64,000 nt of DNA from a bacterium (lineage in GTDB: Bacteria > Bacteroidota > Ignavibacteria > UBA10030), in contig JAZDJN010000087.1 in assembly GCA_043803945.1 (NCBI GenBank), positions 224,001-288,000 on the forward strand, read 5' to 3'. Within the stretch, counting starts at the first letter, position 1. Each line of letters begins with the position of its first letter. Under the pieces are notes generated by a model, which saw only the letters and a program-made list of their open reading frames with translations, searched no databases and had not been told where the DNA came from. The position numbers and the translations under genes are program-made. This document shows, in pieces, positions 1-64,000 of the stretch.

Positions 1-222
1 CCCGGGGATTTCATCGGCTATATATTCTTTCGGATCGGTTGAACATGACCGGTGACAGAGATTGGCATACTCTCCCAACAGAACGAGATCGGGATGTTCC
101 CTGCCAATCTCGTTGAGCCTCTGATCGAGATCTTCCCAGGTTCGTTCCTGCCGCTTTTTAAATGTCTTCCCTTCGATTGTTGCAGGAAGTTGAACGATTC
201 CAACTTGGACTTTAATCTTCAT
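1..222 (-). CDS. Carbon-nitrogen hydrolase (nitrilase/amidase) family protein, 5' part only (runs off the window edge)
   Basis: Not in the ORF track. ATG at 222 overlaps the symporter TGA (ATGA). My translation: MKIKVQVGIVQLPATIEG...HPDLVLLGEYANL...YIADEIPG. This matches the family N-terminus (V.IVQ, DL.LL.E catalytic Glu region, E.IPG). Confidence 0.75.
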   Translation of the reverse strand, partial: MKIKVQVGIVQLPATIEGKTFKKRQERTWEDLDQRLNEIGREHPDLVLLGEYANLCHRSCSTDPKEYIADEIPG

Positions 223-2006
223 TGGTTGTTCTCCTGAATGGTGCGGTCTTGATAGCGCTTCATGGACAAGAACATGATTCCTCCAAGGAGAAGGAGCATT
301 CCGCCTGCAATCAGATTTATCGTTGAGGGTGCTATGGGAGAGTCCGGCACAACAACACAGAGAACGAGAACGGTGCCGAGCACGAGGCAGATTGTCCCAA
401 TCAATTTATAGGTTTGTAGGTTTGTTGCTACTGATGCTGCGGCATCGCCAAATGCGGGCCGCCGGAGATCAGCCTCAAACTCAAGAATATGTGCGTTTCG
501 CGGATCGTCTGCCTTGAACCATCGGGCAGAGACAAAGAAGACTGTCGTAGCGACCACCGCCTCGCTGAGCATATTACGGACATACGCATGATCATTCCAG
601 ACACCGGCAATCATCAGCGTCAGCGCCACACCGACAGCGGCTGAGCATGAGGCGATCCCCGACCACCATGGCGTACGGCGATAGAGAATACCGAGAGCGA
701 CTGGCATCATAAATGCAGCGGTAAGGGAATAAAATTGCAGGGCAAAGTTAAATGCTCCTCCAAGTCTGGGAATATACAGAGCAACAGCAACACCAAGCAC
801 GCCGATGATAAACATGCTGGCTCGTGCAATTGTCATCTGATTGTTTTCCGACGGCTCTCCCCTGCCGTATTTTACCCGGAGCGGCACATAGACATCTCTC
901 GTCAGCGTCGCCGAAAGCCAGTTGAATGAATCGTTCGCCTGCCCGAGCGTTGCAGAGAGTATTGCCGATACCACAAATCCAATCATCCCATGCGGCAGCA
1001 GCATCAGCGCAAGACTGACAAACGAAGCCTCTGCGGGAACAGCAAAATTCGGCCACAATGCGTTGATGTTCGGAAAGATGATTCTCGATGCCATCACAGG
1101 AAGAATCCACAGGATCGGCCCGACAAATGAAAGCACTGCACACAGCAGCGCCATTTTTTTTGTGTCCCGTTCGTCCGGAACACTTTGATAGCGCTGAATC
1201 ATCTGCCAGCCAACATTATATCCAAGAACTACGCTGATAAAATAGGAAAAGAGAAACAACGGATCTGCCGCATCGCCGGAGATACTAAGAAAACCCTTGG
1301 GGGCTTCGTTGAGAAGCCGTGTAAAACCAGCGAAGAATCCGCTTCCATCACCAAGATGAATAAAGGATACAGGAAAGAGAATTAACGTCATGACACAGAT
1401 GATGATGGCCTGAACGGTATCCGAAAGCACGGCGGCCCATAATCCGCCGATGACCGAATAGAGTACCATCACCGTACCAACGAGAACAATTGAGAGTTCA
1501 AACCCGGAAAGCGTAACGATGCCCAGAGTAAACGATTGATCGTTAAATCCGAGTGCCGTTGAGACAAAGATACAGAGGATGTAGAGTCCCTGTCCGATAC
1601 CGACAATTTGCGGGACAATCGATGTGACCGTATAAAAATAAGTGGTCGATGAAGAGAACCGGCGTGTAAGAAAGTGGAGCGGTGACTCCAGCCGTGCACG
1701 CCGCCAGAGTTTTCCAAAGATGAAATATCCCAGAAGGTACGCCCAGGTTGCACTCGTAAAGAGGATCGTGGCACCCAGACCATTCAGGTAGGTGAAGCCT
1801 GCCGCCGCTACGAACATAAATGCCGAATATCCGGAGACCCAATTGGAGAGCCCGGCAACAAGCCAGGGAATTCTTCCGCCGCCTTTAAAATACTCTTCGG
1901 TGTTACGATTCTGACGGGCAGCAAACCAGCCGACCCCGATGATGATGACGAAATACAGTCCGATTAAACCATAATCAAGCCAATTGACTGTATTGAATTG
2001 CGGCAT
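219..2006 (-). CDS. Sodium:solute symporter (SSS family)
   Basis: 595 aa, many TM helices; N-terminal LDY...EEYFKGG..IPW, GGLWAAVLSDTVQ, QRY motifs. Confidence 0.92.
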   Translation of the reverse strand: MPQFNTVNWLDYGLIGLYFVIIIGVGWFAARQNRNTEEYFKGGGRIPWLVAGLSNWVSGYSAFMFVAAAGFTYLNGLGATILFTSATWAYLLGYFIFGKLWRRARLESPLHFLTRRFSSSTTYFYTVTSIVPQIVGIGQGLYILCIFVSTALGFNDQSFTLGIVTLSGFELSIVLVGTVMVLYSVIGGLWAAVLSDTVQAIIICVMTLILFPVSFIHLGDGSGFFAGFTRLLNEAPKGFLSISGDAADPLFLFSYFISVVLGYNVGWQMIQRYQSVPDERDTKKMALLCAVLSFVGPILWILPVMASRIIFPNINALWPNFAVPAEASFVSLALMLLPHGMIGFVVSAILSATLGQANDSFNWLSATLTRDVYVPLRVKYGRGEPSENNQMTIARASMFIIGVLGVAVALYIPRLGGAFNFALQFYSLTAAFMMPVALGILYRRTPWWSGIASCSAAVGVALTLMIAGVWNDHAYVRNMLSEAVVATTVFFVSARWFKADDPRNAHILEFEADLRRPAFGDAAASVATNLQTYKLIGTICLVLGTVLVLCVVVPDSPIAPSTINLIAGGMLLLLGGIMFLSMKRYQDRTIQENNQ

Positions 2007-2027
2007 GAGGTCGATACGGTTGTTGTG

Positions 2028-3485
2028 TTACACGTGTGCAACAACGCATGCTCCACGCGTCGGGCGGCATGGAAAGATGGCATCGTTGAGATTGCCGGTT
2101 AGAACCAGACCATGCTTCGCTGCGTAGTCTTGATAGAATGATTGTGTCAAACGCTGTACAAATTGTTCAACGTGTGCTGTGGGTACGGCATTCACCGTAC
2201 ATCCGCCGAATCCCGCTCCGGTGAGCCGTGCTCCAAGTGCTCCATGGGAACGAGCAAGCAACACCAGAGCATCTAATTCCTGACAGCTCACTTCATAATC
2301 GTCACGGCAGCTTTCATGCGAGTCATTCATTAATCTGCCGAACTCCGCAATGTCATTCTTTTCAAGAGCAATGACCGCCTTTTCTACTCTCCGTGCTTCC
2401 GTGGTGACATGACGATACCGCTGCCATACCTTAAATCCTTCGGATGGAGGCGGTACTGTTGCACCTGTTTGCAGTGTAGTATAGTTCTTTTCAACATCGG
2501 CAGCCGACATACCAAGCCGTGCAGCGACACCCTCCAGAGAGAGCGGGGACTCTCCAATGGCATTATACGCCAATTGGTCAACATCAAGTTCGCTTATTCC
2601 TAACGCTTCCGATGAAAGGTGGGCAAGCAGTTTTGCCTGTACCTGTTTGCCATAGTTCTGAAGAACCGCTTTTGAAATCAGAGCTGTCGCAATACGCCCT
2701 TCGACGACACGCCGGTTATAGTGGTAGCGGGTGTTCTCACTCTTTGCTGATCGAACCAAACTATAGCAGACAACAAAGACAAGAGAAGAAGGCACCGGGA
2801 TTGATTTCGTCCGGAGCGGAAAGAAATCAATTTTTAATGCATGTTTTTCCTGACCAAGCAGCGAAATCGCCTGATCCATTCCGCCGCCTTCCATCCCAAC
2901 ATACCGTTCAGACTTTGCAAGCAGCTCGGCGAGAGCCACACGGTCATAGGCCGCATTATTGATGACAAGAAAGGACAGCGCTGACGCGACAGTCAATGCC
3001 GATGAAGAAGAGAGGCCTGCTGACTCGGGAACATTTCCTCCCACCACAGCTCGAAAACCAACAGCCGTTTCTTCCTTCACCGTTTGGCTGGACAACAGTC
3101 CCTGGACCGCGGCTTTCACATAGTTGCCCCAGTCACCCTGGGCAAAGGGCGGGACGGGAAGCGAAAAAGAAAATGACCTTGGCTCGAATGCCGGGTGTTC
3201 ATTCGCCACATCAATGATGTTGCCCTTCGAAGGCCCGAGAACAAAAATAATATCACGGTCGACTGCCATTGGCAGCACGGGGTATCCGTTGTAATCTGTG
3301 TGTTCACCAATCAGGTTTACACGTCCGGGTGCACGTACCACGATGGAAGGCTCTTCGCCGTACGTGCGTCGATAAAGATCAAGCAAGGTTCTATAGCGCG
3401 TTAGATGTGACGATGCTTCCTGTGCGGAGCAATTGTAAATTGAGGGTAATTCATTTTCGATTTTTTGTTCAAGAACACCGGCCAC
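2028..3485 (-). CDS. galK: Galactokinase (GHMP kinase), long form resembling eukaryotic GalK/GalNAc kinase
   Basis: RAPGRVNLIGEHTDY signature, P.SAGLSSSSA ATP loop, GGMDQ, GARLTGAGFGGC; GTG start with AGGAG RBS. Confidence 0.88.
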   Translation of the reverse strand: MAGVLEQKIENELPSIYNCSAQEASSHLTRYRTLLDLYRRTYGEEPSIVVRAPGRVNLIGEHTDYNGYPVLPMAVDRDIIFVLGPSKGNIIDVANEHPAFEPRSFSFSLPVPPFAQGDWGNYVKAAVQGLLSSQTVKEETAVGFRAVVGGNVPESAGLSSSSALTVASALSFLVINNAAYDRVALAELLAKSERYVGMEGGGMDQAISLLGQEKHALKIDFFPLRTKSIPVPSSLVFVVCYSLVRSAKSENTRYHYNRRVVEGRIATALISKAVLQNYGKQVQAKLLAHLSSEALGISELDVDQLAYNAIGESPLSLEGVAARLGMSAADVEKNYTTLQTGATVPPPSEGFKVWQRYRHVTTEARRVEKAVIALEKNDIAEFGRLMNDSHESCRDDYEVSCQELDALVLLARSHGALGARLTGAGFGGCTVNAVPTAHVEQFVQRLTQSFYQDYAAKHGLVLTGNLNDAIFPCRPTRGACVVAHV

Positions 3486-3548
3486 AGTGACACTCTCCTT
3501 TTTTGGGGTATGAACTACTCAGCGAAGTAGGTAATAACTTATTTTCAA

Positions 3549-3797
3549 CCACCGATGGCACACGGATAATCACTGAGAAAAGAAAGTAGTTTGGGTTCTT
3601 GTCCGAAGAAATAACAACTATAATCATTATCTGTATTCGGGGTTGTCCAAAAAGAAAAATATTGTCTCACCCGAATGTTTTTATCGGGTGTCCAGTGCCT
3701 TTATCTTTCAAATACCTGGATTCCCGATAGAAGCACTCGGGAATGACAGTCTATTTTTTTCTTTTTGGACGGCCCCACATCGGTGTGTCATCGTTGG
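3549..3797. repeat. Outer imperfect inverted repeat enclosing a MITE-like element
   Basis: ccaccgatggcacacggat (3549-3567) versus the reverse complement of 3779-3797 (ccaacgatgacacaccgat), 16/19 identical. Confidence 0.6.
3639..3776. mobile_element. 138-bp MITE/REPIN-like non-autonomous element
   Basis: Terminal inverted repeats GGGGTTGTCCAAAAAGAAAAA and TTTTTCTTTTTGGACGGCCCC. Interior has two REP-like hairpins (cacccga..tcgggtg; attcccga..tcgggaat-gac). No coding capacity. Confidence 0.7.
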
Positions 3798-3824
3798 AAA
3801 ACTTTCTAAGCAATTGTCTATCAT

Positions 3825-4706
3825 CTACCATTCTACAACAGGATAATGAATTTTCAACCATTCTTGAACCATGATGATATCGTCCTTATAGGTAAGGTCG
3901 GGCACATGTTCTTTCCATGGAATGAGTTTCAATGCATGCCGATTGGCATTCACAAGATTGGTGACAGCAACAACCAGTTCCTTCTCCTGCCGCTTCGGGG
4001 TAATCGGGCAATGCTCCAGTAATGGAAAAATCATATCGTAGTTCAGACGGAAGATATTCATGCTGACCCGAATCACCCCTTGGGGGTCTTTCAGCCTTTC
4101 GATCTCTTCCACTGATGGCTTTTCCACGATCTCGAGAAGGTATCCGTCAGTATCTCTCTTTGTTATTCCAAATCCTGCAATGCGATCCTGGTTGAATTCC
4201 AGGCCCGATCGATCATAGTCGGGATAAGCATTCGGTGCTTCACACTCCCGGAGGGCTTCTAACACCTTGAGTGAGTAGAGATTATCACTGTTGCACACAA
4301 TAAAATCTCCGCCTTTCCAGTCGGGTCGCACCAGCACTGCCTGATAGAGTGCATCGGCTGTGCCCATCGGTTTCTCTCTGCCCGCGGGAATTCTCTGGAC
4401 AGCATAGGAGATCTGGATTCCGTGGAAATCGTTGCCGCTATCCTTCTCACCATAGTATTGCCGCATAGCGTTATCGCGTTCGCCAATGACGATAGTCACA
4501 TCGTTGATCCCTGCTTTCTTGGCATTGTTGAGCATATAGTCAAGAAACGGTCTTCCCTGCTCACCAACACCGATCATGCCTTTTGTCCGTTCATCGGCCT
4601 GTTTGGCAAGTCCTGAATCGACTTGTGCCTCAGGGCTGCTCGTGCGTTTCATGCGGGAGGAGACACCGCCTGCGAGTATGACTAATCGTGGATCACTCTT
4701 GATCAT
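3825..4706 (-). CDS. Sugar-phosphate nucleotidyltransferase (NTP_transferase family)
   Basis: VILAGGVSSRMK, EKPMGTADAL, VCNSDNLY, IVEKP motifs. Confidence 0.85.
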   Translation of the reverse strand: MIKSDPRLVILAGGVSSRMKRTSSPEAQVDSGLAKQADERTKGMIGVGEQGRPFLDYMLNNAKKAGINDVTIVIGERDNAMRQYYGEKDSGNDFHGIQISYAVQRIPAGREKPMGTADALYQAVLVRPDWKGGDFIVCNSDNLYSLKVLEALRECEAPNAYPDYDRSGLEFNQDRIAGFGITKRDTDGYLLEIVEKPSVEEIERLKDPQGVIRVSMNIFRLNYDMIFPLLEHCPITPKRQEKELVVAVTNLVNANRHALKLIPWKEHVPDLTYKDDIIMVQEWLKIHYPVVEW

Positions 4707-5621
4707 TTATCGATCACCCTTTCGTTTTGCCGCTGCATACTCTGCTGCAAATGCAGCGCCATCGAACCCTTCGTCCGATGGTAATTCCGAGAGATATATT
4801 TTTCCGCCATGCTGGCGCGATAATTTTGCCGCTATATGGATCTTCACTGCTTCCAATGGCGCCTCAAGAGCAAAGGGAATAGTGTTCCCTTTGATCATCT
4901 CGACAAAGTGAAGAAGAAATGTATCATAGGGGCTCACAGGATCTAACTTCAGGGTATGTATACCGGTTACCGTGTAGAGCGAAAGCGACCACTCATGGAA
5001 CGACTGCTGCAATTGCAGCATGAGCACAAAGCCATTATGATAGGTGACGGCAACGAAGCATGATTTATTTTCAGCGACATACTCGACGTAGTTAGCTCCT
5101 GTGCCGATCACACCCTGTGCCATTTCCGTGGTGTGGATGCCATAGCTGAAGAAATCACCGGGGCCGGTAGCGACCGCCGTCATGATGTGGCCGAACTGGC
5201 TTGCCTGTGCCCTGAATGCCGCGACTTCATCGACATAGCGGAGTGCCGAGCCGCCAAAGATTGGCGTTTTTGTCTGGGCATAGATTTCCAGCAGCCCGTA
5301 AATATCACGCACTTTCCCTACCATGGGCTTATCGATTAAGACAGGTCTGTTTGCTTCAAGAAATGGATATGCCTTATCCAGGTGCTTGTCCCAGTTTGTA
5401 CCGTGGATCATCACGGCATCTACATGGTCAATCATTTCCTCCAAACGTTTGCAGACAACCGGAATGTTATTTTCCCTCGCAAACTGAAGGTCGTATCCTT
5501 CAGGCCAGACATCCCTCCCATCCCAGAGTGCATTCACTCGCACATCGGGCAGGCCGCTTAAAATGCGGGTAAATGCCTGCGGGTGCGAGGTGTCCAGATC
5601 AACAAGTCCGATGCGAATCAT
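4707..5621 (-). CDS. Gfo/Idh/MocA family NAD(P)-dependent oxidoreductase
   Basis: N-terminal Rossmann-type RIGLV.LDTSH, PVLIDKP, YGIHTTE. Confidence 0.8.
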   Translation of the reverse strand: MIRIGLVDLDTSHPQAFTRILSGLPDVRVNALWDGRDVWPEGYDLQFARENNIPVVCKRLEEMIDHVDAVMIHGTNWDKHLDKAYPFLEANRPVLIDKPMVGKVRDIYGLLEIYAQTKTPIFGGSALRYVDEVAAFRAQASQFGHIMTAVATGPGDFFSYGIHTTEMAQGVIGTGANYVEYVAENKSCFVAVTYHNGFVLMLQLQQSFHEWSLSLYTVTGIHTLKLDPVSPYDTFLLHFVEMIKGNTIPFALEAPLEAVKIHIAAKLSRQHGGKIYLSELPSDEGFDGAAFAAEYAAAKRKGDR

Positions 5622-5631
5622 AGTAATTCCC

Positions 5632-6552
5632 CTATGTCGATCGTTTGATGAGTTTTGATTTAATCAACTGGTATTGTGTCGCAACAACAACTCCGGCCAT
5701 AATTAATACCGAGCCGGCAATATCGATCATGCTCATGCTCTCGCCCAACCAGATAATGCCTGCAATGACGGCAACGATTGGAATGATGTACGCCATCATC
5801 GAGAGAGCAACGATATCCACTCGTTGCAGCAAGTCAAAATACAGTGTGAATGCCAATGCCGATCCGATGAAGCCGAGGTAGCCGAGAGCGAGCAGCATTT
5901 CAATCGTGACTTCAAATTTCGGGACACCGGAGATCCATGAAAAAGGAAGAACAATGAGGCCCGCTGTAATCTGCATCCACATGCCGAATCCAATCTGATC
6001 GTGCCCCTTAAAGTGTTTTCTGGCGTAGACCTGCGCCATGCCGATTGTCACCGAGCTGAAGAGAATCGCCAAACCACCTAGAAGAACGTTTCGGCTCTCA
6101 GTAGAGAAAGAATCATCCGAGAAAAGAACAAGAACACCGGCGAAGCCGAGTAGAAGTCCAATGATCCTGATGATATTCAGTTGATTTTCTTTCAGGTAGA
6201 AATGCGCAAGGATGGCAATGAAAAATGGTACTGTGCTTTGGAGGATCGATCCCAATCCGCCGGAGATATATTGCAGGCCCCAGATTGTCAGTGCCATCGG
6301 GATGCCAACCCAGAGCAATCCAACGATGACCGCCACTTGGATGGCCTGAGCATCGTAGTGTTCCTTCTTCGGGCTGCGAAGCCGCCAGAGCCAGAGTCCG
6401 AGTCCACCGAGAATACAGCGCAAGCTTCCCAACAAAATCGGATCACAATGACGAAGCCCAACGATTGTAACGGGCCAGGAAAATCCCCAGATAAAAGTTA
6501 ACAAGAGAACGATGCTATAATCGACTACTTTTGAATGTTTGGATATCACCAA
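5632..6552 (-). CDS. DMT/EamA family transporter
   Basis: About 10 TM helices, IWGFSW N-terminal motif, two-repeat EamA layout. Confidence 0.88.
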   Translation of the reverse strand: MVISKHSKVVDYSIVLLLTFIWGFSWPVTIVGLRHCDPILLGSLRCILGGLGLWLWRLRSPKKEHYDAQAIQVAVIVGLLWVGIPMALTIWGLQYISGGLGSILQSTVPFFIAILAHFYLKENQLNIIRIIGLLLGFAGVLVLFSDDSFSTESRNVLLGGLAILFSSVTIGMAQVYARKHFKGHDQIGFGMWMQITAGLIVLPFSWISGVPKFEVTIEMLLALGYLGFIGSALAFTLYFDLLQRVDIVALSMMAYIIPIVAVIAGIIWLGESMSMIDIAGSVLIMAGVVVATQYQLIKSKLIKRST

Positions 6553-6639
6553 TGCATTCTCCCAACGTTGGACACATGTCTGATAAAGTGCCTAAGTATA
6601 ACTATTTATCGGGATAAGGGCTACAATAAATTGCATCTT

Positions 6640-6694
6640 AAGCATCTAACCGTTCGCTACACATCGGATTTCGCTGGGAGACAAACGGTTAGGT
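6640..6694. repeat. Short hairpin element, copy 1 (downstream of glycerate kinase)
   Basis: AAGCATCTAACCGTTCGCT at 6640-6658; arm ctaaccgtt pairs with aacggttag (6684-6692). Confidence 0.55.
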
Positions 6695-6698
6695 CGCA

Positions 6699-7871
6699 TC
6701 ATCTTTGCATGCGATGTAAAAGAATTTCCGTCTTTGCCGATACGATTTCCGCGGCGCTCTTCATTGCCTGCTCAGGATCAATTCTCTCGTCAACAAGCGT
6801 TTCGACATCACACAGAAACTGTTCGTTGACAAAGCGATCTCTTTCTCCAACTATTGATCCGACAATTGCTGCCACCGGAACGTTACTTCGCTGTGCCCGC
6901 TCAACGACTCCCGAAACTGCTTTCCCGAAAAACACCTGCTCATCCAATCTCCCCTCACCAGTAATGACAAGATCGGCAACGCACACACGCTCATCGAATC
7001 CTGTTACATCGAGCACAACATCGATACCACGACGCATCTTTGCACCACAAAACGCTATCAGTCCTGCACCCAGGCCGCCCGCTGCACCCCCACCCGAAAT
7101 AGAGAGGACATCCAATCCAAGATCATTGCGAACTACCGCGGCATAGTGCATCAATGCTTCATCAAGAATGAGAACATCTTCTTTCGTTGCACCTTTTTGC
7201 GGGCCATAGATTGAGGAGGCGCCCTCGTTTCCACACAAGGTATTCTGGACATCGGAGGCTATCATAATGCTCACGCTGTTCAGACGAGCATCCAGATTAC
7301 CTGTATCAATCTTGTGGAGCGCGGCAAGTGCTGCTCCGCCGAAAGGAATATCGTACCCATCGTGATCAAAGAATCGAGCACCAAGCGCCGAGACCATACC
7401 CGCTCCGCCATCGTTGGTCGCACTGCCGCCAATACCAATGATGATCGATTGTACTCCATGATCGAGTGCAACTCTCAGTAATTCTCCAACGCCCACAGTG
7501 GTTGTATGTTTGGGATCCCGCTTATCGCGGGGAACCAGATTTAATCCGGCCGCTTCAGCCATCTCGATAATAGCTAGCATACCGTTCTGAGCGATCCCCC
7601 ATCGTGCCTGAACATGCTGACCTGGTAATGGTCCTTGAACTTTGGTCGTTTGGATTTCCCCGCGGAGTGCGTGGCAGAGAACGCTGACCAGGCCTTCCCC
7701 TCCATCCGAAACCGGATGCAGCATCACTTTGCAGTTGGGGAAGACGTTGTGTATTCCACGCGTCATCGCGCGTGCAGCTTCGAGTGCGGTGAGAGAGCCT
7801 TTAAATGAGTCTGGGGCGAGCAGTATGGAGTTCAAGTGATGTATGGAAATCCTCCCGGTATGAACACTCAA
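6699..7871 (-). CDS. glxK: Glycerate kinase (GlxK/GarK family)
   Basis: APDSFKGSL, DGGEG, IIEMAEAAGL, GGSATNDGG, YGPQKGA, GAAGGLG, ITGEGRLD. Confidence 0.93.
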   Translation of the reverse strand: MSVHTGRISIHHLNSILLAPDSFKGSLTALEAARAMTRGIHNVFPNCKVMLHPVSDGGEGLVSVLCHALRGEIQTTKVQGPLPGQHVQARWGIAQNGMLAIIEMAEAAGLNLVPRDKRDPKHTTTVGVGELLRVALDHGVQSIIIGIGGSATNDGGAGMVSALGARFFDHDGYDIPFGGAALAALHKIDTGNLDARLNSVSIMIASDVQNTLCGNEGASSIYGPQKGATKEDVLILDEALMHYAAVVRNDLGLDVLSISGGGAAGGLGAGLIAFCGAKMRRGIDVVLDVTGFDERVCVADLVITGEGRLDEQVFFGKAVSGVVERAQRSNVPVAAIVGSIVGERDRFVNEQFLCDVETLVDERIDPEQAMKSAAEIVSAKTEILLHRMQR

Positions 7872-7889
7872 TCTTCTGGTCGGGAGCTA

Positions 7890-7915
7890 GAGCCTGCCTG
7901 CCGGCAGGCAGGCTC
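7890..7915. repeat. Perfect 26-bp palindrome inserted in a REP-like hairpin
   Basis: GAGCCTGCCTGCC|GGCAGGCAGGCTC, flanked by tctggtcgggagcta and cctcccaga. Confidence 0.8.
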
Positions 7916-7940
7916 CCTCCCAGATTCGGGTTAGTGATAA

Positions 7941-7990
7941 AAGCACCTAACCGTTCGCTTCATACAGTTCTCATTGTAAGCGAACGATTA
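7941..7990. repeat. Short hairpin element, copy 2 (upstream of glycerate kinase)
   Basis: AAGCACCTAACCGTTCGCT (18/19 identical to copy 1); taaccgttcgctt pairs with aagcgaacgatta. Confidence 0.6.
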
Positions 7991-8007
7991 TATCCAAGCA
8001 GCGTTTT

Positions 8008-8137
8008 CTCGTTCCCAAGCTCCTGCTTGGGAACGTTCCTGCCGCATGCTCTGCATGCTACTCCGTAGATTCATACCTCTTTCAAAACAGAAGCAGAGCT
8101 TCTTGCCGGGTGTTCCCAAACAGAGTTTGGGAACAAG
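8008..8137. repeat. REPIN-like doublet of inverted REP hairpins
   Basis: cgttcccaagc-tcct-gcttgggaacg (8010-8035) and tgttcccaaac-aga-gtttgggaaca (8111-8135). Confidence 0.7.
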
Positions 8138-8150
8138 TAACGAATTACTT

Positions 8151-10484
8151 CTATTTCTTTAGATCGGTAAATCCCGGTACGCGCCACTGGAAGTTCGGAT
8201 CGACATACGGCTCGTCGTTCTCATGGCCGGTCATTAGCTCGATCTTTCTCTTCAATTGCTCGCCAAAGTTTTTATAATAGATGAACGTCGTTTCTCCAAC
8301 ATCCGAGACGATCATCCAGTTTGTCTTTGCGGTCTCCCAGAGATTCAGGAGCACTTTGGTGTTTTCGATCTCATCGAGAACCATTTCCTTCAAGAGTTGA
8401 CGAGATTCTTTTTTCACCTTCTTATCGGTCGTTTCGAGATACGTATGGACACCCGCCACCCATGTTGTAACATTCCGTTGTGTTCTGTACCAGCAATGCA
8501 GTGCAAGCATGCGATCATAGAGGTCTTCGGCACATGCCTGTGCCTGCGATGTTGTTGCCCTCTCCTTCATTGTACGGGAAAGATTCAGCGCGGCATCCAT
8601 CTGGACAAAGAGATCCCGATTGATGAGGCGCAAACATGTATGGGCGTGAGCGGGATCCACAAGATCGAATCCGACGTCGTACCGGAAGTCAATACGACAC
8701 CGGTTATGCGAGGTGGCAAGTAAGAACTTTTCATAATAGGCGCGATCGTCTTCCGATATTATTTCAATGTTTGGCACGATAGGCCGCGTTGCGAGTCGAT
8801 ACCAAACACCCCACGACGAATAGATCCAGATCGGAAGCGGGAATGAACGATAGGCCTCATTGGAATGTGTCCATACCTTTACCAAATCTTCGGCAAGGTC
8901 GGAGCCGATCCACTCGGTTGCTTTTCTTAAAAGGAACTTCTCGAGGTTGAGATTGCCGTTAAACTGGAAGGCTCTAATCAATTCCTGGTTGATATTGTAC
9001 GGAGCGAACGACTGGGGAACCGGCCCGCCGGTAAAGCATGCCGTGGTTACAGTCTGTTTCTTCATATCCTGCAGTTTATCGTAGACGAGCTGCGGGAACG
9101 GAATGCCCACTAATGGTTCATGGTTGCAGAAAACGCTTGGATTGAAATAGACATCGGCTTCTGATTTCTTCTTCCGCAATTCCTCCAGGATTGGTTTCTC
9201 GTCATCGACATAGCGGTTATGGAGCGCTGTGCCATGGATTTCTCTCGCCTCCTTATACTTCGGGTGTTTATAGGCAAGCTTCCACCCTTTTGTCAAGAGC
9301 GACGACACCTCAACATCGAGTCCATCGCCCAACTGTTTCCAGATGTAGTCATGCTCTGCCCAGAACGGCTCAAGGCGGATCAGGGTGCGGAAGTTTGGGT
9401 TGACCTTACGTCCTGCATCGCGCAAGATGCGCATAAACCGGACAAGGTTATTCGCTGCCGACTCGGCGATTTCCGTATCTCCCTTCCACTCGCGGATCAC
9501 ATAGCCTCCGCCGTTTCTGCCGACATAGAGTGAACTGGTGTATTCAAACCCTGCGCCGCTGTCATTCGACCAGATGGAAATGTAGTCTAATGCTGGAACT
9601 TCGCGCAACAGGTTCTCCATCAGCTCGGCATAATGTTCCTGCACAACCGGATGTGCCACAGAAAGATTGAAGCGCGGGTGCCAGCTTCTGATGGGATGAT
9701 CGACACGCGCCCCACGGAGCATCGGATAGCGCTGCAGGAGGTTGTCGGGAACTGAGCGCGGCTCAAAACAAACCATTCCCGGTGACAGGCCGTACTTATC
9801 TGCCAGGGCAGCGTTCGTCTTCAGGTAATTCAGATTTGCTTGCAGGTAATCGTCATCATAAATCCCTTTGTTTAATCGGCTTGACACAAATTGGTCGAGG
9901 GCTGGGCAGTAAGTGTAAAACCGATGCAGTAATTCCCCCTGCGGGCCGCGTTCAAACGGAACGGCAAAGGCCAGACCGTTGACCTCAACATGGGAAAATC
10001 CGAGGCGTGCTAAATTTTTGACGTGCTCTTCACGGTTGAAGTTGTGTGTTGTTCGCGCATGCTGCGTAAGGAAAATGTCGTAGGCAGGACGCATGCGCGG
10101 AAACGTCGGGTGAAGAATTTTTCCTAATTCAAGTTGGTCGATACTGAGCTTACTCAATTCGTTGATAACGTGTGAGTAGAGATAGTACAGAAGATGCGGT
10201 TTCGAGGTCAACAGTTCAACGCCCCGCCCCCTTTTTACTCTCACCAACATCCAGTCCTTGTTGCCTTTCAACGAAGGGTGAATTGTTTTCCACAATGCCC
10301 GATCGGTGACTACGGCGATACGGACCGATCCATGGGGTGCGTCGAGTTTCGGCGATTGCTGGATCTCCGCCGATCCGCAGTGCAGTACCTTGATCTCATT
10401 GGCTACCGTCTGTTCTACGGTTGCGGAGGGTGAGGTGTAATAAATTGTTTTGCATGATAAAATCACATCAATTAACGTTGCCAT
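8151..10484 (-). CDS. Large cytoplasmic hypothetical protein, possibly a glycoside-hydrolase-like TIM barrel
   Basis: Long ORF (track start 10511, likely ATG at 10484), no signal peptide. The LLTSKPHLLYYLY segment and WSNDSGAG are only reminiscent of GH20/67/115-like architecture. Confidence 0.6.
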   Translation of the reverse strand: MATLIDVILSCKTIYYTSPSATVEQTVANEIKVLHCGSAEIQQSPKLDAPHGSVRIAVVTDRALWKTIHPSLKGNKDWMLVRVKRGRGVELLTSKPHLLYYLYSHVINELSKLSIDQLELGKILHPTFPRMRPAYDIFLTQHARTTHNFNREEHVKNLARLGFSHVEVNGLAFAVPFERGPQGELLHRFYTYCPALDQFVSSRLNKGIYDDDYLQANLNYLKTNAALADKYGLSPGMVCFEPRSVPDNLLQRYPMLRGARVDHPIRSWHPRFNLSVAHPVVQEHYAELMENLLREVPALDYISIWSNDSGAGFEYTSSLYVGRNGGGYVIREWKGDTEIAESAANNLVRFMRILRDAGRKVNPNFRTLIRLEPFWAEHDYIWKQLGDGLDVEVSSLLTKGWKLAYKHPKYKEAREIHGTALHNRYVDDEKPILEELRKKKSEADVYFNPSVFCNHEPLVGIPFPQLVYDKLQDMKKQTVTTACFTGGPVPQSFAPYNINQELIRAFQFNGNLNLEKFLLRKATEWIGSDLAEDLVKVWTHSNEAYRSFPLPIWIYSSWGVWYRLATRPIVPNIEIISEDDRAYYEKFLLATSHNRCRIDFRYDVGFDLVDPAHAHTCLRLINRDLFVQMDAALNLSRTMKERATTSQAQACAEDLYDRMLALHCWYRTQRNVTTWVAGVHTYLETTDKKVKKESRQLLKEMVLDEIENTKVLLNLWETAKTNWMIVSDVGETTFIYYKNFGEQLKRKIELMTGHENDEPYVDPNFQWRVPGFTDLKK

Positions 10485-10548
10485 AGGGTTCCCTTTATCT
10501 CGCTTGTACACTGGTATGAATTAATAATTGAAGTTCAGTATTGACGAT

Positions 10549-11922
10549 TTACATTCCATAGCTTTTAGGCGAATAGAGATGGCCATACTGCTCAGCCATC
10601 AATCCAATGAGTATATCTTCATTGGAGGGCAACGCGGAAAGTCCCTCCTCAATCCGTCCAAGCCACTCCTTTTCCCGTTCATTAATTTGCACACGTTTCA
10701 ACTTCATTGCGTCTGAAAGAATTCTGAGCGCTTCTCTCGAGGCAGCAACCGTCCTCTTGTATGGTGTCGCTTCGTTAATAATGGCTGTTGCGATCTGCAT
10801 CGTGGATTCGGGAGTAAGCACCAATGCCTGCGGGCTGAGCGCCGCATCGGAATCGACCAGGAGTTGTTGAACCATTGCTTGTGTGTTGTGGGCAGTTGCT
10901 GTGTTGAGGAGCCGGCAGTCGTATGCGAGCAGTTCAAGAAAAGCCTCAGGCGCTGATCCGGAGAGCAGCCGGACATTCTGGACCGATTCATTGCTCCACA
11001 CATCGCACATCGCCGCAGCGATATTTCCCACAGGACTGAAATGCGCGCAGCTTGCCGACTTCCCTTCCATGGAAATTGGTGCACCGGTGATTGCTTTTAA
11101 CACAGGGCCTTCATAGGCACAGTCTTTCGATGGGCCGACGGCTCCGCATTCAAATGCGACCAGGCTTCTCACAGCGCTAGCCGCCCGCACCACTGCTGCG
11201 AACACCTCCGGCAACATCCCCTGTGATGCTAACTGCATGGCTGTATTTGCAAACCCACATGCTGAATCACCGCCGGGGATCACCCGGTGCGCCTCACAAA
11301 CTCGGACAATTTCTTTCCACAGAAACTCCATATCTCGCGGCGCAAGTACACCAAGGGCAAAAACCACTCCGGTAATATCTCCATAGAGCATTGCCTCATC
11401 GTTCACCTCTTTGCTGCCAACTGATTCGATCGACAGGATGTCGGCTCCCGCTTTTGCACATAGCTCAAAGGATTTCATCAGGGTTTCCCATTCAGAGTCA
11501 GAACGTAATTGCGGCGGATGTGCCTGATCGCGAATATCGGTTGGGGTTACCCGTAACGCACATGGTATCCCTTCTGATTCGTTCATTTGTTTCAAGCCAG
11601 TGTGAAGCAGCGCGGTGATTTCGGCTCCCCATTCCGGATGGACGGTCATCGGTGGGAGCAACTCATACTCTACCAGGAGGCCAGGCAGTTGCAGCCGCTT
11701 TGAAGCTTTCGCTATCATTGCGATAATATCTTCGTACTGTGCACGCACATTCGACCAAGTACTTTCCTCTATCGATATTGGGGGAAGAGTAAAATTCAAC
11801 TCAGGAAACACCAATCCACCGCCAAGCCGTAATCCAAAGCCACACTCAACCGGGTGTGTTGCCCTTCCAAACATGAGTTCCGATTGATGTGCAACTGTCA
11901 ACCGGGAAAATGTCTTTCTCAT
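10549..11922 (-). CDS. mtaB: Methanol:corrinoid methyltransferase MtaB family
   Basis: 457 aa; FG.A..PV.CGFGL.LGGG.V.PE.NF N-terminus; Zn-site motifs SIES.GSKE, GDSACGFANTAM, GPSKDCAYEG; SMEGKS.SCAHFSP.GN; D.WSNESV. Confidence 0.88.
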   Translation of the reverse strand: MRKTFSRLTVAHQSELMFGRATHPVECGFGLRLGGGLVFPELNFTLPPISIEESTWSNVRAQYEDIIAMIAKASKRLQLPGLLVEYELLPPMTVHPEWGAEITALLHTGLKQMNESEGIPCALRVTPTDIRDQAHPPQLRSDSEWETLMKSFELCAKAGADILSIESVGSKEVNDEAMLYGDITGVVFALGVLAPRDMEFLWKEIVRVCEAHRVIPGGDSACGFANTAMQLASQGMLPEVFAAVVRAASAVRSLVAFECGAVGPSKDCAYEGPVLKAITGAPISMEGKSASCAHFSPVGNIAAAMCDVWSNESVQNVRLLSGSAPEAFLELLAYDCRLLNTATAHNTQAMVQQLLVDSDAALSPQALVLTPESTMQIATAIINEATPYKRTVAASREALRILSDAMKLKRVQINEREKEWLGRIEEGLSALPSNEDILIGLMAEQYGHLYSPKSYGM

Positions 11923-11970
11923 TCATGCTCCTCTGTTGTTTTACTGCACGAGAAATTCTGAATCACGGAT

Positions 11971-12170
11971 CTAACCTTTCACAGTGTGTATTGCTTCCCG
12001 AATTGCCCTCAAATTATCCAACAGAGTTCCAAAGGGAACGACACCGGCTCCTACGATAAATCCAGGGTAGCCATCCCCTTCATGGATGCAGGCCAGAGTC
12101 CGCTGATGCAATGTTTCAGGCGTTGCTGTAAGAAAATCCCGGGAATTGATATTGCGGCGAAATGCTTTAT
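11971..12170 (-). pseudogene. 3' fragment of a second UROD/MtaA-family gene
   Basis: KAFRRNINSRDFLTATPETLHQ...GYPGFIVGAGVVPFGTLLDNLRAIREA aligns with the C-terminus of the adjacent gene (RAFRRNIDSREFLEASPEVLHQ...GYNGFILGTSVVPYGTPLENLKAIRDA). No N-terminal part present. Confidence 0.8.
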
Positions 12171-12240
12171 GGAAAGAGCGCTTGATTATGATTCTTGAAT
12201 TTGGGAGTCTAATCGATGTCAAGCAGTTACTTATCATCTG

Positions 12241-13269
12241 TTATACCTTAAATTCTATCACCGCATCGCGAATCGCCTTGAGATTCTCCAGCGGAGTACC
12301 ATACGGCACGACACTTGTTCCCAATATGAATCCATTGTATCCTTGACGTTCCTTCAGGCGCTCTACTGCAAGTTGATGCAACACTTCGGGTGAGGCTTCA
12401 AGGAATTCTCTAGAATCGATATTCCTCCTGAACGCTCTCTTCTGCTTGAGGCATGCTTCCCGAAATTGCTGCACATCGGATGGTGTATCGCAGAGAATGT
12501 TGTTTGCTCCTGTCTCGAGATATGCATCGAGCATCGGTGTGGTCTTGCCGCCAATGATCAATGGAACATGCCGAACACCGCATGCATGGAAATGATCAAT
12601 AAGAAACTTCGTTGCCGGCAGCACAAATTCACGATATATCTCGGGCGAGATCATGGTGGAGGATGCCTGTGAATCGAAGATCACCACACCGCACCCTGCG
12701 TGGATATACGCTTCTCCGTACTCTTTGATCACCGCTGTTGCAAATTTGATAAGGTCCTGCGCGAGCTGTTGATGCATCACCGTCGACATCAACAAGTGTT
12801 CCAGTCCTGCAAGATGTGCCGCAAGTGAGAACGGTCCCGAGACCGCACCACGAATCGGAACCTCGCGTCCCAGGACTCGTACGACGTTATGTGCTACCTC
12901 GAGATGCAACGGCATTCTTCCATCTTTCATCGGATTTGGAATCTTCTTCTCCGTGATATCCTCCCGCCCCCTGAACACCGCATCTTCTGACCGGATGGAT
13001 GGAATCGATGCATCATCACCATCATAATAGGTTATCTTACAGCCAATCGCTTCGGCTTCCACATTATAGACATCGATTCCTATGGTGAGTGCATCGGGCT
13101 GGACCCGCTCATACTCTGCGATCAGCGCGTTCGTAAACAGGTTCACGTCACGGCAAACGGAGGAGGGTGTGCTATTCACAAACCATGCCTTGTGTTCATA
13201 GATGGCTGGCAGAAATGGAACGCGATCCGTTGCCTGACACTCATGCGCTGACAGTAACCGGTTGTTCAC
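12241..13269 (-). CDS. Uroporphyrinogen decarboxylase / MtaA-CmuA methyltransferase family protein
   Basis: DRVPF.P, VEAEAIGC, GRMP, GPFSLA, MISPEIYREFVLP, TPLENLKA. The usual H-x-C Zn motif is replaced by LIIGG. Confidence 0.85.
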   Translation of the reverse strand: MNNRLLSAHECQATDRVPFLPAIYEHKAWFVNSTPSSVCRDVNLFTNALIAEYERVQPDALTIGIDVYNVEAEAIGCKITYYDGDDASIPSIRSEDAVFRGREDITEKKIPNPMKDGRMPLHLEVAHNVVRVLGREVPIRGAVSGPFSLAAHLAGLEHLLMSTVMHQQLAQDLIKFATAVIKEYGEAYIHAGCGVVIFDSQASSTMISPEIYREFVLPATKFLIDHFHACGVRHVPLIIGGKTTPMLDAYLETGANNILCDTPSDVQQFREACLKQKRAFRRNIDSREFLEASPEVLHQLAVERLKERQGYNGFILGTSVVPYGTPLENLKAIRDAVIEFKV

Positions 13270-13316
13270 AATAATCCTTTCTTAATCATTCCTCAAATCT
13301 TGACAACCGAAATAGA

Positions 13317-13481
13317 AATCAACAATCAAAATGAAAAGAGCAAAATGACAATGCAAAGATAAAAGCGAGAGTTGGCAGGCGCTGCCCTAAGTATTGATGC
13401 GAAAGCACCTGAGGAGCAGGGTCATCAAAACATTTTCCATTTTTCTCTGTCGTTTTAATTTTTGACTCTTGATTTTTGATT
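13317..13481. repeat. A-rich/T-rich imperfect inverted repeat with heptamer-like periodicity
   Basis: aatcaacaatcaaaatgaaaagagcaaaatgaca... on the left and ...tgtcgttttaatttttgactcttgatttttgatt on the right. Confidence 0.55.
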
Positions 13482-13534
13482 ATTAATCTGAGTCTAGGGG
13501 TTACCCTATATATGGTTCTTCAAAAAGATTCACA

Positions 13535-14464
13535 CTATTTCAATTCTTTTATCCTCACTTCTGATTCAAGGTTTTGGATTTCTTCCAGTGCAGAATTGGC
13601 AATTCCCCACTTCTGTGCATTTGCCGCTCCTGCTGCCGTTCCAAATGTCAGGCACCGCGCAAACTCCCATTGCTTCTCCAAACCATACAGAATTCCTGCT
13701 ACCATTGCATCGCCGGAACCCACCGGATTCAATGCCTTGATCGAGGGAGGCATGACGACCCAGAATTTTCCCTCACCGGCTGCATAGAACGGCCTCGCTC
13801 CATCGGTAATTAATGCATAGGAAATCGAGCGGCTGAGAAAAAACTCCAAACCCTCCCGCATTGAGCGCTCGGTATTCAGGGGTGCCCCGAAGGTCTTTTC
13901 AAATTCCTGCCGATTCGGTTTGACAAGCGTGGGAACGGCAGTAAGTGCACGCTCGAATGACCGGCCGTACGAATCGAGCACAGACCGAACACCATGATCC
14001 CGCGCTATCCTGATCGACTCAAAAAACAGGTCATCGGCTTCACTGCAAGGCGAACTCCCTGCACAAACTAACCATGTTGATTTTGGCGCAAGTTGTTCCG
14101 CCTTGCGGCTCAGGGCATGAGCGTCATCAAGACCAATCTTCTGCGAAGGTTCAAAGATCGCTGTTGTTGTACCATCGTTTTCTCGATAAGTAACTCCATC
14201 CCGCGTCATCGCATTGATCCAGACAAAATCATGTTCAATGCCTTCTTCGCTCATCAGTCGCGAGACCGTTGTGCCTGTCTCACCGCCGAGAAAGCCGGTA
14301 GCAAGAGTTTTCATACCGAGCCGCCGGCTCTGGCGCGAGACATTGATTCCCTTCCCGCCTGGAACCATTTCCATATTCATCGCCCGGTGAATTTTCCCCC
14401 GCTCAATTTTATCGACGATGACCGTTTTATCAAGCATCGGATTTAATGTGACCGTCGTAATCAT
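13535..14464 (-). CDS. 1-phosphofructokinase / tagatose-6-phosphate kinase family hexose kinase (PfkB)
   Basis: MITTVTLNP.LD, PGGKGINVS, VKPN..E, NPVGSGDAMVAG. Confidence 0.92.
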   Translation of the reverse strand: MITTVTLNPMLDKTVIVDKIERGKIHRAMNMEMVPGGKGINVSRQSRRLGMKTLATGFLGGETGTTVSRLMSEEGIEHDFVWINAMTRDGVTYRENDGTTTAIFEPSQKIGLDDAHALSRKAEQLAPKSTWLVCAGSSPCSEADDLFFESIRIARDHGVRSVLDSYGRSFERALTAVPTLVKPNRQEFEKTFGAPLNTERSMREGLEFFLSRSISYALITDGARPFYAAGEGKFWVVMPPSIKALNPVGSGDAMVAGILYGLEKQWEFARCLTFGTAAGAANAQKWGIANSALEEIQNLESEVRIKELK

Positions 14465-14567
14465 CGTAATAATTTTGCCGCCTTCTCCACGGATTCCTCG
14501 TCATGGACAATCGCACATAACGCTGCAATCAGTTGCTTCGTAACCGTAATTGCTTTCCAATATTCAT
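14461..14567 (-). pseudogene. Internally deleted class I (DhnA/LsrF-type) aldolase remnant
   Basis: RBS plus ATG at 14567 gives MNIGKQLRLR (typical family N-terminus). This is joined out of frame to KQLIAALCAIVHDEESVEKAAKLLR-stop (typical C-terminus), whose TGA overlaps the pfkB ATG. Confidence 0.7.
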
Positions 14568-14590
14568 TGTTTCCTGCCGCGTTTCCCTGC

Positions 14591-16831
14591 TTATTGTACC
14601 TTGACTGTTTCTTCCCAATATCTCCATTTGCTGTACCCATCACGCTCCCGTGCTCCATCAAGCTGAAGTCCATGCACGTTGGGTAGTGCCTCCATGAGGG
14701 TTGTTCCATTATACCTGACCTTTAACACATTGGAGGCGGAGTATTGAACCTGATTGCCCTCTTTCGTTGCGAAAAGAACATGCGCATCGGTCTCGTAATC
14801 TCCGTATGAGACTTTTCCCAAATCATAGAGGTATCGGGGCCGGATGTTCTCGCGTGCAACCTCCATGTCAAGATCGAGTTTTACACCAAGCGTTGATGTT
14901 TTACCGTCGCGGTCAATTTCAAGCCCGACAGCCTGATAAGGAGCTGAGACATTGATCTGGCGGACTCGCTTGAGAAGCGGCTCAAGATTTTCACCCCTCT
15001 TGTGCGGTACCAGAACACTTACAAACACTTCCATATCGCCGGCGTGATACTGGCTGGAGATTGACTGATAGACGGCTTGTTCCTGTTGTCCGCTACGCCT
15101 GATGGGCTCAACACCCATGGTTTTCGCATAGGTTTCGGGGAAATAAAGAAGCAACGACTGATCCATTAGAAACTGAGTGCGCTGAATCGAATCATTTGCA
15201 AGGTCGACAAAGTTGTTCCCCTTCGCCATGATGCGCTGGCTGTGCCAGAAATTCGTGAAGGTAAAATAATCCGGCTTTAGCACCTTTACACCGTCGACGA
15301 CAATAAAGAAATCGTCCTGTTTGACATAGACGACAACACGATCCCATTGGTATCCGAGTTTATCATCGGTCACCCGCGTGCGGCTCACATCGACCTCGTT
15401 GAGATTTAGAAAATCAATTTTCTGAGTTCGTACTTGCCGATAGGCACCAGAGTTTTGGACGAACTCAAGCACCGATTGATGCCCGTCCCGTTTATTTAAC
15501 CGGGCGACCAGACGATTATGAAAATAATCCTGCCGCCATGCACCATAGATCCCGCTCGGAAGACTATCGCGGTAATCGGCATCGTGGAGAAGGACCGAGC
15601 CTTTGTTCATGAGCAGGGCAATGCTATTTTCATCGGCGTGACCATGGTGCATTTTTTCTTCCTCAACCGAAATGGTTTGCCGTAGATATTCCCGTCCCAG
15701 CCAGCCTCCATCGCCTTCATCTTTATAGTTGAGGAGCATATACGTGCTCTGCGGCTTCCAGCCGTTCCGGAACACGATCTTTTTTCCAATCATATCTTCC
15801 AGGACTTCCTGGCTGGAACTCACCGGTTGCTGTGCTTTCACCTTCTCATCGGTCCAGCGAAAGGCGTCGGAGAGGTAATACGCTTCTCCAACACCGATTA
15901 CTGGCAGCCGTTTTTTTGCACTTTCGTACACACGTTGTGCAGCCCATTTCATTTCAGGATCTTTGAAGATGGCTGCCCCCTTTTCGAAGATCGGCACAAA
16001 CCGGAGCGATTCCCATCCGGAAGTCCAGCGCGAATCACCGAATTCCGGCACAATGCCGTACGGTGCAATCAATTTGACAAAATATTTCAGATAGTATTTT
16101 GTCAACGGAGAATCGAAGAGATCCGGCCTGTTTGCTGCTTCAGCGTAGGAATACAACGCCATCAGCCAAACGGCATGATAGCCGGTGGCATCTTCAATTT
16201 CCCATTGCGTAAGATTGTCTCCTGCAATAATCTCCGCCATTGCTTTCCATTTGGGTGCATTCGGATGATCCGGCAGAGCGATGGCAGCATAGAGTAACGC
16301 TTCTGCCCGGAGGATTGCGCGGTTGTGTGCACCCCATTCGGGAAAATGGAAAATAAAGTCGGCACTGCCGGCAACATCCTCCTCTATTTTCTTTTTCATC
16401 CGGTCGTCGATGACGCCGCTATCTTTGATGCGAAGGTAGGCCCGAATATAGGGAGCCATATAAAAGAAATTCGTGATAACCGGAACACCTCGTTGATACT
16501 CAACACGGGTATTCCAATACTCTTTAGGATATGCCTCACGCAGATCGCTGTAGGACAACAGTAACTCTGCCGCCTGACGGGCATATGTTTTGTCTTTCGT
16601 TTCCTCAAACAAAAATGCCAGCGTGCTCGCAAGATAGACCGGTCCACCCGGAGAATTATAACCCCACAAGGGACTCGGCTGATAACTTTTTTTCCATTGT
16701 TCATTCTGTGCCGGCAGTTCCTTCCAGCCTTTTTCAACAGCGTTTTTGATATCACTCATATAGAGCGATTGTTGTGCTGCGGCAACCTGAAGTATAAGGA
16801 CAAAACAGATGATGACATGGTGCATTCTCAT
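14591..16831 (-). CDS. Secreted heparinase II/III-like (polysaccharide lyase-like) protein
   Basis: Start reassigned to ATG 16831 (ATGA overlap with the ROK stop), giving signal peptide MRMHHVIICFVLILQVAAAQ. Motifs HNRA, EDATGY, PEFGDS, HHGHADENSI..LLHD, HN. Confidence 0.65.
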   Translation of the reverse strand: MRMHHVIICFVLILQVAAAQQSLYMSDIKNAVEKGWKELPAQNEQWKKSYQPSPLWGYNSPGGPVYLASTLAFLFEETKDKTYARQAAELLLSYSDLREAYPKEYWNTRVEYQRGVPVITNFFYMAPYIRAYLRIKDSGVIDDRMKKKIEEDVAGSADFIFHFPEWGAHNRAILRAEALLYAAIALPDHPNAPKWKAMAEIIAGDNLTQWEIEDATGYHAVWLMALYSYAEAANRPDLFDSPLTKYYLKYFVKLIAPYGIVPEFGDSRWTSGWESLRFVPIFEKGAAIFKDPEMKWAAQRVYESAKKRLPVIGVGEAYYLSDAFRWTDEKVKAQQPVSSSQEVLEDMIGKKIVFRNGWKPQSTYMLLNYKDEGDGGWLGREYLRQTISVEEEKMHHGHADENSIALLMNKGSVLLHDADYRDSLPSGIYGAWRQDYFHNRLVARLNKRDGHQSVLEFVQNSGAYRQVRTQKIDFLNLNEVDVSRTRVTDDKLGYQWDRVVVYVKQDDFFIVVDGVKVLKPDYFTFTNFWHSQRIMAKGNNFVDLANDSIQRTQFLMDQSLLLYFPETYAKTMGVEPIRRSGQQEQAVYQSISSQYHAGDMEVFVSVLVPHKRGENLEPLLKRVRQINVSAPYQAVGLEIDRDGKTSTLGVKLDLDMEVARENIRPRYLYDLGKVSYGDYETDAHVLFATKEGNQVQYSASNVLKVRYNGTTLMEALPNVHGLQLDGARERDGYSKWRYWEETVKVQ

Positions 16832-17757
16832 GGTTTCCTTTCCAGAAAGTTTCCTTGATCGAGGGCGGCGCATAAGGAGGCGATATCTCCGATCATTTCT
16901 CCTAATTGCGATGGGATAATTTCACAACTATTTGCAGCTTCCGACAATGTTTCTTCAAACATAACCTGCCGTGCGATCGGAAGGATGGCATCTCCAATTC
17001 TCATGCCAATTCCCCCAAGAATGATACGTTGGGGATTGAGGATATCAACCAGGATCGCAAATCCTCTTCCGATATAGAATGCTGCCTGTTCAAAAACCTT
17101 GCGCGCCTCCTCCCGGCCGGATTGGTATGCCGTATAGACATCCAGAATGCTCGCAGAGGAATCCCAAAGCTTCGGGTACATTCCGTGGGCGAGCTTCGCT
17201 ATTCCTGTACCGCTCCCGAACGCCTCAAGCGATCCGAACTTTCCATAACTGAAGGGGCCGACCGTGTTCATTCGGATGTGACCTATTTCTCCGGCAGTGT
17301 CTGTCGTTCCGCGATACAACCGGCCATCGAGAATGAGTCCCGCCCCCAACCCTGTCCCCATTGTCAGGAAGATGATGTTTTGATATCCACGGCCTGCACC
17401 GAAATAATGCTCCGCTAATGCACCGGCATTGCCGTCATGTTCGATATACACCGGCAATGAAAACTGTTCCGACAGCATCTGTTTCAGAGGAACATCATCC
17501 CACCCGGGAAGATTAGGTGGGGATTTAATAATGCCCTTCAACACATCGAGCGGTCCGCCAATAGAGACACTGATCGCTTTCACCGGTTCCGGGCTGTTCT
17601 TCAATGCCTCAGCAATCATGGCAATCAGTTCCTGATAGATTTTCTTGTAGCCGCGGTGTGCATGTGTGGGAAATTGTTTTCTCCAGACAATCTTAGCCTG
17701 TGCCGTGCCCAACACAACGGCCGTTTTTGTACCGCCAACATCAACCCCAATAATCAT
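16828..17757 (-). CDS. ROK family sugar kinase
   Basis: IGVDVGGTK, SPPNLPGW, EHDGNAGALAE, TMGTGLGAG, AGEIGH; no HTH domain. Confidence 0.92.
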   Translation of the reverse strand: MIIGVDVGGTKTAVVLGTAQAKIVWRKQFPTHAHRGYKKIYQELIAMIAEALKNSPEPVKAISVSIGGPLDVLKGIIKSPPNLPGWDDVPLKQMLSEQFSLPVYIEHDGNAGALAEHYFGAGRGYQNIIFLTMGTGLGAGLILDGRLYRGTTDTAGEIGHIRMNTVGPFSYGKFGSLEAFGSGTGIAKLAHGMYPKLWDSSASILDVYTAYQSGREEARKVFEQAAFYIGRGFAILVDILNPQRIILGGIGMRIGDAILPIARQVMFEETLSEAANSCEIIPSQLGEMIGDIASLCAALDQGNFLERKP

Positions 17758-18878
17758 ACCGTTATAAGCCCTTTAATAATTTCCTTTGCCTGTTCAACCT
17801 GATCCAGCGAGATGTGTTCATCGGTAGTGTGTGCCTGTGCAATGTTGCCCGGCCCGAATACCACCGAAGGGATTCCAAAATTATTGTAAAAGCCTGCATC
17901 CGTTGCATAGTGTGCAGTTTCGAGGCTTACCGATCCTGTCACGCGACGAATGGGCTCGGAGAGCAGGCGGACAATCCCTGCTTCCTCTGCAAGCTCCATT
18001 CCTGCAACTGAGAGATACGGCAGATCGGCATGCCAATCCGGAAGTCCCTGCAGCCCGGCAAGGGCAGCCTCGAAGACATCGCCGGTGGTTTCTCCCGGCA
18101 CCGTGCGCCGGTCGATCTCAATGCTGCATCTATCGGGAACAATGTTGACCGCCTCTCCTCCTTCAATCACTCCCACACTGATCGTTGGTGAGCCAAGGAG
18201 CGGATGCGGCCTTCGCATATGCAATCGTTGTGCATATTCTTCAATGCGTTTCACCACGTTAGCCATTGCATAGATCGCATTCGATCCACGCTCCGGATAG
18301 GCCGAATGAGCAGCAATGCCGGTGGTATGAATTTTCCATCGCGTCACACCTTTGTGTGCCCGGACAATGCTGAGCTGCGTTGGCTCACCGACAATACCGA
18401 AATCCGCCTGCAGTTGATCACACGCCGCCATTGCTCCACTGAACCGGTATTCCTCATCACACACAAACAGCAACACGAGATTATATTTGAACTGCCCGTT
18501 GATGGCGAGAACATCGATCACGGCCTGCAGTAATGCGGCAATTGCTCCTTTGGTATCGCAAGCACCGCGGCCGAACAGTTTTCCATCCCTGATAACAGGA
18601 TCAAAGGGAGCGATACTCATCGCGTCTGCATGAACAGTATCGAGGTGAGCCTCAAGCAAGAGTGTTTGAGGGGCTTTGACATCAATGCGACCAATCACAT
18701 TGGGCCGCCCCGGAAGCACTTCAATCACTTGCGTATCGATCGCATGGGCTTTCAACAGTTGAGCGATGTGCTCGGCAATGGCTTTTTCTGAATACTCGTC
18801 TCCGATTTTCGTGCGCCCCATGGGATTCATGCTCGGAATCGCAACAAGCTCAGAAAGCAGGTGAATGACTGACTCCAT
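17754..18878 (-). CDS. M20 family (ArgE/DapE-like) deacylase
   Basis: AHLDTV, GRGACDTKG, DEE, GEPT, AAHS..P..G.NAI, AH..DE. Confidence 0.92.
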   Translation of the reverse strand: MESVIHLLSELVAIPSMNPMGRTKIGDEYSEKAIAEHIAQLLKAHAIDTQVIEVLPGRPNVIGRIDVKAPQTLLLEAHLDTVHADAMSIAPFDPVIRDGKLFGRGACDTKGAIAALLQAVIDVLAINGQFKYNLVLLFVCDEEYRFSGAMAACDQLQADFGIVGEPTQLSIVRAHKGVTRWKIHTTGIAAHSAYPERGSNAIYAMANVVKRIEEYAQRLHMRRPHPLLGSPTISVGVIEGGEAVNIVPDRCSIEIDRRTVPGETTGDVFEAALAGLQGLPDWHADLPYLSVAGMELAEEAGIVRLLSEPIRRVTGSVSLETAHYATDAGFYNNFGIPSVVFGPGNIAQAHTTDEHISLDQVEQAKEIIKGLITV

Positions 18879-18880
18879 GG

Positions 18881-19501
18881 TTATTCTTCCTCAATAGCAA
18901 AAACTCGTGCCGGAGCTCCATCTGCGCCTTTGATGAGAAGGGGTGCAGCGACAAGTGTAATTCTTCCCTCGTGCAGGTGTGCAGTGTTGTTAAGATTTGT
19001 GATCAGCGGAATACCCTGTTTGAGCAAGATGTAATGAGTCTCGAGTGTAAAGGGCGTGTCGGCCGCTACAACTGTGGTTCCCAATGCTGCCAAGTATTCT
19101 GCCGCCTCTGGCGACAAAGGTGGATAGGTTTGATAATAATCTTCCCGCCCAAAAAATTTATCCCAGCCGGTTTTTAACACAACACCGCTCTGTTGTACGT
19201 TAAACTTTTGCTGTAGCTCTTCTTTTGTGATGGCGCGTCTGGATTCGCGGGGTGAAAAATCCAAAACCATTGCATGAGAATACCAGAGCGCCGGATCATA
19301 CTGATCAATGGTCGGCATTCCCTGAAAGACATGGCTTGGCGCATCGATGTGGGTTCCTGTATGTGTACCAATGCTGAGACGTGTTACCTCACAACGGTGT
19401 TCTGAGAAATTAGCCGTGCGCTCCAACGATGTAGCCGGGTGCCATGGAAAATACACCCGCAGAGCAGAATCAATCGGATGTGTCAGATCTATGACGTTCA
19501 T
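18881..19501 (-). CDS. Cyclase family metal-dependent hydrolase (kynurenine formamidase-like)
   Basis: IDLTHPI, HTGTHIDAPSH signature, GADGAPARVFA. Confidence 0.9.
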   Translation of the reverse strand: MNVIDLTHPIDSALRVYFPWHPATSLERTANFSEHRCEVTRLSIGTHTGTHIDAPSHVFQGMPTIDQYDPALWYSHAMVLDFSPRESRRAITKEELQQKFNVQQSGVVLKTGWDKFFGREDYYQTYPPLSPEAAEYLAALGTTVVAADTPFTLETHYILLKQGIPLITNLNNTAHLHEGRITLVAAPLLIKGADGAPARVFAIEEE

Positions 19502-19821
19502 ACATCGATATCCTCGGTATGATGTCCTTCAGCGCGTTGAGGTGAAACATTTTTATCGGGCACCCAGATGATAGCGTCGACCGGACACGCTTCAAAACAG
19601 AGACCGCAGCCAGTGCAGTAATCCGGAATCACCACGGCAACCCGTTTGAAAAGATGCTGTGCGCGGTGTTCCATGACCAGTGCATCGAAAAAGCAGAGCG
19701 GCGGACAACGATCGCAGCCAATGCACAGTGATTCAACCGCTGCCGCAATAGGCGGATGCTCCTTGACGAAGGGAGGCGGAAGCGGTGCAAGTCCGCGATA
19801 TCTTGAGCGCTGATCAGTCAT
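19498..19821 (-). CDS. 2x[4Fe-4S] ferredoxin-like protein
   Basis: CIGCDRC...C and CTGCGLCFEACP motifs. Confidence 0.85.
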   Translation of the reverse strand: MTDQRSRYRGLAPLPPPFVKEHPPIAAAVESLCIGCDRCPPLCFFDALVMEHRAQHLFKRVAVVIPDYCTGCGLCFEACPVDAIIWVPDKNVSPQRAEGHHTEDIDV

Positions 19822-19824
19822 CTT

Positions 19825-20862
19825 CTATTTCGGTTCGTTCCATATATTCCGAGATCCGGATTTCGGCTCACCCGACCAGCGAATAATGTCATCGGGATGT
19901 GTCATATGCTGAAGCGCCTTGCCGCGGATCTGATCAAGCGAGTTCAGCTCCTTCCGCTTGAGATACTCTTCGATTTCCACGTTCACCCGGTTGATGGTCT
20001 CCCACCCATTGATCATAACCGCCGAGAGCATTTGGATGGTCGTTGCACCGAGAAGCACATACTTGACAACATCCAATCCTGACATAACACCGCCAGTTGC
20101 GCTGATTGGAATGGAAATCGATTGGGCTGCTTCTGCAACGTAGCGGAAGTTATAGTACTTCGCCCATGGCCCCCCGATCCCGGCATAATACCCATGAAGG
20201 ATCGGCTGTTGGCTTTCAACGTCGACATCAAATCCGCGAATGCGATTGCACAGCGAGACTGCCGATGCGCCGCATTCCTGTGCAGCAAAACATTGATGAA
20301 GAAGATCGGGGCTCGGAGCGAATTTTACCAGTACCGGGATCTTCACCGCCTGTACCACAGCCTTAATTGCAGCGACGAATGTTGTTTCAAATTCCAGGCT
20401 GCCCGGCCGATGCGGTGAGGAGATATCGAGTTCAAGAGCATCGGCACCGCTCTCTTCCACTTTATTTGCCATTGCCGCCCAATCGCCTGCCTCATCGGCA
20501 AATATACTTCCAATAATCGGAATGATAGCATGCTCCTTGCTCACCTGGATGAAGCGCCAGTAATCCTCCAGTGTTCCGCTGTACCCCTGTTCGTAGGAAT
20601 AGAGGCTGAACATTTTCGATCGGCCACGAATTTGTTTATCCCAATCCAGCAGCTTATACCGGGGCCGGGGCCAGTTCCGCATATGGGCATATTTGTCGGA
20701 ACATGCTGTCTTCAACACAACCGCGCCCGCACCATGATTCTGGGCAAACCGAATCTGGTTGACATCATGACTCGCCGGTCCGGAGGCCACTATCACCGGG
20801 GTGCGAAGTGTGAATCCCAAAAACGATGTGGTTAAGGACACTGCGTTCTCTTCAGCCTCCAT
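19825..20862 (-). CDS. Dihydroorotate/dihydropyrimidine dehydrogenase (PreA)-like FMN TIM-barrel protein
   Basis: P.IVASGP, GAGAVVLKT, ADALELDISSPH, IPVLVK, IPISATGGV, LLGATTIQ. Confidence 0.82.
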   Translation of the reverse strand: MEAEENAVSLTTSFLGFTLRTPVIVASGPASHDVNQIRFAQNHGAGAVVLKTACSDKYAHMRNWPRPRYKLLDWDKQIRGRSKMFSLYSYEQGYSGTLEDYWRFIQVSKEHAIIPIIGSIFADEAGDWAAMANKVEESGADALELDISSPHRPGSLEFETTFVAAIKAVVQAVKIPVLVKFAPSPDLLHQCFAAQECGASAVSLCNRIRGFDVDVESQQPILHGYYAGIGGPWAKYYNFRYVAEAAQSISIPISATGGVMSGLDVVKYVLLGATTIQMLSAVMINGWETINRVNVEIEEYLKRKELNSLDQIRGKALQHMTHPDDIIRWSGEPKSGSRNIWNEPK

Positions 20863-20871
20863 TTATAATGC

Positions 20872-21981
20872 TTACGAAAGAGAAAACTCCTGCTCCCGTA
20901 CAAAATACCTGCGCATGACGCTGCTTTTCAACTGGTAACAATTGCCAATGCCAGATGGAATTTCGATGCATCCATTTCGCACCTCAAGCAATGGATCAAT
21001 TATGTCATCCACAAACCAGCGGTGTGATGCTTCAACATCGGTCGGGTATGTGAAATTTGGAAGTGTTGCCAGATGCACAGTCTGTGCTCCGCCGATGCCA
21101 AGCTCCGGCATGGTGCCGCCCCAGACAGGAACGCCTGCCTCTGCACAGAGATCATGAATCTCTTTAGCGTTCTGTAATCCGCCTACCCGCTGAATTTTTA
21201 TATTCACAATCTTACATGCCTTCATAGCAAGAGCATCTCGAACAGTATTGCTATCCTTTGCACTTTCATCGAGACATACTGGTGTAGAAATCTTTTCCTG
21301 AAGTTTTGCGTGTCCTTCAAGGTCGTCTTTCGGCAGCGGCTGCTCAATCATCATCAATCCAAATTCGTCAAGTCGATGCAGGTGTCCGATATCGGCTTGC
21401 GTATACGCGCAGTTCGCATCGACCATCAAGTTCATCGACGGATATTCTTTCCGTAGTACGCTCAACGGTTCAATGTCCCAACCCGGCTGGATTTTAATTT
21501 TAAGACGTTTATAGCCATCCGCCATGGAGCGGGTAATCGCTGAGAGCAACTCTGAAACCGAAGGATAGATTCCTACTGCCAATCCTGAGTCGACACACGT
21601 TCGTTCACCTCCGAGCCGCTGGTACAGGGGCTGCTGTGCTTGCTGAGCTTCAAGATCCCAATACGCAGTCTCAATTCCCGCTTTTGCGAATGCATTCCCT
21701 TTGATTGCGCTTACTACCTGATTTATTTGTTCGACAGATTCCGGATGACGCACTTGCACCCGTGGAATAATTTCTTGTACCAGGCAATCCCAGGTTGATT
21801 CCGGCGTTTCATCCGAATAGAATGCCCCCGCCATCGGCGATGCTTCTCCATAACCAATTGCTCCATCGGCATACACACCGATGATAATGCCATCTTTCTC
21901 GCTTACTGTACCGTTGCTTATCCTGAACGGTTCAATGAGCGGGATTCTGACGTGGGTGATCGTTATGCGTTCAACGTTCAT
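20872..21981 (-). CDS. o-succinylbenzoate synthase / N-acylamino acid racemase (enolase superfamily, NSAR/OSBS type)
   Basis: KIKIQPG, VDAN, IEQP, LDES, NIKIQRVGG. No other menaquinone genes nearby. Confidence 0.88.
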   Translation of the reverse strand: MNVERITITHVRIPLIEPFRISNGTVSEKDGIIIGVYADGAIGYGEASPMAGAFYSDETPESTWDCLVQEIIPRVQVRHPESVEQINQVVSAIKGNAFAKAGIETAYWDLEAQQAQQPLYQRLGGERTCVDSGLAVGIYPSVSELLSAITRSMADGYKRLKIKIQPGWDIEPLSVLRKEYPSMNLMVDANCAYTQADIGHLHRLDEFGLMMIEQPLPKDDLEGHAKLQEKISTPVCLDESAKDSNTVRDALAMKACKIVNIKIQRVGGLQNAKEIHDLCAEAGVPVWGGTMPELGIGGAQTVHLATLPNFTYPTDVEASHRWFVDDIIDPLLEVRNGCIEIPSGIGNCYQLKSSVMRRYFVREQEFSLS

Positions 21982-22874
21982 CGCCTCTTCACCGGATTCT
22001 TCAATTCGCCAATCCTTTCGATTCGGCAGGAAACTGTATCGCCCTCGCTCATTGGTCCGATTCCTTCCGGAGTGCCCGTGGAGATAACGTCCCCCGGCTC
22101 CAATGTAATGTTCTTCGAGATGAATTCAATCAATGTTGGGATATCGAAGACGAGATCTTTTGTGTTGGCCTTTTGCCTCACCTTGCCATTGACACGGCAC
22201 TCGAGATTTAACCGGAGCGGCTGCTTAAATTCCTCTGCGGTCACAATCCAGGGCCCCAGCGGCGTGAAGGTATCGAAACTTTTCGATCGAAACCAAGGAT
22301 GTTTGTTGTTGATGTCGTTTGATTGCAAATCGCGTGCGGTAACATCGTTGATGATTGTGAATCCTGCAATTGCCTTCCACGCCTCTTTTTTCTTTACGGC
22401 TGTAGTTTTCTGTCCGATCACGACTGCCAGTTCAACTTCGTGATCGATACGGCCAACATCAGCAGGAATGAGAATCGACTCATCGGGTCCGATCACCGAC
22501 GAGCCCGCTTTGGAGAAAATGATCGGTTCCACCGGGACCCGAAAGTTACCCTCCTTTGCATGCAGAGCATAATTCAATCCAAGAGCGACAATTTTTGGAG
22601 GGCGAAGAATCGGCGCCTTCATAACGGCATTGCCCCCGACAAGGTATTCTTTCTCGAGCTTGTGGCTCTTCAGAAATTCAATTACCGCCCGAAACTCCTC
22701 TTCATCGAATCGCCCTTCTGTCAGGAGTTGAAGAATTGTCGTCGTCGGCTCGACAACGATTCTTCGGGTGATCGAAGTTGCGGCGGCTTCTGCGTCGGTA
22801 TAATTTATCCATCGGCCCTTATATTCAATGCCGATACAATAACCTTGCAGGTCTTCAAATTGTGCAATCTTCAT
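21978..22874 (-). CDS. Fumarylacetoacetate hydrolase family protein
   Basis: KIVALGLNY..H, DHEVEL, NDVTARD, KSFDTFTPLGP, GDVISTGTP.G. Confidence 0.93.
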   Translation of the reverse strand: MKIAQFEDLQGYCIGIEYKGRWINYTDAEAAATSITRRIVVEPTTTILQLLTEGRFDEEEFRAVIEFLKSHKLEKEYLVGGNAVMKAPILRPPKIVALGLNYALHAKEGNFRVPVEPIIFSKAGSSVIGPDESILIPADVGRIDHEVELAVVIGQKTTAVKKKEAWKAIAGFTIINDVTARDLQSNDINNKHPWFRSKSFDTFTPLGPWIVTAEEFKQPLRLNLECRVNGKVRQKANTKDLVFDIPTLIEFISKNITLEPGDVISTGTPEGIGPMSEGDTVSCRIERIGELKNPVKRR

Positions 22875-22936
22875 GTCTGAACCAATGTGTTGATACTATT
22901 ATTGATTGATGACTACTCAGTATATCAATGGCAAAA

Positions 22937-23042
22937 CCACTGAGACACTGAGAACACAGAGCTTTCGTTATTCATTCTTATAGACTTTCAATTCTAGACA
23001 TCTACTAGTTCTCTTTTCTCTGTGTGCTCTGAGCCTCGGTGG
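22937..23042. repeat. Intergenic inverted repeat (REP-like)
   Basis: ccactgagacactgagaacacagag versus the reverse complement of 23018-23042 (ccaccgaggctcagagcacacagag), 20/25 identical. Confidence 0.7.
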
Positions 23043-23384
23043 CTGCGTAATTAGGGTAATGGGTTATTGATGATCTGCATTTTTCGTTTCCTTAAAATAC
23101 ACACCAACCGGATGCTGCCGCTCAAGTACCTGATCAGGGTACGCGAGTACACACTTGCGGCGTTCGCTCTCAAAGGTCATGTTCGACAGGGCAATTCAGG
23201 ACAATCGGCAATGATCGCCCCATGCGCTCCACGGTAATGAATTCACTATTCAATAAATCATGCAAGAGGTGAAGTTTTCCTTCCGGCGAATCAAACGACC
23301 ACTGGATCTCCAGGTAACGATATTTACCCGGCAGTTCAAGATTCTGCTGAGCGCTATAGGTTGTCATCTCACCATACCTCCTCT

Positions 23385-26078
23385 TCACACCCTCTTGAGC
23401 GTTGGGCAAGAAATATATACTGTAACTATTTCATATGGCTGAATGCTAATCTGAACGGCTCCCTCGCGTACGTCGAGATCGCCAGTGATTGTCTCGTTCA
23501 GCATAGCACGCGAGATTTTCGTAACAGGAAAGTAAAATCTGGCTGTTGTACGGATCACCTTATCAACCGGATTACTCAACCGGAGAACAATTCCGTTGCC
23601 ATCCTCTGACTCCTTCAATGCGCTGAACTGGACTTCAGCGGGTGTAACAGATAAGAACGATTGCTCCAACATGTGCTGTTCGTTTTTTCTGGCGGCAACG
23701 ATGGGCGGAACGGAAAACAACTCTGCCTCCTTCAAGATGGTTGTCCACATCTCTTCGGAGGAATCTGTCACTACAATGGCATATTCGAAGGTATGGGTGC
23801 CGAGGCATTGGGCATCGGGCGTTTCGTTCCACCACCCCGCAGCTCCACCGGGCCGTGTAATGAGATCGCGTCCGGCAAGTTTGCCGACAGAACGGAGCAG
23901 TGTCAGCGCCAGCGTTCCCCGATCCTGAAGCTTCAATTCATATTCCGGTAGCCCCTTCGTCAGGAGTGTGAATGCCTGTTTCTCATCACGAATTGTCACA
24001 AAGCGCTGCATTGGGGCTACCATTGCCGGATGTTCAATGGAAAATTGTGTTACATCATACTCACGATGCTCACGTTTCACAACGGCGAAGGGTGATTCGG
24101 CATATGACTCAGATGTGTTTATTCCTGTACGGAACAGCACGCGCAGCCTGTGATCTTTAATGGCATTATGAACCGTTGTTTTGATCTCCAGATGGCGGGA
24201 GTCGGCGGTCAATGCAACTAGAGAAGAAATCGTCAACTCTCTCTTCTTCGTTGAACGACTGCGTTCATCAAGAGATGCAGACTCTGGTACATTCATGCTG
24301 CATTCAATTTCGATCGCCGCCCGCAACGGCCCGCGCTCCACAACACTCACTTTTGGTGAAAGCTGATGAGAGTAATACCATTCATCCTTCTCCGGATACG
24401 AATAGTTATACTCATCTCCTACATCTCCTGAATCTTCAAAAATGTTCAGGTTGGAGTATTGCAATCCGGTTTCTTTATCATGCACGAGAAGAGATCCGTC
24501 TGACTGCACTTCCACCTTCAGCCATTCGTTCTCCAGTGAGGTCTCAGTAACTGTTAGAGTATTGCTGTATGAGGGTGTTTCATCTGTTCGGACAACACTG
24601 AGCCCCCTCCACCCGAATGAAGGCAACTGTTTCGCAGACACCAACACCGTAAACCGATCCACCAGTGTTTGGTGCGGGTAGTCATGTTTCGAATAGGTCA
24701 ACCCAAATGTCTCTTCTCTCTTCATAATCTGGTATGGAATTTCGTTGCCTCTGTTATCGATAAGCTTAAATCCTTGGACCGGCGGCAATTTCCCGGCAAC
24801 CTTCACTTCCGGATTTAATCCGACGACAACATCCTGCAGGTAGAATTCTACTGCCGCTTCCACCACTTCCGTTCGAACAAACGGTGACGGATTGAAGAAG
24901 AGAAGAAAACGATCGTCCTTATGAGAGGTTTCATCGTACGGCCAGAGTTGGGCAAGGCATTCTGTCTGTACGTGGGCAGCAATTTGTCTGACTTTCTTAT
25001 ATCGAACGATCATCTCCTGGTGAACTTCGTCGACGCTCGTGCCACAAATCGCATCGTGATCCTGGTTTTGGATAAGGTACTTCCAGGCCTGTTCAATCTG
25101 GGGCGTTCTGCTGCGCATCCCGGCCATCATTCCCACCACATTCAGAGGCTCAAGCGAACGTTCGAGTAATGTTTGGCATGCGGCATTCATCTGTTTTAGG
25201 TACATCCTGCTCGAGAAGACTCCGCCAAGAACGGCAAACGCATGCCGAAATCCGAATCTTGTTTCTCCATCAAGTATCTTCAGTGGTGTTCTATCGGTGA
25301 TCTCATTCCTCAGGGCCTTCACATAATCCACAAAATTGCTGTGGAGAATCGTAGCATCTTCGCTTCTGGAGAGTACCTCGATGGCCGTTGTAACATCAGC
25401 GTCCGGCCAGTGGTGGTCGCCGCCATTAAAGAAGAGCCGCTGTGATGTCGTTGCACGGGCATCGAGTTCCCGCTTTAACCGGTTAAATTTTTCTCGGATC
25501 ACCGCCTCATCGCGGCTGGCAAAGTAGCCGGCGCTGTATCCATCCTTCGGCAGATGATGCATCAACACTTGCGAACCATTGGGGCTTTTCCACCAATATT
25601 CGGAAAACTCCTGGCCGGGCTCGCCGCCAAATCCGCGATAGATCATTGCCGTATCGATGCCGAATCCTAAAAGCAACTGCGGCATCTGTGCAATATGGCC
25701 GAATTGGTCGGGGATGTAGCCAATCGGCATCACGCCCCCCAATTCATTGCCGAAGCGAAAGCCAAACAACAGGTTTCGAATCTGCGACTCACCGCTTGAT
25801 AGGAATTCATCATTCAAAATATACCATGGCCCGATGAAGAGTTTTTTCTCACGAACAAGCTGACAGATTTCGTCTTTTCGATCCGGCCTGATTTCAAGGT
25901 AGTCCAGCACGGCTGCCATCTGGCCGTCGAGCGTGTACGATTTGAATCGGGCATCCGATTTGAAAATTTCCAGTAAATCTTCAATCATATCGACGAGCAT
26001 AGCCCGAAAACGTTCGTAGGGAAAATACCACTCACGATCCCAGTGAGAGTGAGAGACAATATGGTAAGTTGGCTTCAT
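23385..26078 (-). CDS. GH38 alpha-mannosidase (MngB/mannosylglycerate hydrolase-like), cytoplasmic
   Basis: SHSHWDREWY, LDGQ, IGPWY, PDQFGH, GGDH, HDAICGTSVDEVH, DHRLRV, TLLRSVG. Confidence 0.93.
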   Translation of the reverse strand: MKPTYHIVSHSHWDREWYFPYERFRAMLVDMIEDLLEIFKSDARFKSYTLDGQMAAVLDYLEIRPDRKDEICQLVREKKLFIGPWYILNDEFLSSGESQIRNLLFGFRFGNELGGVMPIGYIPDQFGHIAQMPQLLLGFGIDTAMIYRGFGGEPGQEFSEYWWKSPNGSQVLMHHLPKDGYSAGYFASRDEAVIREKFNRLKRELDARATTSQRLFFNGGDHHWPDADVTTAIEVLSRSEDATILHSNFVDYVKALRNEITDRTPLKILDGETRFGFRHAFAVLGGVFSSRMYLKQMNAACQTLLERSLEPLNVVGMMAGMRSRTPQIEQAWKYLIQNQDHDAICGTSVDEVHQEMIVRYKKVRQIAAHVQTECLAQLWPYDETSHKDDRFLLFFNPSPFVRTEVVEAAVEFYLQDVVVGLNPEVKVAGKLPPVQGFKLIDNRGNEIPYQIMKREETFGLTYSKHDYPHQTLVDRFTVLVSAKQLPSFGWRGLSVVRTDETPSYSNTLTVTETSLENEWLKVEVQSDGSLLVHDKETGLQYSNLNIFEDSGDVGDEYNYSYPEKDEWYYSHQLSPKVSVVERGPLRAAIEIECSMNVPESASLDERSRSTKKRELTISSLVALTADSRHLEIKTTVHNAIKDHRLRVLFRTGINTSESYAESPFAVVKREHREYDVTQFSIEHPAMVAPMQRFVTIRDEKQAFTLLTKGLPEYELKLQDRGTLALTLLRSVGKLAGRDLITRPGGAAGWWNETPDAQCLGTHTFEYAIVVTDSSEEMWTTILKEAELFSVPPIVAARKNEQHMLEQSFLSVTPAEVQFSALKESEDGNGIVLRLSNPVDKVIRTTARFYFPVTKISRAMLNETITGDLDVREGAVQISIQPYEIVTVYISCPTLKRV

Positions 26079-26090
26079 CGTGTTTTTTTG

Positions 26091-27032
26091 TCAGCGGTAG
26101 TATTCATACTTTACAATTGCGGTTGATGCACCGACTGCCGTTACACAACTTGCTGCAACCCTGTTGGCAATCGCCGCGGCAGCGAACGGTTCATTTCCTT
26201 TTAACATCGCCGCAATAAACCCGGCAACAAAAGCATCGCCGGCACCCGTTGTATCGATCACTCTTCTAACTATTTTGCCTTTGATGATTTTTGCTTTCTT
26301 TCCATTATCGATGTAACATCCCTCCGCACCCAATTTCAATCCAAGAATTCCGGAGGCACCGGCCTTTCGGAAATAAGCCATGATCTCCTCTGGAGATTTT
26401 TTCCGCGACAACAGTACCGCTTCGTTATAGCTTGGAAGAAAGTAATCGACAAAAGGAAGAAACCGCTTCAATGCACCGAATGCCGTCGTTGGATTTCCAG
26501 CAGTATCCAGCAATATTTTTACGGCAGACTTTTCCTTCAACGTGCTAAAGAGAGTGCCCAACTCCTTTTCCATTTCAGGCAGCAAGCCCAGATAGCCTAC
26601 CATCAACAACGAAGCTCGTTGAATCACAGATCGATGCTGAAGAATATCTGCACCACGAAAATTCTTCATACATCCCCGTGTGTGCAAAAAAGTTCTCTCC
26701 CCGTCACACCCAACATTAACAATGGTTGCAGAGGTCTGTGCTTTCGCATCGACACGAACCCCCTCTACACTCATGCCGTGCTTGCGATATTGATTGATTA
26801 TGTAGGAGCCGAGGTCATCATCACCGACACGTGTGATGGCTCCAACACGGAATCCCAGCTTGATCAGATCGATACCGACGTTCGAGACATTGCCGCCCGT
26901 CGAGAGTGAAATCGATTCGATCAGCTTCAACCCGCCCTTTCGGGGAAGTTGCCTGAGATCCACCGGCCTGCCGATAATATCCGCAACGGCAAGCCCGGCT
27001 ACGACAACATCAAGGTGGTCAACAGAATTCAT
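26091..27032 (-). CDS. PfkB family carbohydrate kinase
   Basis: GGNVSN, VGDD.LG, DTTGAGDAFVAGF. Confidence 0.92.
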   Translation of the reverse strand: MNSVDHLDVVVAGLAVADIIGRPVDLRQLPRKGGLKLIESISLSTGGNVSNVGIDLIKLGFRVGAITRVGDDDLGSYIINQYRKHGMSVEGVRVDAKAQTSATIVNVGCDGERTFLHTRGCMKNFRGADILQHRSVIQRASLLMVGYLGLLPEMEKELGTLFSTLKEKSAVKILLDTAGNPTTAFGALKRFLPFVDYFLPSYNEAVLLSRKKSPEEIMAYFRKAGASGILGLKLGAEGCYIDNGKKAKIIKGKIVRRVIDTTGAGDAFVAGFIAAMLKGNEPFAAAAIANRVAASCVTAVGASTAIVKYEYYR

Positions 27033-27046
27033 TATTCTTTATTTCC

Positions 27047-28870
27047 CTATTCAAGAACTGTCAATTTATTAAAATCCAGTACCCGCTGCTTTCCCTTGTA
27101 GGTCATCACGAGTTGTTCACTCCCCACGTCGGCATGCAGGAATGGTCCATCGAACAGTTTTGTCTTCGACAGGTCAACCGGTTTTCCGTTTAACCATCTG
27201 CTTTCAGGGAACGTAAACCGCATAGTCTTTCCATTAAGTGTCCGATATTCGACCGAGACCGCTCCAGGTTTCAATGCCGCATGCGGAATGCGCGTGCGGA
27301 GCTGCTCTTTGAATTTATCAAACGAACCGATCTCGTCTTTCGATCGCACCTCAATCACGTAGCCGTTCTGCAATTTATGACTTCTCAACCGCCATGCAAT
27401 ATCCACTTTCTGTTTTTCCAGTTCAGGCCTTCCAATTTGGTTTACCCTATTGGCCACCTCTTCTGTTTCTTTTATCCATTCATACTCCTGCAATGGATAC
27501 CAGCCCACATAGGTATCTCCCGCCTTACAGAGTATCCAGCCGGATTGATCGATGATTCGTTCTTCCAAATTCAACGGGAAGAAGCCGTCGATATGCTCTG
27601 AAGTTGTTCCGGTCGCGATGTCGTACAGAACCAAGAGTGTATTCTTATGTTGGAATGTACGCTCAAACGGCGAGCCGCCTGTCCATTTATCGGGATTATT
27701 ATACGTTCCTTTGGATGCGACAACATCGGCGATCAGCGTTTTCACCTCCTCGGGAAAAAACATCCCGAGCTCCCATCCAGACCAATAGGGATGCAAGCCG
27801 AAGATGGTGGAAAAGGGTTTCCCAAATGTGTAGCGAACTCCCCAGGTGTGTTGCTGTATGGGCTGCAGAATTCCACCCTGCAGTGAACCAAGGCCATAAT
27901 CCTTTGTCACATAGGTATATTTGTATACAGGAGGATTTTTTTCCTTCCCATAGCGAATGACATTTCTCACTCGTTTCCGCTCTTTATGGATGTAGCTCGT
28001 TTTCCGGTCGGTGGCAATCTGATAAATAATTTCAGGCAGGCGGAACCTGGAGAGCGCCGGAAGCACAAGCCACCCTGAATTGACCGGATCTCCTTTGCCA
28101 AAGTACAGCCATGCAAATGCCGATGCACCCGACTGGAGCGGCTTATACACAGCGGGTTGATAGATACGGCTGTACCCGCCAAGGTACTGGCCCTCAAGAT
28201 GTTCTGCAGCAAAGTCTGCCAGGACGTAATCAAGCATCATGGCTCCGCGCTTTTTCATGTCGGGGTCAAGTGCAAATTCGGAGAGCAGCGACATGGAGAT
28301 GGCATATTCCATAAAATAATCCGGCGAGTCGAACTCACCCTGCCCAATTGTGGTGGTAATGCGAATCCAGTGAATGAGGTACTCCTTTGCCTCCTGGCGA
28401 TTCTCATCGGAGCTTTTGCTATTGAACCATTCCGATCCCGGCAGGTTGGGCCATTGCTCCGCGGCGAGGAAGAGCGAGGAATAGTACATACACCAGTGGT
28501 TTTCGGTATCGCCGCGGTACGGGGCATAGGTTTTCCAGGATCGCCGCACAATGTCTTTCGTTGCAGGGGACATTTTGTCCTTTCCCTGTAAATACGTGCC
28601 GATCACCGGAAACATCCAGAACATATCGCCGCGCGGTTCCTTAAGCATCACCGCCAGCATACTGTCGGCCTGCGCGATATTATGATTGTGTGCATAGCGA
28701 ACCGCTGCCTGATAGTATCCGGGAGTCTGGAGCGTATCGTAGACTGACAAGAGCCTCTGGACGCGCTCCTGATACATTTTCAGATATTCCTGCCGGCCAT
28801 CCGGTTGCGCGGCCAGCATTGAAGAAAAGACAAGTAACATGAGAAGCACTGTTCGTAATGTTGTTTTCAT
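27047..28870 (-). CDS. Secreted uncharacterised protein, paralog A (YRGDTENHW family)
   Basis: Signal peptide MKTTLRTVLLMLLVFSSMLAA; shares long identical blocks with 31325-33112. Confidence 0.8.
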   Translation of the reverse strand: MKTTLRTVLLMLLVFSSMLAAQPDGRQEYLKMYQERVQRLLSVYDTLQTPGYYQAAVRYAHNHNIAQADSMLAVMLKEPRGDMFWMFPVIGTYLQGKDKMSPATKDIVRRSWKTYAPYRGDTENHWCMYYSSLFLAAEQWPNLPGSEWFNSKSSDENRQEAKEYLIHWIRITTTIGQGEFDSPDYFMEYAISMSLLSEFALDPDMKKRGAMMLDYVLADFAAEHLEGQYLGGYSRIYQPAVYKPLQSGASAFAWLYFGKGDPVNSGWLVLPALSRFRLPEIIYQIATDRKTSYIHKERKRVRNVIRYGKEKNPPVYKYTYVTKDYGLGSLQGGILQPIQQHTWGVRYTFGKPFSTIFGLHPYWSGWELGMFFPEEVKTLIADVVASKGTYNNPDKWTGGSPFERTFQHKNTLLVLYDIATGTTSEHIDGFFPLNLEERIIDQSGWILCKAGDTYVGWYPLQEYEWIKETEEVANRVNQIGRPELEKQKVDIAWRLRSHKLQNGYVIEVRSKDEIGSFDKFKEQLRTRIPHAALKPGAVSVEYRTLNGKTMRFTFPESRWLNGKPVDLSKTKLFDGPFLHADVGSEQLVMTYKGKQRVLDFNKLTVLE

Positions 28871-28882
28871 AGGGATATGACC

Positions 28883-29911
28883 TTAAAACGGTTGTACTGT
28901 GAGTGTCCATACTTGAGAACCATTGAGGCCAACATACCGCCACAAGTCTCCTCCGTTATCGGAACAGAATACTCCGCCATAAAACGTTGCAATATAGACC
29001 CGGCTGCCCTTCTGCGGATCAACGGCAATGGAGTGAATGTTGAGGTTCGTCAATCCATCGTTTACTCGATTCCAGCTCTTTCCGCCGTCGCGCGATTTGT
29101 AGATTCCTGTCATATAACCGCCGGCATAAACCATCGCAGGGTTGGTTGGATCGAATGCTATGGAATAAAACGTCTTATGGTCCAACCCCGCTTCAACTTT
29201 TTCCCATATCCTTCCGCCAGTCGTTGAGAGATACATGCCATGGTCCTCCGTGCCGGCAATCAAAACAGCCGGATTCTTTGGATGCTGGGCAACTACTCTG
29301 ACACCGCCAACACTCAAGCTGGTACGTTTCCATGTTGCCCCCCCATTTTCGCTTCGGTAGACACCATCCTCCGTGGCACAGTAGAGACGATTCGGATCTG
29401 CATGATCGATAACAATGGAGGTCATGAATTTTTCCCCGATGCCTTCATTCATCTCCTTCCAGATTTTCCCGCCATTCGATGTTTTAAATACTCCATAGGG
29501 TGTTGCACAATACTGAACATCGGCATTAGCCTGATCGAACACCACTTGCTGAACCTCAGTTATATTCCACCCCGTTGTTATTTTCCAGGTTGCCCCTGCA
29601 TCGGTTGAATAGTGGACGCCGTTACCGGAGGCGATGCTGAGAATTTTTCCTTTCATCGGTGTGTAGACCGCAACACCGAACGCGCGGATATTGGTTGGCC
29701 CGCTGTGCTGCCAGAGTGTATCGTCCGTGGTTTTCTTAAATAAGAGGCCTGTCTGTGGGTTTGCCGCACCGACGACAAATCCTTTCGTTGAGACAACAGA
29801 GAGATAGACTGTCGATTCCTGGGCGAACACCGAAGCACTCAGCAAAAAAAAGGCAATCCATCCGGCCCTCCATGGTACTTTCATTCGATTGAGCAATGGT
29901 ACGGAATTCAT
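28883..29911 (-). CDS. Secreted BNR/Asp-box beta-propeller protein (VPS10/YVTN-like)
   Basis: Repeated S.DGG.TW boxes. Start reassigned to ATG 29911 with an AGG RBS, because the track start lies within a repeat. Confidence 0.82.
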   Translation of the reverse strand: MNSVPLLNRMKVPWRAGWIAFFLLSASVFAQESTVYLSVVSTKGFVVGAANPQTGLLFKKTTDDTLWQHSGPTNIRAFGVAVYTPMKGKILSIASGNGVHYSTDAGATWKITTGWNITEVQQVVFDQANADVQYCATPYGVFKTSNGGKIWKEMNEGIGEKFMTSIVIDHADPNRLYCATEDGVYRSENGGATWKRTSLSVGGVRVVAQHPKNPAVLIAGTEDHGMYLSTTGGRIWEKVEAGLDHKTFYSIAFDPTNPAMVYAGGYMTGIYKSRDGGKSWNRVNDGLTNLNIHSIAVDPQKGSRVYIATFYGGVFCSDNGGDLWRYVGLNGSQVWTLTVQPF

Positions 29912-29942
29912 TGAACCTCGCTTTCTAAGTTGAAAAAAATGT

Positions 29943-30306
29943 GAGAAAGATCTACCGCCCTGCCCGCCGCAAGTGGCGCGCAGGCGGGCAAGACACCAAA
30001 ACACCAAGATTTCATTGTGATAGATTTTCAGATCCTTATTAAAAACAATCGTATCTACTCAGTTCGTTTAGTGCTCCTGCTATTTTTACTTATCTTTCCC
30101 CCCTTTTACGAAAATGGAAAATGTTCCCCGCAGAAGAAACACAATTCATAAACACATCCGCTCATTATCTTACCCCAAGAGTACCAAAAAGGAAAACAAA
30201 TTATACTTTGGGTGAACATGCTGAGCAACTACAAATATTCTTGGCGCACTTGCCCGCCTGCCCAAGCGGACACTCTAAGTCGGGCAAGGCGGCCAGATTT
30301 TCTTTC
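29943..30306. repeat. Composite inverted-repeat element with nested GC-rich hairpins
   Basis: Left arm ccgccctgcccgc...gcaggcgggcaagacaccaa; right arm ttggcgcacttgcccgcctgc...cgggcaaggcgg; AT-rich interior. Confidence 0.65.
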
Positions 30307-30341
30307 AAAGATTCTCATTTATTATTTTTACGTAACGAAGG

Positions 30342-31328
30342 TTATTCGTCACACAATATAATCTGTTTGACATGTGCGCCTTGAAGGCCGGCGGCGATCC
30401 AGGTTTTCCCTTGATCCTTTGATTCAAATATTCCTTGTGCGTTCGTACCGACCATTATGTAAGACTGATTTTGTGGATGAATCAAGATTGTAAAAATCGA
30501 CTCGATGTTCGGGGCATTCCAGACTTGCTTCCATGAGACACCCGCATTGTCGCTTCTCCAAAGCCCTGTCTGATTGCCACCGGCATACAGGTGCAATCCG
30601 TCCGGGGTTGATGTTGTTGCATAGAATGCGGTCGAAGGAAGGCCCGCACTTTGGCGCCAGCGTTTTCCTCCATCGAAGCTATAGAACACTCCATCATCCT
30701 CGGTGCCGACAAGAAGTGTATCGCCGTTCACCGGATGTTGAAACACCGTCATGATTCCGGGTTTGCCGACGCCCAGCGGCTTCCATAAGTCTCCCCGGTT
30801 TGTGGTTTTGTAAAGGTCATCTTCCGCGGCAGCATAGAGTATCCGGCGATTCCGATTGTCTGTCATGACTTGCTGAACAAACCATTTCCGAAATCCTGTC
30901 CGCTTTGCATGCCATGTTTCGCCATCGTCCACCGATTGGAAAATACCCTGCGGTGTGGCAATGGTAATACAGCGCTGGTCGACGGGGTCGATTGCAACAG
31001 ATAGCACTTCCTCGGTTTTCCACGATGTCAGGATACGCCATGTTGCGCCGCCATCGGTCGATCGGTGCAATCCGTTGCCGGCTGCAATATATTTTTTCTT
31101 CGGATTCGAAAAATCGATGCCAAATGCAAAGAGATTATTCCGGTAAATATTTTTCCAGCCTGTATCGTTGCCGCGGCGTTGAAAGACGCCGTTCCCTGAA
31201 GCACTGCCCACCGAAACGTTGGCCCGATTCAGAAAGACTGCGGCATAGTAGTTCTGCGTCTGCCCTTGTGCATCACCGAGAAGAAGAAAAAGACCCATGA
31301 CGATTATTACAGAACGGAGCGCCTTCAC
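30342..31328 (-). CDS. Secreted BNR/Asp-box beta-propeller protein
   Basis: Signal peptide; STDGGATW, SVDDGETW, SFDGGKRW, SKDQGKTW. Confidence 0.85.
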   Translation of the reverse strand: MKALRSVIIVMGLFLLLGDAQGQTQNYYAAVFLNRANVSVGSASGNGVFQRRGNDTGWKNIYRNNLFAFGIDFSNPKKKYIAAGNGLHRSTDGGATWRILTSWKTEEVLSVAIDPVDQRCITIATPQGIFQSVDDGETWHAKRTGFRKWFVQQVMTDNRNRRILYAAAEDDLYKTTNRGDLWKPLGVGKPGIMTVFQHPVNGDTLLVGTEDDGVFYSFDGGKRWRQSAGLPSTAFYATTSTPDGLHLYAGGNQTGLWRSDNAGVSWKQVWNAPNIESIFTILIHPQNQSYIMVGTNAQGIFESKDQGKTWIAAGLQGAHVKQIILCDE

Positions 31329-33112
31329 TTCGTACGATACTCCCGAATCGATACCGTGTTGAAATCCAGCTCTCGAACAGCTGATCCGTGCTTCATTGTG
31401 ATCACCCCGCTTCGCAGTTTGCTTGTCATGAAAGGGCCTTGATAGAGCTGGCCGGTATTCAATTGAATGGCTTTTCCGTTGAGAACCCTTTGACCGTTGA
31501 AGGTAAAGCGCATCTTATCGCCATGCCGGGTAGTGTACCCGACTGTCATCGCTCTGTCGAATTGATCCGTGTTCGGCTTCCGGCTTGCAACCTTCTTCTT
31601 GAATTCCTGAAATGAACCATCCTCCTCCTCCGAGCCGACTTCCACCACAATGCCGTTTGTCAAAGCTGAACTCCGCCATCTCCAGTTCACCGCTTCTTCA
31701 ATCCACTCATACGGTTTCAAAGGAGAGACAGCAACATACGTTGATCCGGCACGTGAGAAGATCCTGCCTGAGTCATCGATGATGCGTTCATCGAGATTCT
31801 TGGGAAAGAATCCGTCGATATGGGGGTGCATCGCTCCCGGTGCGATATGATAGAGAATAATGATTGTATTCTTATGCTGAAAGGTTTGCTCATATGGCGA
31901 ACTGGAATTCCACTTATTGGGATCGGTATAGATTTTATGATAGCGATTCACTTCGTCGGCAAGGAATTTTTGTTCCTCCGGAAAGAACATCGCAAGCTCC
32001 TTCCCTTCATAGTACGGATGGAGCGTGAAGAGCGTATTGTTGGGTTTATCGGAAACGTAGGTAATATCCCATGTATGCTGCTGGATCGGTTGAAGAATCC
32101 CTCCCTGCAATGAGCCAAGGATATAATTTTTTGTCATATAGGTGTACTTGTAAACCGGCGGATTTTTCTCCTTGCCGAAGCGAATAACGTTCCGGACGCG
32201 TTTTGTTTCCCGGTGAACATACGGCGTCGACCGGTCGGTCGCCATCTGATAGATAATGTCCGGCACCCGATACGAACTAAGTGCGCCGAATACGGTTTCC
32301 CATCCTCCACGATGACGCGGACGATAGCGGGTCTCTTCCCACTGCTCGAACTTCGGCTCTCCGAAATACAACCATGCCCACATCATCGCCGGCGCAGCGA
32401 GGGGGTTGATAATGTCCTCGGGGTAATCCCGGCTGTGGCCTCCTCCATAATTACCCTTGAGATGTTCAACCGCAAAATCTGCCAGCAAGAGGTCGACCAT
32501 CATTTGTGCACGCCTCTTCATGATCGGATCCTGCGCAAAATCATAGAGCACCACCATTGGGGTAAGATAGGTTGTGATGTACGTTGGCGAGTCGAATTCT
32601 CCCTGGCCTATCGTTGCCGATGTTTTCATCCAGAACTCAAGCCACTCTTTCGCTTCGGAGAAATTCTCCTCTGAACTTCTGCCGTTGTACCATTCCTTCC
32701 GGCCGAGGTTCGGCCACGTCTGTGCGGCAAGATAGACACCCGTGTAATACATCACCCAGTGATTTTCGGTGTCGCCACGATACATAGTCCGTTCCCGAAA
32801 AACCTTTCGTACTTTTCGATGAATGGAGTCTGGAAGGAACTGCCGTGTGTGGAGATAGCAGCCGATGAGTGTATACGAATAGAACATTCCACCAATACTT
32901 TCATCCGACGTCAGCGAGTCCAGCATTTGACTCGCGTAGGACTCATTATTCTTCGATGCCAACTGTGCCGTTATCGTGAAGAAACTTCGTTCATGCTCAT
33001 TGCTCGCCACTTCGACAAGCCGCCGCGTTCGCTCTTCAAATGTCGTTTGGCTGAAGCATCTGGCCATCAACAAACAGCAAGCACATCCTATGATTATCGA
33101 TATATTCTTCAT
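31325..33112 (-). CDS. Secreted uncharacterised protein, paralog B (YRGDTENHW family)
   Basis: True start is ATG 33112 (ATGA overlap), MKNISIIIGCACCLL. Shares YRGDTENHW, IGQGEFDSP.Y, RVRNVIR.GKEKNPPVYKYTY and GSLQGGILQPIQQHTW with 27047-28870. Confidence 0.8.
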   Translation of the reverse strand: MKNISIIIGCACCLLMARCFSQTTFEERTRRLVEVASNEHERSFFTITAQLASKNNESYASQMLDSLTSDESIGGMFYSYTLIGCYLHTRQFLPDSIHRKVRKVFRERTMYRGDTENHWVMYYTGVYLAAQTWPNLGRKEWYNGRSSEENFSEAKEWLEFWMKTSATIGQGEFDSPTYITTYLTPMVVLYDFAQDPIMKRRAQMMVDLLLADFAVEHLKGNYGGGHSRDYPEDIINPLAAPAMMWAWLYFGEPKFEQWEETRYRPRHRGGWETVFGALSSYRVPDIIYQMATDRSTPYVHRETKRVRNVIRFGKEKNPPVYKYTYMTKNYILGSLQGGILQPIQQHTWDITYVSDKPNNTLFTLHPYYEGKELAMFFPEEQKFLADEVNRYHKIYTDPNKWNSSSPYEQTFQHKNTIIILYHIAPGAMHPHIDGFFPKNLDERIIDDSGRIFSRAGSTYVAVSPLKPYEWIEEAVNWRWRSSALTNGIVVEVGSEEEDGSFQEFKKKVASRKPNTDQFDRAMTVGYTTRHGDKMRFTFNGQRVLNGKAIQLNTGQLYQGPFMTSKLRSGVITMKHGSAVRELDFNTVSIREYRTK

Positions 33113-34164
33113 CGCACAAATAACCCCCATACCTGGCCTTCGTCCTGACTGTTGTACTTCCAGCTCGTGCCGCCATCGGTACTGCGGAAGAGCCCGCCAT
33201 TTAATGTACCCGTGAAAACAATTGATGGATTGGATGGAAGAATTGCCAGTGAATGCACCACAAGATTGGATAATCCTCCATTCATACTTTGCCATGTCTC
33301 GCCTCCATCGAGCGAACGGTACACTCCTTTGCCGAATGTTCCGACAAAGATCCGTTGAGAATTTTTCGGATCTACAGCAATAGTATAGATGGTGAAGCCG
33401 CTCAATTCTTTGCCCGCCGGCTTCCACGTCTTGCCGGCATCGACAGATTGTACAAGTCCATAATCCTCCGTACCGGCCCAAAATACATGAGCACGAATCG
33501 GGTCTTGAACAATAACACGTATTCCAGTTCCCGCCAGGGTTGCTCGCTGCCATCGGTCGCCGCCGTTTGTGCTTCGATAGATCCCTTCTTCAGTTGCTGC
33601 CAGAACATTCCTTGAGGACGATTTATCGACAACTACATCGGGTGTAAATGTTGATTGGAAGCCGTTGTTTTTTTCCTTCCAGGTTTCTCCGGCATCGGTC
33701 GATTTTAAAATTCCATAGGCTGTTGCCGCATAGACGATCGAGGGATGCTGCGGATCCGCTTTTACCTTGAGCACTTCAGTCACCTGCCAGCCGGTGGTGA
33801 TGCGCCAGCTCGCTCCCTGATCGGTCGAACGGAACACACCGTTGTTGCACCCCGACCAGAGTGTCCCGTCGTTTCCCGCTTCGGTGTAGAATGTCCGGAT
33901 ATATGTCGTCCAGTTTCGATGACACCAGGTCAAGCCCTGATCGGTGCTGACAAACAATCCGACAGTTGGATTGTCTTGCGCACCGATACGATGCTTGCGG
34001 GATGCCAGCACCGACATATAGATTGTTTCCTGCTGTGCCGAAAGAGTGACGAGATTGCCAATCGAAAGAGCGCTGAGCAACAGCCAAGCCACACATTGTG
34101 GTATGCCGCAGGTTGTTCGTGAGGGTCTCGTTCCCCTTGTCCGATTGATCGGGTTACAGTTCAA
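33109..34164 (-). CDS. Secreted BNR/Asp-box beta-propeller protein
   Basis: Seven S.D/N.G.(T/S/R)W repeats; hydrophobic N-terminal signal. Confidence 0.85.
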   Translation of the reverse strand: MNCNPINRTRGTRPSRTTCGIPQCVAWLLLSALSIGNLVTLSAQQETIYMSVLASRKHRIGAQDNPTVGLFVSTDQGLTWCHRNWTTYIRTFYTEAGNDGTLWSGCNNGVFRSTDQGASWRITTGWQVTEVLKVKADPQHPSIVYAATAYGILKSTDAGETWKEKNNGFQSTFTPDVVVDKSSSRNVLAATEEGIYRSTNGGDRWQRATLAGTGIRVIVQDPIRAHVFWAGTEDYGLVQSVDAGKTWKPAGKELSGFTIYTIAVDPKNSQRIFVGTFGKGVYRSLDGGETWQSMNGGLSNLVVHSLAILPSNPSIVFTGTLNGGLFRSTDGGTSWKYNSQDEGQVWGLFVR

Positions 34165-36547
34165 CTTGTATTCCTTTCCGCAGATCGATTTGCGATTTCA
34201 CCCCGTACGATTTTCCATTCACAATAAGTTCATAGGGCTTTTTCTCTGTCCGGTCAACTGTAATTCTGATGGAGCGTTTGAGAGCGAGATTATCCAGAAG
34301 ATCGACATCGATGACATTTCCTTTTACTCTCACTGCCGGTATCCGGCATCCGTCGATACCGACGCCCCATTGATCCTTCACGTTCACATAAGCGTCACCA
34401 TACTGTTTGGAAATGAGATGAATTGAGACGACCGAACTGCCTGTACCCCAATGAATTCCTGTTGCCCCGGCTAATCGATCCGTTGCGGAATGTGCGTAGT
34501 TCTCCGCTGTTTGCGGCGACGTTGGTGATTCAAACAGCGAGAACATTGCCCGCAAGGCAGCAATACCTCGCTCAAAATATTCTCTCCTGCCGGTGAGTTC
34601 GTAATACTTTATCAATGTTACGGCGAAGTATCCTTGACGCGAATCGCTCCATTCGGCATCGGTATTCTGCACACCGAATCCACCAAACAGCTCGCACGAC
34701 AACCATGCCGGACTCCAGGCCTGTTGATAGAGGCATAGATAATCAAGAATCTCGATGCCGCGGTTTTTATATTCCTCCTTATGTGTCAGAACATACAATT
34801 CATACCATGCTTCTGCTGCCTGGTGCATCGAGAGTGTGTTTTGAGGATGCTGCTGGGTATAAGAGTCATAAAAGCCAAGAGGTTTTCTTGAGCAGGAAAA
34901 GAATGTTTCGAAGTCGAACCATTTATGTTCTGGAAGAATCTCTGTGGCAATATAGTGCATGGCCCGTTCCGCAGCAGCGCAATATTTATGTTCCGGAGAG
35001 TGTTTGCTGTACTCGGCAAGAAAGAGAGCAGCACCTGCCGTTTCGGCGTTCTCATCCCGAAATTCAGCGGCAGGCACCAGCGTTTCTGGATGATACCATG
35101 AGGGAATGACTCCGTTCGGGCGCTGGTTGGCAAGGAGAAAGTCCGCGAACGCTCCTGTGAATTTCAGGATTTCCTGCTTTCGTTCAGGGAGATGGTCGAT
35201 CCATTTGAGCATCCAGGTACATGTCCATGCAGTATGAAACATCGGCAAGTAATCGCCTTTGGCAATCCCGCCCCATGCATGATCCGCAACCCAATGCCCG
35301 CCGGTGGAATCGAGATAAAATATCGAAGGAGCAATACCATTCTTTTGTGGAGCGAGCAGCGCCAGTGAGAGCACTCTCGATGCCTGGCTTTTGAGCTGTT
35401 CGTCATTTACATTCTTTCCGTGCTCATACATTCCATACGCCGTGCGAAGAGCGTTGAACCAGACATTGAACCAATTGTCATTGTTGGCCGCCTTGTGCAG
35501 TCCGTTGCTCCATGCAAGACGTGCCTGACGGAGCAGTGTGACAGGCGTTCCCTTATACTCTGCATCGAGCGAAATCTTCGGTAACAATTCATACCACGCC
35601 TGCCGGATATAGGTTGAGAATGGCTTGGTCTGCGGCCCTCTTGGATTTTGCATTTCGCCCGCGCCATATTCCTTCCACAGATACCGCACAATTTCCTGAA
35701 ATCCCTGCTGCGGCGTAGCCGACGGATCAAGATAGAGGAGAAAGCCATACGAGACCGTTGTATCCGCCAGTGTCACAGCCAGAGACTCGGGGGAAGCGTA
35801 GAACACATGCGTGTTTCTCAATCTGTATGGTTCCGGAATCCAGTTCTGAAGGCCGAATGAAAAGAATGGCCGGTCAGCGGTTGTAACCTGCAAATCACCT
35901 GTTGTCCTTACTCTTCGATATTTCTGATTGATCGCTGCAAGATCGGGTATGAGCCCAACAAACCGTTCGTCCTTCTGCATCATAAATGCCGGTGAACGAA
36001 AAACATGATCGGCAATCACCTGCTCGGGCTCCGGGCGTAATTGCGGTGTGTAAACAAAATCAAGTGGATGCCCGGCGCTTTTCTGCTCGCGATCGACAAT
36101 AAAAGAATATGTCGATTGCAGAGCGCTGAACCTTGCCGCGCCCTTGATCGTTGCAGTAACGGCAATACGGGCAAACCGCTCTTTTGGAGCAAGTGTGATC
36201 GTCTTTACAATTAAGAGAAGGGGAGATGAATAGGTCAGCGTGAGTATTTGATTCTTCTGTCCGTCTTTGGTTACCGCGGCTTTCTGGAATCCGTGGGATT
36301 GCAGAACCCGATTTATACTCCAAGCCGGATCGGGCCTGAGGCTGCTCCCGCTCTCCAAGAGAAGAATCGGTTTCCCTTGTCTCATACCGGAATAGGATTC
36401 GTGAGTGACCCCATTCCGCTGACCGATAACAACGTTGATCAGGGCATTTGAGATTTCGAATGTGCCTGTTGAGGATGGTTGTGCAGACAAGAACATTGGA
36501 ACGAGGAGAACGGAAAGAAATTGTATAAGAAGGACGACGGCCCGCAT
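34154..36547 (-). CDS. Secreted hypothetical protein with probable C-terminal (alpha/alpha)6 barrel
   Basis: Signal peptide MRAVVLLIQFLSVLLVPMFLSAQ; helical repeats such as FADFLLANQRPNG, YCAAAERAM.YI and YYELTG.REYFERG. Confidence 0.65.
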   Translation of the reverse strand: MRAVVLLIQFLSVLLVPMFLSAQPSSTGTFEISNALINVVIGQRNGVTHESYSGMRQGKPILLLESGSSLRPDPAWSINRVLQSHGFQKAAVTKDGQKNQILTLTYSSPLLLIVKTITLAPKERFARIAVTATIKGAARFSALQSTYSFIVDREQKSAGHPLDFVYTPQLRPEPEQVIADHVFRSPAFMMQKDERFVGLIPDLAAINQKYRRVRTTGDLQVTTADRPFFSFGLQNWIPEPYRLRNTHVFYASPESLAVTLADTTVSYGFLLYLDPSATPQQGFQEIVRYLWKEYGAGEMQNPRGPQTKPFSTYIRQAWYELLPKISLDAEYKGTPVTLLRQARLAWSNGLHKAANNDNWFNVWFNALRTAYGMYEHGKNVNDEQLKSQASRVLSLALLAPQKNGIAPSIFYLDSTGGHWVADHAWGGIAKGDYLPMFHTAWTCTWMLKWIDHLPERKQEILKFTGAFADFLLANQRPNGVIPSWYHPETLVPAAEFRDENAETAGAALFLAEYSKHSPEHKYCAAAERAMHYIATEILPEHKWFDFETFFSCSRKPLGFYDSYTQQHPQNTLSMHQAAEAWYELYVLTHKEEYKNRGIEILDYLCLYQQAWSPAWLSCELFGGFGVQNTDAEWSDSRQGYFAVTLIKYYELTGRREYFERGIAALRAMFSLFESPTSPQTAENYAHSATDRLAGATGIHWGTGSSVVSIHLISKQYGDAYVNVKDQWGVGIDGCRIPAVRVKGNVIDVDLLDNLALKRSIRITVDRTEKKPYELIVNGKSYGVKSQIDLRKGIQVEL

Positions 36548-36553
36548 GGAAAT

Positions 36554-38179
36554 CTACACCTTTACCCGCTTAATAATCTTCTGCATATTCAGGCCGAACA
36601 TTTTCTTCTTCTCGGCAGTACTGCAATGTGAATAGGCCATCCATCCGAATTGCGGCAGCGGATCGCGCATCGGCTGATCGGTGCCGAACAAGACCCGATC
36701 GGCACCAACATGATGAACCATGAATTCGATCACCCGATAGGTCACAGCGGTAAGGGTAATTTCGAGATACACATTGGGATTCTTCAACGCCATCTCTACT
36801 CCTTTGCGTGCATCCTGAAACGATCCGCCGCAGTGTGCAATGATGAAAGCAATGTTGGGAAATTTCGGTGCGATATCGTTCACCTCCGCCACCACATTGG
36901 GCGAGGGATGGATCAGGGCAAAGGCACTGATGCGATTACCGTATTCATACCATGGAGACCAGAGCTTGTCGTTATAAGGAATATTGGTGCGCGGAAAATA
37001 GGGCTTCATTCCCTTCATTTTGAATTTTCGATGGACCTTGCTCAATTCCCTGGGCCAATCCTTGATATACTGCGGTTGGAGCGAGGCATATCCAACATAG
37101 AATGAGGGATAAAGTTTCATTGCATCGCGGACGATCTTATTGCCTAATTGATAGTCAGCCCAAATTGCGAGGAAGCTGCTGACACAAAGAGTATCGATAC
37201 CCATAAGGGCAGCCCGGTCAACCATACTTTTGGCATCACTATACGGCATATGAATCGTTCCGATCCCCTCGGCGCCTTCATGAGCAATATGCGCGTGAGA
37301 ATCGATGACGAGAAGATTCTTCAACGGTTTGCCCGCTTTTGCCTGAACAAGAATCGGGTCGGTTTTGCCCGTTGCACGATTATCGGATAGTCTCCGATTT
37401 ATTCCCGCCAGCCGTATAATGTTTCCTGAAGCAATCGATTGTTTCTGTCCATCCGAGAGCGTGCAATAATCCACGAACGCCTTTGCAGCTCCGGGCGATT
37501 TTTCCAGTGCACCGGTTCCAAAGAGAATCCGATCCGCGCCATACCAGTCTGCAAAAAGTTCAACCGCCCGGTTTCCCTGATGGGTGGAAAGTTCAAAGTG
37601 AAGATTTTTATGCTTCATCATTAATCGGTGAAGATAACGGGTTGCGTCCCAGCGGGAGGCCTGAAGAAGCACTTTGAGGTTGGGAAAGCTGCTGAGCACG
37701 GCATCAAGTTCTGAGAAAAGGACCTGGTTGGCGGACTCGAGAAGATCGGGCTGGTAGAAATGCCCGCCTTCAACCATCAATAAAATTTGATGTTTCTCAA
37801 GCTCACGCAGAAGCTCGCCGCAGAAATCGATGGTAAACGGGTAGCGCTGAAGGCGCGGATACATCTTTGCTGCCGCCATACCATGATCGTTCATTTCCTT
37901 AATGGTATCAGCCGGCCTTGGAAATTCGCGTGTGTGGTGGGGCATGACGGTCCACACCCCGAAGAGGCGTTTACTCTTCTTCAGTTCCTGGACCAGCAAG
38001 CGGTTGCCATAGATCGGATCGTACTCCTTGGCAACCGAATGCGCAATGAGTGCGCCCTGGATTCCACACCATGCCATTTCTTCCAATAGTTCATTGGTTT
38101 CGCATGCAGCCTCAACATCTTTGGGGCCGCGCTTGCCAACCATGGCGTAGCTATCGATGTACAAACGGTCTGTCGTCAT
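36554..38179 (-). CDS. Tandem two-domain amidohydrolase (Amidohydro_2 type)
   Basis: Two repeats ending GADRILFGT and GADRVLFGTDQP. The second has IDSHAH and IIAHCGG; the first has IDSYAM. Confidence 0.82.
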   Translation of the reverse strand: MTTDRLYIDSYAMVGKRGPKDVEAACETNELLEEMAWCGIQGALIAHSVAKEYDPIYGNRLLVQELKKSKRLFGVWTVMPHHTREFPRPADTIKEMNDHGMAAAKMYPRLQRYPFTIDFCGELLRELEKHQILLMVEGGHFYQPDLLESANQVLFSELDAVLSSFPNLKVLLQASRWDATRYLHRLMMKHKNLHFELSTHQGNRAVELFADWYGADRILFGTGALEKSPGAAKAFVDYCTLSDGQKQSIASGNIIRLAGINRRLSDNRATGKTDPILVQAKAGKPLKNLLVIDSHAHIAHEGAEGIGTIHMPYSDAKSMVDRAALMGIDTLCVSSFLAIWADYQLGNKIVRDAMKLYPSFYVGYASLQPQYIKDWPRELSKVHRKFKMKGMKPYFPRTNIPYNDKLWSPWYEYGNRISAFALIHPSPNVVAEVNDIAPKFPNIAFIIAHCGGSFQDARKGVEMALKNPNVYLEITLTAVTYRVIEFMVHHVGADRVLFGTDQPMRDPLPQFGWMAYSHCSTAEKKKMFGLNMQKIIKRVKV

Positions 38180-38188
38180 ACGTTCTTC

Positions 38189-39436
38189 TTACCAGTAAAA
38201 TGGTTTCATGCTCTCCCGTTCTTTGGGCTCTGCCTCGATTGCTCTTCTCAATGCACGCCGAGCTTTCTCGAGAGCCTCATCGATATCCGATTCCTTGTGT
38301 GAATAGCAGATGAACCAGCGCAGCATCACGAAGATTCCGTCGCGGAATAATTCACGGAACCACAAGTATTCAAGGCGTGCATTCATGTGCGGATCGGTAG
38401 TGGCAAACTTTAAATACGGGGCGGGCGGTAATCCGGCGGCGTGCCCTTCGATTCCCAGCTCCTTCGCCATAGCGGTAAATCCACCCATCAACCTTCTGCC
38501 CATAGCCCAGAGATGATCATGCACCCGCTCCCTGCGCATAATGGTCAATGTTGCTATTGCAGCGGCAATTGAGAGAGTCTCCCCCGCATAGGTCGTTGTC
38601 ATCTTAAATCTTTCCAACGATTGCAGATACTCTCTCCTGCCGACATACGCCGAGATCGGATAGCCATTCGCCATCGCTTTTGCGTAACTGATAAGATCGG
38701 CATCAACATGGAACAGTTCCTGGGCACCTCCCATCGCAAGACGAAATCCGGTTAACACCTCGTCGAGAACAAGAAGAATGCCATACTCTTTTGTCAACTC
38801 GCGTATCCGGCGAATAAACGTACCGCTGGTATCCTCATTCATATCGTAGGGAATAGCAATCACACAGGCAACCCGTTCTCCATACTGATGAATGAGTTCT
38901 TCGGCAACTTCAATGTTGCCCCACGGAATGACCTTAACATAGTCCTTCATAAATTCCGGCACGCCGTTGTTCGGGCTATCCTCGGTCGCAAACCAATCGG
39001 GGTATCCATGGTAGCCGCTCATCAGAATCATATCGCGCTTGGTGTAAGCTCGCGCGATACGGATGTTACAGAGATTTGCATCCTCGCCGGTTTTCATGAA
39101 TCGCACCATCTCCGCGTTCGGCGCTGCTTCATGGAGTATCTGAGCCAGTTCCAGCTCAATCGGACTTGCCATGCTGAAGAGCACCCCTTTATTCATTTGC
39201 TCCCGGACGGCATTGTCAACCTCCTCATAACAGTAGCCCAGGGTGACTGGACCCAGTGCCAAACGGAAGTCGATATATTCTTGTCCTTCCATATCCCAGA
39301 TGCGGCAACCTTTGCCTCGTTCGATGAACTTCGGCATCGTTTCGTCAAAGAGAGGGAACGGCCGTTTGGCGTTCGTCTGCGTTCCCCATGGAATCAGCCG
39401 CAATGCATCCTGAAAATGTTTATCGGAAGGTTTCAT
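38189..39436 (-). CDS. Class III PLP aminotransferase (glutamate-1-semialdehyde aminomutase-like)
   Basis: GCRIWD.EG.EYID, GYHG, DEVLTGFR, YAKAMANGYPI, TTYAG. Confidence 0.9.
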   Translation of the reverse strand: MKPSDKHFQDALRLIPWGTQTNAKRPFPLFDETMPKFIERGKGCRIWDMEGQEYIDFRLALGPVTLGYCYEEVDNAVREQMNKGVLFSMASPIELELAQILHEAAPNAEMVRFMKTGEDANLCNIRIARAYTKRDMILMSGYHGYPDWFATEDSPNNGVPEFMKDYVKVIPWGNIEVAEELIHQYGERVACVIAIPYDMNEDTSGTFIRRIRELTKEYGILLVLDEVLTGFRLAMGGAQELFHVDADLISYAKAMANGYPISAYVGRREYLQSLERFKMTTTYAGETLSIAAAIATLTIMRRERVHDHLWAMGRRLMGGFTAMAKELGIEGHAAGLPPAPYLKFATTDPHMNARLEYLWFRELFRDGIFVMLRWFICYSHKESDIDEALEKARRALRRAIEAEPKERESMKPFYW

Positions 39437-39446
39437 ACTCTATTCC

Positions 39447-41480
39447 TCACCGCGGGTTCACCGTTATGACAGGGAGGTCCGAGGCAGCATTAATCTCAAC
39501 AACAGCAGAGAGAGTATTATGCTTCACATCGATTACCCATGTTGAGCCTCTCCGGGTAATAACGGCAGAGCCATGCTCTTTCCCCGATGACTGAGCTGTA
39601 CATACCGTGACAATCTTATGATCGAGTGCTTGCTTATCGGAAGCTTCAATATATTGATACACACCGATTTCCTTCGGGACAGAATGGACTCCTGTTCGGA
39701 GAGATAGCTCCTGCTCTCCACGGATCATAGCGTTAAGCGAAGCAGCGGGGCGCTTGATTGAAAATTTAAGACCACCAATTTCGAGTTGAGCCTCTTTTGT
39801 GTCGCCATAGGCCTGAAAGCGTACTTGCACGCTCGCCCGTTGCGATTTCATCCGTACCTGATCAAAGAAAATGAGAACGTCAGGTTTCAAAAAAACAAGC
39901 GACCGCCGAACCAGATCCACATCGGCATTGACAAGCCGGTACGCTTCCGTGGCATCGCTCGTTACGATCATCTGCTTGTCGCTCGCTCGATACTGCACTA
40001 CATTTGCCTCCGCCCACGAGGAGTTCGTTCCCTCGTGTCCATCATGATACTGATGTCCCTTTCCGTCGATGAGAACAGCCGTATGGGCTTCGGTCTTTCG
40101 CAATATCCAATGTTCCTGCGTATAGGAATAGGCCGCTTTCAATGGGTCATGCAGCAGCCGTTCGCCGTAGGCTTTAAACACAACACTGTTGCGGTCGGCA
40201 TGTTCATGATTGCCCGGCGGCCCGCTTCGCATCGCAACCACCGAACTTTGCTCGTCCCACCCCGTTCGCGAGACCACCCAATCATCGACAAACCGCACAT
40301 CGTACAACTCTTTTCCCGGTTTGACGGACTTGATTGTACGGTCATACCAGATCAGCGCGTGATGCGATCTGATCTCACCGATCGATTCGCAGAGAAATTG
40401 CGCAACTCTATCGTTGTTTCGATGGGCAACCCATGCGGCAACGGAAACATCTCCAACAATGCTTGCATCGCCGAAGTTGACACAATCATCCTTCTTCCCG
40501 ATCGTCGGCATGGACATCTGCAGTCCGTAGCGGACGGTGCCGGGGTAGTTGATCATCGATCGCTCGTCGACTCCAAGTTTACGATAGAGCACTTCGAGGA
40601 AGAGTGTCATGTGAAGAGCGGTATAACCCCAATAGCTGACTCCTTCAATATAGCTTCCATCTGAACCAAACATGGGTGCAAAAGCACGCGCACTTTGAAG
40701 CGCCAGGTCGAGCCACTTCTTCGCCTGCGGATGCTTCTCATAGAGCAGGCATGCAGCAATACCAAGTCCTGCAATCGGGATGACTTTAAGATTTGTTGAA
40801 TTGAGGATCAGCGGCCAGCGGCTCAGATCAAACCGGAACGCATAATCGCTTTCCGGGTCGAACGACCAACCACGAACGCGGTCGGGGTATTTCATTCCAT
40901 ACAATGTTCGGTAGCATGCCGGTGCACCCTTTTCCGCAATTTGTTTTTCCATTTCATTTTTCAGCTCCGATGACAGAGCATCGTCAAGCCACTCACGAGC
41001 GCAACTCATCGCGATTGTTGTCTCCGGGGCTCGCTGCAATCCAATGGTAAACTGTCCCCCTTCGAGAAAATAATCCCACTTTGCATATTGAAGAAGCCGT
41101 TCAATGGCGATCTTGGCAACCTCAAGCTGCCTTGGATCATGGGTGAGGGCATAGACAAACGAGGTGCGCTCCAAAATTTGCCGGGCTCGCAGGAGATCAA
41201 CAACATGGTTGTTAAATCTCAACTCGTTCCGAAGGAATTGTTTATCGCTCTCCAGATTTGCCTCCGTGAGCGTTTTCCAGTACGGGGCGAAACGGGAGAG
41301 TTTTGTCGCAGCAAGAATCCGGCGAACATCCTCGGGATTAAAAAAGAGGCCCTGGCCTTTACGAACATTCTGCTGAGCCGCTCCGGCCAGTTCATGTGCT
41401 TGTAATGAAGGGATTGCCAACGCCGCTGCTGCAAGCGATGTTGTTTGCAGAAATCCACGTCGTGTTTGGTTCATAGGCAC
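39447..41480 (-). CDS. Tat-exported heparinase II/III family protein
   Basis: TRRGFL twin-arginine signal; DGSYIEGVSYWGY, NFGD, SRTGW, NHEHADRNS, EAHTAVLIDGKG. Confidence 0.8.
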   Translation of the reverse strand: MPMNQTRRGFLQTTSLAAAALAIPSLQAHELAGAAQQNVRKGQGLFFNPEDVRRILAATKLSRFAPYWKTLTEANLESDKQFLRNELRFNNHVVDLLRARQILERTSFVYALTHDPRQLEVAKIAIERLLQYAKWDYFLEGGQFTIGLQRAPETTIAMSCAREWLDDALSSELKNEMEKQIAEKGAPACYRTLYGMKYPDRVRGWSFDPESDYAFRFDLSRWPLILNSTNLKVIPIAGLGIAACLLYEKHPQAKKWLDLALQSARAFAPMFGSDGSYIEGVSYWGYTALHMTLFLEVLYRKLGVDERSMINYPGTVRYGLQMSMPTIGKKDDCVNFGDASIVGDVSVAAWVAHRNNDRVAQFLCESIGEIRSHHALIWYDRTIKSVKPGKELYDVRFVDDWVVSRTGWDEQSSVVAMRSGPPGNHEHADRNSVVFKAYGERLLHDPLKAAYSYTQEHWILRKTEAHTAVLIDGKGHQYHDGHEGTNSSWAEANVVQYRASDKQMIVTSDATEAYRLVNADVDLVRRSLVFLKPDVLIFFDQVRMKSQRASVQVRFQAYGDTKEAQLEIGGLKFSIKRPAASLNAMIRGEQELSLRTGVHSVPKEIGVYQYIEASDKQALDHKIVTVCTAQSSGKEHGSAVITRRGSTWVIDVKHNTLSAVVEINAASDLPVITVNPR

Positions 41481-41525
41481 CGTATGGTTTTAATTAGCGC
41501 GAAATGATACTGCAGTAATTGTGAT

Positions 41526-42536
41526 TTACTCTATCTTTTCCAGTTGAACCATGCATCGGTGTTCAACGGACGCTGTCATTGCTTCAATAACGGCAACAGC
41601 ACGCAACCCCTCCGGGCCGCCCGTTTCCGGCTTTTTACCATGTAAGATGCAATCACCGAATTCTTTCATCTGAAGAATATAGCTTTGTGCACCTTCTGCA
41701 TTAAACTCTTCTGTAATTGTTTCTTTTATCATTCCATTTTCAAGGAGATCGAGTTGCAGTTTTGTCGGGAAGCAATGGAGAGTACCGGCAGTGCCATAAA
41801 TGCGGAGGAAATACGTGTCTGCGGAGACGTAGTAGGAGCTTAATGTCACCGGAATTCCCGATTCCAACTGAAGCAGTGCTGTGGTTGTGTCATAGGCTGA
41901 ACCTTTCATCGCGCGGTTCGCTGCAATACAACTGACCGTCGCAATCGGGTCGAGCAGATACTCTACCGTATCGACAAGATGAATTCCCAGTTGCATCATC
42001 GGCAGCAAAGGACATGTGGCAGAATCGGCTTTCCACGCCGGCAGTCCTGCCTGCAAGCCGGCCGGCCGTGAGAGGTTTGCCTCGACCGCCACAACTGTTC
42101 CAATCCTATTCTCGTCCAGCAGTTGTTTTGCCCTGCGAAACGATTGTCTGCGGCGCGTGTTGTGCCCAACCATGAGAATGAGGTTTGCCTGTTTTGCCCA
42201 TGCGATCATCTCCCTCGACTCACGCACCGTGTTCGCAATCGGCTTATCAACAAAGAGATGTTTCTCCGCCTGAACTGCCAGGCGCAGTTGTTCATAATGC
42301 AGGTGATTCGGTGTAACCAGAACAACGGCTTCGACACCGGCATAATTGAGAGCTTCTTCATAGCTCGAGGCAGGAAAGGCATGAAACTCTTCGGCTATCT
42401 GGCGGTTTGCCTCAAGGTTGATATCAAAACAGGACATCAGTCTCAGATTTCCCGCATCACGGGCACCGTTCACAATCGTTCGCCCGTGATTGGCAATGCC
42501 AATTTGAGCATACGAAACAATTCGCTCGGTGGTCAT
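41526..42536 (-). CDS. Gfo/Idh/MocA family oxidoreductase
   Basis: TPNHLH, KHLFVDKP, LMVGHN.R, GIHLVD. Confidence 0.9.
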   Translation of the reverse strand: MTTERIVSYAQIGIANHGRTIVNGARDAGNLRLMSCFDINLEANRQIAEEFHAFPASSYEEALNYAGVEAVVLVTPNHLHYEQLRLAVQAEKHLFVDKPIANTVRESREMIAWAKQANLILMVGHNTRRRQSFRRAKQLLDENRIGTVVAVEANLSRPAGLQAGLPAWKADSATCPLLPMMQLGIHLVDTVEYLLDPIATVSCIAANRAMKGSAYDTTTALLQLESGIPVTLSSYYVSADTYFLRIYGTAGTLHCFPTKLQLDLLENGMIKETITEEFNAEGAQSYILQMKEFGDCILHGKKPETGGPEGLRAVAVIEAMTASVEHRCMVQLEKIE

Positions 42537-43600
42537 ACGCTGTTCCTCTGGATTCTCTGATTGATTTGTTCATCCCCATCCAGAATTTCGATTTCAAGGT
42601 AGAACTCCCGTTTCTCCGCCGGCGATAAGATCTGCAGTGTTCCCCGCTCGCGTTCAATTGTCCGTCCCTCGACACCACAGTTTGCAGGTTCTATGCCGAG
42701 AACGTACATCCCCTCGCCCATCATTTTCCATTGCACGAGATTCGGCAATTCACGCTTTCGATACCGCAGGAGCAATCCGAGGTTACGATGGGGATTATGC
42801 AGCAAGACCGATGCACATCCATCGGCATCGGACAGGACATCATGATAGAACACCTGCTCCCGATATCCACCTTGGGGTGCAAGCATCTTCTTCGCCATAT
42901 CAAGACCCGGAGCGGCTTGTGCATCACGGGGCCGGCTTGAATTTGCACGGAAGATCAATTCAGCATCTTCCTCAAGGAGCGGCCAGCCGATATTGATATG
43001 ATAGAGCATCATCAATGGCACCGGGCCTGTTCCTTCGTTCACAACACTATCCAACAGCTTAATCCGGGATTTCCCCAACTCTGTTTCAATTGTACGGCAG
43101 AGCAGGAGATTTTCACCAAAGAGGTTTGACTCCCGCACAGATCCCGATACACTCATGATACACTGATCGCCATTCCATGTCGTTGTCGTTCCAACATGCT
43201 GGGCGGGAATATTCGAGAGCCTGCCATGTAAACCCAATTGTCTTCCATCATCGACACATGGAGAGCCAACGTACGTCATTCCGCACCCAGTCATCAATCC
43301 GCCAGCAAATGAACGGACCCAGTTCATACCGCTCTCATCGAAATACGCCGGATGAACATCGCCCTGTGATGATCGCCATGTCAGCGGGATTCCGCGGTAT
43401 TCGGCCTGGGAGATATCCATTCCTCGGTCAAGCGTTACCTGGAATCGAAGCCCCGAACCCGTCCGTACGTCTGCGATTCGTACACCGGCCTCAGTGCCGT
43501 CCTGCAGCGTCATCAGGCGGATGCCGCCAAGTTGACTGAGATCACCTAGGCGTTGTGTGAGTTCCTGTCTGGTATATTCCTGACCAAAGATCCTAGCCAT
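42533..43600 (-). CDS. Aldose 1-epimerase family protein (DUF4432-like)
   Basis: DRGMDI, GLMTGCG, LHGRLSN, LYHINIG, LGIEP.N. Confidence 0.85.
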   Translation of the reverse strand: MARIFGQEYTRQELTQRLGDLSQLGGIRLMTLQDGTEAGVRIADVRTGSGLRFQVTLDRGMDISQAEYRGIPLTWRSSQGDVHPAYFDESGMNWVRSFAGGLMTGCGMTYVGSPCVDDGRQLGLHGRLSNIPAQHVGTTTTWNGDQCIMSVSGSVRESNLFGENLLLCRTIETELGKSRIKLLDSVVNEGTGPVPLMMLYHINIGWPLLEEDAELIFRANSSRPRDAQAAPGLDMAKKMLAPQGGYREQVFYHDVLSDADGCASVLLHNPHRNLGLLLRYRKRELPNLVQWKMMGEGMYVLGIEPANCGVEGRTIERERGTLQILSPAEKREFYLEIEILDGDEQINQRIQRNSV

Positions 43601-43625
43601 GAAAACTGGTACTTCCCCTCTTCAA

Positions 43626-45083
43626 TTAGTGTTTTTCTAGCGCTGGAGTAGCTAATTCGATTTTTTCCTGGAGGCTTTCTTTAAATATTTTTGCATAGAT
43701 CGGGTCCCGGGGCACGCAGCCTGCAGGATATTGTCCCATCTCATTATGTTTGGAGCGCATCAGGTTTGTGCAATGACTGACGGCAATGCACACTTTCGAT
43801 GAATTCATTTTCCCCGTTGCAATGATATCTTTCGCATAATCGGGATACGCAATTGCACCGCGTCCTACGGCAACAATTCCGACACGGCCGCGGCGAATAT
43901 TCGATTCACCGGCATACGCAAGGTACTGCCGAAGCCAACTATAGCCCGTTCCAACCGTCACCACATCAGGATACGCTTTTTGGATTTGCTCGGTGATACG
44001 GAAATGACGATCAATGCCGAGCAACGGGTGTTCGGGTGTTGTATAACCGTCCATTGGAGCATGTTCAAACGGCCGCCCGAGGTGCATTGCATAGTACGGG
44101 CTTCCCATGGAAACGTTGATCAGGAGGACCCCATATTCTCTCATTATTCCCACGAGCTGAATCGGTTCGGCGAGATCTTCCAGCAATGGATTGTTTCGAT
44201 CAATGCCAAAATTGTATGGATACGGCAATGGATAAGCAATAGGTTTGCCTGCACCCGTAACCGGATCTTTTTCGTGCGGAATGCCGTCGTACGTATTAAT
44301 ACGAGAGGCTAGAATGAAGGCGCTGCCAACTTCATTGCGGGCTTTCCCAAGAACATTGCGGATGAAGCGGGTACGGTTTTCGAAGCTCCCTCCGTACTTC
44401 CCTTCGCGCGTACGGGCTCCCAACAATTCATTTAGGAGATAGGTGTGGCATTGTTTGATATCCACAAAATCGAAACCCATCTTTTGAACTTTGACAATCG
44501 CCTCGACGAAGAGGTCTTCCAACTTCTCCAACTCGTCGTCAGAAATAACCGGGTAGTCGGGCGGGATTGGGATTTTTTTCTTCCTATCAATATAAGTAAC
44601 ACAATCGACCTGAGGATGATGATACGCTATAATTGGTTTTCGGTAGCTATAGCGGCCCGAGTGGGTAAGCTGCAATCCAATGAGAAGATCACTGTCGGTG
44701 CTAAATTCATCTCGATGTGCACAACGAGAACGGCTCAGCAGCGCCTCGATTGACGACATATTTTCTTCATTCAGCAACAGCTGCCGCGAATTTGCCAGTC
44801 CTTCGGGGAGAATAGCCGTTGCTTCACCCCAGATAAGCTTTGCACCGCCCCTGCCAAATCGCTCCCAGCGACGGAACGTCAGTTCGTCCGGCTGTCCGTC
44901 AAGTGTACAATCGCACCCCTCCATCGGGTGAATACCGATCGCGTTACCGATGGTCCGATCGCCAAGTTTCACCGGCCTGGTGATCGATTCGAGCTTCTCT
45001 TCAAACGTGATGTCGACGCCAAGCCGTTCACACTCCTTGCGCAGATCATCGAGTGATTTATATGAATAGTATTTTTCCGACAA
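43626..45083 (-). CDS. NADH:flavin oxidoreductase (Old Yellow Enzyme family)
   Basis: HPMEGCD, EATA, QLTHSGR, DIKQCHTYLL.E.L, YGGSFENRTRF. Confidence 0.88.
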   Translation of the reverse strand: MSEKYYSYKSLDDLRKECERLGVDITFEEKLESITRPVKLGDRTIGNAIGIHPMEGCDCTLDGQPDELTFRRWERFGRGGAKLIWGEATAILPEGLANSRQLLLNEENMSSIEALLSRSRCAHRDEFSTDSDLLIGLQLTHSGRYSYRKPIIAYHHPQVDCVTYIDRKKKIPIPPDYPVISDDELEKLEDLFVEAIVKVQKMGFDFVDIKQCHTYLLNELLGARTREGKYGGSFENRTRFIRNVLGKARNEVGSAFILASRINTYDGIPHEKDPVTGAGKPIAYPLPYPYNFGIDRNNPLLEDLAEPIQLVGIMREYGVLLINVSMGSPYYAMHLGRPFEHAPMDGYTTPEHPLLGIDRHFRITEQIQKAYPDVVTVGTGYSWLRQYLAYAGESNIRRGRVGIVAVGRGAIAYPDYAKDIIATGKMNSSKVCIAVSHCTNLMRSKHNEMGQYPAGCVPRDPIYAKIFKESLQEKIELATPALEKH

Positions 45084-45109
45084 GGGGCCTCTGCAAGATG
45101 ATGGGAACG

Positions 45110-47299
45110 CTAACTGTGTATTTCTATTGAGAGATTCCGTTTCGGCAAAGGAAGAACTATCGCACCATCCTTGAACAAAACTGCTTTACCGTTAACGAAT
45201 GCTGTCTTCTCATTCTTCGCTCTCCGGATATCGATGTTAACCTCCCGGCCATGGACAATTACTTTTGCGCGGGCTTCCTGCATGCCGCTCAGGAGCCTCG
45301 GACGAATCATAAGATTCTTCGGATTGGGCCGGACACCGAGAAGATGATGAACAAAAAACATCACCAGTTCTGCCCATGTCCATACGACAATACCCAACGG
45401 AGGCAACGGCGGCGTGGGGCGTTCAACGAAACACTCCAGCCACGACCCTGCCTTCCCTCCCGGTACCTCGAGAAGCCAGTTTAAGGCACGCCACACTTTT
45501 TCATCGTTGTTGGCTTCGAAGTACGACCGTGCCATAAACACCGTGGCAAATGGCCACGGCCCCGGAGAATCGGGCTCAGAGGTGATATTGTACCGCGCGT
45601 ACCCTCCCATCGTCCACCGCTGATTCCAGAGAAACTCCATCGATTCCAAAGTCTTATTGCCGAGCGGGCTTTTTGCATCGACAACATCATACATCAGCGG
45701 CAAGACACTCGCTGAGTCGGGATCAGTGTAAGAGACCTGCTCAATATTAAGCGGCACACCCGGCGGCATGGACTTGCGGTTGGGCGGTTCAAACGTACGC
45801 TGGACTTCGCCATTCAACAAACGGCGTTTGATCAGCTTTCCGTCATCGACGAAGGACAACGTCGGATGGTAAAGGAAAGATTGTTTCATGCGCTCGGATG
45901 CTTGTACCCATCGCCGGGCGGACTCTGGTTCACCCATATGAACCGCCATCTCAGCGGCAAGTTTCCAGCCGATGATATTCCATGTTTGATAGGCAAGCTC
46001 ATATCCTTCCTTCACCCCAAAACCGGGATCGCGTTCCCAATACTCACGCGAGTTCTTCACCATACCGGTAGCGGGATCGAGGAATTCAGGCTTCAGCGGA
46101 TAATTGGCAACTGCTTTGATCTTCGGCCAGTGCAATTTGATCATCGAATCGTCGCCCGACCAAACCCAGTGTGTCCACAGTGCATAGAGTAACTCGCCGT
46201 TCTGGTCGAGCTCTATTGTTTGGGGTGGTCGATGACGGCTTGCATCGATCGCTCTGCCGCTCTCGTCAACAGAACGAGCCAGCATGCGCTGCAGTGACGG
46301 TTCAACGATGTCGTGATGTCCCGCAAGAACGCTTCCCACAACGATCATACTATGATCACGGACCCATTCAAGGTTGTATTGCCAGATGCCCGCATCCATC
46401 TTGCCGGAATTGGCAACGGCGGTGCGCAGTCCTGTTCGCGAGACTGCAAAGAGGTGATTGAGGTTTGTATTATCCGAGTCGAAGCGTGCCCGTTGTTCCC
46501 AGTAGAGCCGTGCTTCCTTCCGCAACCGAGCAAACCCTTTCTTTTCCAGTTTCTCCCGGGCAAGATTGAGCGTCAGTACAATCGTCGCCGATTTCGATGC
46601 ACCGGCAGCAAGCTCTCCAAAGCCAACGCTCAGATGGCGATCGCCGACCATCGTTGCCTGCGGAGAGAACATGCGAAGCGTTTGGTAGCCTGAAGCGGTC
46701 AGCATCAGATTCTCTCTGTCGACATGATATTCATCAAAATACATCAGGTTCGGATAGAGAAGAATTGTTCCAACCGGAGTGGCCGGGGCCGAGCCGGTGT
46801 TCGTCACTGTAACCGTTCGCAGCACGGCCGCATCATTGACCGGGCATATCAACTCTTCCCGGACAGAGCACGATCCTGCTTTCCACTCGATGACAATGGT
46901 TGGAATATTCTCCGAATATTCCCAGTGCATCTTCGCTAGGCCATGATCCGGAGCATATCCTTTCCCTTCGACGGCCAGCGTAAAGCGCGAATTCTGCAAT
47001 CCCCGCTCGGGGTGATAGAGATACGTGCTCATCTTTCGGCAGAAGTGCTCCGCCGACCAGAGCAGGAGCCCGCAATGCGTGCCATGATCTGGCTTTGGAG
47101 AACTCTGGAGAGCCATGATGAGTTCACCATTTCCCAGCATGAAGTATTCAAGGTCAAGAATGTTCGAGAGATAGTCCTGATGGATTTTTTGCTCGGGCCC
47201 TGACTGCGGATCGGCATCAGTGCTGAGTGACGGCCGGATCGTTGCAGCAACTGCACCCGCACCAAGGTACTTGATAAAATCTCTTCGTTCGACGTTCAT
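45110..47299 (-). CDS. Tat-exported (alpha/alpha)6 glycoside hydrolase-like protein (GH15-like), paralog 1
   Basis: ERRDFIK Tat motif; YNLEWVRD, ELDQNG, REYWER, GGYARY, GPWP; paralog of 60966-63248. Confidence 0.7.
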   Translation of the reverse strand: MNVERRDFIKYLGAGAVAATIRPSLSTDADPQSGPEQKIHQDYLSNILDLEYFMLGNGELIMALQSSPKPDHGTHCGLLLWSAEHFCRKMSTYLYHPERGLQNSRFTLAVEGKGYAPDHGLAKMHWEYSENIPTIVIEWKAGSCSVREELICPVNDAAVLRTVTVTNTGSAPATPVGTILLYPNLMYFDEYHVDRENLMLTASGYQTLRMFSPQATMVGDRHLSVGFGELAAGASKSATIVLTLNLAREKLEKKGFARLRKEARLYWEQRARFDSDNTNLNHLFAVSRTGLRTAVANSGKMDAGIWQYNLEWVRDHSMIVVGSVLAGHHDIVEPSLQRMLARSVDESGRAIDASRHRPPQTIELDQNGELLYALWTHWVWSGDDSMIKLHWPKIKAVANYPLKPEFLDPATGMVKNSREYWERDPGFGVKEGYELAYQTWNIIGWKLAAEMAVHMGEPESARRWVQASERMKQSFLYHPTLSFVDDGKLIKRRLLNGEVQRTFEPPNRKSMPPGVPLNIEQVSYTDPDSASVLPLMYDVVDAKSPLGNKTLESMEFLWNQRWTMGGYARYNITSEPDSPGPWPFATVFMARSYFEANNDEKVWRALNWLLEVPGGKAGSWLECFVERPTPPLPPLGIVVWTWAELVMFFVHHLLGVRPNPKNLMIRPRLLSGMQEARAKVIVHGREVNIDIRRAKNEKTAFVNGKAVLFKDGAIVLPLPKRNLSIEIHS

Positions 47300-47317
47300 A
47301 GTGATTATGAAAGAAGT

Positions 47318-48121
47318 TTATTGTTCGTTCATATAGCGCTGCAGTGTGTTAACGTTTCGTTTCGAATTCTCGATGAGTGGAAGGCAGTGCGTTTCCAGTG
47401 TCACATGCTGAACCACCCGATCGCGTATCAGCGCCTGGATTTGTCCCTTCCAATCAATGGCCCCTTCCCCAACGGGAACACATTGAATCAATGATCCTTT
47501 CAATGTGTCTTTGACATGAACATTTCCGATGTACGGTTTGAGTGCTTCATAGCCATCCGGATAGGGTTGTTCGCTAGTGCCAAAGCCATTACATGGATCC
47601 CAGTTTGCACGAAAGGCTTTGGATCCTACGGCTTGAATCAGCTTTGCGGTGTTGACACCGGAATCGCACCAGAAGCCGGGCTCGTTCTCGACAAGGAGGG
47701 TGAAGCCTTCCTGTTCCGCTTGTTGTGCGGCACGACGAAGCAGCCTTACGGCTTTATTAAAGTTTGAATCCGGTTCTCCTTGCTCGCGCTGGAATCCAAA
47801 CACGATCACCATGGACGCACCAAGAAATTTTGCCATAGTGAATGTTTGTGGAAGCGTTTGTGTGAGCTCGGCCTCCAGCTCGTTGTGCTTTGAAAGCTGG
47901 TGCTTGAAAATTCCTGGTGAGAGAGCGGAGATGCGGATCCGATACTGTTGGACAAGATCGAGAACTTTATTCAGTTCCGATTCTTCAATGTGGGGCACAC
48001 GTCCTGTTTTCAAAACCCTCAATTCATAGATCCGGATTCCCCAGCTTGTCCCATGGCGTACCGCTTCCGCAAAGTCGCTGGAAATCTCATCGCTGACGAT
48101 ACCGAGAGAAAGGCTCTCCAT
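47318..48121 (-). CDS. Sugar phosphate isomerase/epimerase (AP endonuclease 2 TIM barrel)
   Basis: VENE, NWDP.N, HVKD, LETH metal-ligand pattern. Confidence 0.88.
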   Translation of the reverse strand: MESLSLGIVSDEISSDFAEAVRHGTSWGIRIYELRVLKTGRVPHIEESELNKVLDLVQQYRIRISALSPGIFKHQLSKHNELEAELTQTLPQTFTMAKFLGASMVIVFGFQREQGEPDSNFNKAVRLLRRAAQQAEQEGFTLLVENEPGFWCDSGVNTAKLIQAVGSKAFRANWDPCNGFGTSEQPYPDGYEALKPYIGNVHVKDTLKGSLIQCVPVGEGAIDWKGQIQALIRDRVVQHVTLETHCLPLIENSKRNVNTLQRYMNEQ

Positions 48122-48123
48122 AC

Positions 48124-48903
48124 TTAAAGTTCTCCTGCATACCCGATACGTTTGGAAATCAACACGGCGTCGCGTTTCAGCACCACGACGAGGTCGGGAA
48201 TGATCTCTTTATTCCGGTTTACCCGGTCTGAGGGCAGTGCTGTCATGAGCGAGGCAGAAATTTTACCGGAGTGATCCCGAATGGGAACCGCAACAGCGCA
48301 GAGGTCAGCTTTGAATTCTGCATCGGCAACGGCATACCCCTGCAGCCGCACTTCCTCAAGACGCTTCTTCAGTTTCTGCATCGAGGTTACGGTTTTTGAT
48401 GTGTAGCGTTTTAATCCCTGCTGATCTGCCAGGCCCGCGAGCTCTTCTTCAGTATATTCCGACACCATAACCAGGCCTGTGGCAGTACAGTGAAAGGGCG
48501 AACGGTGCCCGAGCCTCGTGACCATTTTCCACACTTCCGGAGTATCGACATGATCAATAAGGATCACCTCGTTATGATCGAGGATGGCAAGATAGAAGCT
48601 CTCCCGTGTTTCATGGGCAAGGTTAAGCAGATGGGGATGAGCGATTGTCTTTAAATCGATTTTGGAAAGCGCCGCATTTCCCCATTCGAGCAATTTCATG
48701 CCGAGTGTAAACATCTTTCGCTCAGAGTCTTCGATAATGATAGAGTTCTGATGCAGTGTATACAAAATGCGGAACATGGTACTTTTGGGTACTTTGGTCT
48801 GCGATGCGAGCTGGGCCAGCGACATTCCCTGGGGAGCGTTGGCTAATAATTCCAGTACACGGATTGCGCGATCAAGGGCGGGGACAGTATAGTTGAGTGT
48901 CAT
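48124..48903 (-). CDS. IclR family transcriptional regulator
   Basis: VPALDRAIRVLELL, KSTMFRIL.TL HTH, HCTATG, VAVPIRD. Confidence 0.93.
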   Translation of the reverse strand: MTLNYTVPALDRAIRVLELLANAPQGMSLAQLASQTKVPKSTMFRILYTLHQNSIIIEDSERKMFTLGMKLLEWGNAALSKIDLKTIAHPHLLNLAHETRESFYLAILDHNEVILIDHVDTPEVWKMVTRLGHRSPFHCTATGLVMVSEYTEEELAGLADQQGLKRYTSKTVTSMQKLKKRLEEVRLQGYAVADAEFKADLCAVAVPIRDHSGKISASLMTALPSDRVNRNKEIIPDLVVVLKRDAVLISKRIGYAGEL

Positions 48904-48947
48904 TGTTATTTTGCTAATTGAATGGTGTTTAATTAATGTACGAAATT

Positions 48948-48976
48948 AGTATAAGAGAATTCTCACTATTTGTCAA
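48948..48976 (-). promoter_or_regulatory. sigma70-type promoter upstream of IclR, with a palindrome in the spacer
   Basis: Minus strand TTGACA (48976-48971), 17-bp spacer, TATACT (48953-48948). The spacer contains the perfect palindrome GAGAATTCTC (48955-48964). Confidence 0.75.
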
Positions 48977-48980
48977 GAAA

Positions 48981-49859
48981 TCATTTGCCGGTGGATGTCG
49001 CTTCAGGTTCAACGTTTAGGATATTCGCCACCACCCGCTCCAGAAATTGGCGGCTCTCCTGAGCTGTCTGCTCGGTTGTATCTTCCAACACAATGCTGAT
49101 GCCCGGCTTTTGTTCAACGGCAAATTGCATCACCAGATCGTGCCGCAGCATTCCAAGACCTGCCCGTGTAAATTTGAATCGGCCGTTCTCGATGACGAAA
49201 TCTTTCGCATGAATGATCGCAATCCGCTCGCCGAAGAGTTCCAGCGATTCGCCGATAATCCTCTCCTGCTCGCGATAATTGTCGAGCGATAGCAGGTTCA
49301 CGGGATCGAAGACAACCTGCAGATTATTTGATGCGACGCTCTCCAGCATTCGCCTCATTTTCTGTGGTGTCGACAAGACGTGCGATGCGACCTGCTCGAT
49401 GCCGACAATGACGCTGAATCGTTCAGCCTCCGCGACAAGCTCTGCAATGCTCACAATCGATTGGTGAAAAGCGAAATCGCTGTGATTCTCGGGATGCGGT
49501 GAGTAGTCGGCGCTGACAGAGCCGGTTTCAAGCGCAACGAGTCCATTGCCAAAATCGCGAGCATAGCTGAACAGTGTGAGAAGTAACTGTCGCATCCCGG
49601 GATCAGGGTGAATTGGATTCACGTAACAGCCGAGCACAGCGATTTGGACACCACCTCTGTGAAAGGCCTGCCCGATTTCATGCGCAAGACCGGGGTTTAA
49701 GACGCCGGGTTTTACCGTGAGCCGGGTGATGGCCTTGCTAAGCGCAAGTTGTGTACAGTTGAAGTGTTGCGCAGAAATTTTTTCGGCGAACTCACCAGCT
49801 GACAGGCAGCCGAAATCGTGAGCACGAATGCCGATGCGAATAGGGAACGGTGAAATCAA
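48981..49859 (-). CDS. Sugar phosphate isomerase/epimerase (TIM barrel)
   Basis: IGIRAHDFG, LGCYVNPIHPD, ETGS, FDPVNLL, HAKD. Confidence 0.85.
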   Translation of the reverse strand: MISPFPIRIGIRAHDFGCLSAGEFAEKISAQHFNCTQLALSKAITRLTVKPGVLNPGLAHEIGQAFHRGGVQIAVLGCYVNPIHPDPGMRQLLLTLFSYARDFGNGLVALETGSVSADYSPHPENHSDFAFHQSIVSIAELVAEAERFSVIVGIEQVASHVLSTPQKMRRMLESVASNNLQVVFDPVNLLSLDNYREQERIIGESLELFGERIAIIHAKDFVIENGRFKFTRAGLGMLRHDLVMQFAVEQKPGISIVLEDTTEQTAQESRQFLERVVANILNVEPEATSTGK

Positions 49860-50003
49860 ATCGTCGCCTCTATCTTTCCATCTGTGAAAGCGAATGCGTC
49901 AATCATTCCGGCCATTGCTTTTGCATTCATGGTCGGAGCGATGACCGGAATTGTGATCTGCTCTCCTGCAACAACTGCCATTCCTTAAAAGGACTCTTGT
50001 TGT

Positions 50004-51077
50004 TCATCGGGTTTGAAAGAGGTATTCGCTCAACATCAGAAGCGTCAACCCCTGACCATAAAGCGTCGGATAGCGAGTCAATTTGCCGTAGGCATCAATT
50101 GTCGGCATGATCGGCGTACCTCCTGATACGCCTTCCACTGCACCTTCAGGAGTGATCATCGTAATCACTCCCTCTATCGCTTTGTGAGCATTTGCCATGG
50201 TGGCGGGTTCCAGCATCTGGAGGCGTACCGCTTTCATAATACCTCCTGCATTGCCTGCGCTACCGGATGTCTCCTGATAAAAATCAGGTCTGTCCATCAC
50301 GGTGTGCCACAGTCCATTGTCTGCCTGGTATTTTAAAAGACCCTCCACCAGTCTTTTATATCTGGCATTGATTTCTTTCGGCACTTCAACCAGATCACCG
50401 ATCGTCTCAATGATGATGGGAGCGCCAATCACCACCCATGAATTTCCTCTCGTCCAGAGCGCCCCCGACATATGATGATGTTCCACAGCATGATAACCGT
50501 GATAAAGAATTCCGGTTTTCTCATCCTGTAAAAGCTGCAAATGGGAAAGCAGCTGCTTGATAACTTCACCAGCCATGTTGATATTTGCCGTGAGCTTTGC
50601 CGTACGCGATAAAAAAACCAACGCCATAAATACTGTATCAGCCCACACCTCTCCCGACACTGACGCTCCGTGATAGAATACACCATCCGTGGACCTTCCG
50701 GCATTTGCCAGTACCCAGTCAGCATACTCAACTGCTATTTCCCTATAGTACGGTTCCCTGGTTCTCACATACATATCCGGATAAATGGCCAGCGGTGCCA
50801 GGTGGTTTACCTGGTCTTTCTTCGCACACTGGTACTTGTTCCTGGCAATCCAGGTTTTCAAGAATTCCAATATTTCGGGATTTTGCGTCCTTTGATAGAA
50901 GTCGGAAATCGCAATCAGGCCTACTCCTGCGTTCCAGTCCCAATCATCAATATCCATCCCCCAACTGGCTGGATCATGGTCTACCTCATGAGCAGTTTCC
51001 CGTTTTAATCCCGCGGTTCCCCTCTTCATGTATTCATAAACTCTCATTGCTTTTTCTTGCGCAAATACTGCATTCAT
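50004..51077 (-). CDS. GH105/GH88 unsaturated (rhamno)galacturonyl hydrolase, cytoplasmic
   Basis: WDWNAGVG, VWADTVFM, LYHG, WTRGNSW, GLWHTV, ETSGSA, YGQG; start at ATG 51077 with AGGAG RBS. Confidence 0.88.
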   Translation of the reverse strand: MNAVFAQEKAMRVYEYMKRGTAGLKRETAHEVDHDPASWGMDIDDWDWNAGVGLIAISDFYQRTQNPEILEFLKTWIARNKYQCAKKDQVNHLAPLAIYPDMYVRTREPYYREIAVEYADWVLANAGRSTDGVFYHGASVSGEVWADTVFMALVFLSRTAKLTANINMAGEVIKQLLSHLQLLQDEKTGILYHGYHAVEHHHMSGALWTRGNSWVVIGAPIIIETIGDLVEVPKEINARYKRLVEGLLKYQADNGLWHTVMDRPDFYQETSGSAGNAGGIMKAVRLQMLEPATMANAHKAIEGVITMITPEGAVEGVSGGTPIMPTIDAYGKLTRYPTLYGQGLTLLMLSEYLFQTR

Positions 51078-51153
51078 TTCATTTGCTCCTTTTCTACACA
51101 TTCTGGCTGCTGCACGATATGGATCTGAACAACCGCTGTTCGATGACAATGAC

Positions 51154-52434
51154 TTACTGTGTCTCGTTCTCCAGGTTAACCAGTGTATAAGGGCCCTTTG
51201 GAATTACAGCAACCCGGGCGCCAGCACCAAGGGCTTGAAATCCGCGTTGAAGAGCTTCCTCTACTGTGGCGGCTGATAAGATAAATAGCTTTCCAAGATT
51301 CTCGGGTGATATTCCAGTGGAAACAAGGATAACTTCCGCATGACGTACCACCTTCGCGCATTCCTCCAACTGCCACTGATCGACAACAACCGGATTGGCC
51401 ATCATCCACGACCGAAATTCGTCGGCAGTGGAATACTTAATCGCCATCGCTGTGAACTCGGGGCTTCCGAGTCCTTCGGCACATTCAGCGGCAAGAATGA
51501 TCATGCCGCCCTTCTTGACTGCCGGGAGCGATGCTGTCAATCCTTTAATAGCTTGATAGTAGGTGAGATCCAATGGGTAACCGGCACTTGTGGTGATTAC
51601 AATGTCTGCCGGTTTGTTGACTGAAGCAGCAACCATTGTTCGAACAGCCCGAATTCCTGTTTCATGGGCATGTTCCGGGTGGCCTGCAAAGATACCGGTG
51701 ATCTGACCGTTGGGATTTAACGATACGTTGACAATAAAATCGTGCCCTGCCATCCGTGCAATTTCCAGCAATTCGTGATGCAAGGGATTGTTGTCGATGG
51801 AGCCTTCGCGGCAGTCCGGATGTTCAAGAATGCCCGGGGCATGGAGCGCTTTAATCGTCTCTTCACCCGCACAGCCGGGAGCAATCAATTTGCAGCCGCC
51901 GGAAAATCCCGCCATCAAATGAGGCTCGATGAAGCCAAGTGTGATTTTCAGTCCGGCTGAACAATAGCGCTTATCGATAAAGACCGGTGTCCCGCGTTTT
52001 GTTTTCCCAAAATAGTGCTGCTCTTCGGCGACACGGGCCTTATGGCTGATGATAGTGTACTCACGAGCGATCTCTGACCCAACCATTGTTTCAATTTCTT
52101 CCAGAGTACTTGGCCTGTGCAATCCTGTGGCAATGAGGATTGTGATGGCTGATCGATCTATTCCATTCTTCTTGAGGATTTCCAGAATAGGCGGCAGGAG
52201 AATCCTGTTTGGCACCGGACGGGTAATATCGCAGATAACGATCACCGCTGATCGTTTTCCCGCAGACAATTCTCGAAGCGATGAGGAATCAATTGGACCA
52301 TCAAGCGCTGTACGCACAGTCTCTTCCGGATTTTGGACCGGCGATGCGGCGCCATGAGAAAGAATTTTGAGGAGATTGTTTTCTGGAACCTCTACCTCGA
52401 GTCCATTTTTTCCATAAGCGAGGTGGATCTTCAT
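51154..52434 (-). CDS. larA: LarA family nickel-pincer-dependent lactate/2-hydroxyacid racemase
   Basis: DITRP, ATGLHR, IEPH..AGFSGG.K..PG, LH, GYPLD..YYQAIKG, AEC.EG.G. Confidence 0.9.
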   Translation of the reverse strand: MKIHLAYGKNGLEVEVPENNLLKILSHGAASPVQNPEETVRTALDGPIDSSSLRELSAGKRSAVIVICDITRPVPNRILLPPILEILKKNGIDRSAITILIATGLHRPSTLEEIETMVGSEIAREYTIISHKARVAEEQHYFGKTKRGTPVFIDKRYCSAGLKITLGFIEPHLMAGFSGGCKLIAPGCAGEETIKALHAPGILEHPDCREGSIDNNPLHHELLEIARMAGHDFIVNVSLNPNGQITGIFAGHPEHAHETGIRAVRTMVAASVNKPADIVITTSAGYPLDLTYYQAIKGLTASLPAVKKGGMIILAAECAEGLGSPEFTAMAIKYSTADEFRSWMMANPVVVDQWQLEECAKVVRHAEVILVSTGISPENLGKLFILSAATVEEALQRGFQALGAGARVAVIPKGPYTLVNLENETQ

Positions 52435-53741
52435 GAGTAGACAATCCCCGATGATGCACTCTGTTGTTGCGTCCGCTCCGCTGTTTTCTTTTCCCGGTAC
52501 CCGCTGCGGCGATAAACCTCAATGGGATCGATTGCACCGCCGCTATTTTGACGCGCCCTCTGAATAATCGGTGTCACATCTGTGGTAAAAGCCTGCTTCA
52601 ATGTTCTGAGCGCCATGATCGCATCGTTCTTTTGCTGATACTCGGCAAGTGCTGCTCTGTCTACCAACAGAGCTTGAGCATAGGCTCGCTGCAATTCTTC
52701 TGCACTATTCATTAATGATTCAATGGGATCGGTGACATTATGGCTTTGGTCGAGCATGTAGGATGGAACCGGGTTTTTCACCTTCTGGTCGAGTGCACCA
52801 CCAACAAGTTCATTAAAAACAAGAAAGAGTTGAAATGGTTTTATACTGCCGGCATCGAGATCGTCATCACCATATTTACTGTCGTTGAAATGAAATCCTC
52901 CCAGTTTACCAAACTGTAAAAGCCGTGCGACAATCATTTCAATATTGACATTCGGAGCATGGTGGCCAAGGTCGACAAGGCAGAGCGCCTTCGGGCCAAG
53001 CTGTGTGACGACATAATATGCTGTGCCCCAGTCGTTGATCACGGTCGAGTAGAAAGCCGGCTCGTATGGTTTATACTCAACGAAGAGTTTCCAGTCGTCT
53101 GGAATGTGTGCATAGATTTTTTCCATGCTTTCCATGTAACGATCGAGACTCTTGCGAAAATCTGCCTGGCCGGGAAAGTTCGTGCCGTCACCAATCCATA
53201 CCGTTAATGCTTTGGATCCAATCTGTTCTCCTATCTCAATGCATTCCAAGTTATGGAGCATCGCCTGGGTCCGCACGGCTGGGTCGGCATGGGTGAGGCT
53301 GCCGAATTTGTAACTGTGCTGCTGGTTGGATTGATCTTGAAACGTATTAGAGTTCATCGCATCGAACCCAATGCCGAGTGTGCGTGCAAACGCGGTAAGT
53401 TCCTTGGGATCCTGTGGTTTGTCCCATGGGATATGAAGTGAAACTCGCGGCGTGATTCGTGTCAATTGATGAATGGTAGCACAGTCAACCAGTTTATCAA
53501 AGACTGTACGCGGCTCGCCCCCGAGAGGAAACCGCGCGAACCGTGTTCCGCCTGTTCCTACACCCCACGATGGTACGGCCACTTCGAATGATTGAACCTG
53601 TTGGGTTATATGGTCTATTGAGAGCCCACGCCGCTGCAGTTGCTCGCCCAGTGCTTCAAAGTCCTTACCAAGCCGAGCTGCATGGAGAGCGTTCTGTGCT
53701 TCAAGAAGAGCCTTATCAATTAAATACCCTGTCTTGTTCAT
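52431..53741 (-). CDS. rhaI: L-rhamnose isomerase (xylose-isomerase-fold, RhaI type)
   Basis: PSWGVGTGGTRFARF, HIPWD, NSNTFQD, EYKPYEP, DLGHH, HFNDSKYGDDDL, DQSHN; alternative start at 53768. Confidence 0.88.
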   Translation of the reverse strand: MNKTGYLIDKALLEAQNALHAARLGKDFEALGEQLQRRGLSIDHITQQVQSFEVAVPSWGVGTGGTRFARFPLGGEPRTVFDKLVDCATIHQLTRITPRVSLHIPWDKPQDPKELTAFARTLGIGFDAMNSNTFQDQSNQQHSYKFGSLTHADPAVRTQAMLHNLECIEIGEQIGSKALTVWIGDGTNFPGQADFRKSLDRYMESMEKIYAHIPDDWKLFVEYKPYEPAFYSTVINDWGTAYYVVTQLGPKALCLVDLGHHAPNVNIEMIVARLLQFGKLGGFHFNDSKYGDDDLDAGSIKPFQLFLVFNELVGGALDQKVKNPVPSYMLDQSHNVTDPIESLMNSAEELQRAYAQALLVDRAALAEYQQKNDAIMALRTLKQAFTTDVTPIIQRARQNSGGAIDPIEVYRRSGYREKKTAERTQQQSASSGIVYS

Positions 53742-53767
53742 TGTTGATACCTTTCGATCACTACCCA

Positions 53768-55690
53768 TCAATGATGGGTTTGTTGTTCATATTGTGCTGC
53801 ACTGCGGATCTCTGATTTTTTTCCGAAATACCACATCGCTATTCCAAAGCCAATCATAACCGTTATCATAATACCGAGGATCGTTGACTCTTGCACGGAC
53901 AGTTCTGTGAAAAAGATCATCGACATCAGCAGGCCCATAACGATTGTTGTGCCTCCTACGAGGGGAAATGTGGAAATTTGTTTTTTGCCGGCGCCAAAGA
54001 CTTCTTTGGCAACATCGACCGGCGTATCGAGCTTCTTGAAAAATTCTTCAATAAGCTTTCGCTCTTCCTCGGACTCTAAGGCAAAGAGGCTCGCAAATCC
54101 GTAGAGGCTCGCTCCTAAAAGCACGGGGTTGAGATAGGTCAGGATGTGTTGTATGTCAGGCGCAAAATTAAATGGATTGCTGATAATCGTATTGGTGAAG
54201 AGGAACGCCGTTGCAAGGGTTACACAGATGCTTAGTGCACCCAGAAGAATCTTGTTAGTTTTATACAGCTTTCCAAGCCAATACGAACCGGCGAAAATGC
54301 CAAAACACATAATGAATGCCAGATAGACCTGCGGCCCGATATCCCAGCCGCATACATAGCGGGCAGTGAATCCAACGAGCAGGCCATAGGTGATAGAACC
54401 GACCGCACTCCATTTCGGTACGCGGCTGAACAGAAGCCCAAAGGCAAGAGGTACAACAACGGGAATATTCAAGAGTGTAAAGAACGCCTGCATCCAATTG
54501 AATATTCCGAATTCACTGTTGACAAAGATGACTGCCATCGTGGTGACAAACAACCCAAGAGCAATAGAGAATAATCTGCCGACTTTTAGCAATCCCTCGT
54601 CGGTGGTCTCCGGGCGAATCCATCCCTGATAGATATCGCGTGAAAGTATTGAGGAAACCATATTATAGACAGAACTAAGCGTGCTCATCGTGGCGGCAAG
54701 CATCGCTGCTAAAAAGACTCCTATGAGTCCGTTGGGAAGAAGTTTTAGACAGAGAGCGATGAACACAAGATCCTGGGGATTCTTTCCAACATATGGTTGG
54801 AAGAATTCGACTTGTGAGAGATCGGGCCAGATAATTTTGGCAACAAGCGGCGGCACGCCAAAGACGAAAGGAACTGTGAGAAAGAGCCCGCCCGCAAGTT
54901 TGCCCACCCGTTTCGCATCGCGTTCATCTTTCACACTGTAAAATCGCTGGGCAGCTCCGGCTGCCGTACCCAGGCACATGATAATGAAAATTGAAACGAG
55001 CCAGTGTTCTGTATAATGCACTCCATTGTAGGTATGATCGAACGAGAGTGCCGGGAGTTTTTCGATCAACGATCCAAGTCCTCCCACCAACCCCAACGAC
55101 AACGGCATGACAATAAATGTGATGCTAAGAAGAATCACTCCCTGAACAACATCGGTGATCGAGACGGCCCAGAGCCCTCCCATAAAGGTGTAGAGTAAAA
55201 TCACAACACCGGTCACCAGCGTCACCATGGTAATATCCAATCCCATGACAGGAGCAAGCATCTTACACGTTGCGGCAAGCTGAACACCGGCGGAGAGGAT
55301 AAAATTTGTAGCAATGACAATGCTTAGAAATTGCTGTGTGGTAAAGTTAAATCTGGTATTGGTGTATTCGACAGGAGAGATTGAACGGGTGCGCCTCCAC
55401 CGTGATGCTGTCAGTTGTGAACCGGTATAGTACGCAACCGACCATGTACCGAAATACATTATTGCAAACCATCCCGTGGTGTAGGCGAATCCCGCCGCTC
55501 CGGTAAACGTCCATGCGCTAAAGTTTGCCATGTAAAGCGTCATGCCCGAAACCCACCAGGGGATCATGCTGCCGCCGGCAAAATACTCTTTTCCTCCTTT
55601 GTTGATTTTCATGAAATATATTCCGATACCAAGCATAAAGAGGAAGTATGCTCCAAGCACAATAAAATCAAATATGTTTACCGCCTTCAT
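53768..55690 (-). CDS. Sodium:solute symporter (SSS), tandem copy 2
   Basis: ATG 55690 with AGGAG RBS; EYFAGG..IPWW, GGLWAVSITDVVQ, AQRFYSVKDE. Confidence 0.92.
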   Translation of the reverse strand: MKAVNIFDFIVLGAYFLFMLGIGIYFMKINKGGKEYFAGGSMIPWWVSGMTLYMANFSAWTFTGAAGFAYTTGWFAIMYFGTWSVAYYTGSQLTASRWRRTRSISPVEYTNTRFNFTTQQFLSIVIATNFILSAGVQLAATCKMLAPVMGLDITMVTLVTGVVILLYTFMGGLWAVSITDVVQGVILLSITFIVMPLSLGLVGGLGSLIEKLPALSFDHTYNGVHYTEHWLVSIFIIMCLGTAAGAAQRFYSVKDERDAKRVGKLAGGLFLTVPFVFGVPPLVAKIIWPDLSQVEFFQPYVGKNPQDLVFIALCLKLLPNGLIGVFLAAMLAATMSTLSSVYNMVSSILSRDIYQGWIRPETTDEGLLKVGRLFSIALGLFVTTMAVIFVNSEFGIFNWMQAFFTLLNIPVVVPLAFGLLFSRVPKWSAVGSITYGLLVGFTARYVCGWDIGPQVYLAFIMCFGIFAGSYWLGKLYKTNKILLGALSICVTLATAFLFTNTIISNPFNFAPDIQHILTYLNPVLLGASLYGFASLFALESEEERKLIEEFFKKLDTPVDVAKEVFGAGKKQISTFPLVGGTTIVMGLLMSMIFFTELSVQESTILGIMITVMIGFGIAMWYFGKKSEIRSAAQYEQQTHH

Positions 55691-55727
55691 GATCACTCCT
55701 TTATTATTGAGAGCTGTAGGTTTACCA

Positions 55728-57677
55728 TTAAGGCCGTTCCGTCGGTTGCGATACACCTCGAATCTCAGACTTCTTCCCCAGATACCACAAGAAAGCTCCC
55801 AGCAGTACTAAGAACGCGATCATCAGCACCATGATTATTCTTTCCTGACCACTGATGTCGGTAAAGAACATTGTCGTCATGAGTCCACCGATAACAATCA
55901 TTGTTGCTCCAACTAAGGGAAATACCGAGATTTGCATTTTCCCCGCTCCAAACACTTCTTTTGCGACATCAACCGGGGTGTCGAGCTTTTTGAAGAGCTC
56001 GAATATCTTTTTTCTATCTTCTTCTGTGTCAAGTGTAAAGAGCTTTGCAAAACCGAACAGGCTGATACCAAAAGCGGCTGCACAGATCCAACCAAGAAGC
56101 TTAACCATTACTGCTCCTTCCATGCCAAACCAAGATGCGAAACCCTGTATCGCTGCCGGTACTTCGCCTACGATTGTGTTTGTAAACAACGCTCCCAATG
56201 CGACCGCAATAAAAAGGCCGATCGCGGCAAGGGCACCTTTACTGCTGACATAGAGTCGTCCTGTCCACAAGGATGTTGTATAAATGCTGAGGGATAACAC
56301 GATGGCAAGGTAAACCTGCGGACCGATATTCCATCCGAGAATATAGCGACCGGCCACTCCAGCCAGCAATCCCCAGGTGATCGATGCTACCGCAGACCAT
56401 TTGGGAACGCGGCGGTTTAAGAGTCCGAAACACAATGGAATATTCACCGGTACATTAAAAAGCGTAAAAAAGGCCTGCATCATATTGAAAATGCCAAACT
56501 TGCTGTTGATAAAGAGAACGGCGAGGCCTGTTACTATCAATCCCAGCGAGATGGAGGAGATCTTTCCGATTTTCAAGAGTTCTTCATCTGTTGTTTTCGG
56601 ACGGAAGACACCTTGCACCATATCGCGAGCGACAATGGAGGAGACCATATTATAGACATAGCTGAGCGTGCTCATCGTTGCAGCGAGCATGGCTGCAATG
56701 AACATTCCGATTAATCCGTTCGGCAGCAGTTTCACACAAAGTCCCAGGTAAACAAGGTCCTGCGGATTGCTTGCAAGATAGGGCTGGAAGAAATCTACTT
56801 TCGAAAGATCGGGCCAGATGACGCGAGCTACAAGCGGCGGAATACCAAACATTAACGGGCCCGCAAGCCCAAGCACAGCGGCAAAAAAACCAACTTTAAG
56901 TGCAGATTTCTCGTCTTTGACCGAATAGAACCGTTGACCTGAACCTGCCGCAAATCCGATTGTGGAAATGACGAGGATGGAGAGCAGCCAGTGTTCATCG
57001 TAATAGACCCCGTTATAGGTGTGTTCAAACGTGAGAGGGGAGAGGGATTCAAATAATTTTCCAAATCCTCCCACAAGCATAACGCTGAGCGGCATAACGA
57101 TGAACGTTGTCGCAAGAAGAATTACTCCTTGAACAACATCTGTAACGGATACAGCCCAAATGCCGCCAAGAAATGTGTAGGCAAGGATGACCCCTCCTGT
57201 TACAAGGGTCATTGTCGTTACATCAAGATTGAGAATGGGCGCCAAGAGTTTCGATGTCGCAGCAAGTTGGACACCGGCAGAAAGGGTGAAGTTGACGGCA
57301 ATAATCCACCCCAGTAGTTGTTGTGTGGTAACGTTATACCGCGTATGTGTATATTCAACCGGTGAAATTGAGCGTGATCTTCTCCAGAGCTTAGCGGTCA
57401 GCAGTGTACCAAAGAAATAGGCAATTGAACCGAGCGAGAACCATATCAACATAAAAGGCCCTGTGCTGTACGTGAATCCCGCCGCACCAGAGAATGTCCA
57501 GGCCGTAAAGTTTGCCATGTAAAGCGTCATACCCGATGCCCACCAGGGTATCATGTTACCGCCGGCGAAATATTCTTTCGCTCCTTTGTTGAACCGCATG
57601 AAGTACAGGCCAATGCCCAGCATGAAAAGAAAATAGGATCCAACCACAACATAGTCGAAGATGTTCACCGATTTCAT
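55728..57677 (-). CDS. Sodium:solute symporter (SSS), tandem copy 1
   Basis: Same motifs; collinear with and highly similar to 53768-55690. Confidence 0.92.
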   Translation of the reverse strand: MKSVNIFDYVVVGSYFLFMLGIGLYFMRFNKGAKEYFAGGNMIPWWASGMTLYMANFTAWTFSGAAGFTYSTGPFMLIWFSLGSIAYFFGTLLTAKLWRRSRSISPVEYTHTRYNVTTQQLLGWIIAVNFTLSAGVQLAATSKLLAPILNLDVTTMTLVTGGVILAYTFLGGIWAVSVTDVVQGVILLATTFIVMPLSVMLVGGFGKLFESLSPLTFEHTYNGVYYDEHWLLSILVISTIGFAAGSGQRFYSVKDEKSALKVGFFAAVLGLAGPLMFGIPPLVARVIWPDLSKVDFFQPYLASNPQDLVYLGLCVKLLPNGLIGMFIAAMLAATMSTLSYVYNMVSSIVARDMVQGVFRPKTTDEELLKIGKISSISLGLIVTGLAVLFINSKFGIFNMMQAFFTLFNVPVNIPLCFGLLNRRVPKWSAVASITWGLLAGVAGRYILGWNIGPQVYLAIVLSLSIYTTSLWTGRLYVSSKGALAAIGLFIAVALGALFTNTIVGEVPAAIQGFASWFGMEGAVMVKLLGWICAAAFGISLFGFAKLFTLDTEEDRKKIFELFKKLDTPVDVAKEVFGAGKMQISVFPLVGATMIVIGGLMTTMFFTDISGQERIIMVLMIAFLVLLGAFLWYLGKKSEIRGVSQPTERP

Positions 57678-57840
57678 CCGCTCTGTCCTTTATCAGCTTC
57701 TGATTTATTCGTAGTGTTCTCGTTAGTAGAAGAAAAATCACTGCCGCAAGTTCGCCAGGTGTAGAAAGACGGTTAACCAAATTCTTTGACCCCCTCTTTA
57801 ATTATGAGGGTGACTAAAAAGAAAAAATAACCCTAACCCA

Positions 57841-57931
57841 AAGGCGTCCCCGCCTGCTCATTAAGAATCATTCAGGGTGGGCAGGTCGCCGAGAGAAAGA
57901 GTGAAATTATTATGCTCGGCGGAGACGCCTT
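57841..57931. repeat. Intergenic inverted repeat with an inserted hairpin
   Basis: aaggcgtccccgcc versus ggcggagacgcctt (13/14 complementary); internal cctgctca...tgggcagg. Confidence 0.55.
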
Positions 57932-57959
57932 CGCACTAGAAAATACTTTTAGCTCAATC

Positions 57960-59456
57960 CTAGTTTCCGATCGCGGCAAGATGCATAATTGCCTCCTGGC
58001 TTGCCTCGCTGCGATTCAATTCACCTGCTATGTGCCCATCTCGCATCACATAGATCCGATCGGCAAGTGTTAACACTTCTGGTAATTCCGATGAGACCAG
58101 GAGGATTGAGATTCCGTTCTCTGCCAGTTCAAAAATCAGGCGATGGATCTCTGCCTTGGCTCCGACATCAATACCGCGTGTCGGTTCATCCAAAATCAGC
58201 AACTGCGGTTTTAACCAGAGCCATTTTGCCAGCACCACCTTTTGTTGATTTCCACCGCTCAATGTTGCCGCTTCGATATCAATTGATTCTGCCTTAATGG
58301 CAAGCTGACTCAATCCCTCCCGTGCAAGCGATGCCTCGGTGGATTTGTTAATAAAGCCAGCTTTTGAGATCTGTTTCAATCCCGCCAGTGAGATATTATG
58401 TTTGATTGAGTAAGCAAGAATCAATCCCTCTCCTTTTCGATCTTCGGGAACAAATCCAATACTCTGTGAAATCGCATGCTCGGGATTGTGTATCGTCACC
58501 TGCCTGCCGTTAAGAAAGAGCTCTCCGTTATCAATGCGATTCAACCCGAAGACGCCTTTGGCTACTTCACTTCTGCCCGAACCAACCAATCCTGCAAGGG
58601 CAACAATCTCTCCTTTCCTAACGGTCAGCGAAATAGTGCTGACCGGGATCGGAGCATTTTTCATTGATACATTCTTCAATTCCAGGCGAACGTCGGATAA
58701 GATGTTCTCTCTCGCTCCGACAGCGCTATCGGTGAGCGCCCTCCCAACCATCATGCTGATGAGATCCCTCTCGCTGATACCGGCCACCTCAGCCGTACCT
58801 GTGTAACGGCCATCGCGCAGCACGGTGACACGATGGCATAATTCATAAATTTCTTTCAACCGGTGCGAGACATAGATAATTGTCAATCCTCCGGCGTTTA
58901 ATTTTTTCAGCAGAGAAAAGAGAACGGTTGTTTCGTGTTCGGTAATTGATGCCGTTGGTTCATCGAGGATGAGGATTTTCGTAGAGAAGGCAAGCGCCCT
59001 TGCAATCTGCACTAGCTGTACCTGAGCCGGTGCGAGATCTATAAGCAGCGTTGTCGGTTTAATGTTCAATTCGAGGTTTGCTAGAATCTCTTCTGCGCGT
59101 TGATTGAGCCATCCGGAGTCGACGAACCCCAGCCGATTTGTCTTTTCATGGCCGAGAAAGATGTTTTCCGCAACCGACATGTGCGGCACCAGGTTCGGCT
59201 CCTGATAGACCGTGCTGATTCCCTCACGCTGTGCTTCAACGGGACTCAGCAGTTCTTTCACCGCTCCATAGAGTGTAATCGTGCCCGCATCTTTCCAAAT
59301 CACGCCGGAGAGAATTCTCATCAACGTCGACTTGCCGGCACCATTCTCGCCAAGCACGGCATGCACCTCGCCTTGCTTAATGCTGAAGCTTACCTGATCG
59401 AGAGCGATCGTTCCACCAAACCGTTTAGAAATATTTTGAAGCTCTATACTGTTCAT
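57960..59456 (-). CDS. Sugar ABC transporter ATP-binding protein (RbsA/MglA-like, two NBDs)
   Basis: GENGAGKST, LILDEPT twice, LSGGNQQKV; ATG 59456 overlaps the xylulokinase stop. Confidence 0.93.
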   Translation of the reverse strand: MNSIELQNISKRFGGTIALDQVSFSIKQGEVHAVLGENGAGKSTLMRILSGVIWKDAGTITLYGAVKELLSPVEAQREGISTVYQEPNLVPHMSVAENIFLGHEKTNRLGFVDSGWLNQRAEEILANLELNIKPTTLLIDLAPAQVQLVQIARALAFSTKILILDEPTASITEHETTVLFSLLKKLNAGGLTIIYVSHRLKEIYELCHRVTVLRDGRYTGTAEVAGISERDLISMMVGRALTDSAVGARENILSDVRLELKNVSMKNAPIPVSTISLTVRKGEIVALAGLVGSGRSEVAKGVFGLNRIDNGELFLNGRQVTIHNPEHAISQSIGFVPEDRKGEGLILAYSIKHNISLAGLKQISKAGFINKSTEASLAREGLSQLAIKAESIDIEAATLSGGNQQKVVLAKWLWLKPQLLILDEPTRGIDVGAKAEIHRLIFELAENGISILLVSSELPEVLTLADRIYVMRDGHIAGELNRSEASQEAIMHLAAIGN

Positions 59457-60943
59457 TTGGTTGACAATACCGAATTTAATATTTCCAGCCATTGCCGGTA
59501 AGCTTCTACATATGGCTCTCTTTCTTTCTCTGGCTCAATGGTCCCAATGTGTTCCAGTCCATTATAAGCATCCTCAGTCGATGAAACCAATCCAGCACCC
59601 ACCGCCGCAGCACGTGCTGCTCCCTGCGATCCATCCGTATTATAGAGCTCAATGCTTATGCCCGAGACGGAGGCAAGCGTCGAGCAAAAAACGGGACTGA
59701 GAAACATGTTCGCTTTTCCCACCCGCATCACCTGCGGTTTGATCTCCATAGATTCCATGATGCCGATACCATAGTGAAAAGAAAAGGCGACGCCTTCCTG
59801 AACGGCGCGGAGAACATCTTCCTTTGAATGAAGATTGAAATTAAGCTGTGTAAGGCGTGCACCGAGATCATTATCGCGGAACATGCGTTCGGCGCCATTG
59901 CCAAAAGGCAGCACGACAAGACCTTTCGCTCCGATTGGAGAAGCGCCGGCAAGCTCGTTCATTGCGGGATAACTGAGTGTTGAATCGGAAACCAGTTTCC
60001 GTATCCAACTGTTAGAAATCCCTGTCCCGTTAATACACAACAGTACTCCGATGTGGGGTGCCTTTTCTGTATGGTTAACATGAGCAAATGCATTCACCCT
60101 CGATTGCGGATCGCACTTCAACGAACCGCTGACAGCATAGACCACACCCGATGTTCCGGCTGTGGCGGCAATCTCCCCCGGTTCAAGTACACGTAACGAG
60201 AAGGCGTTATTCGGTTGATCGCCTGCACGATACGAAACAGGTATACCGATAGGTAATCCCAGCTCTTGCGCCATCGCTTCACGCAATTGTCCCTGTACTC
60301 CGATTGATGGCACAAGGTTCGCCAGAAGATCTTGCGGAATCTGGTAATACTTCAGCAGTTCCTCCGCAACGGCATGGCGCGGAAAATTCCAGAACATTCC
60401 TTCTGAAAGGCCCGATATCGTTGTGGTGCACTCGCCGGTCAAACGCAGCGCGATATAATCGCCGGGAAGAAGAATCTTATATATTTGTTCGAAGATCTTC
60501 GGCTCATGTTCTTTCACCCACCGCAATTTCGAAGCGGTGAAATTTCCAGGAGAATTCAGAAGCTGGTACAAACATTCTGTCTCCCCAATTTCCTGAAACG
60601 CCCGGCGTCCTATTTCTGCCGCACGGCTGTCGCACCAGATAATCGAGGGGCGTAACGGTTTACCGTTGGTATCCACCAACACCAGCCCATGCATCTGATA
60701 GGAAATGCCGATGGCTTTAACCTTTAGAAGCGCGTCAGGAGCCTGTGAGCCCAGAAGGCGTGTCACCGCTTTCACAGCCTGCCACCAATCATCGGGATGC
60801 TGTTCTGCCCAGCCCCGTGCCGGAGAATGGATCGTCATTTCCCTTTCCGGATAGCTTGCATAGGCAAGAACTGTTCCGTGTTCGAGATCAACAATCGATC
60901 CTTTCACAAACGAACTGCCAACATCATAACCGAGTGCAATCAT
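59453..60943 (-). CDS. xylB: Xylulokinase (FGGY family carbohydrate kinase)
   Basis: GYDVGSS, YQMHGLV, IIWCDSR, GDQPNNA, GTSGV, PFGNGAER. Confidence 0.85.
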   Translation of the reverse strand: MIALGYDVGSSFVKGSIVDLEHGTVLAYASYPEREMTIHSPARGWAEQHPDDWWQAVKAVTRLLGSQAPDALLKVKAIGISYQMHGLVLVDTNGKPLRPSIIWCDSRAAEIGRRAFQEIGETECLYQLLNSPGNFTASKLRWVKEHEPKIFEQIYKILLPGDYIALRLTGECTTTISGLSEGMFWNFPRHAVAEELLKYYQIPQDLLANLVPSIGVQGQLREAMAQELGLPIGIPVSYRAGDQPNNAFSLRVLEPGEIAATAGTSGVVYAVSGSLKCDPQSRVNAFAHVNHTEKAPHIGVLLCINGTGISNSWIRKLVSDSTLSYPAMNELAGASPIGAKGLVVLPFGNGAERMFRDNDLGARLTQLNFNLHSKEDVLRAVQEGVAFSFHYGIGIMESMEIKPQVMRVGKANMFLSPVFCSTLASVSGISIELYNTDGSQGAARAAAVGAGLVSSTEDAYNGLEHIGTIEPEKEREPYVEAYRQWLEILNSVLSTK

Positions 60944-60965
60944 TTCACTGTCTTCCAAACATTAT

Positions 60966-63248
60966 TTATACTGTGAGAGAGAGCTCAATGTTGATCTTGC
61001 GTTGCTGAGAATATTGGATTTTCAGAATCCCATTCTTGAATTCAACTTCTTTACCATTCACCAAAGCAAGATTCTTTTCAGTTGTACGGCGAAGGAGAAT
61101 ATGCAGCTTTGATGTTCTTACCGTCAGTTGAGCGGAGATTTCATTCAATCCTGCCAGCATATGCGGTTGAATCATGATGTGATCGGTCTGCGGCTGCAGT
61201 CCGATGACATCACGCACCGCAAGCGCCAGAATCTCATACCATGTCCAGCCTACAACATTCACGGGAGGCATGGGAGGTGTAATGCTCTGGCCATAGCGCT
61301 CAAACCAGCCGCCGGATTTTCCTCCATGTATTGATGCAAGCCACTGAAGCACGCGCCAGACTTTTTCATCATCCCCCGCCCTTGCATACGCCCGCGCAAC
61401 GAGCATGGAAGCCAGCGGCCATGGAGCCGGCGGGTTGTCTTCACTGGTACTATTATAACGGGGATACCCTCCCCCTTCCCATCGATGATTCCATAACTGC
61501 TCTACCCAACGGAGAGTGTTCTGTGCAAGATCGCCTTTGGGATCAATAAAGTCATAGATAATTGGATAGATTTCAATAACATCCGGTTCTGCCGAGGGTC
61601 GTCCTTCAACTGCGAGCGGAGAATTGGCAGGCATGCGCTTCCGATCGGGAGGGATGAAGTATTGCTGCCACTCACCTGTTGCTTTCCGCCGCTTGATGAG
61701 ATGACCATCCTCAACCAGTTTGAAACGAGGATTTTTCAACATCGATTCTTTTGTTTCTGCAGACGCGCGACGCCATCGTTTAGCCTCTTCTATTTTTCCA
61801 AGCGCCTGTGCAACCTCCGCCGCCTTCTCCAGCCCGAACGAGACCCAGAATTGATACGCCATTTCATATCCTTCTTCCACACCATGGGGGTCGCTTCGCT
61901 CCCAGAACTCCCGTTTGTTTTTTACCATTTTTGTTGCCGGATCGCGGAAGACTTCGAGCAGGGGAAAATCAGCGCAGCGCTTGATGCTGCTCCAGTGCTT
62001 TCTCACAAGCTCTTCATCGCCGGTATAGCAATAGTAGACCCACAGTGCGTAGAGCAGCATGCCGTTCTGATTCAACTCGGTGTATTCATAGCCGAACCAG
62101 CGGCTGGATTCTATGGTGCGTCCATCGGGACCGATTGCACTTTGCAGGTTGCGTTCAAGCATCGTGCGGGCTTGTTCTTTCATACCGCAATGGAGCAGCG
62201 CCTCGATAGCGAGTGCCTGATCGGAAACCCATTCCATGTTGTACATCCACCAGCCGGCATCCATCTTTCCGCTCTGGGCCACGACGCCGTACATACTTGC
62301 CTTCGAAATATTCAGCAGAGAATCCAGCAGCTTGTGGTGTGTGCTGATAACGTTTTTTCCCGACCAGTACGCCGCTGTCTTTTTCCAGATTACTTTGAAC
62401 GAGGTTTTCTTGAGCAGTCGTTCTTCACCATGAAGTGCATAGACATAGACCGCCTGTTTTGCCTCTCCTGCATTCAGCAAACCAAGATTGACCTGGACAT
62501 TATAGCGGCCTGCAACGGAAACCTCTTCTGCAAGAGCAGAGAGTGTTATTCTCTCCACACCAATAGCGTGTGCCGTTTTTTCTTTTTCCTGAACGGCAAT
62601 TTCATCAAAGAGTCCGAAGTTGGCATAGAGGGAAAGTCCCAGCCCAACACTGAGCCTCTTCGAAGCCGGATTCTTGACCGTGACACGGCGAAAGAGCAGT
62701 GCGCCTGTATGCGGAGAGAAGAATTCCTCCTCAATTTCACATTCGCCGGCTGTCCAGCGAAGCGATACAACCGGCACGTTCTTGGGATATTTCCACTCAA
62801 TGGATTTGAAATTTTCCCTTGTCAGCGCATAGCCCTTTACACCGGTGAACATTCCCGATTTTGCATCCGGCCCTGACTGTTCTTCGTTGATTGTAATACC
62901 CAACTTCGTATTGGTGAAGCCGCGTTCCGGGTGATAGAGAAAGGTGCTCCACTTCCGGCAAAAGCGTTCCGGGTTCATGATCGTAAGGCCGAAATACGAC
63001 GACTCAGGATCTTTCGGCGAGAATTGGACGACACCCTGGATGCGGCCATTACCAATCAGAAAATACTCGACACCTGGAATGAACGTGATAAAGTCGGGGT
63101 GCATGCGCTGCTGAACCTCGGCTTGCGGAGCTTGACCTTGTTGGGCATTATGCAATGGTTGTGCTGTTGTTGATTCTTGAGCCAGACCGACACTGCTGCC
63201 CAGTGCAAGGCCATACGCTGGTGCTTTAAGAAAATCTCTTCGTCTCAT
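60966..63248 (-). CDS. Tat-exported (alpha/alpha)6 glycoside hydrolase-like protein (GH15-like), paralog 2
   Basis: MRRRDFLK Tat motif; EYFLIGNG, FCRKWSTFLYHPERG, SGKMDAG, EWVSD, REFWER, GGYPRY. Confidence 0.7.
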   Translation of the reverse strand: MRRRDFLKAPAYGLALGSSVGLAQESTTAQPLHNAQQGQAPQAEVQQRMHPDFITFIPGVEYFLIGNGRIQGVVQFSPKDPESSYFGLTIMNPERFCRKWSTFLYHPERGFTNTKLGITINEEQSGPDAKSGMFTGVKGYALTRENFKSIEWKYPKNVPVVSLRWTAGECEIEEEFFSPHTGALLFRRVTVKNPASKRLSVGLGLSLYANFGLFDEIAVQEKEKTAHAIGVERITLSALAEEVSVAGRYNVQVNLGLLNAGEAKQAVYVYALHGEERLLKKTSFKVIWKKTAAYWSGKNVISTHHKLLDSLLNISKASMYGVVAQSGKMDAGWWMYNMEWVSDQALAIEALLHCGMKEQARTMLERNLQSAIGPDGRTIESSRWFGYEYTELNQNGMLLYALWVYYCYTGDEELVRKHWSSIKRCADFPLLEVFRDPATKMVKNKREFWERSDPHGVEEGYEMAYQFWVSFGLEKAAEVAQALGKIEEAKRWRRASAETKESMLKNPRFKLVEDGHLIKRRKATGEWQQYFIPPDRKRMPANSPLAVEGRPSAEPDVIEIYPIIYDFIDPKGDLAQNTLRWVEQLWNHRWEGGGYPRYNSTSEDNPPAPWPLASMLVARAYARAGDDEKVWRVLQWLASIHGGKSGGWFERYGQSITPPMPPVNVVGWTWYEILALAVRDVIGLQPQTDHIMIQPHMLAGLNEISAQLTVRTSKLHILLRRTTEKNLALVNGKEVEFKNGILKIQYSQQRKINIELSLTV

Positions 63249-63257
63249 GAATTATTC

Positions 63258-64000
63258 CTATCTATATGAAATAAGAACGATTGCTTTTTTCTTCAGCGGG
63301 AAGCTTGCATCGGCATACGAACTTTTTTCCACGCTGACATTTCTGTGCTGCACCGGTTTTCCGTTCACCAGAATGGATCTGGCTTTTGTTCCTTCCGGCA
63401 GGAGGAGATGCAGGTCGACTGTTGCTTTCCCTTGAAGTTCCAACACGATATTCTTTTTCGCTTGATCATGTACATAGGAATATTCAAGAGCTGCACCCGA
63501 TGCACCATAGGTGACACAGACCGAAGCTTCATGCTGGCCCGCGGCGATCCAGCGGGGAGAGAGTTTCACATGCTGGAACAGCTTATGCTGATCGACAACG
63601 CCAGCCAATCCTTCGGTGAGAGCGGAAAGCATTGACGACGATCCCCATGCATCCCTCGGCAAAGCATCGGGGCTTGTGCTGGTTTCAAGGCTTGCCGGCT
63701 CTCCATCAGGGAAGTACCAGAGATACGATGTATTGTTTTGGGTGAGCTGCTCGTATTTCAGAAGCTGCTGTACTCCATATTCCTCAAATCCATGGTCCAG
63801 AGCGGCACGGGCAATCTCACCGCCGACAAGCGGCATAATACCTCCATTACAATATGCACCCGGTTTGATCTTTTCATCGCCATAAATGCCGGCTGGAAAC
63901 GGCGGATCGATACTGAACCATTCTGCAAAGGCCTTCGTTGTTACTGCGCGCTTTTGGTATTCACGAAGAATGCTTGCAGCCATCGCGTGGGTTGCCATAC
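63258..64000 (-). CDS. C-terminal part of a hypothetical glycoside hydrolase-like protein (5' end outside the window)
   Basis: Open to the window edge; Y.NGGIMP, AWGSSSMLSALTEGLAGV followed by a beta-rich tail, typical of (alpha/alpha)6 GH C-termini. Confidence 0.55.
   Translation of the reverse strand, partial: MATHAMAASILREYQKRAVTTKAFAEWFSIDPPFPAGIYGDEKIKPGAYCNGGIMPLVGGEIARAALDHGFEEYGVQQLLKYEQLTQNNTSYLWYFPDGEPASLETSTSPDALPRDAWGSSSMLSALTEGLAGVVDQHKLFQHVKLSPRWIAAGQHEASVCVTYGASGAALEYSYVHDQAKKNIVLELQGKATVDLHLLLPEGTKARSILVNGKPVQHRNVSVEKSSYADASFPLKKKAIVLISYR

Follow-up and report, generated by a model that had tools for sequence, protein, structure and literature searches.

The window (the whole 64-kb stretch analysed here) covers most of a conserved 79-kb gene block. 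The block is likely one IclR-repressed regulon, predicted to take up and break down a uronic-acid-containing glycan, and probably salvages methyl groups and amide-bound nitrogen from it. We give this reading slightly better than even chances. About 50 genes are kept as a conserved one-strand block in uncultured Ignavibacteria-like bacteria. New here is a common promoter with an IclR-like operator that occurs at two places in the block.

The window holds 45 minus-strand genes of at least 100 aa together with the first 74 codons of a nitrilase-family gene (1-222); the gene caller placed no plus-strand gene in it, and no tRNA was found there. The minus-strand run exceeds the window, extending over 78.7 kb (C87:222336-301071) with 56 called units, including two short remnant-type ORFs (Table 1). 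Thirty-three of the 55 gaps between neighbours in the run are at most 30 bp and 11 are overlaps, compared with 34% and 13% of 3420 same-strand pairs genome-wide. These figures bear out a preliminary description of the window as about 50 co-oriented genes, many of them translationally coupled. Moreover, the MtaB, LarA, glycerate kinase, NSAR/OSBS, class III aminotransferase, M20, cyclase, amidohydrolase_2 and three SSS genes that it listed were each found. The genes of its four amide hydrolases are likewise present, but the tandem amidohydrolase_2 protein, whose N-terminal domain lacks the HxH motif, is only a putative amide hydrolase. Under independence about 0.04 runs of 56 genes would be expected, yet the same genome has two further runs, 85 and 78 kb long and mixed in content, and strand bias was therefore rejected as the chief signal. 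Also rejected was a long-start ORF (31325-33553) overlapping 33109-34164; the likely gene is 31325-33067. The copy in the genome studied (G000) is partly decayed, with a scar and gene remnants.

Table 1. Features of the block (window positions unless marked C87)
Feature	Position	Strand	Remark
Promoter-operator P1, ahead of receptor	C87:301567-301631	-	
TonB-dependent receptor, run head	C87:298126-301071	-	plug + carboxypeptidase-regulatory domains
863-aa type-IX-like cargo gene, head triad	C87:295533-298124	-	weak type-IX C-terminal match
PorV-like gene, head triad	C87:294491-295498	-	
URO-D/MtaA-like gene, then U629 (paralogue of U786)	C87, beyond right edge	-	
PD40 propeller + 224-aa protein	C87, beyond right edge	-	poorly conserved
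U526 3' part, unannotated, 526 aa	63258..64000	-	locus continues past right edge on C87
Glycosidase-like 760 aa, Tat-type signal, paralogue of 45110-47299	60966..63248	-	weak (alpha/alpha)6 matches
FGGY kinase, orphan sugar-ABC ATPase, two SSS symporters (62% identical)	53768..60958	-	
L-rhamnose isomerase (above TIGR02629 cut-off) + LarA-family hydroxyacid racemase	51154..53771	-	
GH88 + TIM-barrel gene	48981..51149	-	particular to G000: in locus of 0/19 relatives
P2: sigma-70 promoter (48976-48948) + operator (48933-48906)	48906..48976	-	immediately before iclR
IclR-family regulator	48124..48903	-	
TIM-barrel isomerase/lyase, Tat-type glycosidase-like 729 aa, OYE flavoenzyme, DUF4432, Gfo/Idh/MocA dehydrogenase	41526..48121	-	
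Tat-type heparinase II/III-like, class III (GSA-like) aminotransferase, tandem amidohydrolase_2 protein	36554..41480	-	
Secreted array: U797, three BNR propellers, lyase-fold paralogues U580 (31325-33067) + U607 (27047-28870)	27047..36547	-	
PfkB kinase + GH38	23385..27032	-	GH38: best NCBIfam match mannosylglycerate hydrolase MngB, below cut-off
Deletion scar with remnant of DUF455 ferritin-like gene	22875..23384	-	site of aldolase, dehydrogenase, (PMI-like) and DUF455 genes in relatives
Nitrogen cassette: FAH-family hydrolase, NSAR/OSBS-family racemase, DHOD-like flavoprotein, 4Fe-4S dicluster, cyclase-family hydrolase, ArgE-like M20	17754..22874	-	
ROK kinase, secreted heparinase-III-like 760 aa, aldolase remnant (14465-14590), PfkB hexose-phosphate kinase	13535..17757	-	
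Methyl cassette: URO-D/MtaA-like protein, URO-D C-terminal remnant (11971-12237), MtaB	10549..13269	-	
U786, unannotated, without clear signal peptide	8151..10511	-	predicted GH138/GH67/GH115/GH20-type fold
Glycerate kinase, EamA transporter, Gfo/Idh/MocA, nucleotidyltransferase, galactokinase	2028..7871	-	
Third SSS symporter (219-2006) + nitrilase-family 5' part (1-222)	1..2006	-	E-K-C triad intact in full nitrilase gene

Twelve relatives belonging to two families show nearly identical gene order, and so do most of 78 named loci. The gene set is still clustered after reshuffling in G074 and G075. In the KSB1-labelled G071, the GH38, GH3, ROK, lyase, URO-D, corrinoid and MtaB genes keep their order, most of which is also found in G072; in G039 (family f4) the set is scattered over at least five contigs. 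The proposal of a single locus stood up to this comparison, its sub-blocks being linked across genera, families and KSB1-labelled records (these range claims make no use of the Chromatiales and Actinomycetota labels given to L141 and L151).

Close orthologues of the odd enzymes are confined almost wholly to locus-bearing genomes. We considered 60 relatives, 16 of them with U607, and set identity thresholds for each protein. Every relative with the amidohydrolase (15/60), the nitrilase (at least 55% identity; 10/60), LarA (at least 58%; 10/60) or MtaB (at least 61%; 8/60) is U607-positive, as are 15 of the 16 with the class III aminotransferase (at least 65%) and 12 of the 14 with NSAR (at least 56%). 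Since kin are not independent, this co-occurrence is partly due to shared descent. LarA, glycerate kinase, MtaB and nitrilase are accessory genes of the locus; among six single-contig copies, MtaB, nitrilase and cyclase are each present in three and LarA in four.

A sigma-70 promoter with a three-box IclR-like operator lies ahead of the head receptor in 11/11 extracted copies, and an operator scoring at least 14 bits is found 29–37 bp before iclR in 12/14. In G000 only two of 143 near-consensus promoters have the operator (28.8 and 21.6 bits, the next best scoring 4.7), the P2 operator score by itself being matched in shuffles (maxima 17.8–25.6). The iclR gene of G039 lacks the operator (−5.5 bits). 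As far as the available part of PMC8222616 goes, a three-box layout has been described for IclR sites, and the second box of our operator has a spacer that falls short of the published group 1 consensus by one base. An iclR orthologue occurs in 8 of 120 class members, all U607-positive, and 17 of the 120 have a U607 relative without it. As in an IclR-family regulon, the iclR gene has a conserved three-box site before itself and before the target operon, where binding is predicted; IclR is the likely repressor of P1 and P2.

Because the operator stands at only two near-consensus promoters, a pair of co-regulated units, about 29 and 51 kb long, is predicted, the 51-kb transcript being proposed because other near-consensus promoters are absent. 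Three weak hairpin/U-tract sites lie in intergenic gaps. Rfam searches of the window, L001 and L002 gave no match reaching the gathering score, and so no evidence of a riboswitch. The co-regulation put forward earlier accords with the common promoter–operator signature, which points the same way, and very probably the locus is one co-regulated unit.

Bacteroidota polysaccharide utilisation loci (PULs) are generally headed by a TonB receptor and combine periplasmic depolymerases and inner-membrane transporters with cytoplasmic catabolism under a local regulator, a layout that our locus shares. It resembles SusC/SusD PULs in its TonB-dependent receptor, which heads the run 10–13 kb past the window's right edge, and in its co-located CAZymes (GH38, GH88 and heparinase II/III-like by Pfam, others by fold). 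It differs in lacking SusD: no SusD Pfam was detected beside the receptor, whose neighbour is the 863-aa protein, and the receptor is followed by type-IX-type cargo and PorV-like genes. It also differs in its regulator, IclR with sigma-70-type promoters, and in that most of its depolymerases have no family. The earlier statement that SusC/SusD is absent and that uptake is by SSS symporters therefore holds inside the window but fails for the whole run, since the TonB receptor triad at its head implies that uptake is not by SSS symporters alone. In the available part of PMC10576277, Ignavibacteriales clusters are described as scarce in susCD and unmatched in their substrates.

The glycan-cleaving core was strengthened by modeled structures of two unannotated families, one predicted to fold like polysaccharide lyases and the other like GH138/67/115/20 hydrolases. 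The model of U607 (pLDDT 79.8) matches toroid/β-sandwich lyases (PL8/12/15/17/21/33/35) with Z 10.7 (rmsd 7.0, 383 aligned; Foldseek E ~1e-5); a Z near 10 is modest for helical proteins, and the match predicts a shared fold without implying function. U786, which has neither a Pfam match nor a PDB sequence match by profile search, resembles GH138 (Z 15.1, rmsd 4.9, 575 aligned) in a three-domain fold with a TIM barrel. Its identity to GH138, GH67, GH115 and GH20 is 9–12%, and GH20 and GH84 folds score about like uronidases. Profile searches of PDB sequences gave one chance-level match for U607, none for U797, one weak match for the amidohydrolase and weak matches for U526 and GH729/760; the Atlas neighbours of U797 are GH127/GH76-like. 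The substrate of the locus is likely a glycan.

The same genes could instead form one regulon for mixed small glycoconjugates that dead cells leave behind (mannosylglycerate-type solutes, glycosyl amides, N-acyl amino acids) rather than for one decorated polymer. Such a role would suit GH38, which matches mannosylglycerate hydrolase best (554 bits vs a cut-off of 1138), the PfkB kinase adjoining it and the glycerate kinase in the same run, as well as a trehalase/MGH1-like gene inserted in some relatives and the variable presence of many accessory genes. However, every solute-hydrolase match is below its cut-off, and four lyase-fold/heparinase-like proteins with export signals, together with GH88-like genes, point to a uronic-acid polymer. 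We consider mixed glycoconjugates unlikely.

For the uronic-acid-containing glycan, the preliminary description had assigned one enzyme to each substituent. This mapping is unproven: MtaB, LarA, nitrilase and cyclase are dispensable, and MtaB is unlinked in several locus-bearing genomes (it lies outside the locus in G005, G014, G036, G039, G047 and G059). LarA has the equivalents of D72, R75, H108, H174, K184, H200 and K298, and the genome encodes LarC. A strict lactate racemase was nevertheless rejected because Leu-Met replaces the Phe-Phe substrate loop; the loop reads His-Leu-Met (short-chain, Sar-type), Leu-Met being the Sar-group signature (PMC7583248), and the NCBIfam LarA score is 422 vs 460. 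Lactate and glycerate could be backbone products released via the FAH-family hydrolase. A microbial-surface origin of the glycan is less likely than not, and lactyl or glyceroyl substituents on it seem unlikely.

The best PDB matches of the NSAR/OSBS-family racemase are N-acylamino acid racemases (E 3e-81). It resembles NSAR/OSBS enzymes that work with an M20 deacylase in D-amino-acid conversion in this match, in the nearby M20 gene and in its conserved K263/R266 equivalents, and the genome has futalosine-pathway family genes. It differs at the Ser135 and Arg299 equivalents, which are replaced (Ala; Gly in G000), and no succinyltransferase is annotated in the locus. The two replaced positions presumably have a role in succinyl binding. 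Such a role was not found in PMC12006748. As for the DHOD-like flavoprotein, a canonical pyrimidine dehydrogenase was rejected because its Asn-x-Ser-Cys-Pro and Asn-Thr pocket motifs are altered, in 13/13 aligned orthologues, from NISCP to DISSP and from NT to NR. A homologue search gave 206 matches, of which the best 120 bear automatic names only.

It is conceivable that an N-heterocycle or N-acyl-amino-acid cassette (FAH-NSAR-DHOD-Fer4-cyclase-M20), unrelated to the glycan locus, has become merged with it and acts, for example, by reductive ring-opening like pyrimidine degradation. The DHOD-like protein and the 4Fe-4S dicluster resemble a split PreA of what we take to be that pathway, DHOD-Fer4-cyclase is missing from three of the six full copies, and in G039 the cassette adjoins a receptor triad of its own, most glycanase genes being on another contig. 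However, the altered pocket motif, the retention of FAH and M20 in all six full copies and the position of the cassette among glycanases even in reshuffled G074/G075 make this merger quite improbable. For the single-glycan reading, we see an even chance that the amide-nitrogen groups belong to the same glycan. A plant or algal heteropolysaccharide (RG-II-like, arabinogalactan-protein or 4-O-methylglucuronate-bearing), with the nitrogen genes handling attached peptide, is very improbable: the GH138-, GH115- and GH67-like fold of U786, the rhamnose isomerase and record titles naming fen, soil and sediment isolates would fit it, but GH28, GH78 (above cut-off), GH106, GH43, PL1, CE8 and sulfatase are absent among the scanned locus proteins, the CE8 genes of G000 are on another contig, and the GH20 and GH84 scores of U786 tell against it.

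Given the observed linkage, synteny, co-occurrence and promoter–operator signature, we infer the following order of steps for the preferred uronic-acid-containing glycan. The TonB receptor triad would bring oligomers into the periplasm, where four lyase-fold proteins, the propellers paired with them and glycosidase-like proteins of helical-barrel type that bear export signals would cut them, and SSS symporters would take up the cleavage products. Cytoplasmic GH138/67-like and GH38 hydrolases, kinases, isomerases, dehydrogenases and the FAH-family hydrolase would carry out sugar catabolism, which alone could supply lactate and glycerate for LarA and glycerate kinase. Amide-linked acyl or amino-acid groups may be racemised and hydrolysed through NSAR, M20, cyclase, nitrilase and amidohydrolase, and amino sugars would be transaminated. 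MtaB would pass methyl groups from methanol to the corrinoid protein and on, in relatives, to a core-MetE-like methionine synthase or URO-D/MtaA-like acceptors.

More speculatively, this may be an approximately 50-gene, two-transcript regulon for one widespread acidic glycan, methylated and amide-decorated, found in low-oxygen soils, peat and sediments. Five or six of its CAZyme families would be unclassified, and a B12 route needing no oxygen would lead from the glycan's methyl groups to methionine, as an anaerobic counterpart of P450 sugar demethylation. The recycling of methylated and N-acylated sugars without oxygen is poorly known, and the locus supplies a delimited, conserved set of genes that includes several enzyme families not yet classified, together with a candidate regulator and its operator. 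The IclR effector would name a key pathway intermediate and thus point to the glycan.

Methyl capture by the locus is fairly probable. MtaB matches its Pfam family with 527 bits and the NCBIfam MtaB equivalog with 420 (cut-off 720), and its expected zinc-site motifs are present. The methyl-handling claim gained from relatives, where the capture chain is fuller: a corrinoid gene is in the locus of 14/19 and a core-MetE-like gene in 15/19, and in several the corrinoid protein gene adjoins MtaB. The MtaB family and, in relatives, the corrinoid and URO-D/MtaA-like neighbours recall MtaABC; here, by contrast, MtaB sits among glycanases, and G000 has neither an adjacent corrinoid gene nor RACo.

The core-MetE-like protein has one catalytic domain, about 340 aa long, that bears H-C-E-C zinc and homocysteine motifs, and it resembles the MesA-D core methionine synthases in size and motifs as given in the available parts of PMC7857596 (the motif match) and PMC7005905; it falls below the NCBIfam cut-off (310 vs 406) and was matched by motif. 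A tie between methyl handling and polysaccharide catabolism is also seen for porphyran, whose 6-O-methyl-D-galactose is demethylated by a P450 monooxygenase, according to the available parts of PMC6292453, PMC9400963 and PMC10033563. That route is oxidative and yields formaldehyde, whereas the locus genes (MtaB, corrinoid, MtaA-like, core-MetE-like) are corrinoid-dependent and would run without oxygen; no P450 is annotated in the locus.

G000 has lost from its locus both the corrinoid protein and the core-MetE-like genes that relatives carry. Its URO-D C-terminal remnant occupies the position of the corrinoid gene in relatives, and corrinoid paralogues are on C92 and C99. With no corrinoid gene in the locus, no core-MetE-like gene found in the genome and no RACo activator (PF14574) found in this 100% complete assembly, the methyl arm of G000 may be dead. 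Beside the locus of G059 and G062 there is an Fe-S activator-like ORF, known by its N-terminus only.

Every enzyme family named in the preliminary description was found in the window by family searches, and its close-packed, co-oriented arrangement was borne out: the window (C87:224001-288000) holds 45 minus-strand genes of at least 100 aa and, at one edge, the 5′ part of a nitrilase-family gene. The minus-strand run containing the window extends over 78.7 kb and 56 called units, with 33 of its 55 neighbour gaps at 30 bp or less, a spacing seen in 34% of the 3420 same-strand pairs of the whole genome. By itself, strand bias counts for little, since the source genome (G000; 5.54 Mb, 100% complete) has two more runs, of 85 and 78 kb and mixed content. 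The earlier claim of SSS-mediated uptake without SusC/SusD held in part: the cluster has no SusD, but a TonB-dependent receptor heads the run 13 kb outside the window. Alongside it lie a PorV-like barrel and a secreted protein of 863 aa whose C-terminus gives a weak type-IX match; receptor and PorV paralogues of this type are numerous in G000. The locus is a genuine, conserved PUL-like supercluster, which differs from a SusC/SusD PUL in lacking SusD, and it is probably co-regulated. In the literature searched (partial coverage), we found no description of it.

U607, an unannotated lyase-fold family used as a marker, is present in 16 of 60 relatives, and its close relatives were found in records labelled Ignavibacteria, Bacteroidota, KSB1, Kryptoniota and Calditrichota, which makes the host Ignavibacteria-like. 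Where contigs were fetched, gene order closely matched that of G000 in 12 relatives of two families; a similar order was seen in most of 78 named loci, drawn from the best 80 of 555 stretches encoding a relative, and long contigs carry near-complete copies. The neighbourhood is conserved across relatives, although not for every gene: MtaB lies outside the locus in G005, G014, G036, G039, G047 and G059, LarA does so in G051, and in G039 the gene set is scattered over at least five contigs. G074 and G075 have largely the same gene set in changed order, at 30–70% identity. The KSB1-labelled G071 retains GH38-GH3-ROK-lyase-URO-D-corrinoid-MtaB, and G072 retains GH3-ROK-lyase-URO-D-corrinoid-MtaB, plus SSS and nitrilase. 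The G000 receptor, cargo and PorV proteins are 70–77% identical to a triad of another family, f4 (L203, G039:C22), and only about 40–55% identical to those of same-family relatives, suggesting that the uptake module has been exchanged.

Close orthologues were counted among the same 60 relatives, which are kin and hence non-independent, at identity cut-offs that we set at the visible gap in each match list. They were U607-positive in all cases for amidohydrolase (15/15), nitrilase (10/10), LarA (10/10) and MtaB (8/8), and nearly always for aminotransferase (15/16) and NSAR (12/14); in each of the three other cases the sequence is a fragment or the genome is incomplete, and other locus genes are present. 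Glycerate kinase is less locus-specific (11/18). Distant paralogues were set aside in 7 genomes for LarA, 5 for aminotransferase, 5 for NSAR, 2 for nitrilase and 8 for MtaB. Core and accessory genes were defined on six single-contig copies (G059, G062, G063, G067, G068 and G075). All six carry the receptor triad, a core-MetE-like gene, U526, GH760, aminotransferase, the BNR1 propeller, U607, GH38, FAH, M20, ROK, U786 and a corrinoid gene, the last in an adjacent opposite-strand block in four. Amidohydrolase and glycerate kinase each occur in five, NSAR and LarA each in four, and MtaB, nitrilase and DHOD-Fer4-cyclase each in three.

Features of the locus and of related stretches (window positions unless a contig, C, of G000 or a comparison stretch, L, is named)
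Feature	Coordinates	Remarks
Nitrilase-family gene, 5′ end	1-222	
Short dispersed repeats in gaps	3486-3824; 13270-13534; 22875-23075; 29885-30341; 57678-57959	Many further copies in G000; possibly small non-autonomous mobile elements
Gap repeat with 29-nt inverted arms	3639-3776	
URO-D remnant	11971-12237	88 codons, about 58% identical to C-terminus of adjacent URO-D gene; relatives have corrinoid gene there
Motif before iclR	48933-48906	
Sugar-ABC ATPase	57960-59492	No permease or binding protein in locus; kept beside SSS genes in several relatives
Last gene of run, membrane protein	L002:16336-17312	Two called pieces in G000, single 533-aa ORF in G029; possibly frameshifted in G000
G000 corrinoid clusters elsewhere	C92:8818-12884; C99:21787-24789	Neighbours (by eye, N-termini): in one, PfkB kinase, lyxose-isomerase-like, URO-D-like; in the other, MTHFR-like, pterin-methyltransferase-like
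SDR + GH88-like pair	C106:6070-8590	In run headed by different receptor triad; pair ends locus in 10/19 relatives
Long plus-strand run	C98:44955-90946	Secreted repeat-rich proteins numerous (judged from N-termini); no relation to locus
Accessory cassette, several relatives	L072:17021-17782; L062:18261-19004; L078:12060-12896; L058:4597-5676	Between SSS and rhamnose isomerase; SDRs, AHL-lactonase-like, unknown, acetoacetate-decarboxylase-like, 2-hydroxyacid dehydrogenase genes
DUF455 ferritin-like protein	L111:18134-19363 (example)	Between GH38 and FAH in many relatives; highly conserved, mostly 70-75% identity
Opposite-strand block adjoining locus	L051:8017-13976 (G059); L162 (G062)	URO-D-like, Fe-S activator-like, corrinoid genes; in G059, operator motif upstream (23 bits)

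We extracted 14 receptor-upstream regions, 11 from locus heads (G000 and ten others) and three from unrelated receptors. All 11 locus-head regions carry TTGACA-17-TA...T followed 6–8 bases later by a 28-nt motif; the combination is absent from the other three. A matrix made without G000 ranks the G000 receptor site first genome-wide (28.8 bits). The second-ranked site, immediately before iclR, scores 21.6 bits, a value by itself reached in block shuffles (maxima 17.8–25.6 in 8 shuffles). In 12 of 14 distinct regions upstream of iclR, the motif stands at 14 bits or more, 29–37 bp ahead of the gene; the other two of the 14 score 12.2 (G063) and −5.5 bits (G039), and two further regions were left out as too short. 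Only the receptor and iclR promoters bear it among 143 near-consensus promoters of G000 (next best, 4.7 bits), and these two are the sole near-consensus promoters on the run's minus strand. Its three boxes alternate in direction, as described for IclR-family sites (PMC8222616); one spacer has one base fewer than in the published site. Among 120 class members, 8 have an iclR orthologue and every one of these is U607-positive; 17 more U607-positive members are without one. We infer from these sequences that the run would form two repressed units of about 29 and 51 kb, in which extra internal weak promoters or terminators may lie; three weak hairpins were seen.

The predicted folds of U786 and U607 resemble CAZymes, a resemblance of fold only and no demonstration of function. 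The AlphaFold model of U786 (pLDDT 77.0) best matches GH138 (Z 15.1, rmsd 4.9, 575 aligned), with GH20, GH67, GH115 and GH84 just below; that of U607 (pLDDT 79.8) matches toroid/beta-sandwich lyases (best Z 10.7, rmsd 7.0, 383 aligned), and U797 lies near GH127/GH76-containing clusters in Atlas. A 760-aa locus protein matches heparinase III in a profile search (E 1.4e-5). Export signals were predicted by a hydrophobicity and twin-arginine heuristic, plus by eye, on lyase-like proteins, glycosidase-like proteins and propellers; the same procedure gave no convincing signal for U786, GH38 or the small enzymes. The predicted target is more likely than not an acidic glycan bearing methyl and amide-nitrogen decorations. 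A single regulon for mixed small conjugates is a considerably less probable reading, a glycan locus merged with an unrelated nitrogen cassette seems a little less likely still, and a plant or algal glycan as target is improbable.

The assignments of enzymes to substituents in the preliminary description were examined enzyme by enzyme. LarA retains its full set of catalytic residues, and its Leu-Met loop is that of the broad short-chain group of the family (PMC7583248). A LarC gene is also present in G000. From sugar backbones, FAH-family diketo-acid hydrolases yield pyruvate together with either lactate or glycerate, so both acids could come from the backbone and are not necessarily glycan substituents; the locus FAH protein has a rhamnonate-type model among its matches, below the cut-off.

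All 13 of 13 orthologues of the DHOD-like protein have lost the motifs of the pyrimidine pocket, evidence against a simple breakdown of nucleobases. Catalytic motifs are intact in the nitrilase, cyclase and M20 proteins; the tandem amidohydrolase has a single HxH and belongs to a family that also includes lactonases and decarboxylases. NSAR retains K263/R266 (PMC12006748). Together with futalosine-pathway family genes in G000, this favours a racemase role. Two further residues, presumably succinyl-binding, are altered, so the acyl group need not be succinyl.

The core-MetE-like gene of relatives has the zinc and homocysteine motifs tabulated for core methionine synthases in PMC7857596, which suggests methionine as one sink of captured methyl groups. 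A family search of the locus found no CE8, a candidate methanol-releasing step; methanol might possibly be eliminated from oxidised O-methyl sugars via the Gfo/TIM-barrel genes.

The G000 locus is itself a decayed copy. It contains gene remnants (aldolase, DUF455 and URO-D) and no corrinoid gene, and neither a core-MetE-like gene nor RACo was found anywhere in the genome. Its GH88 and second TIM-barrel genes occur in none of 19 relatives' loci.
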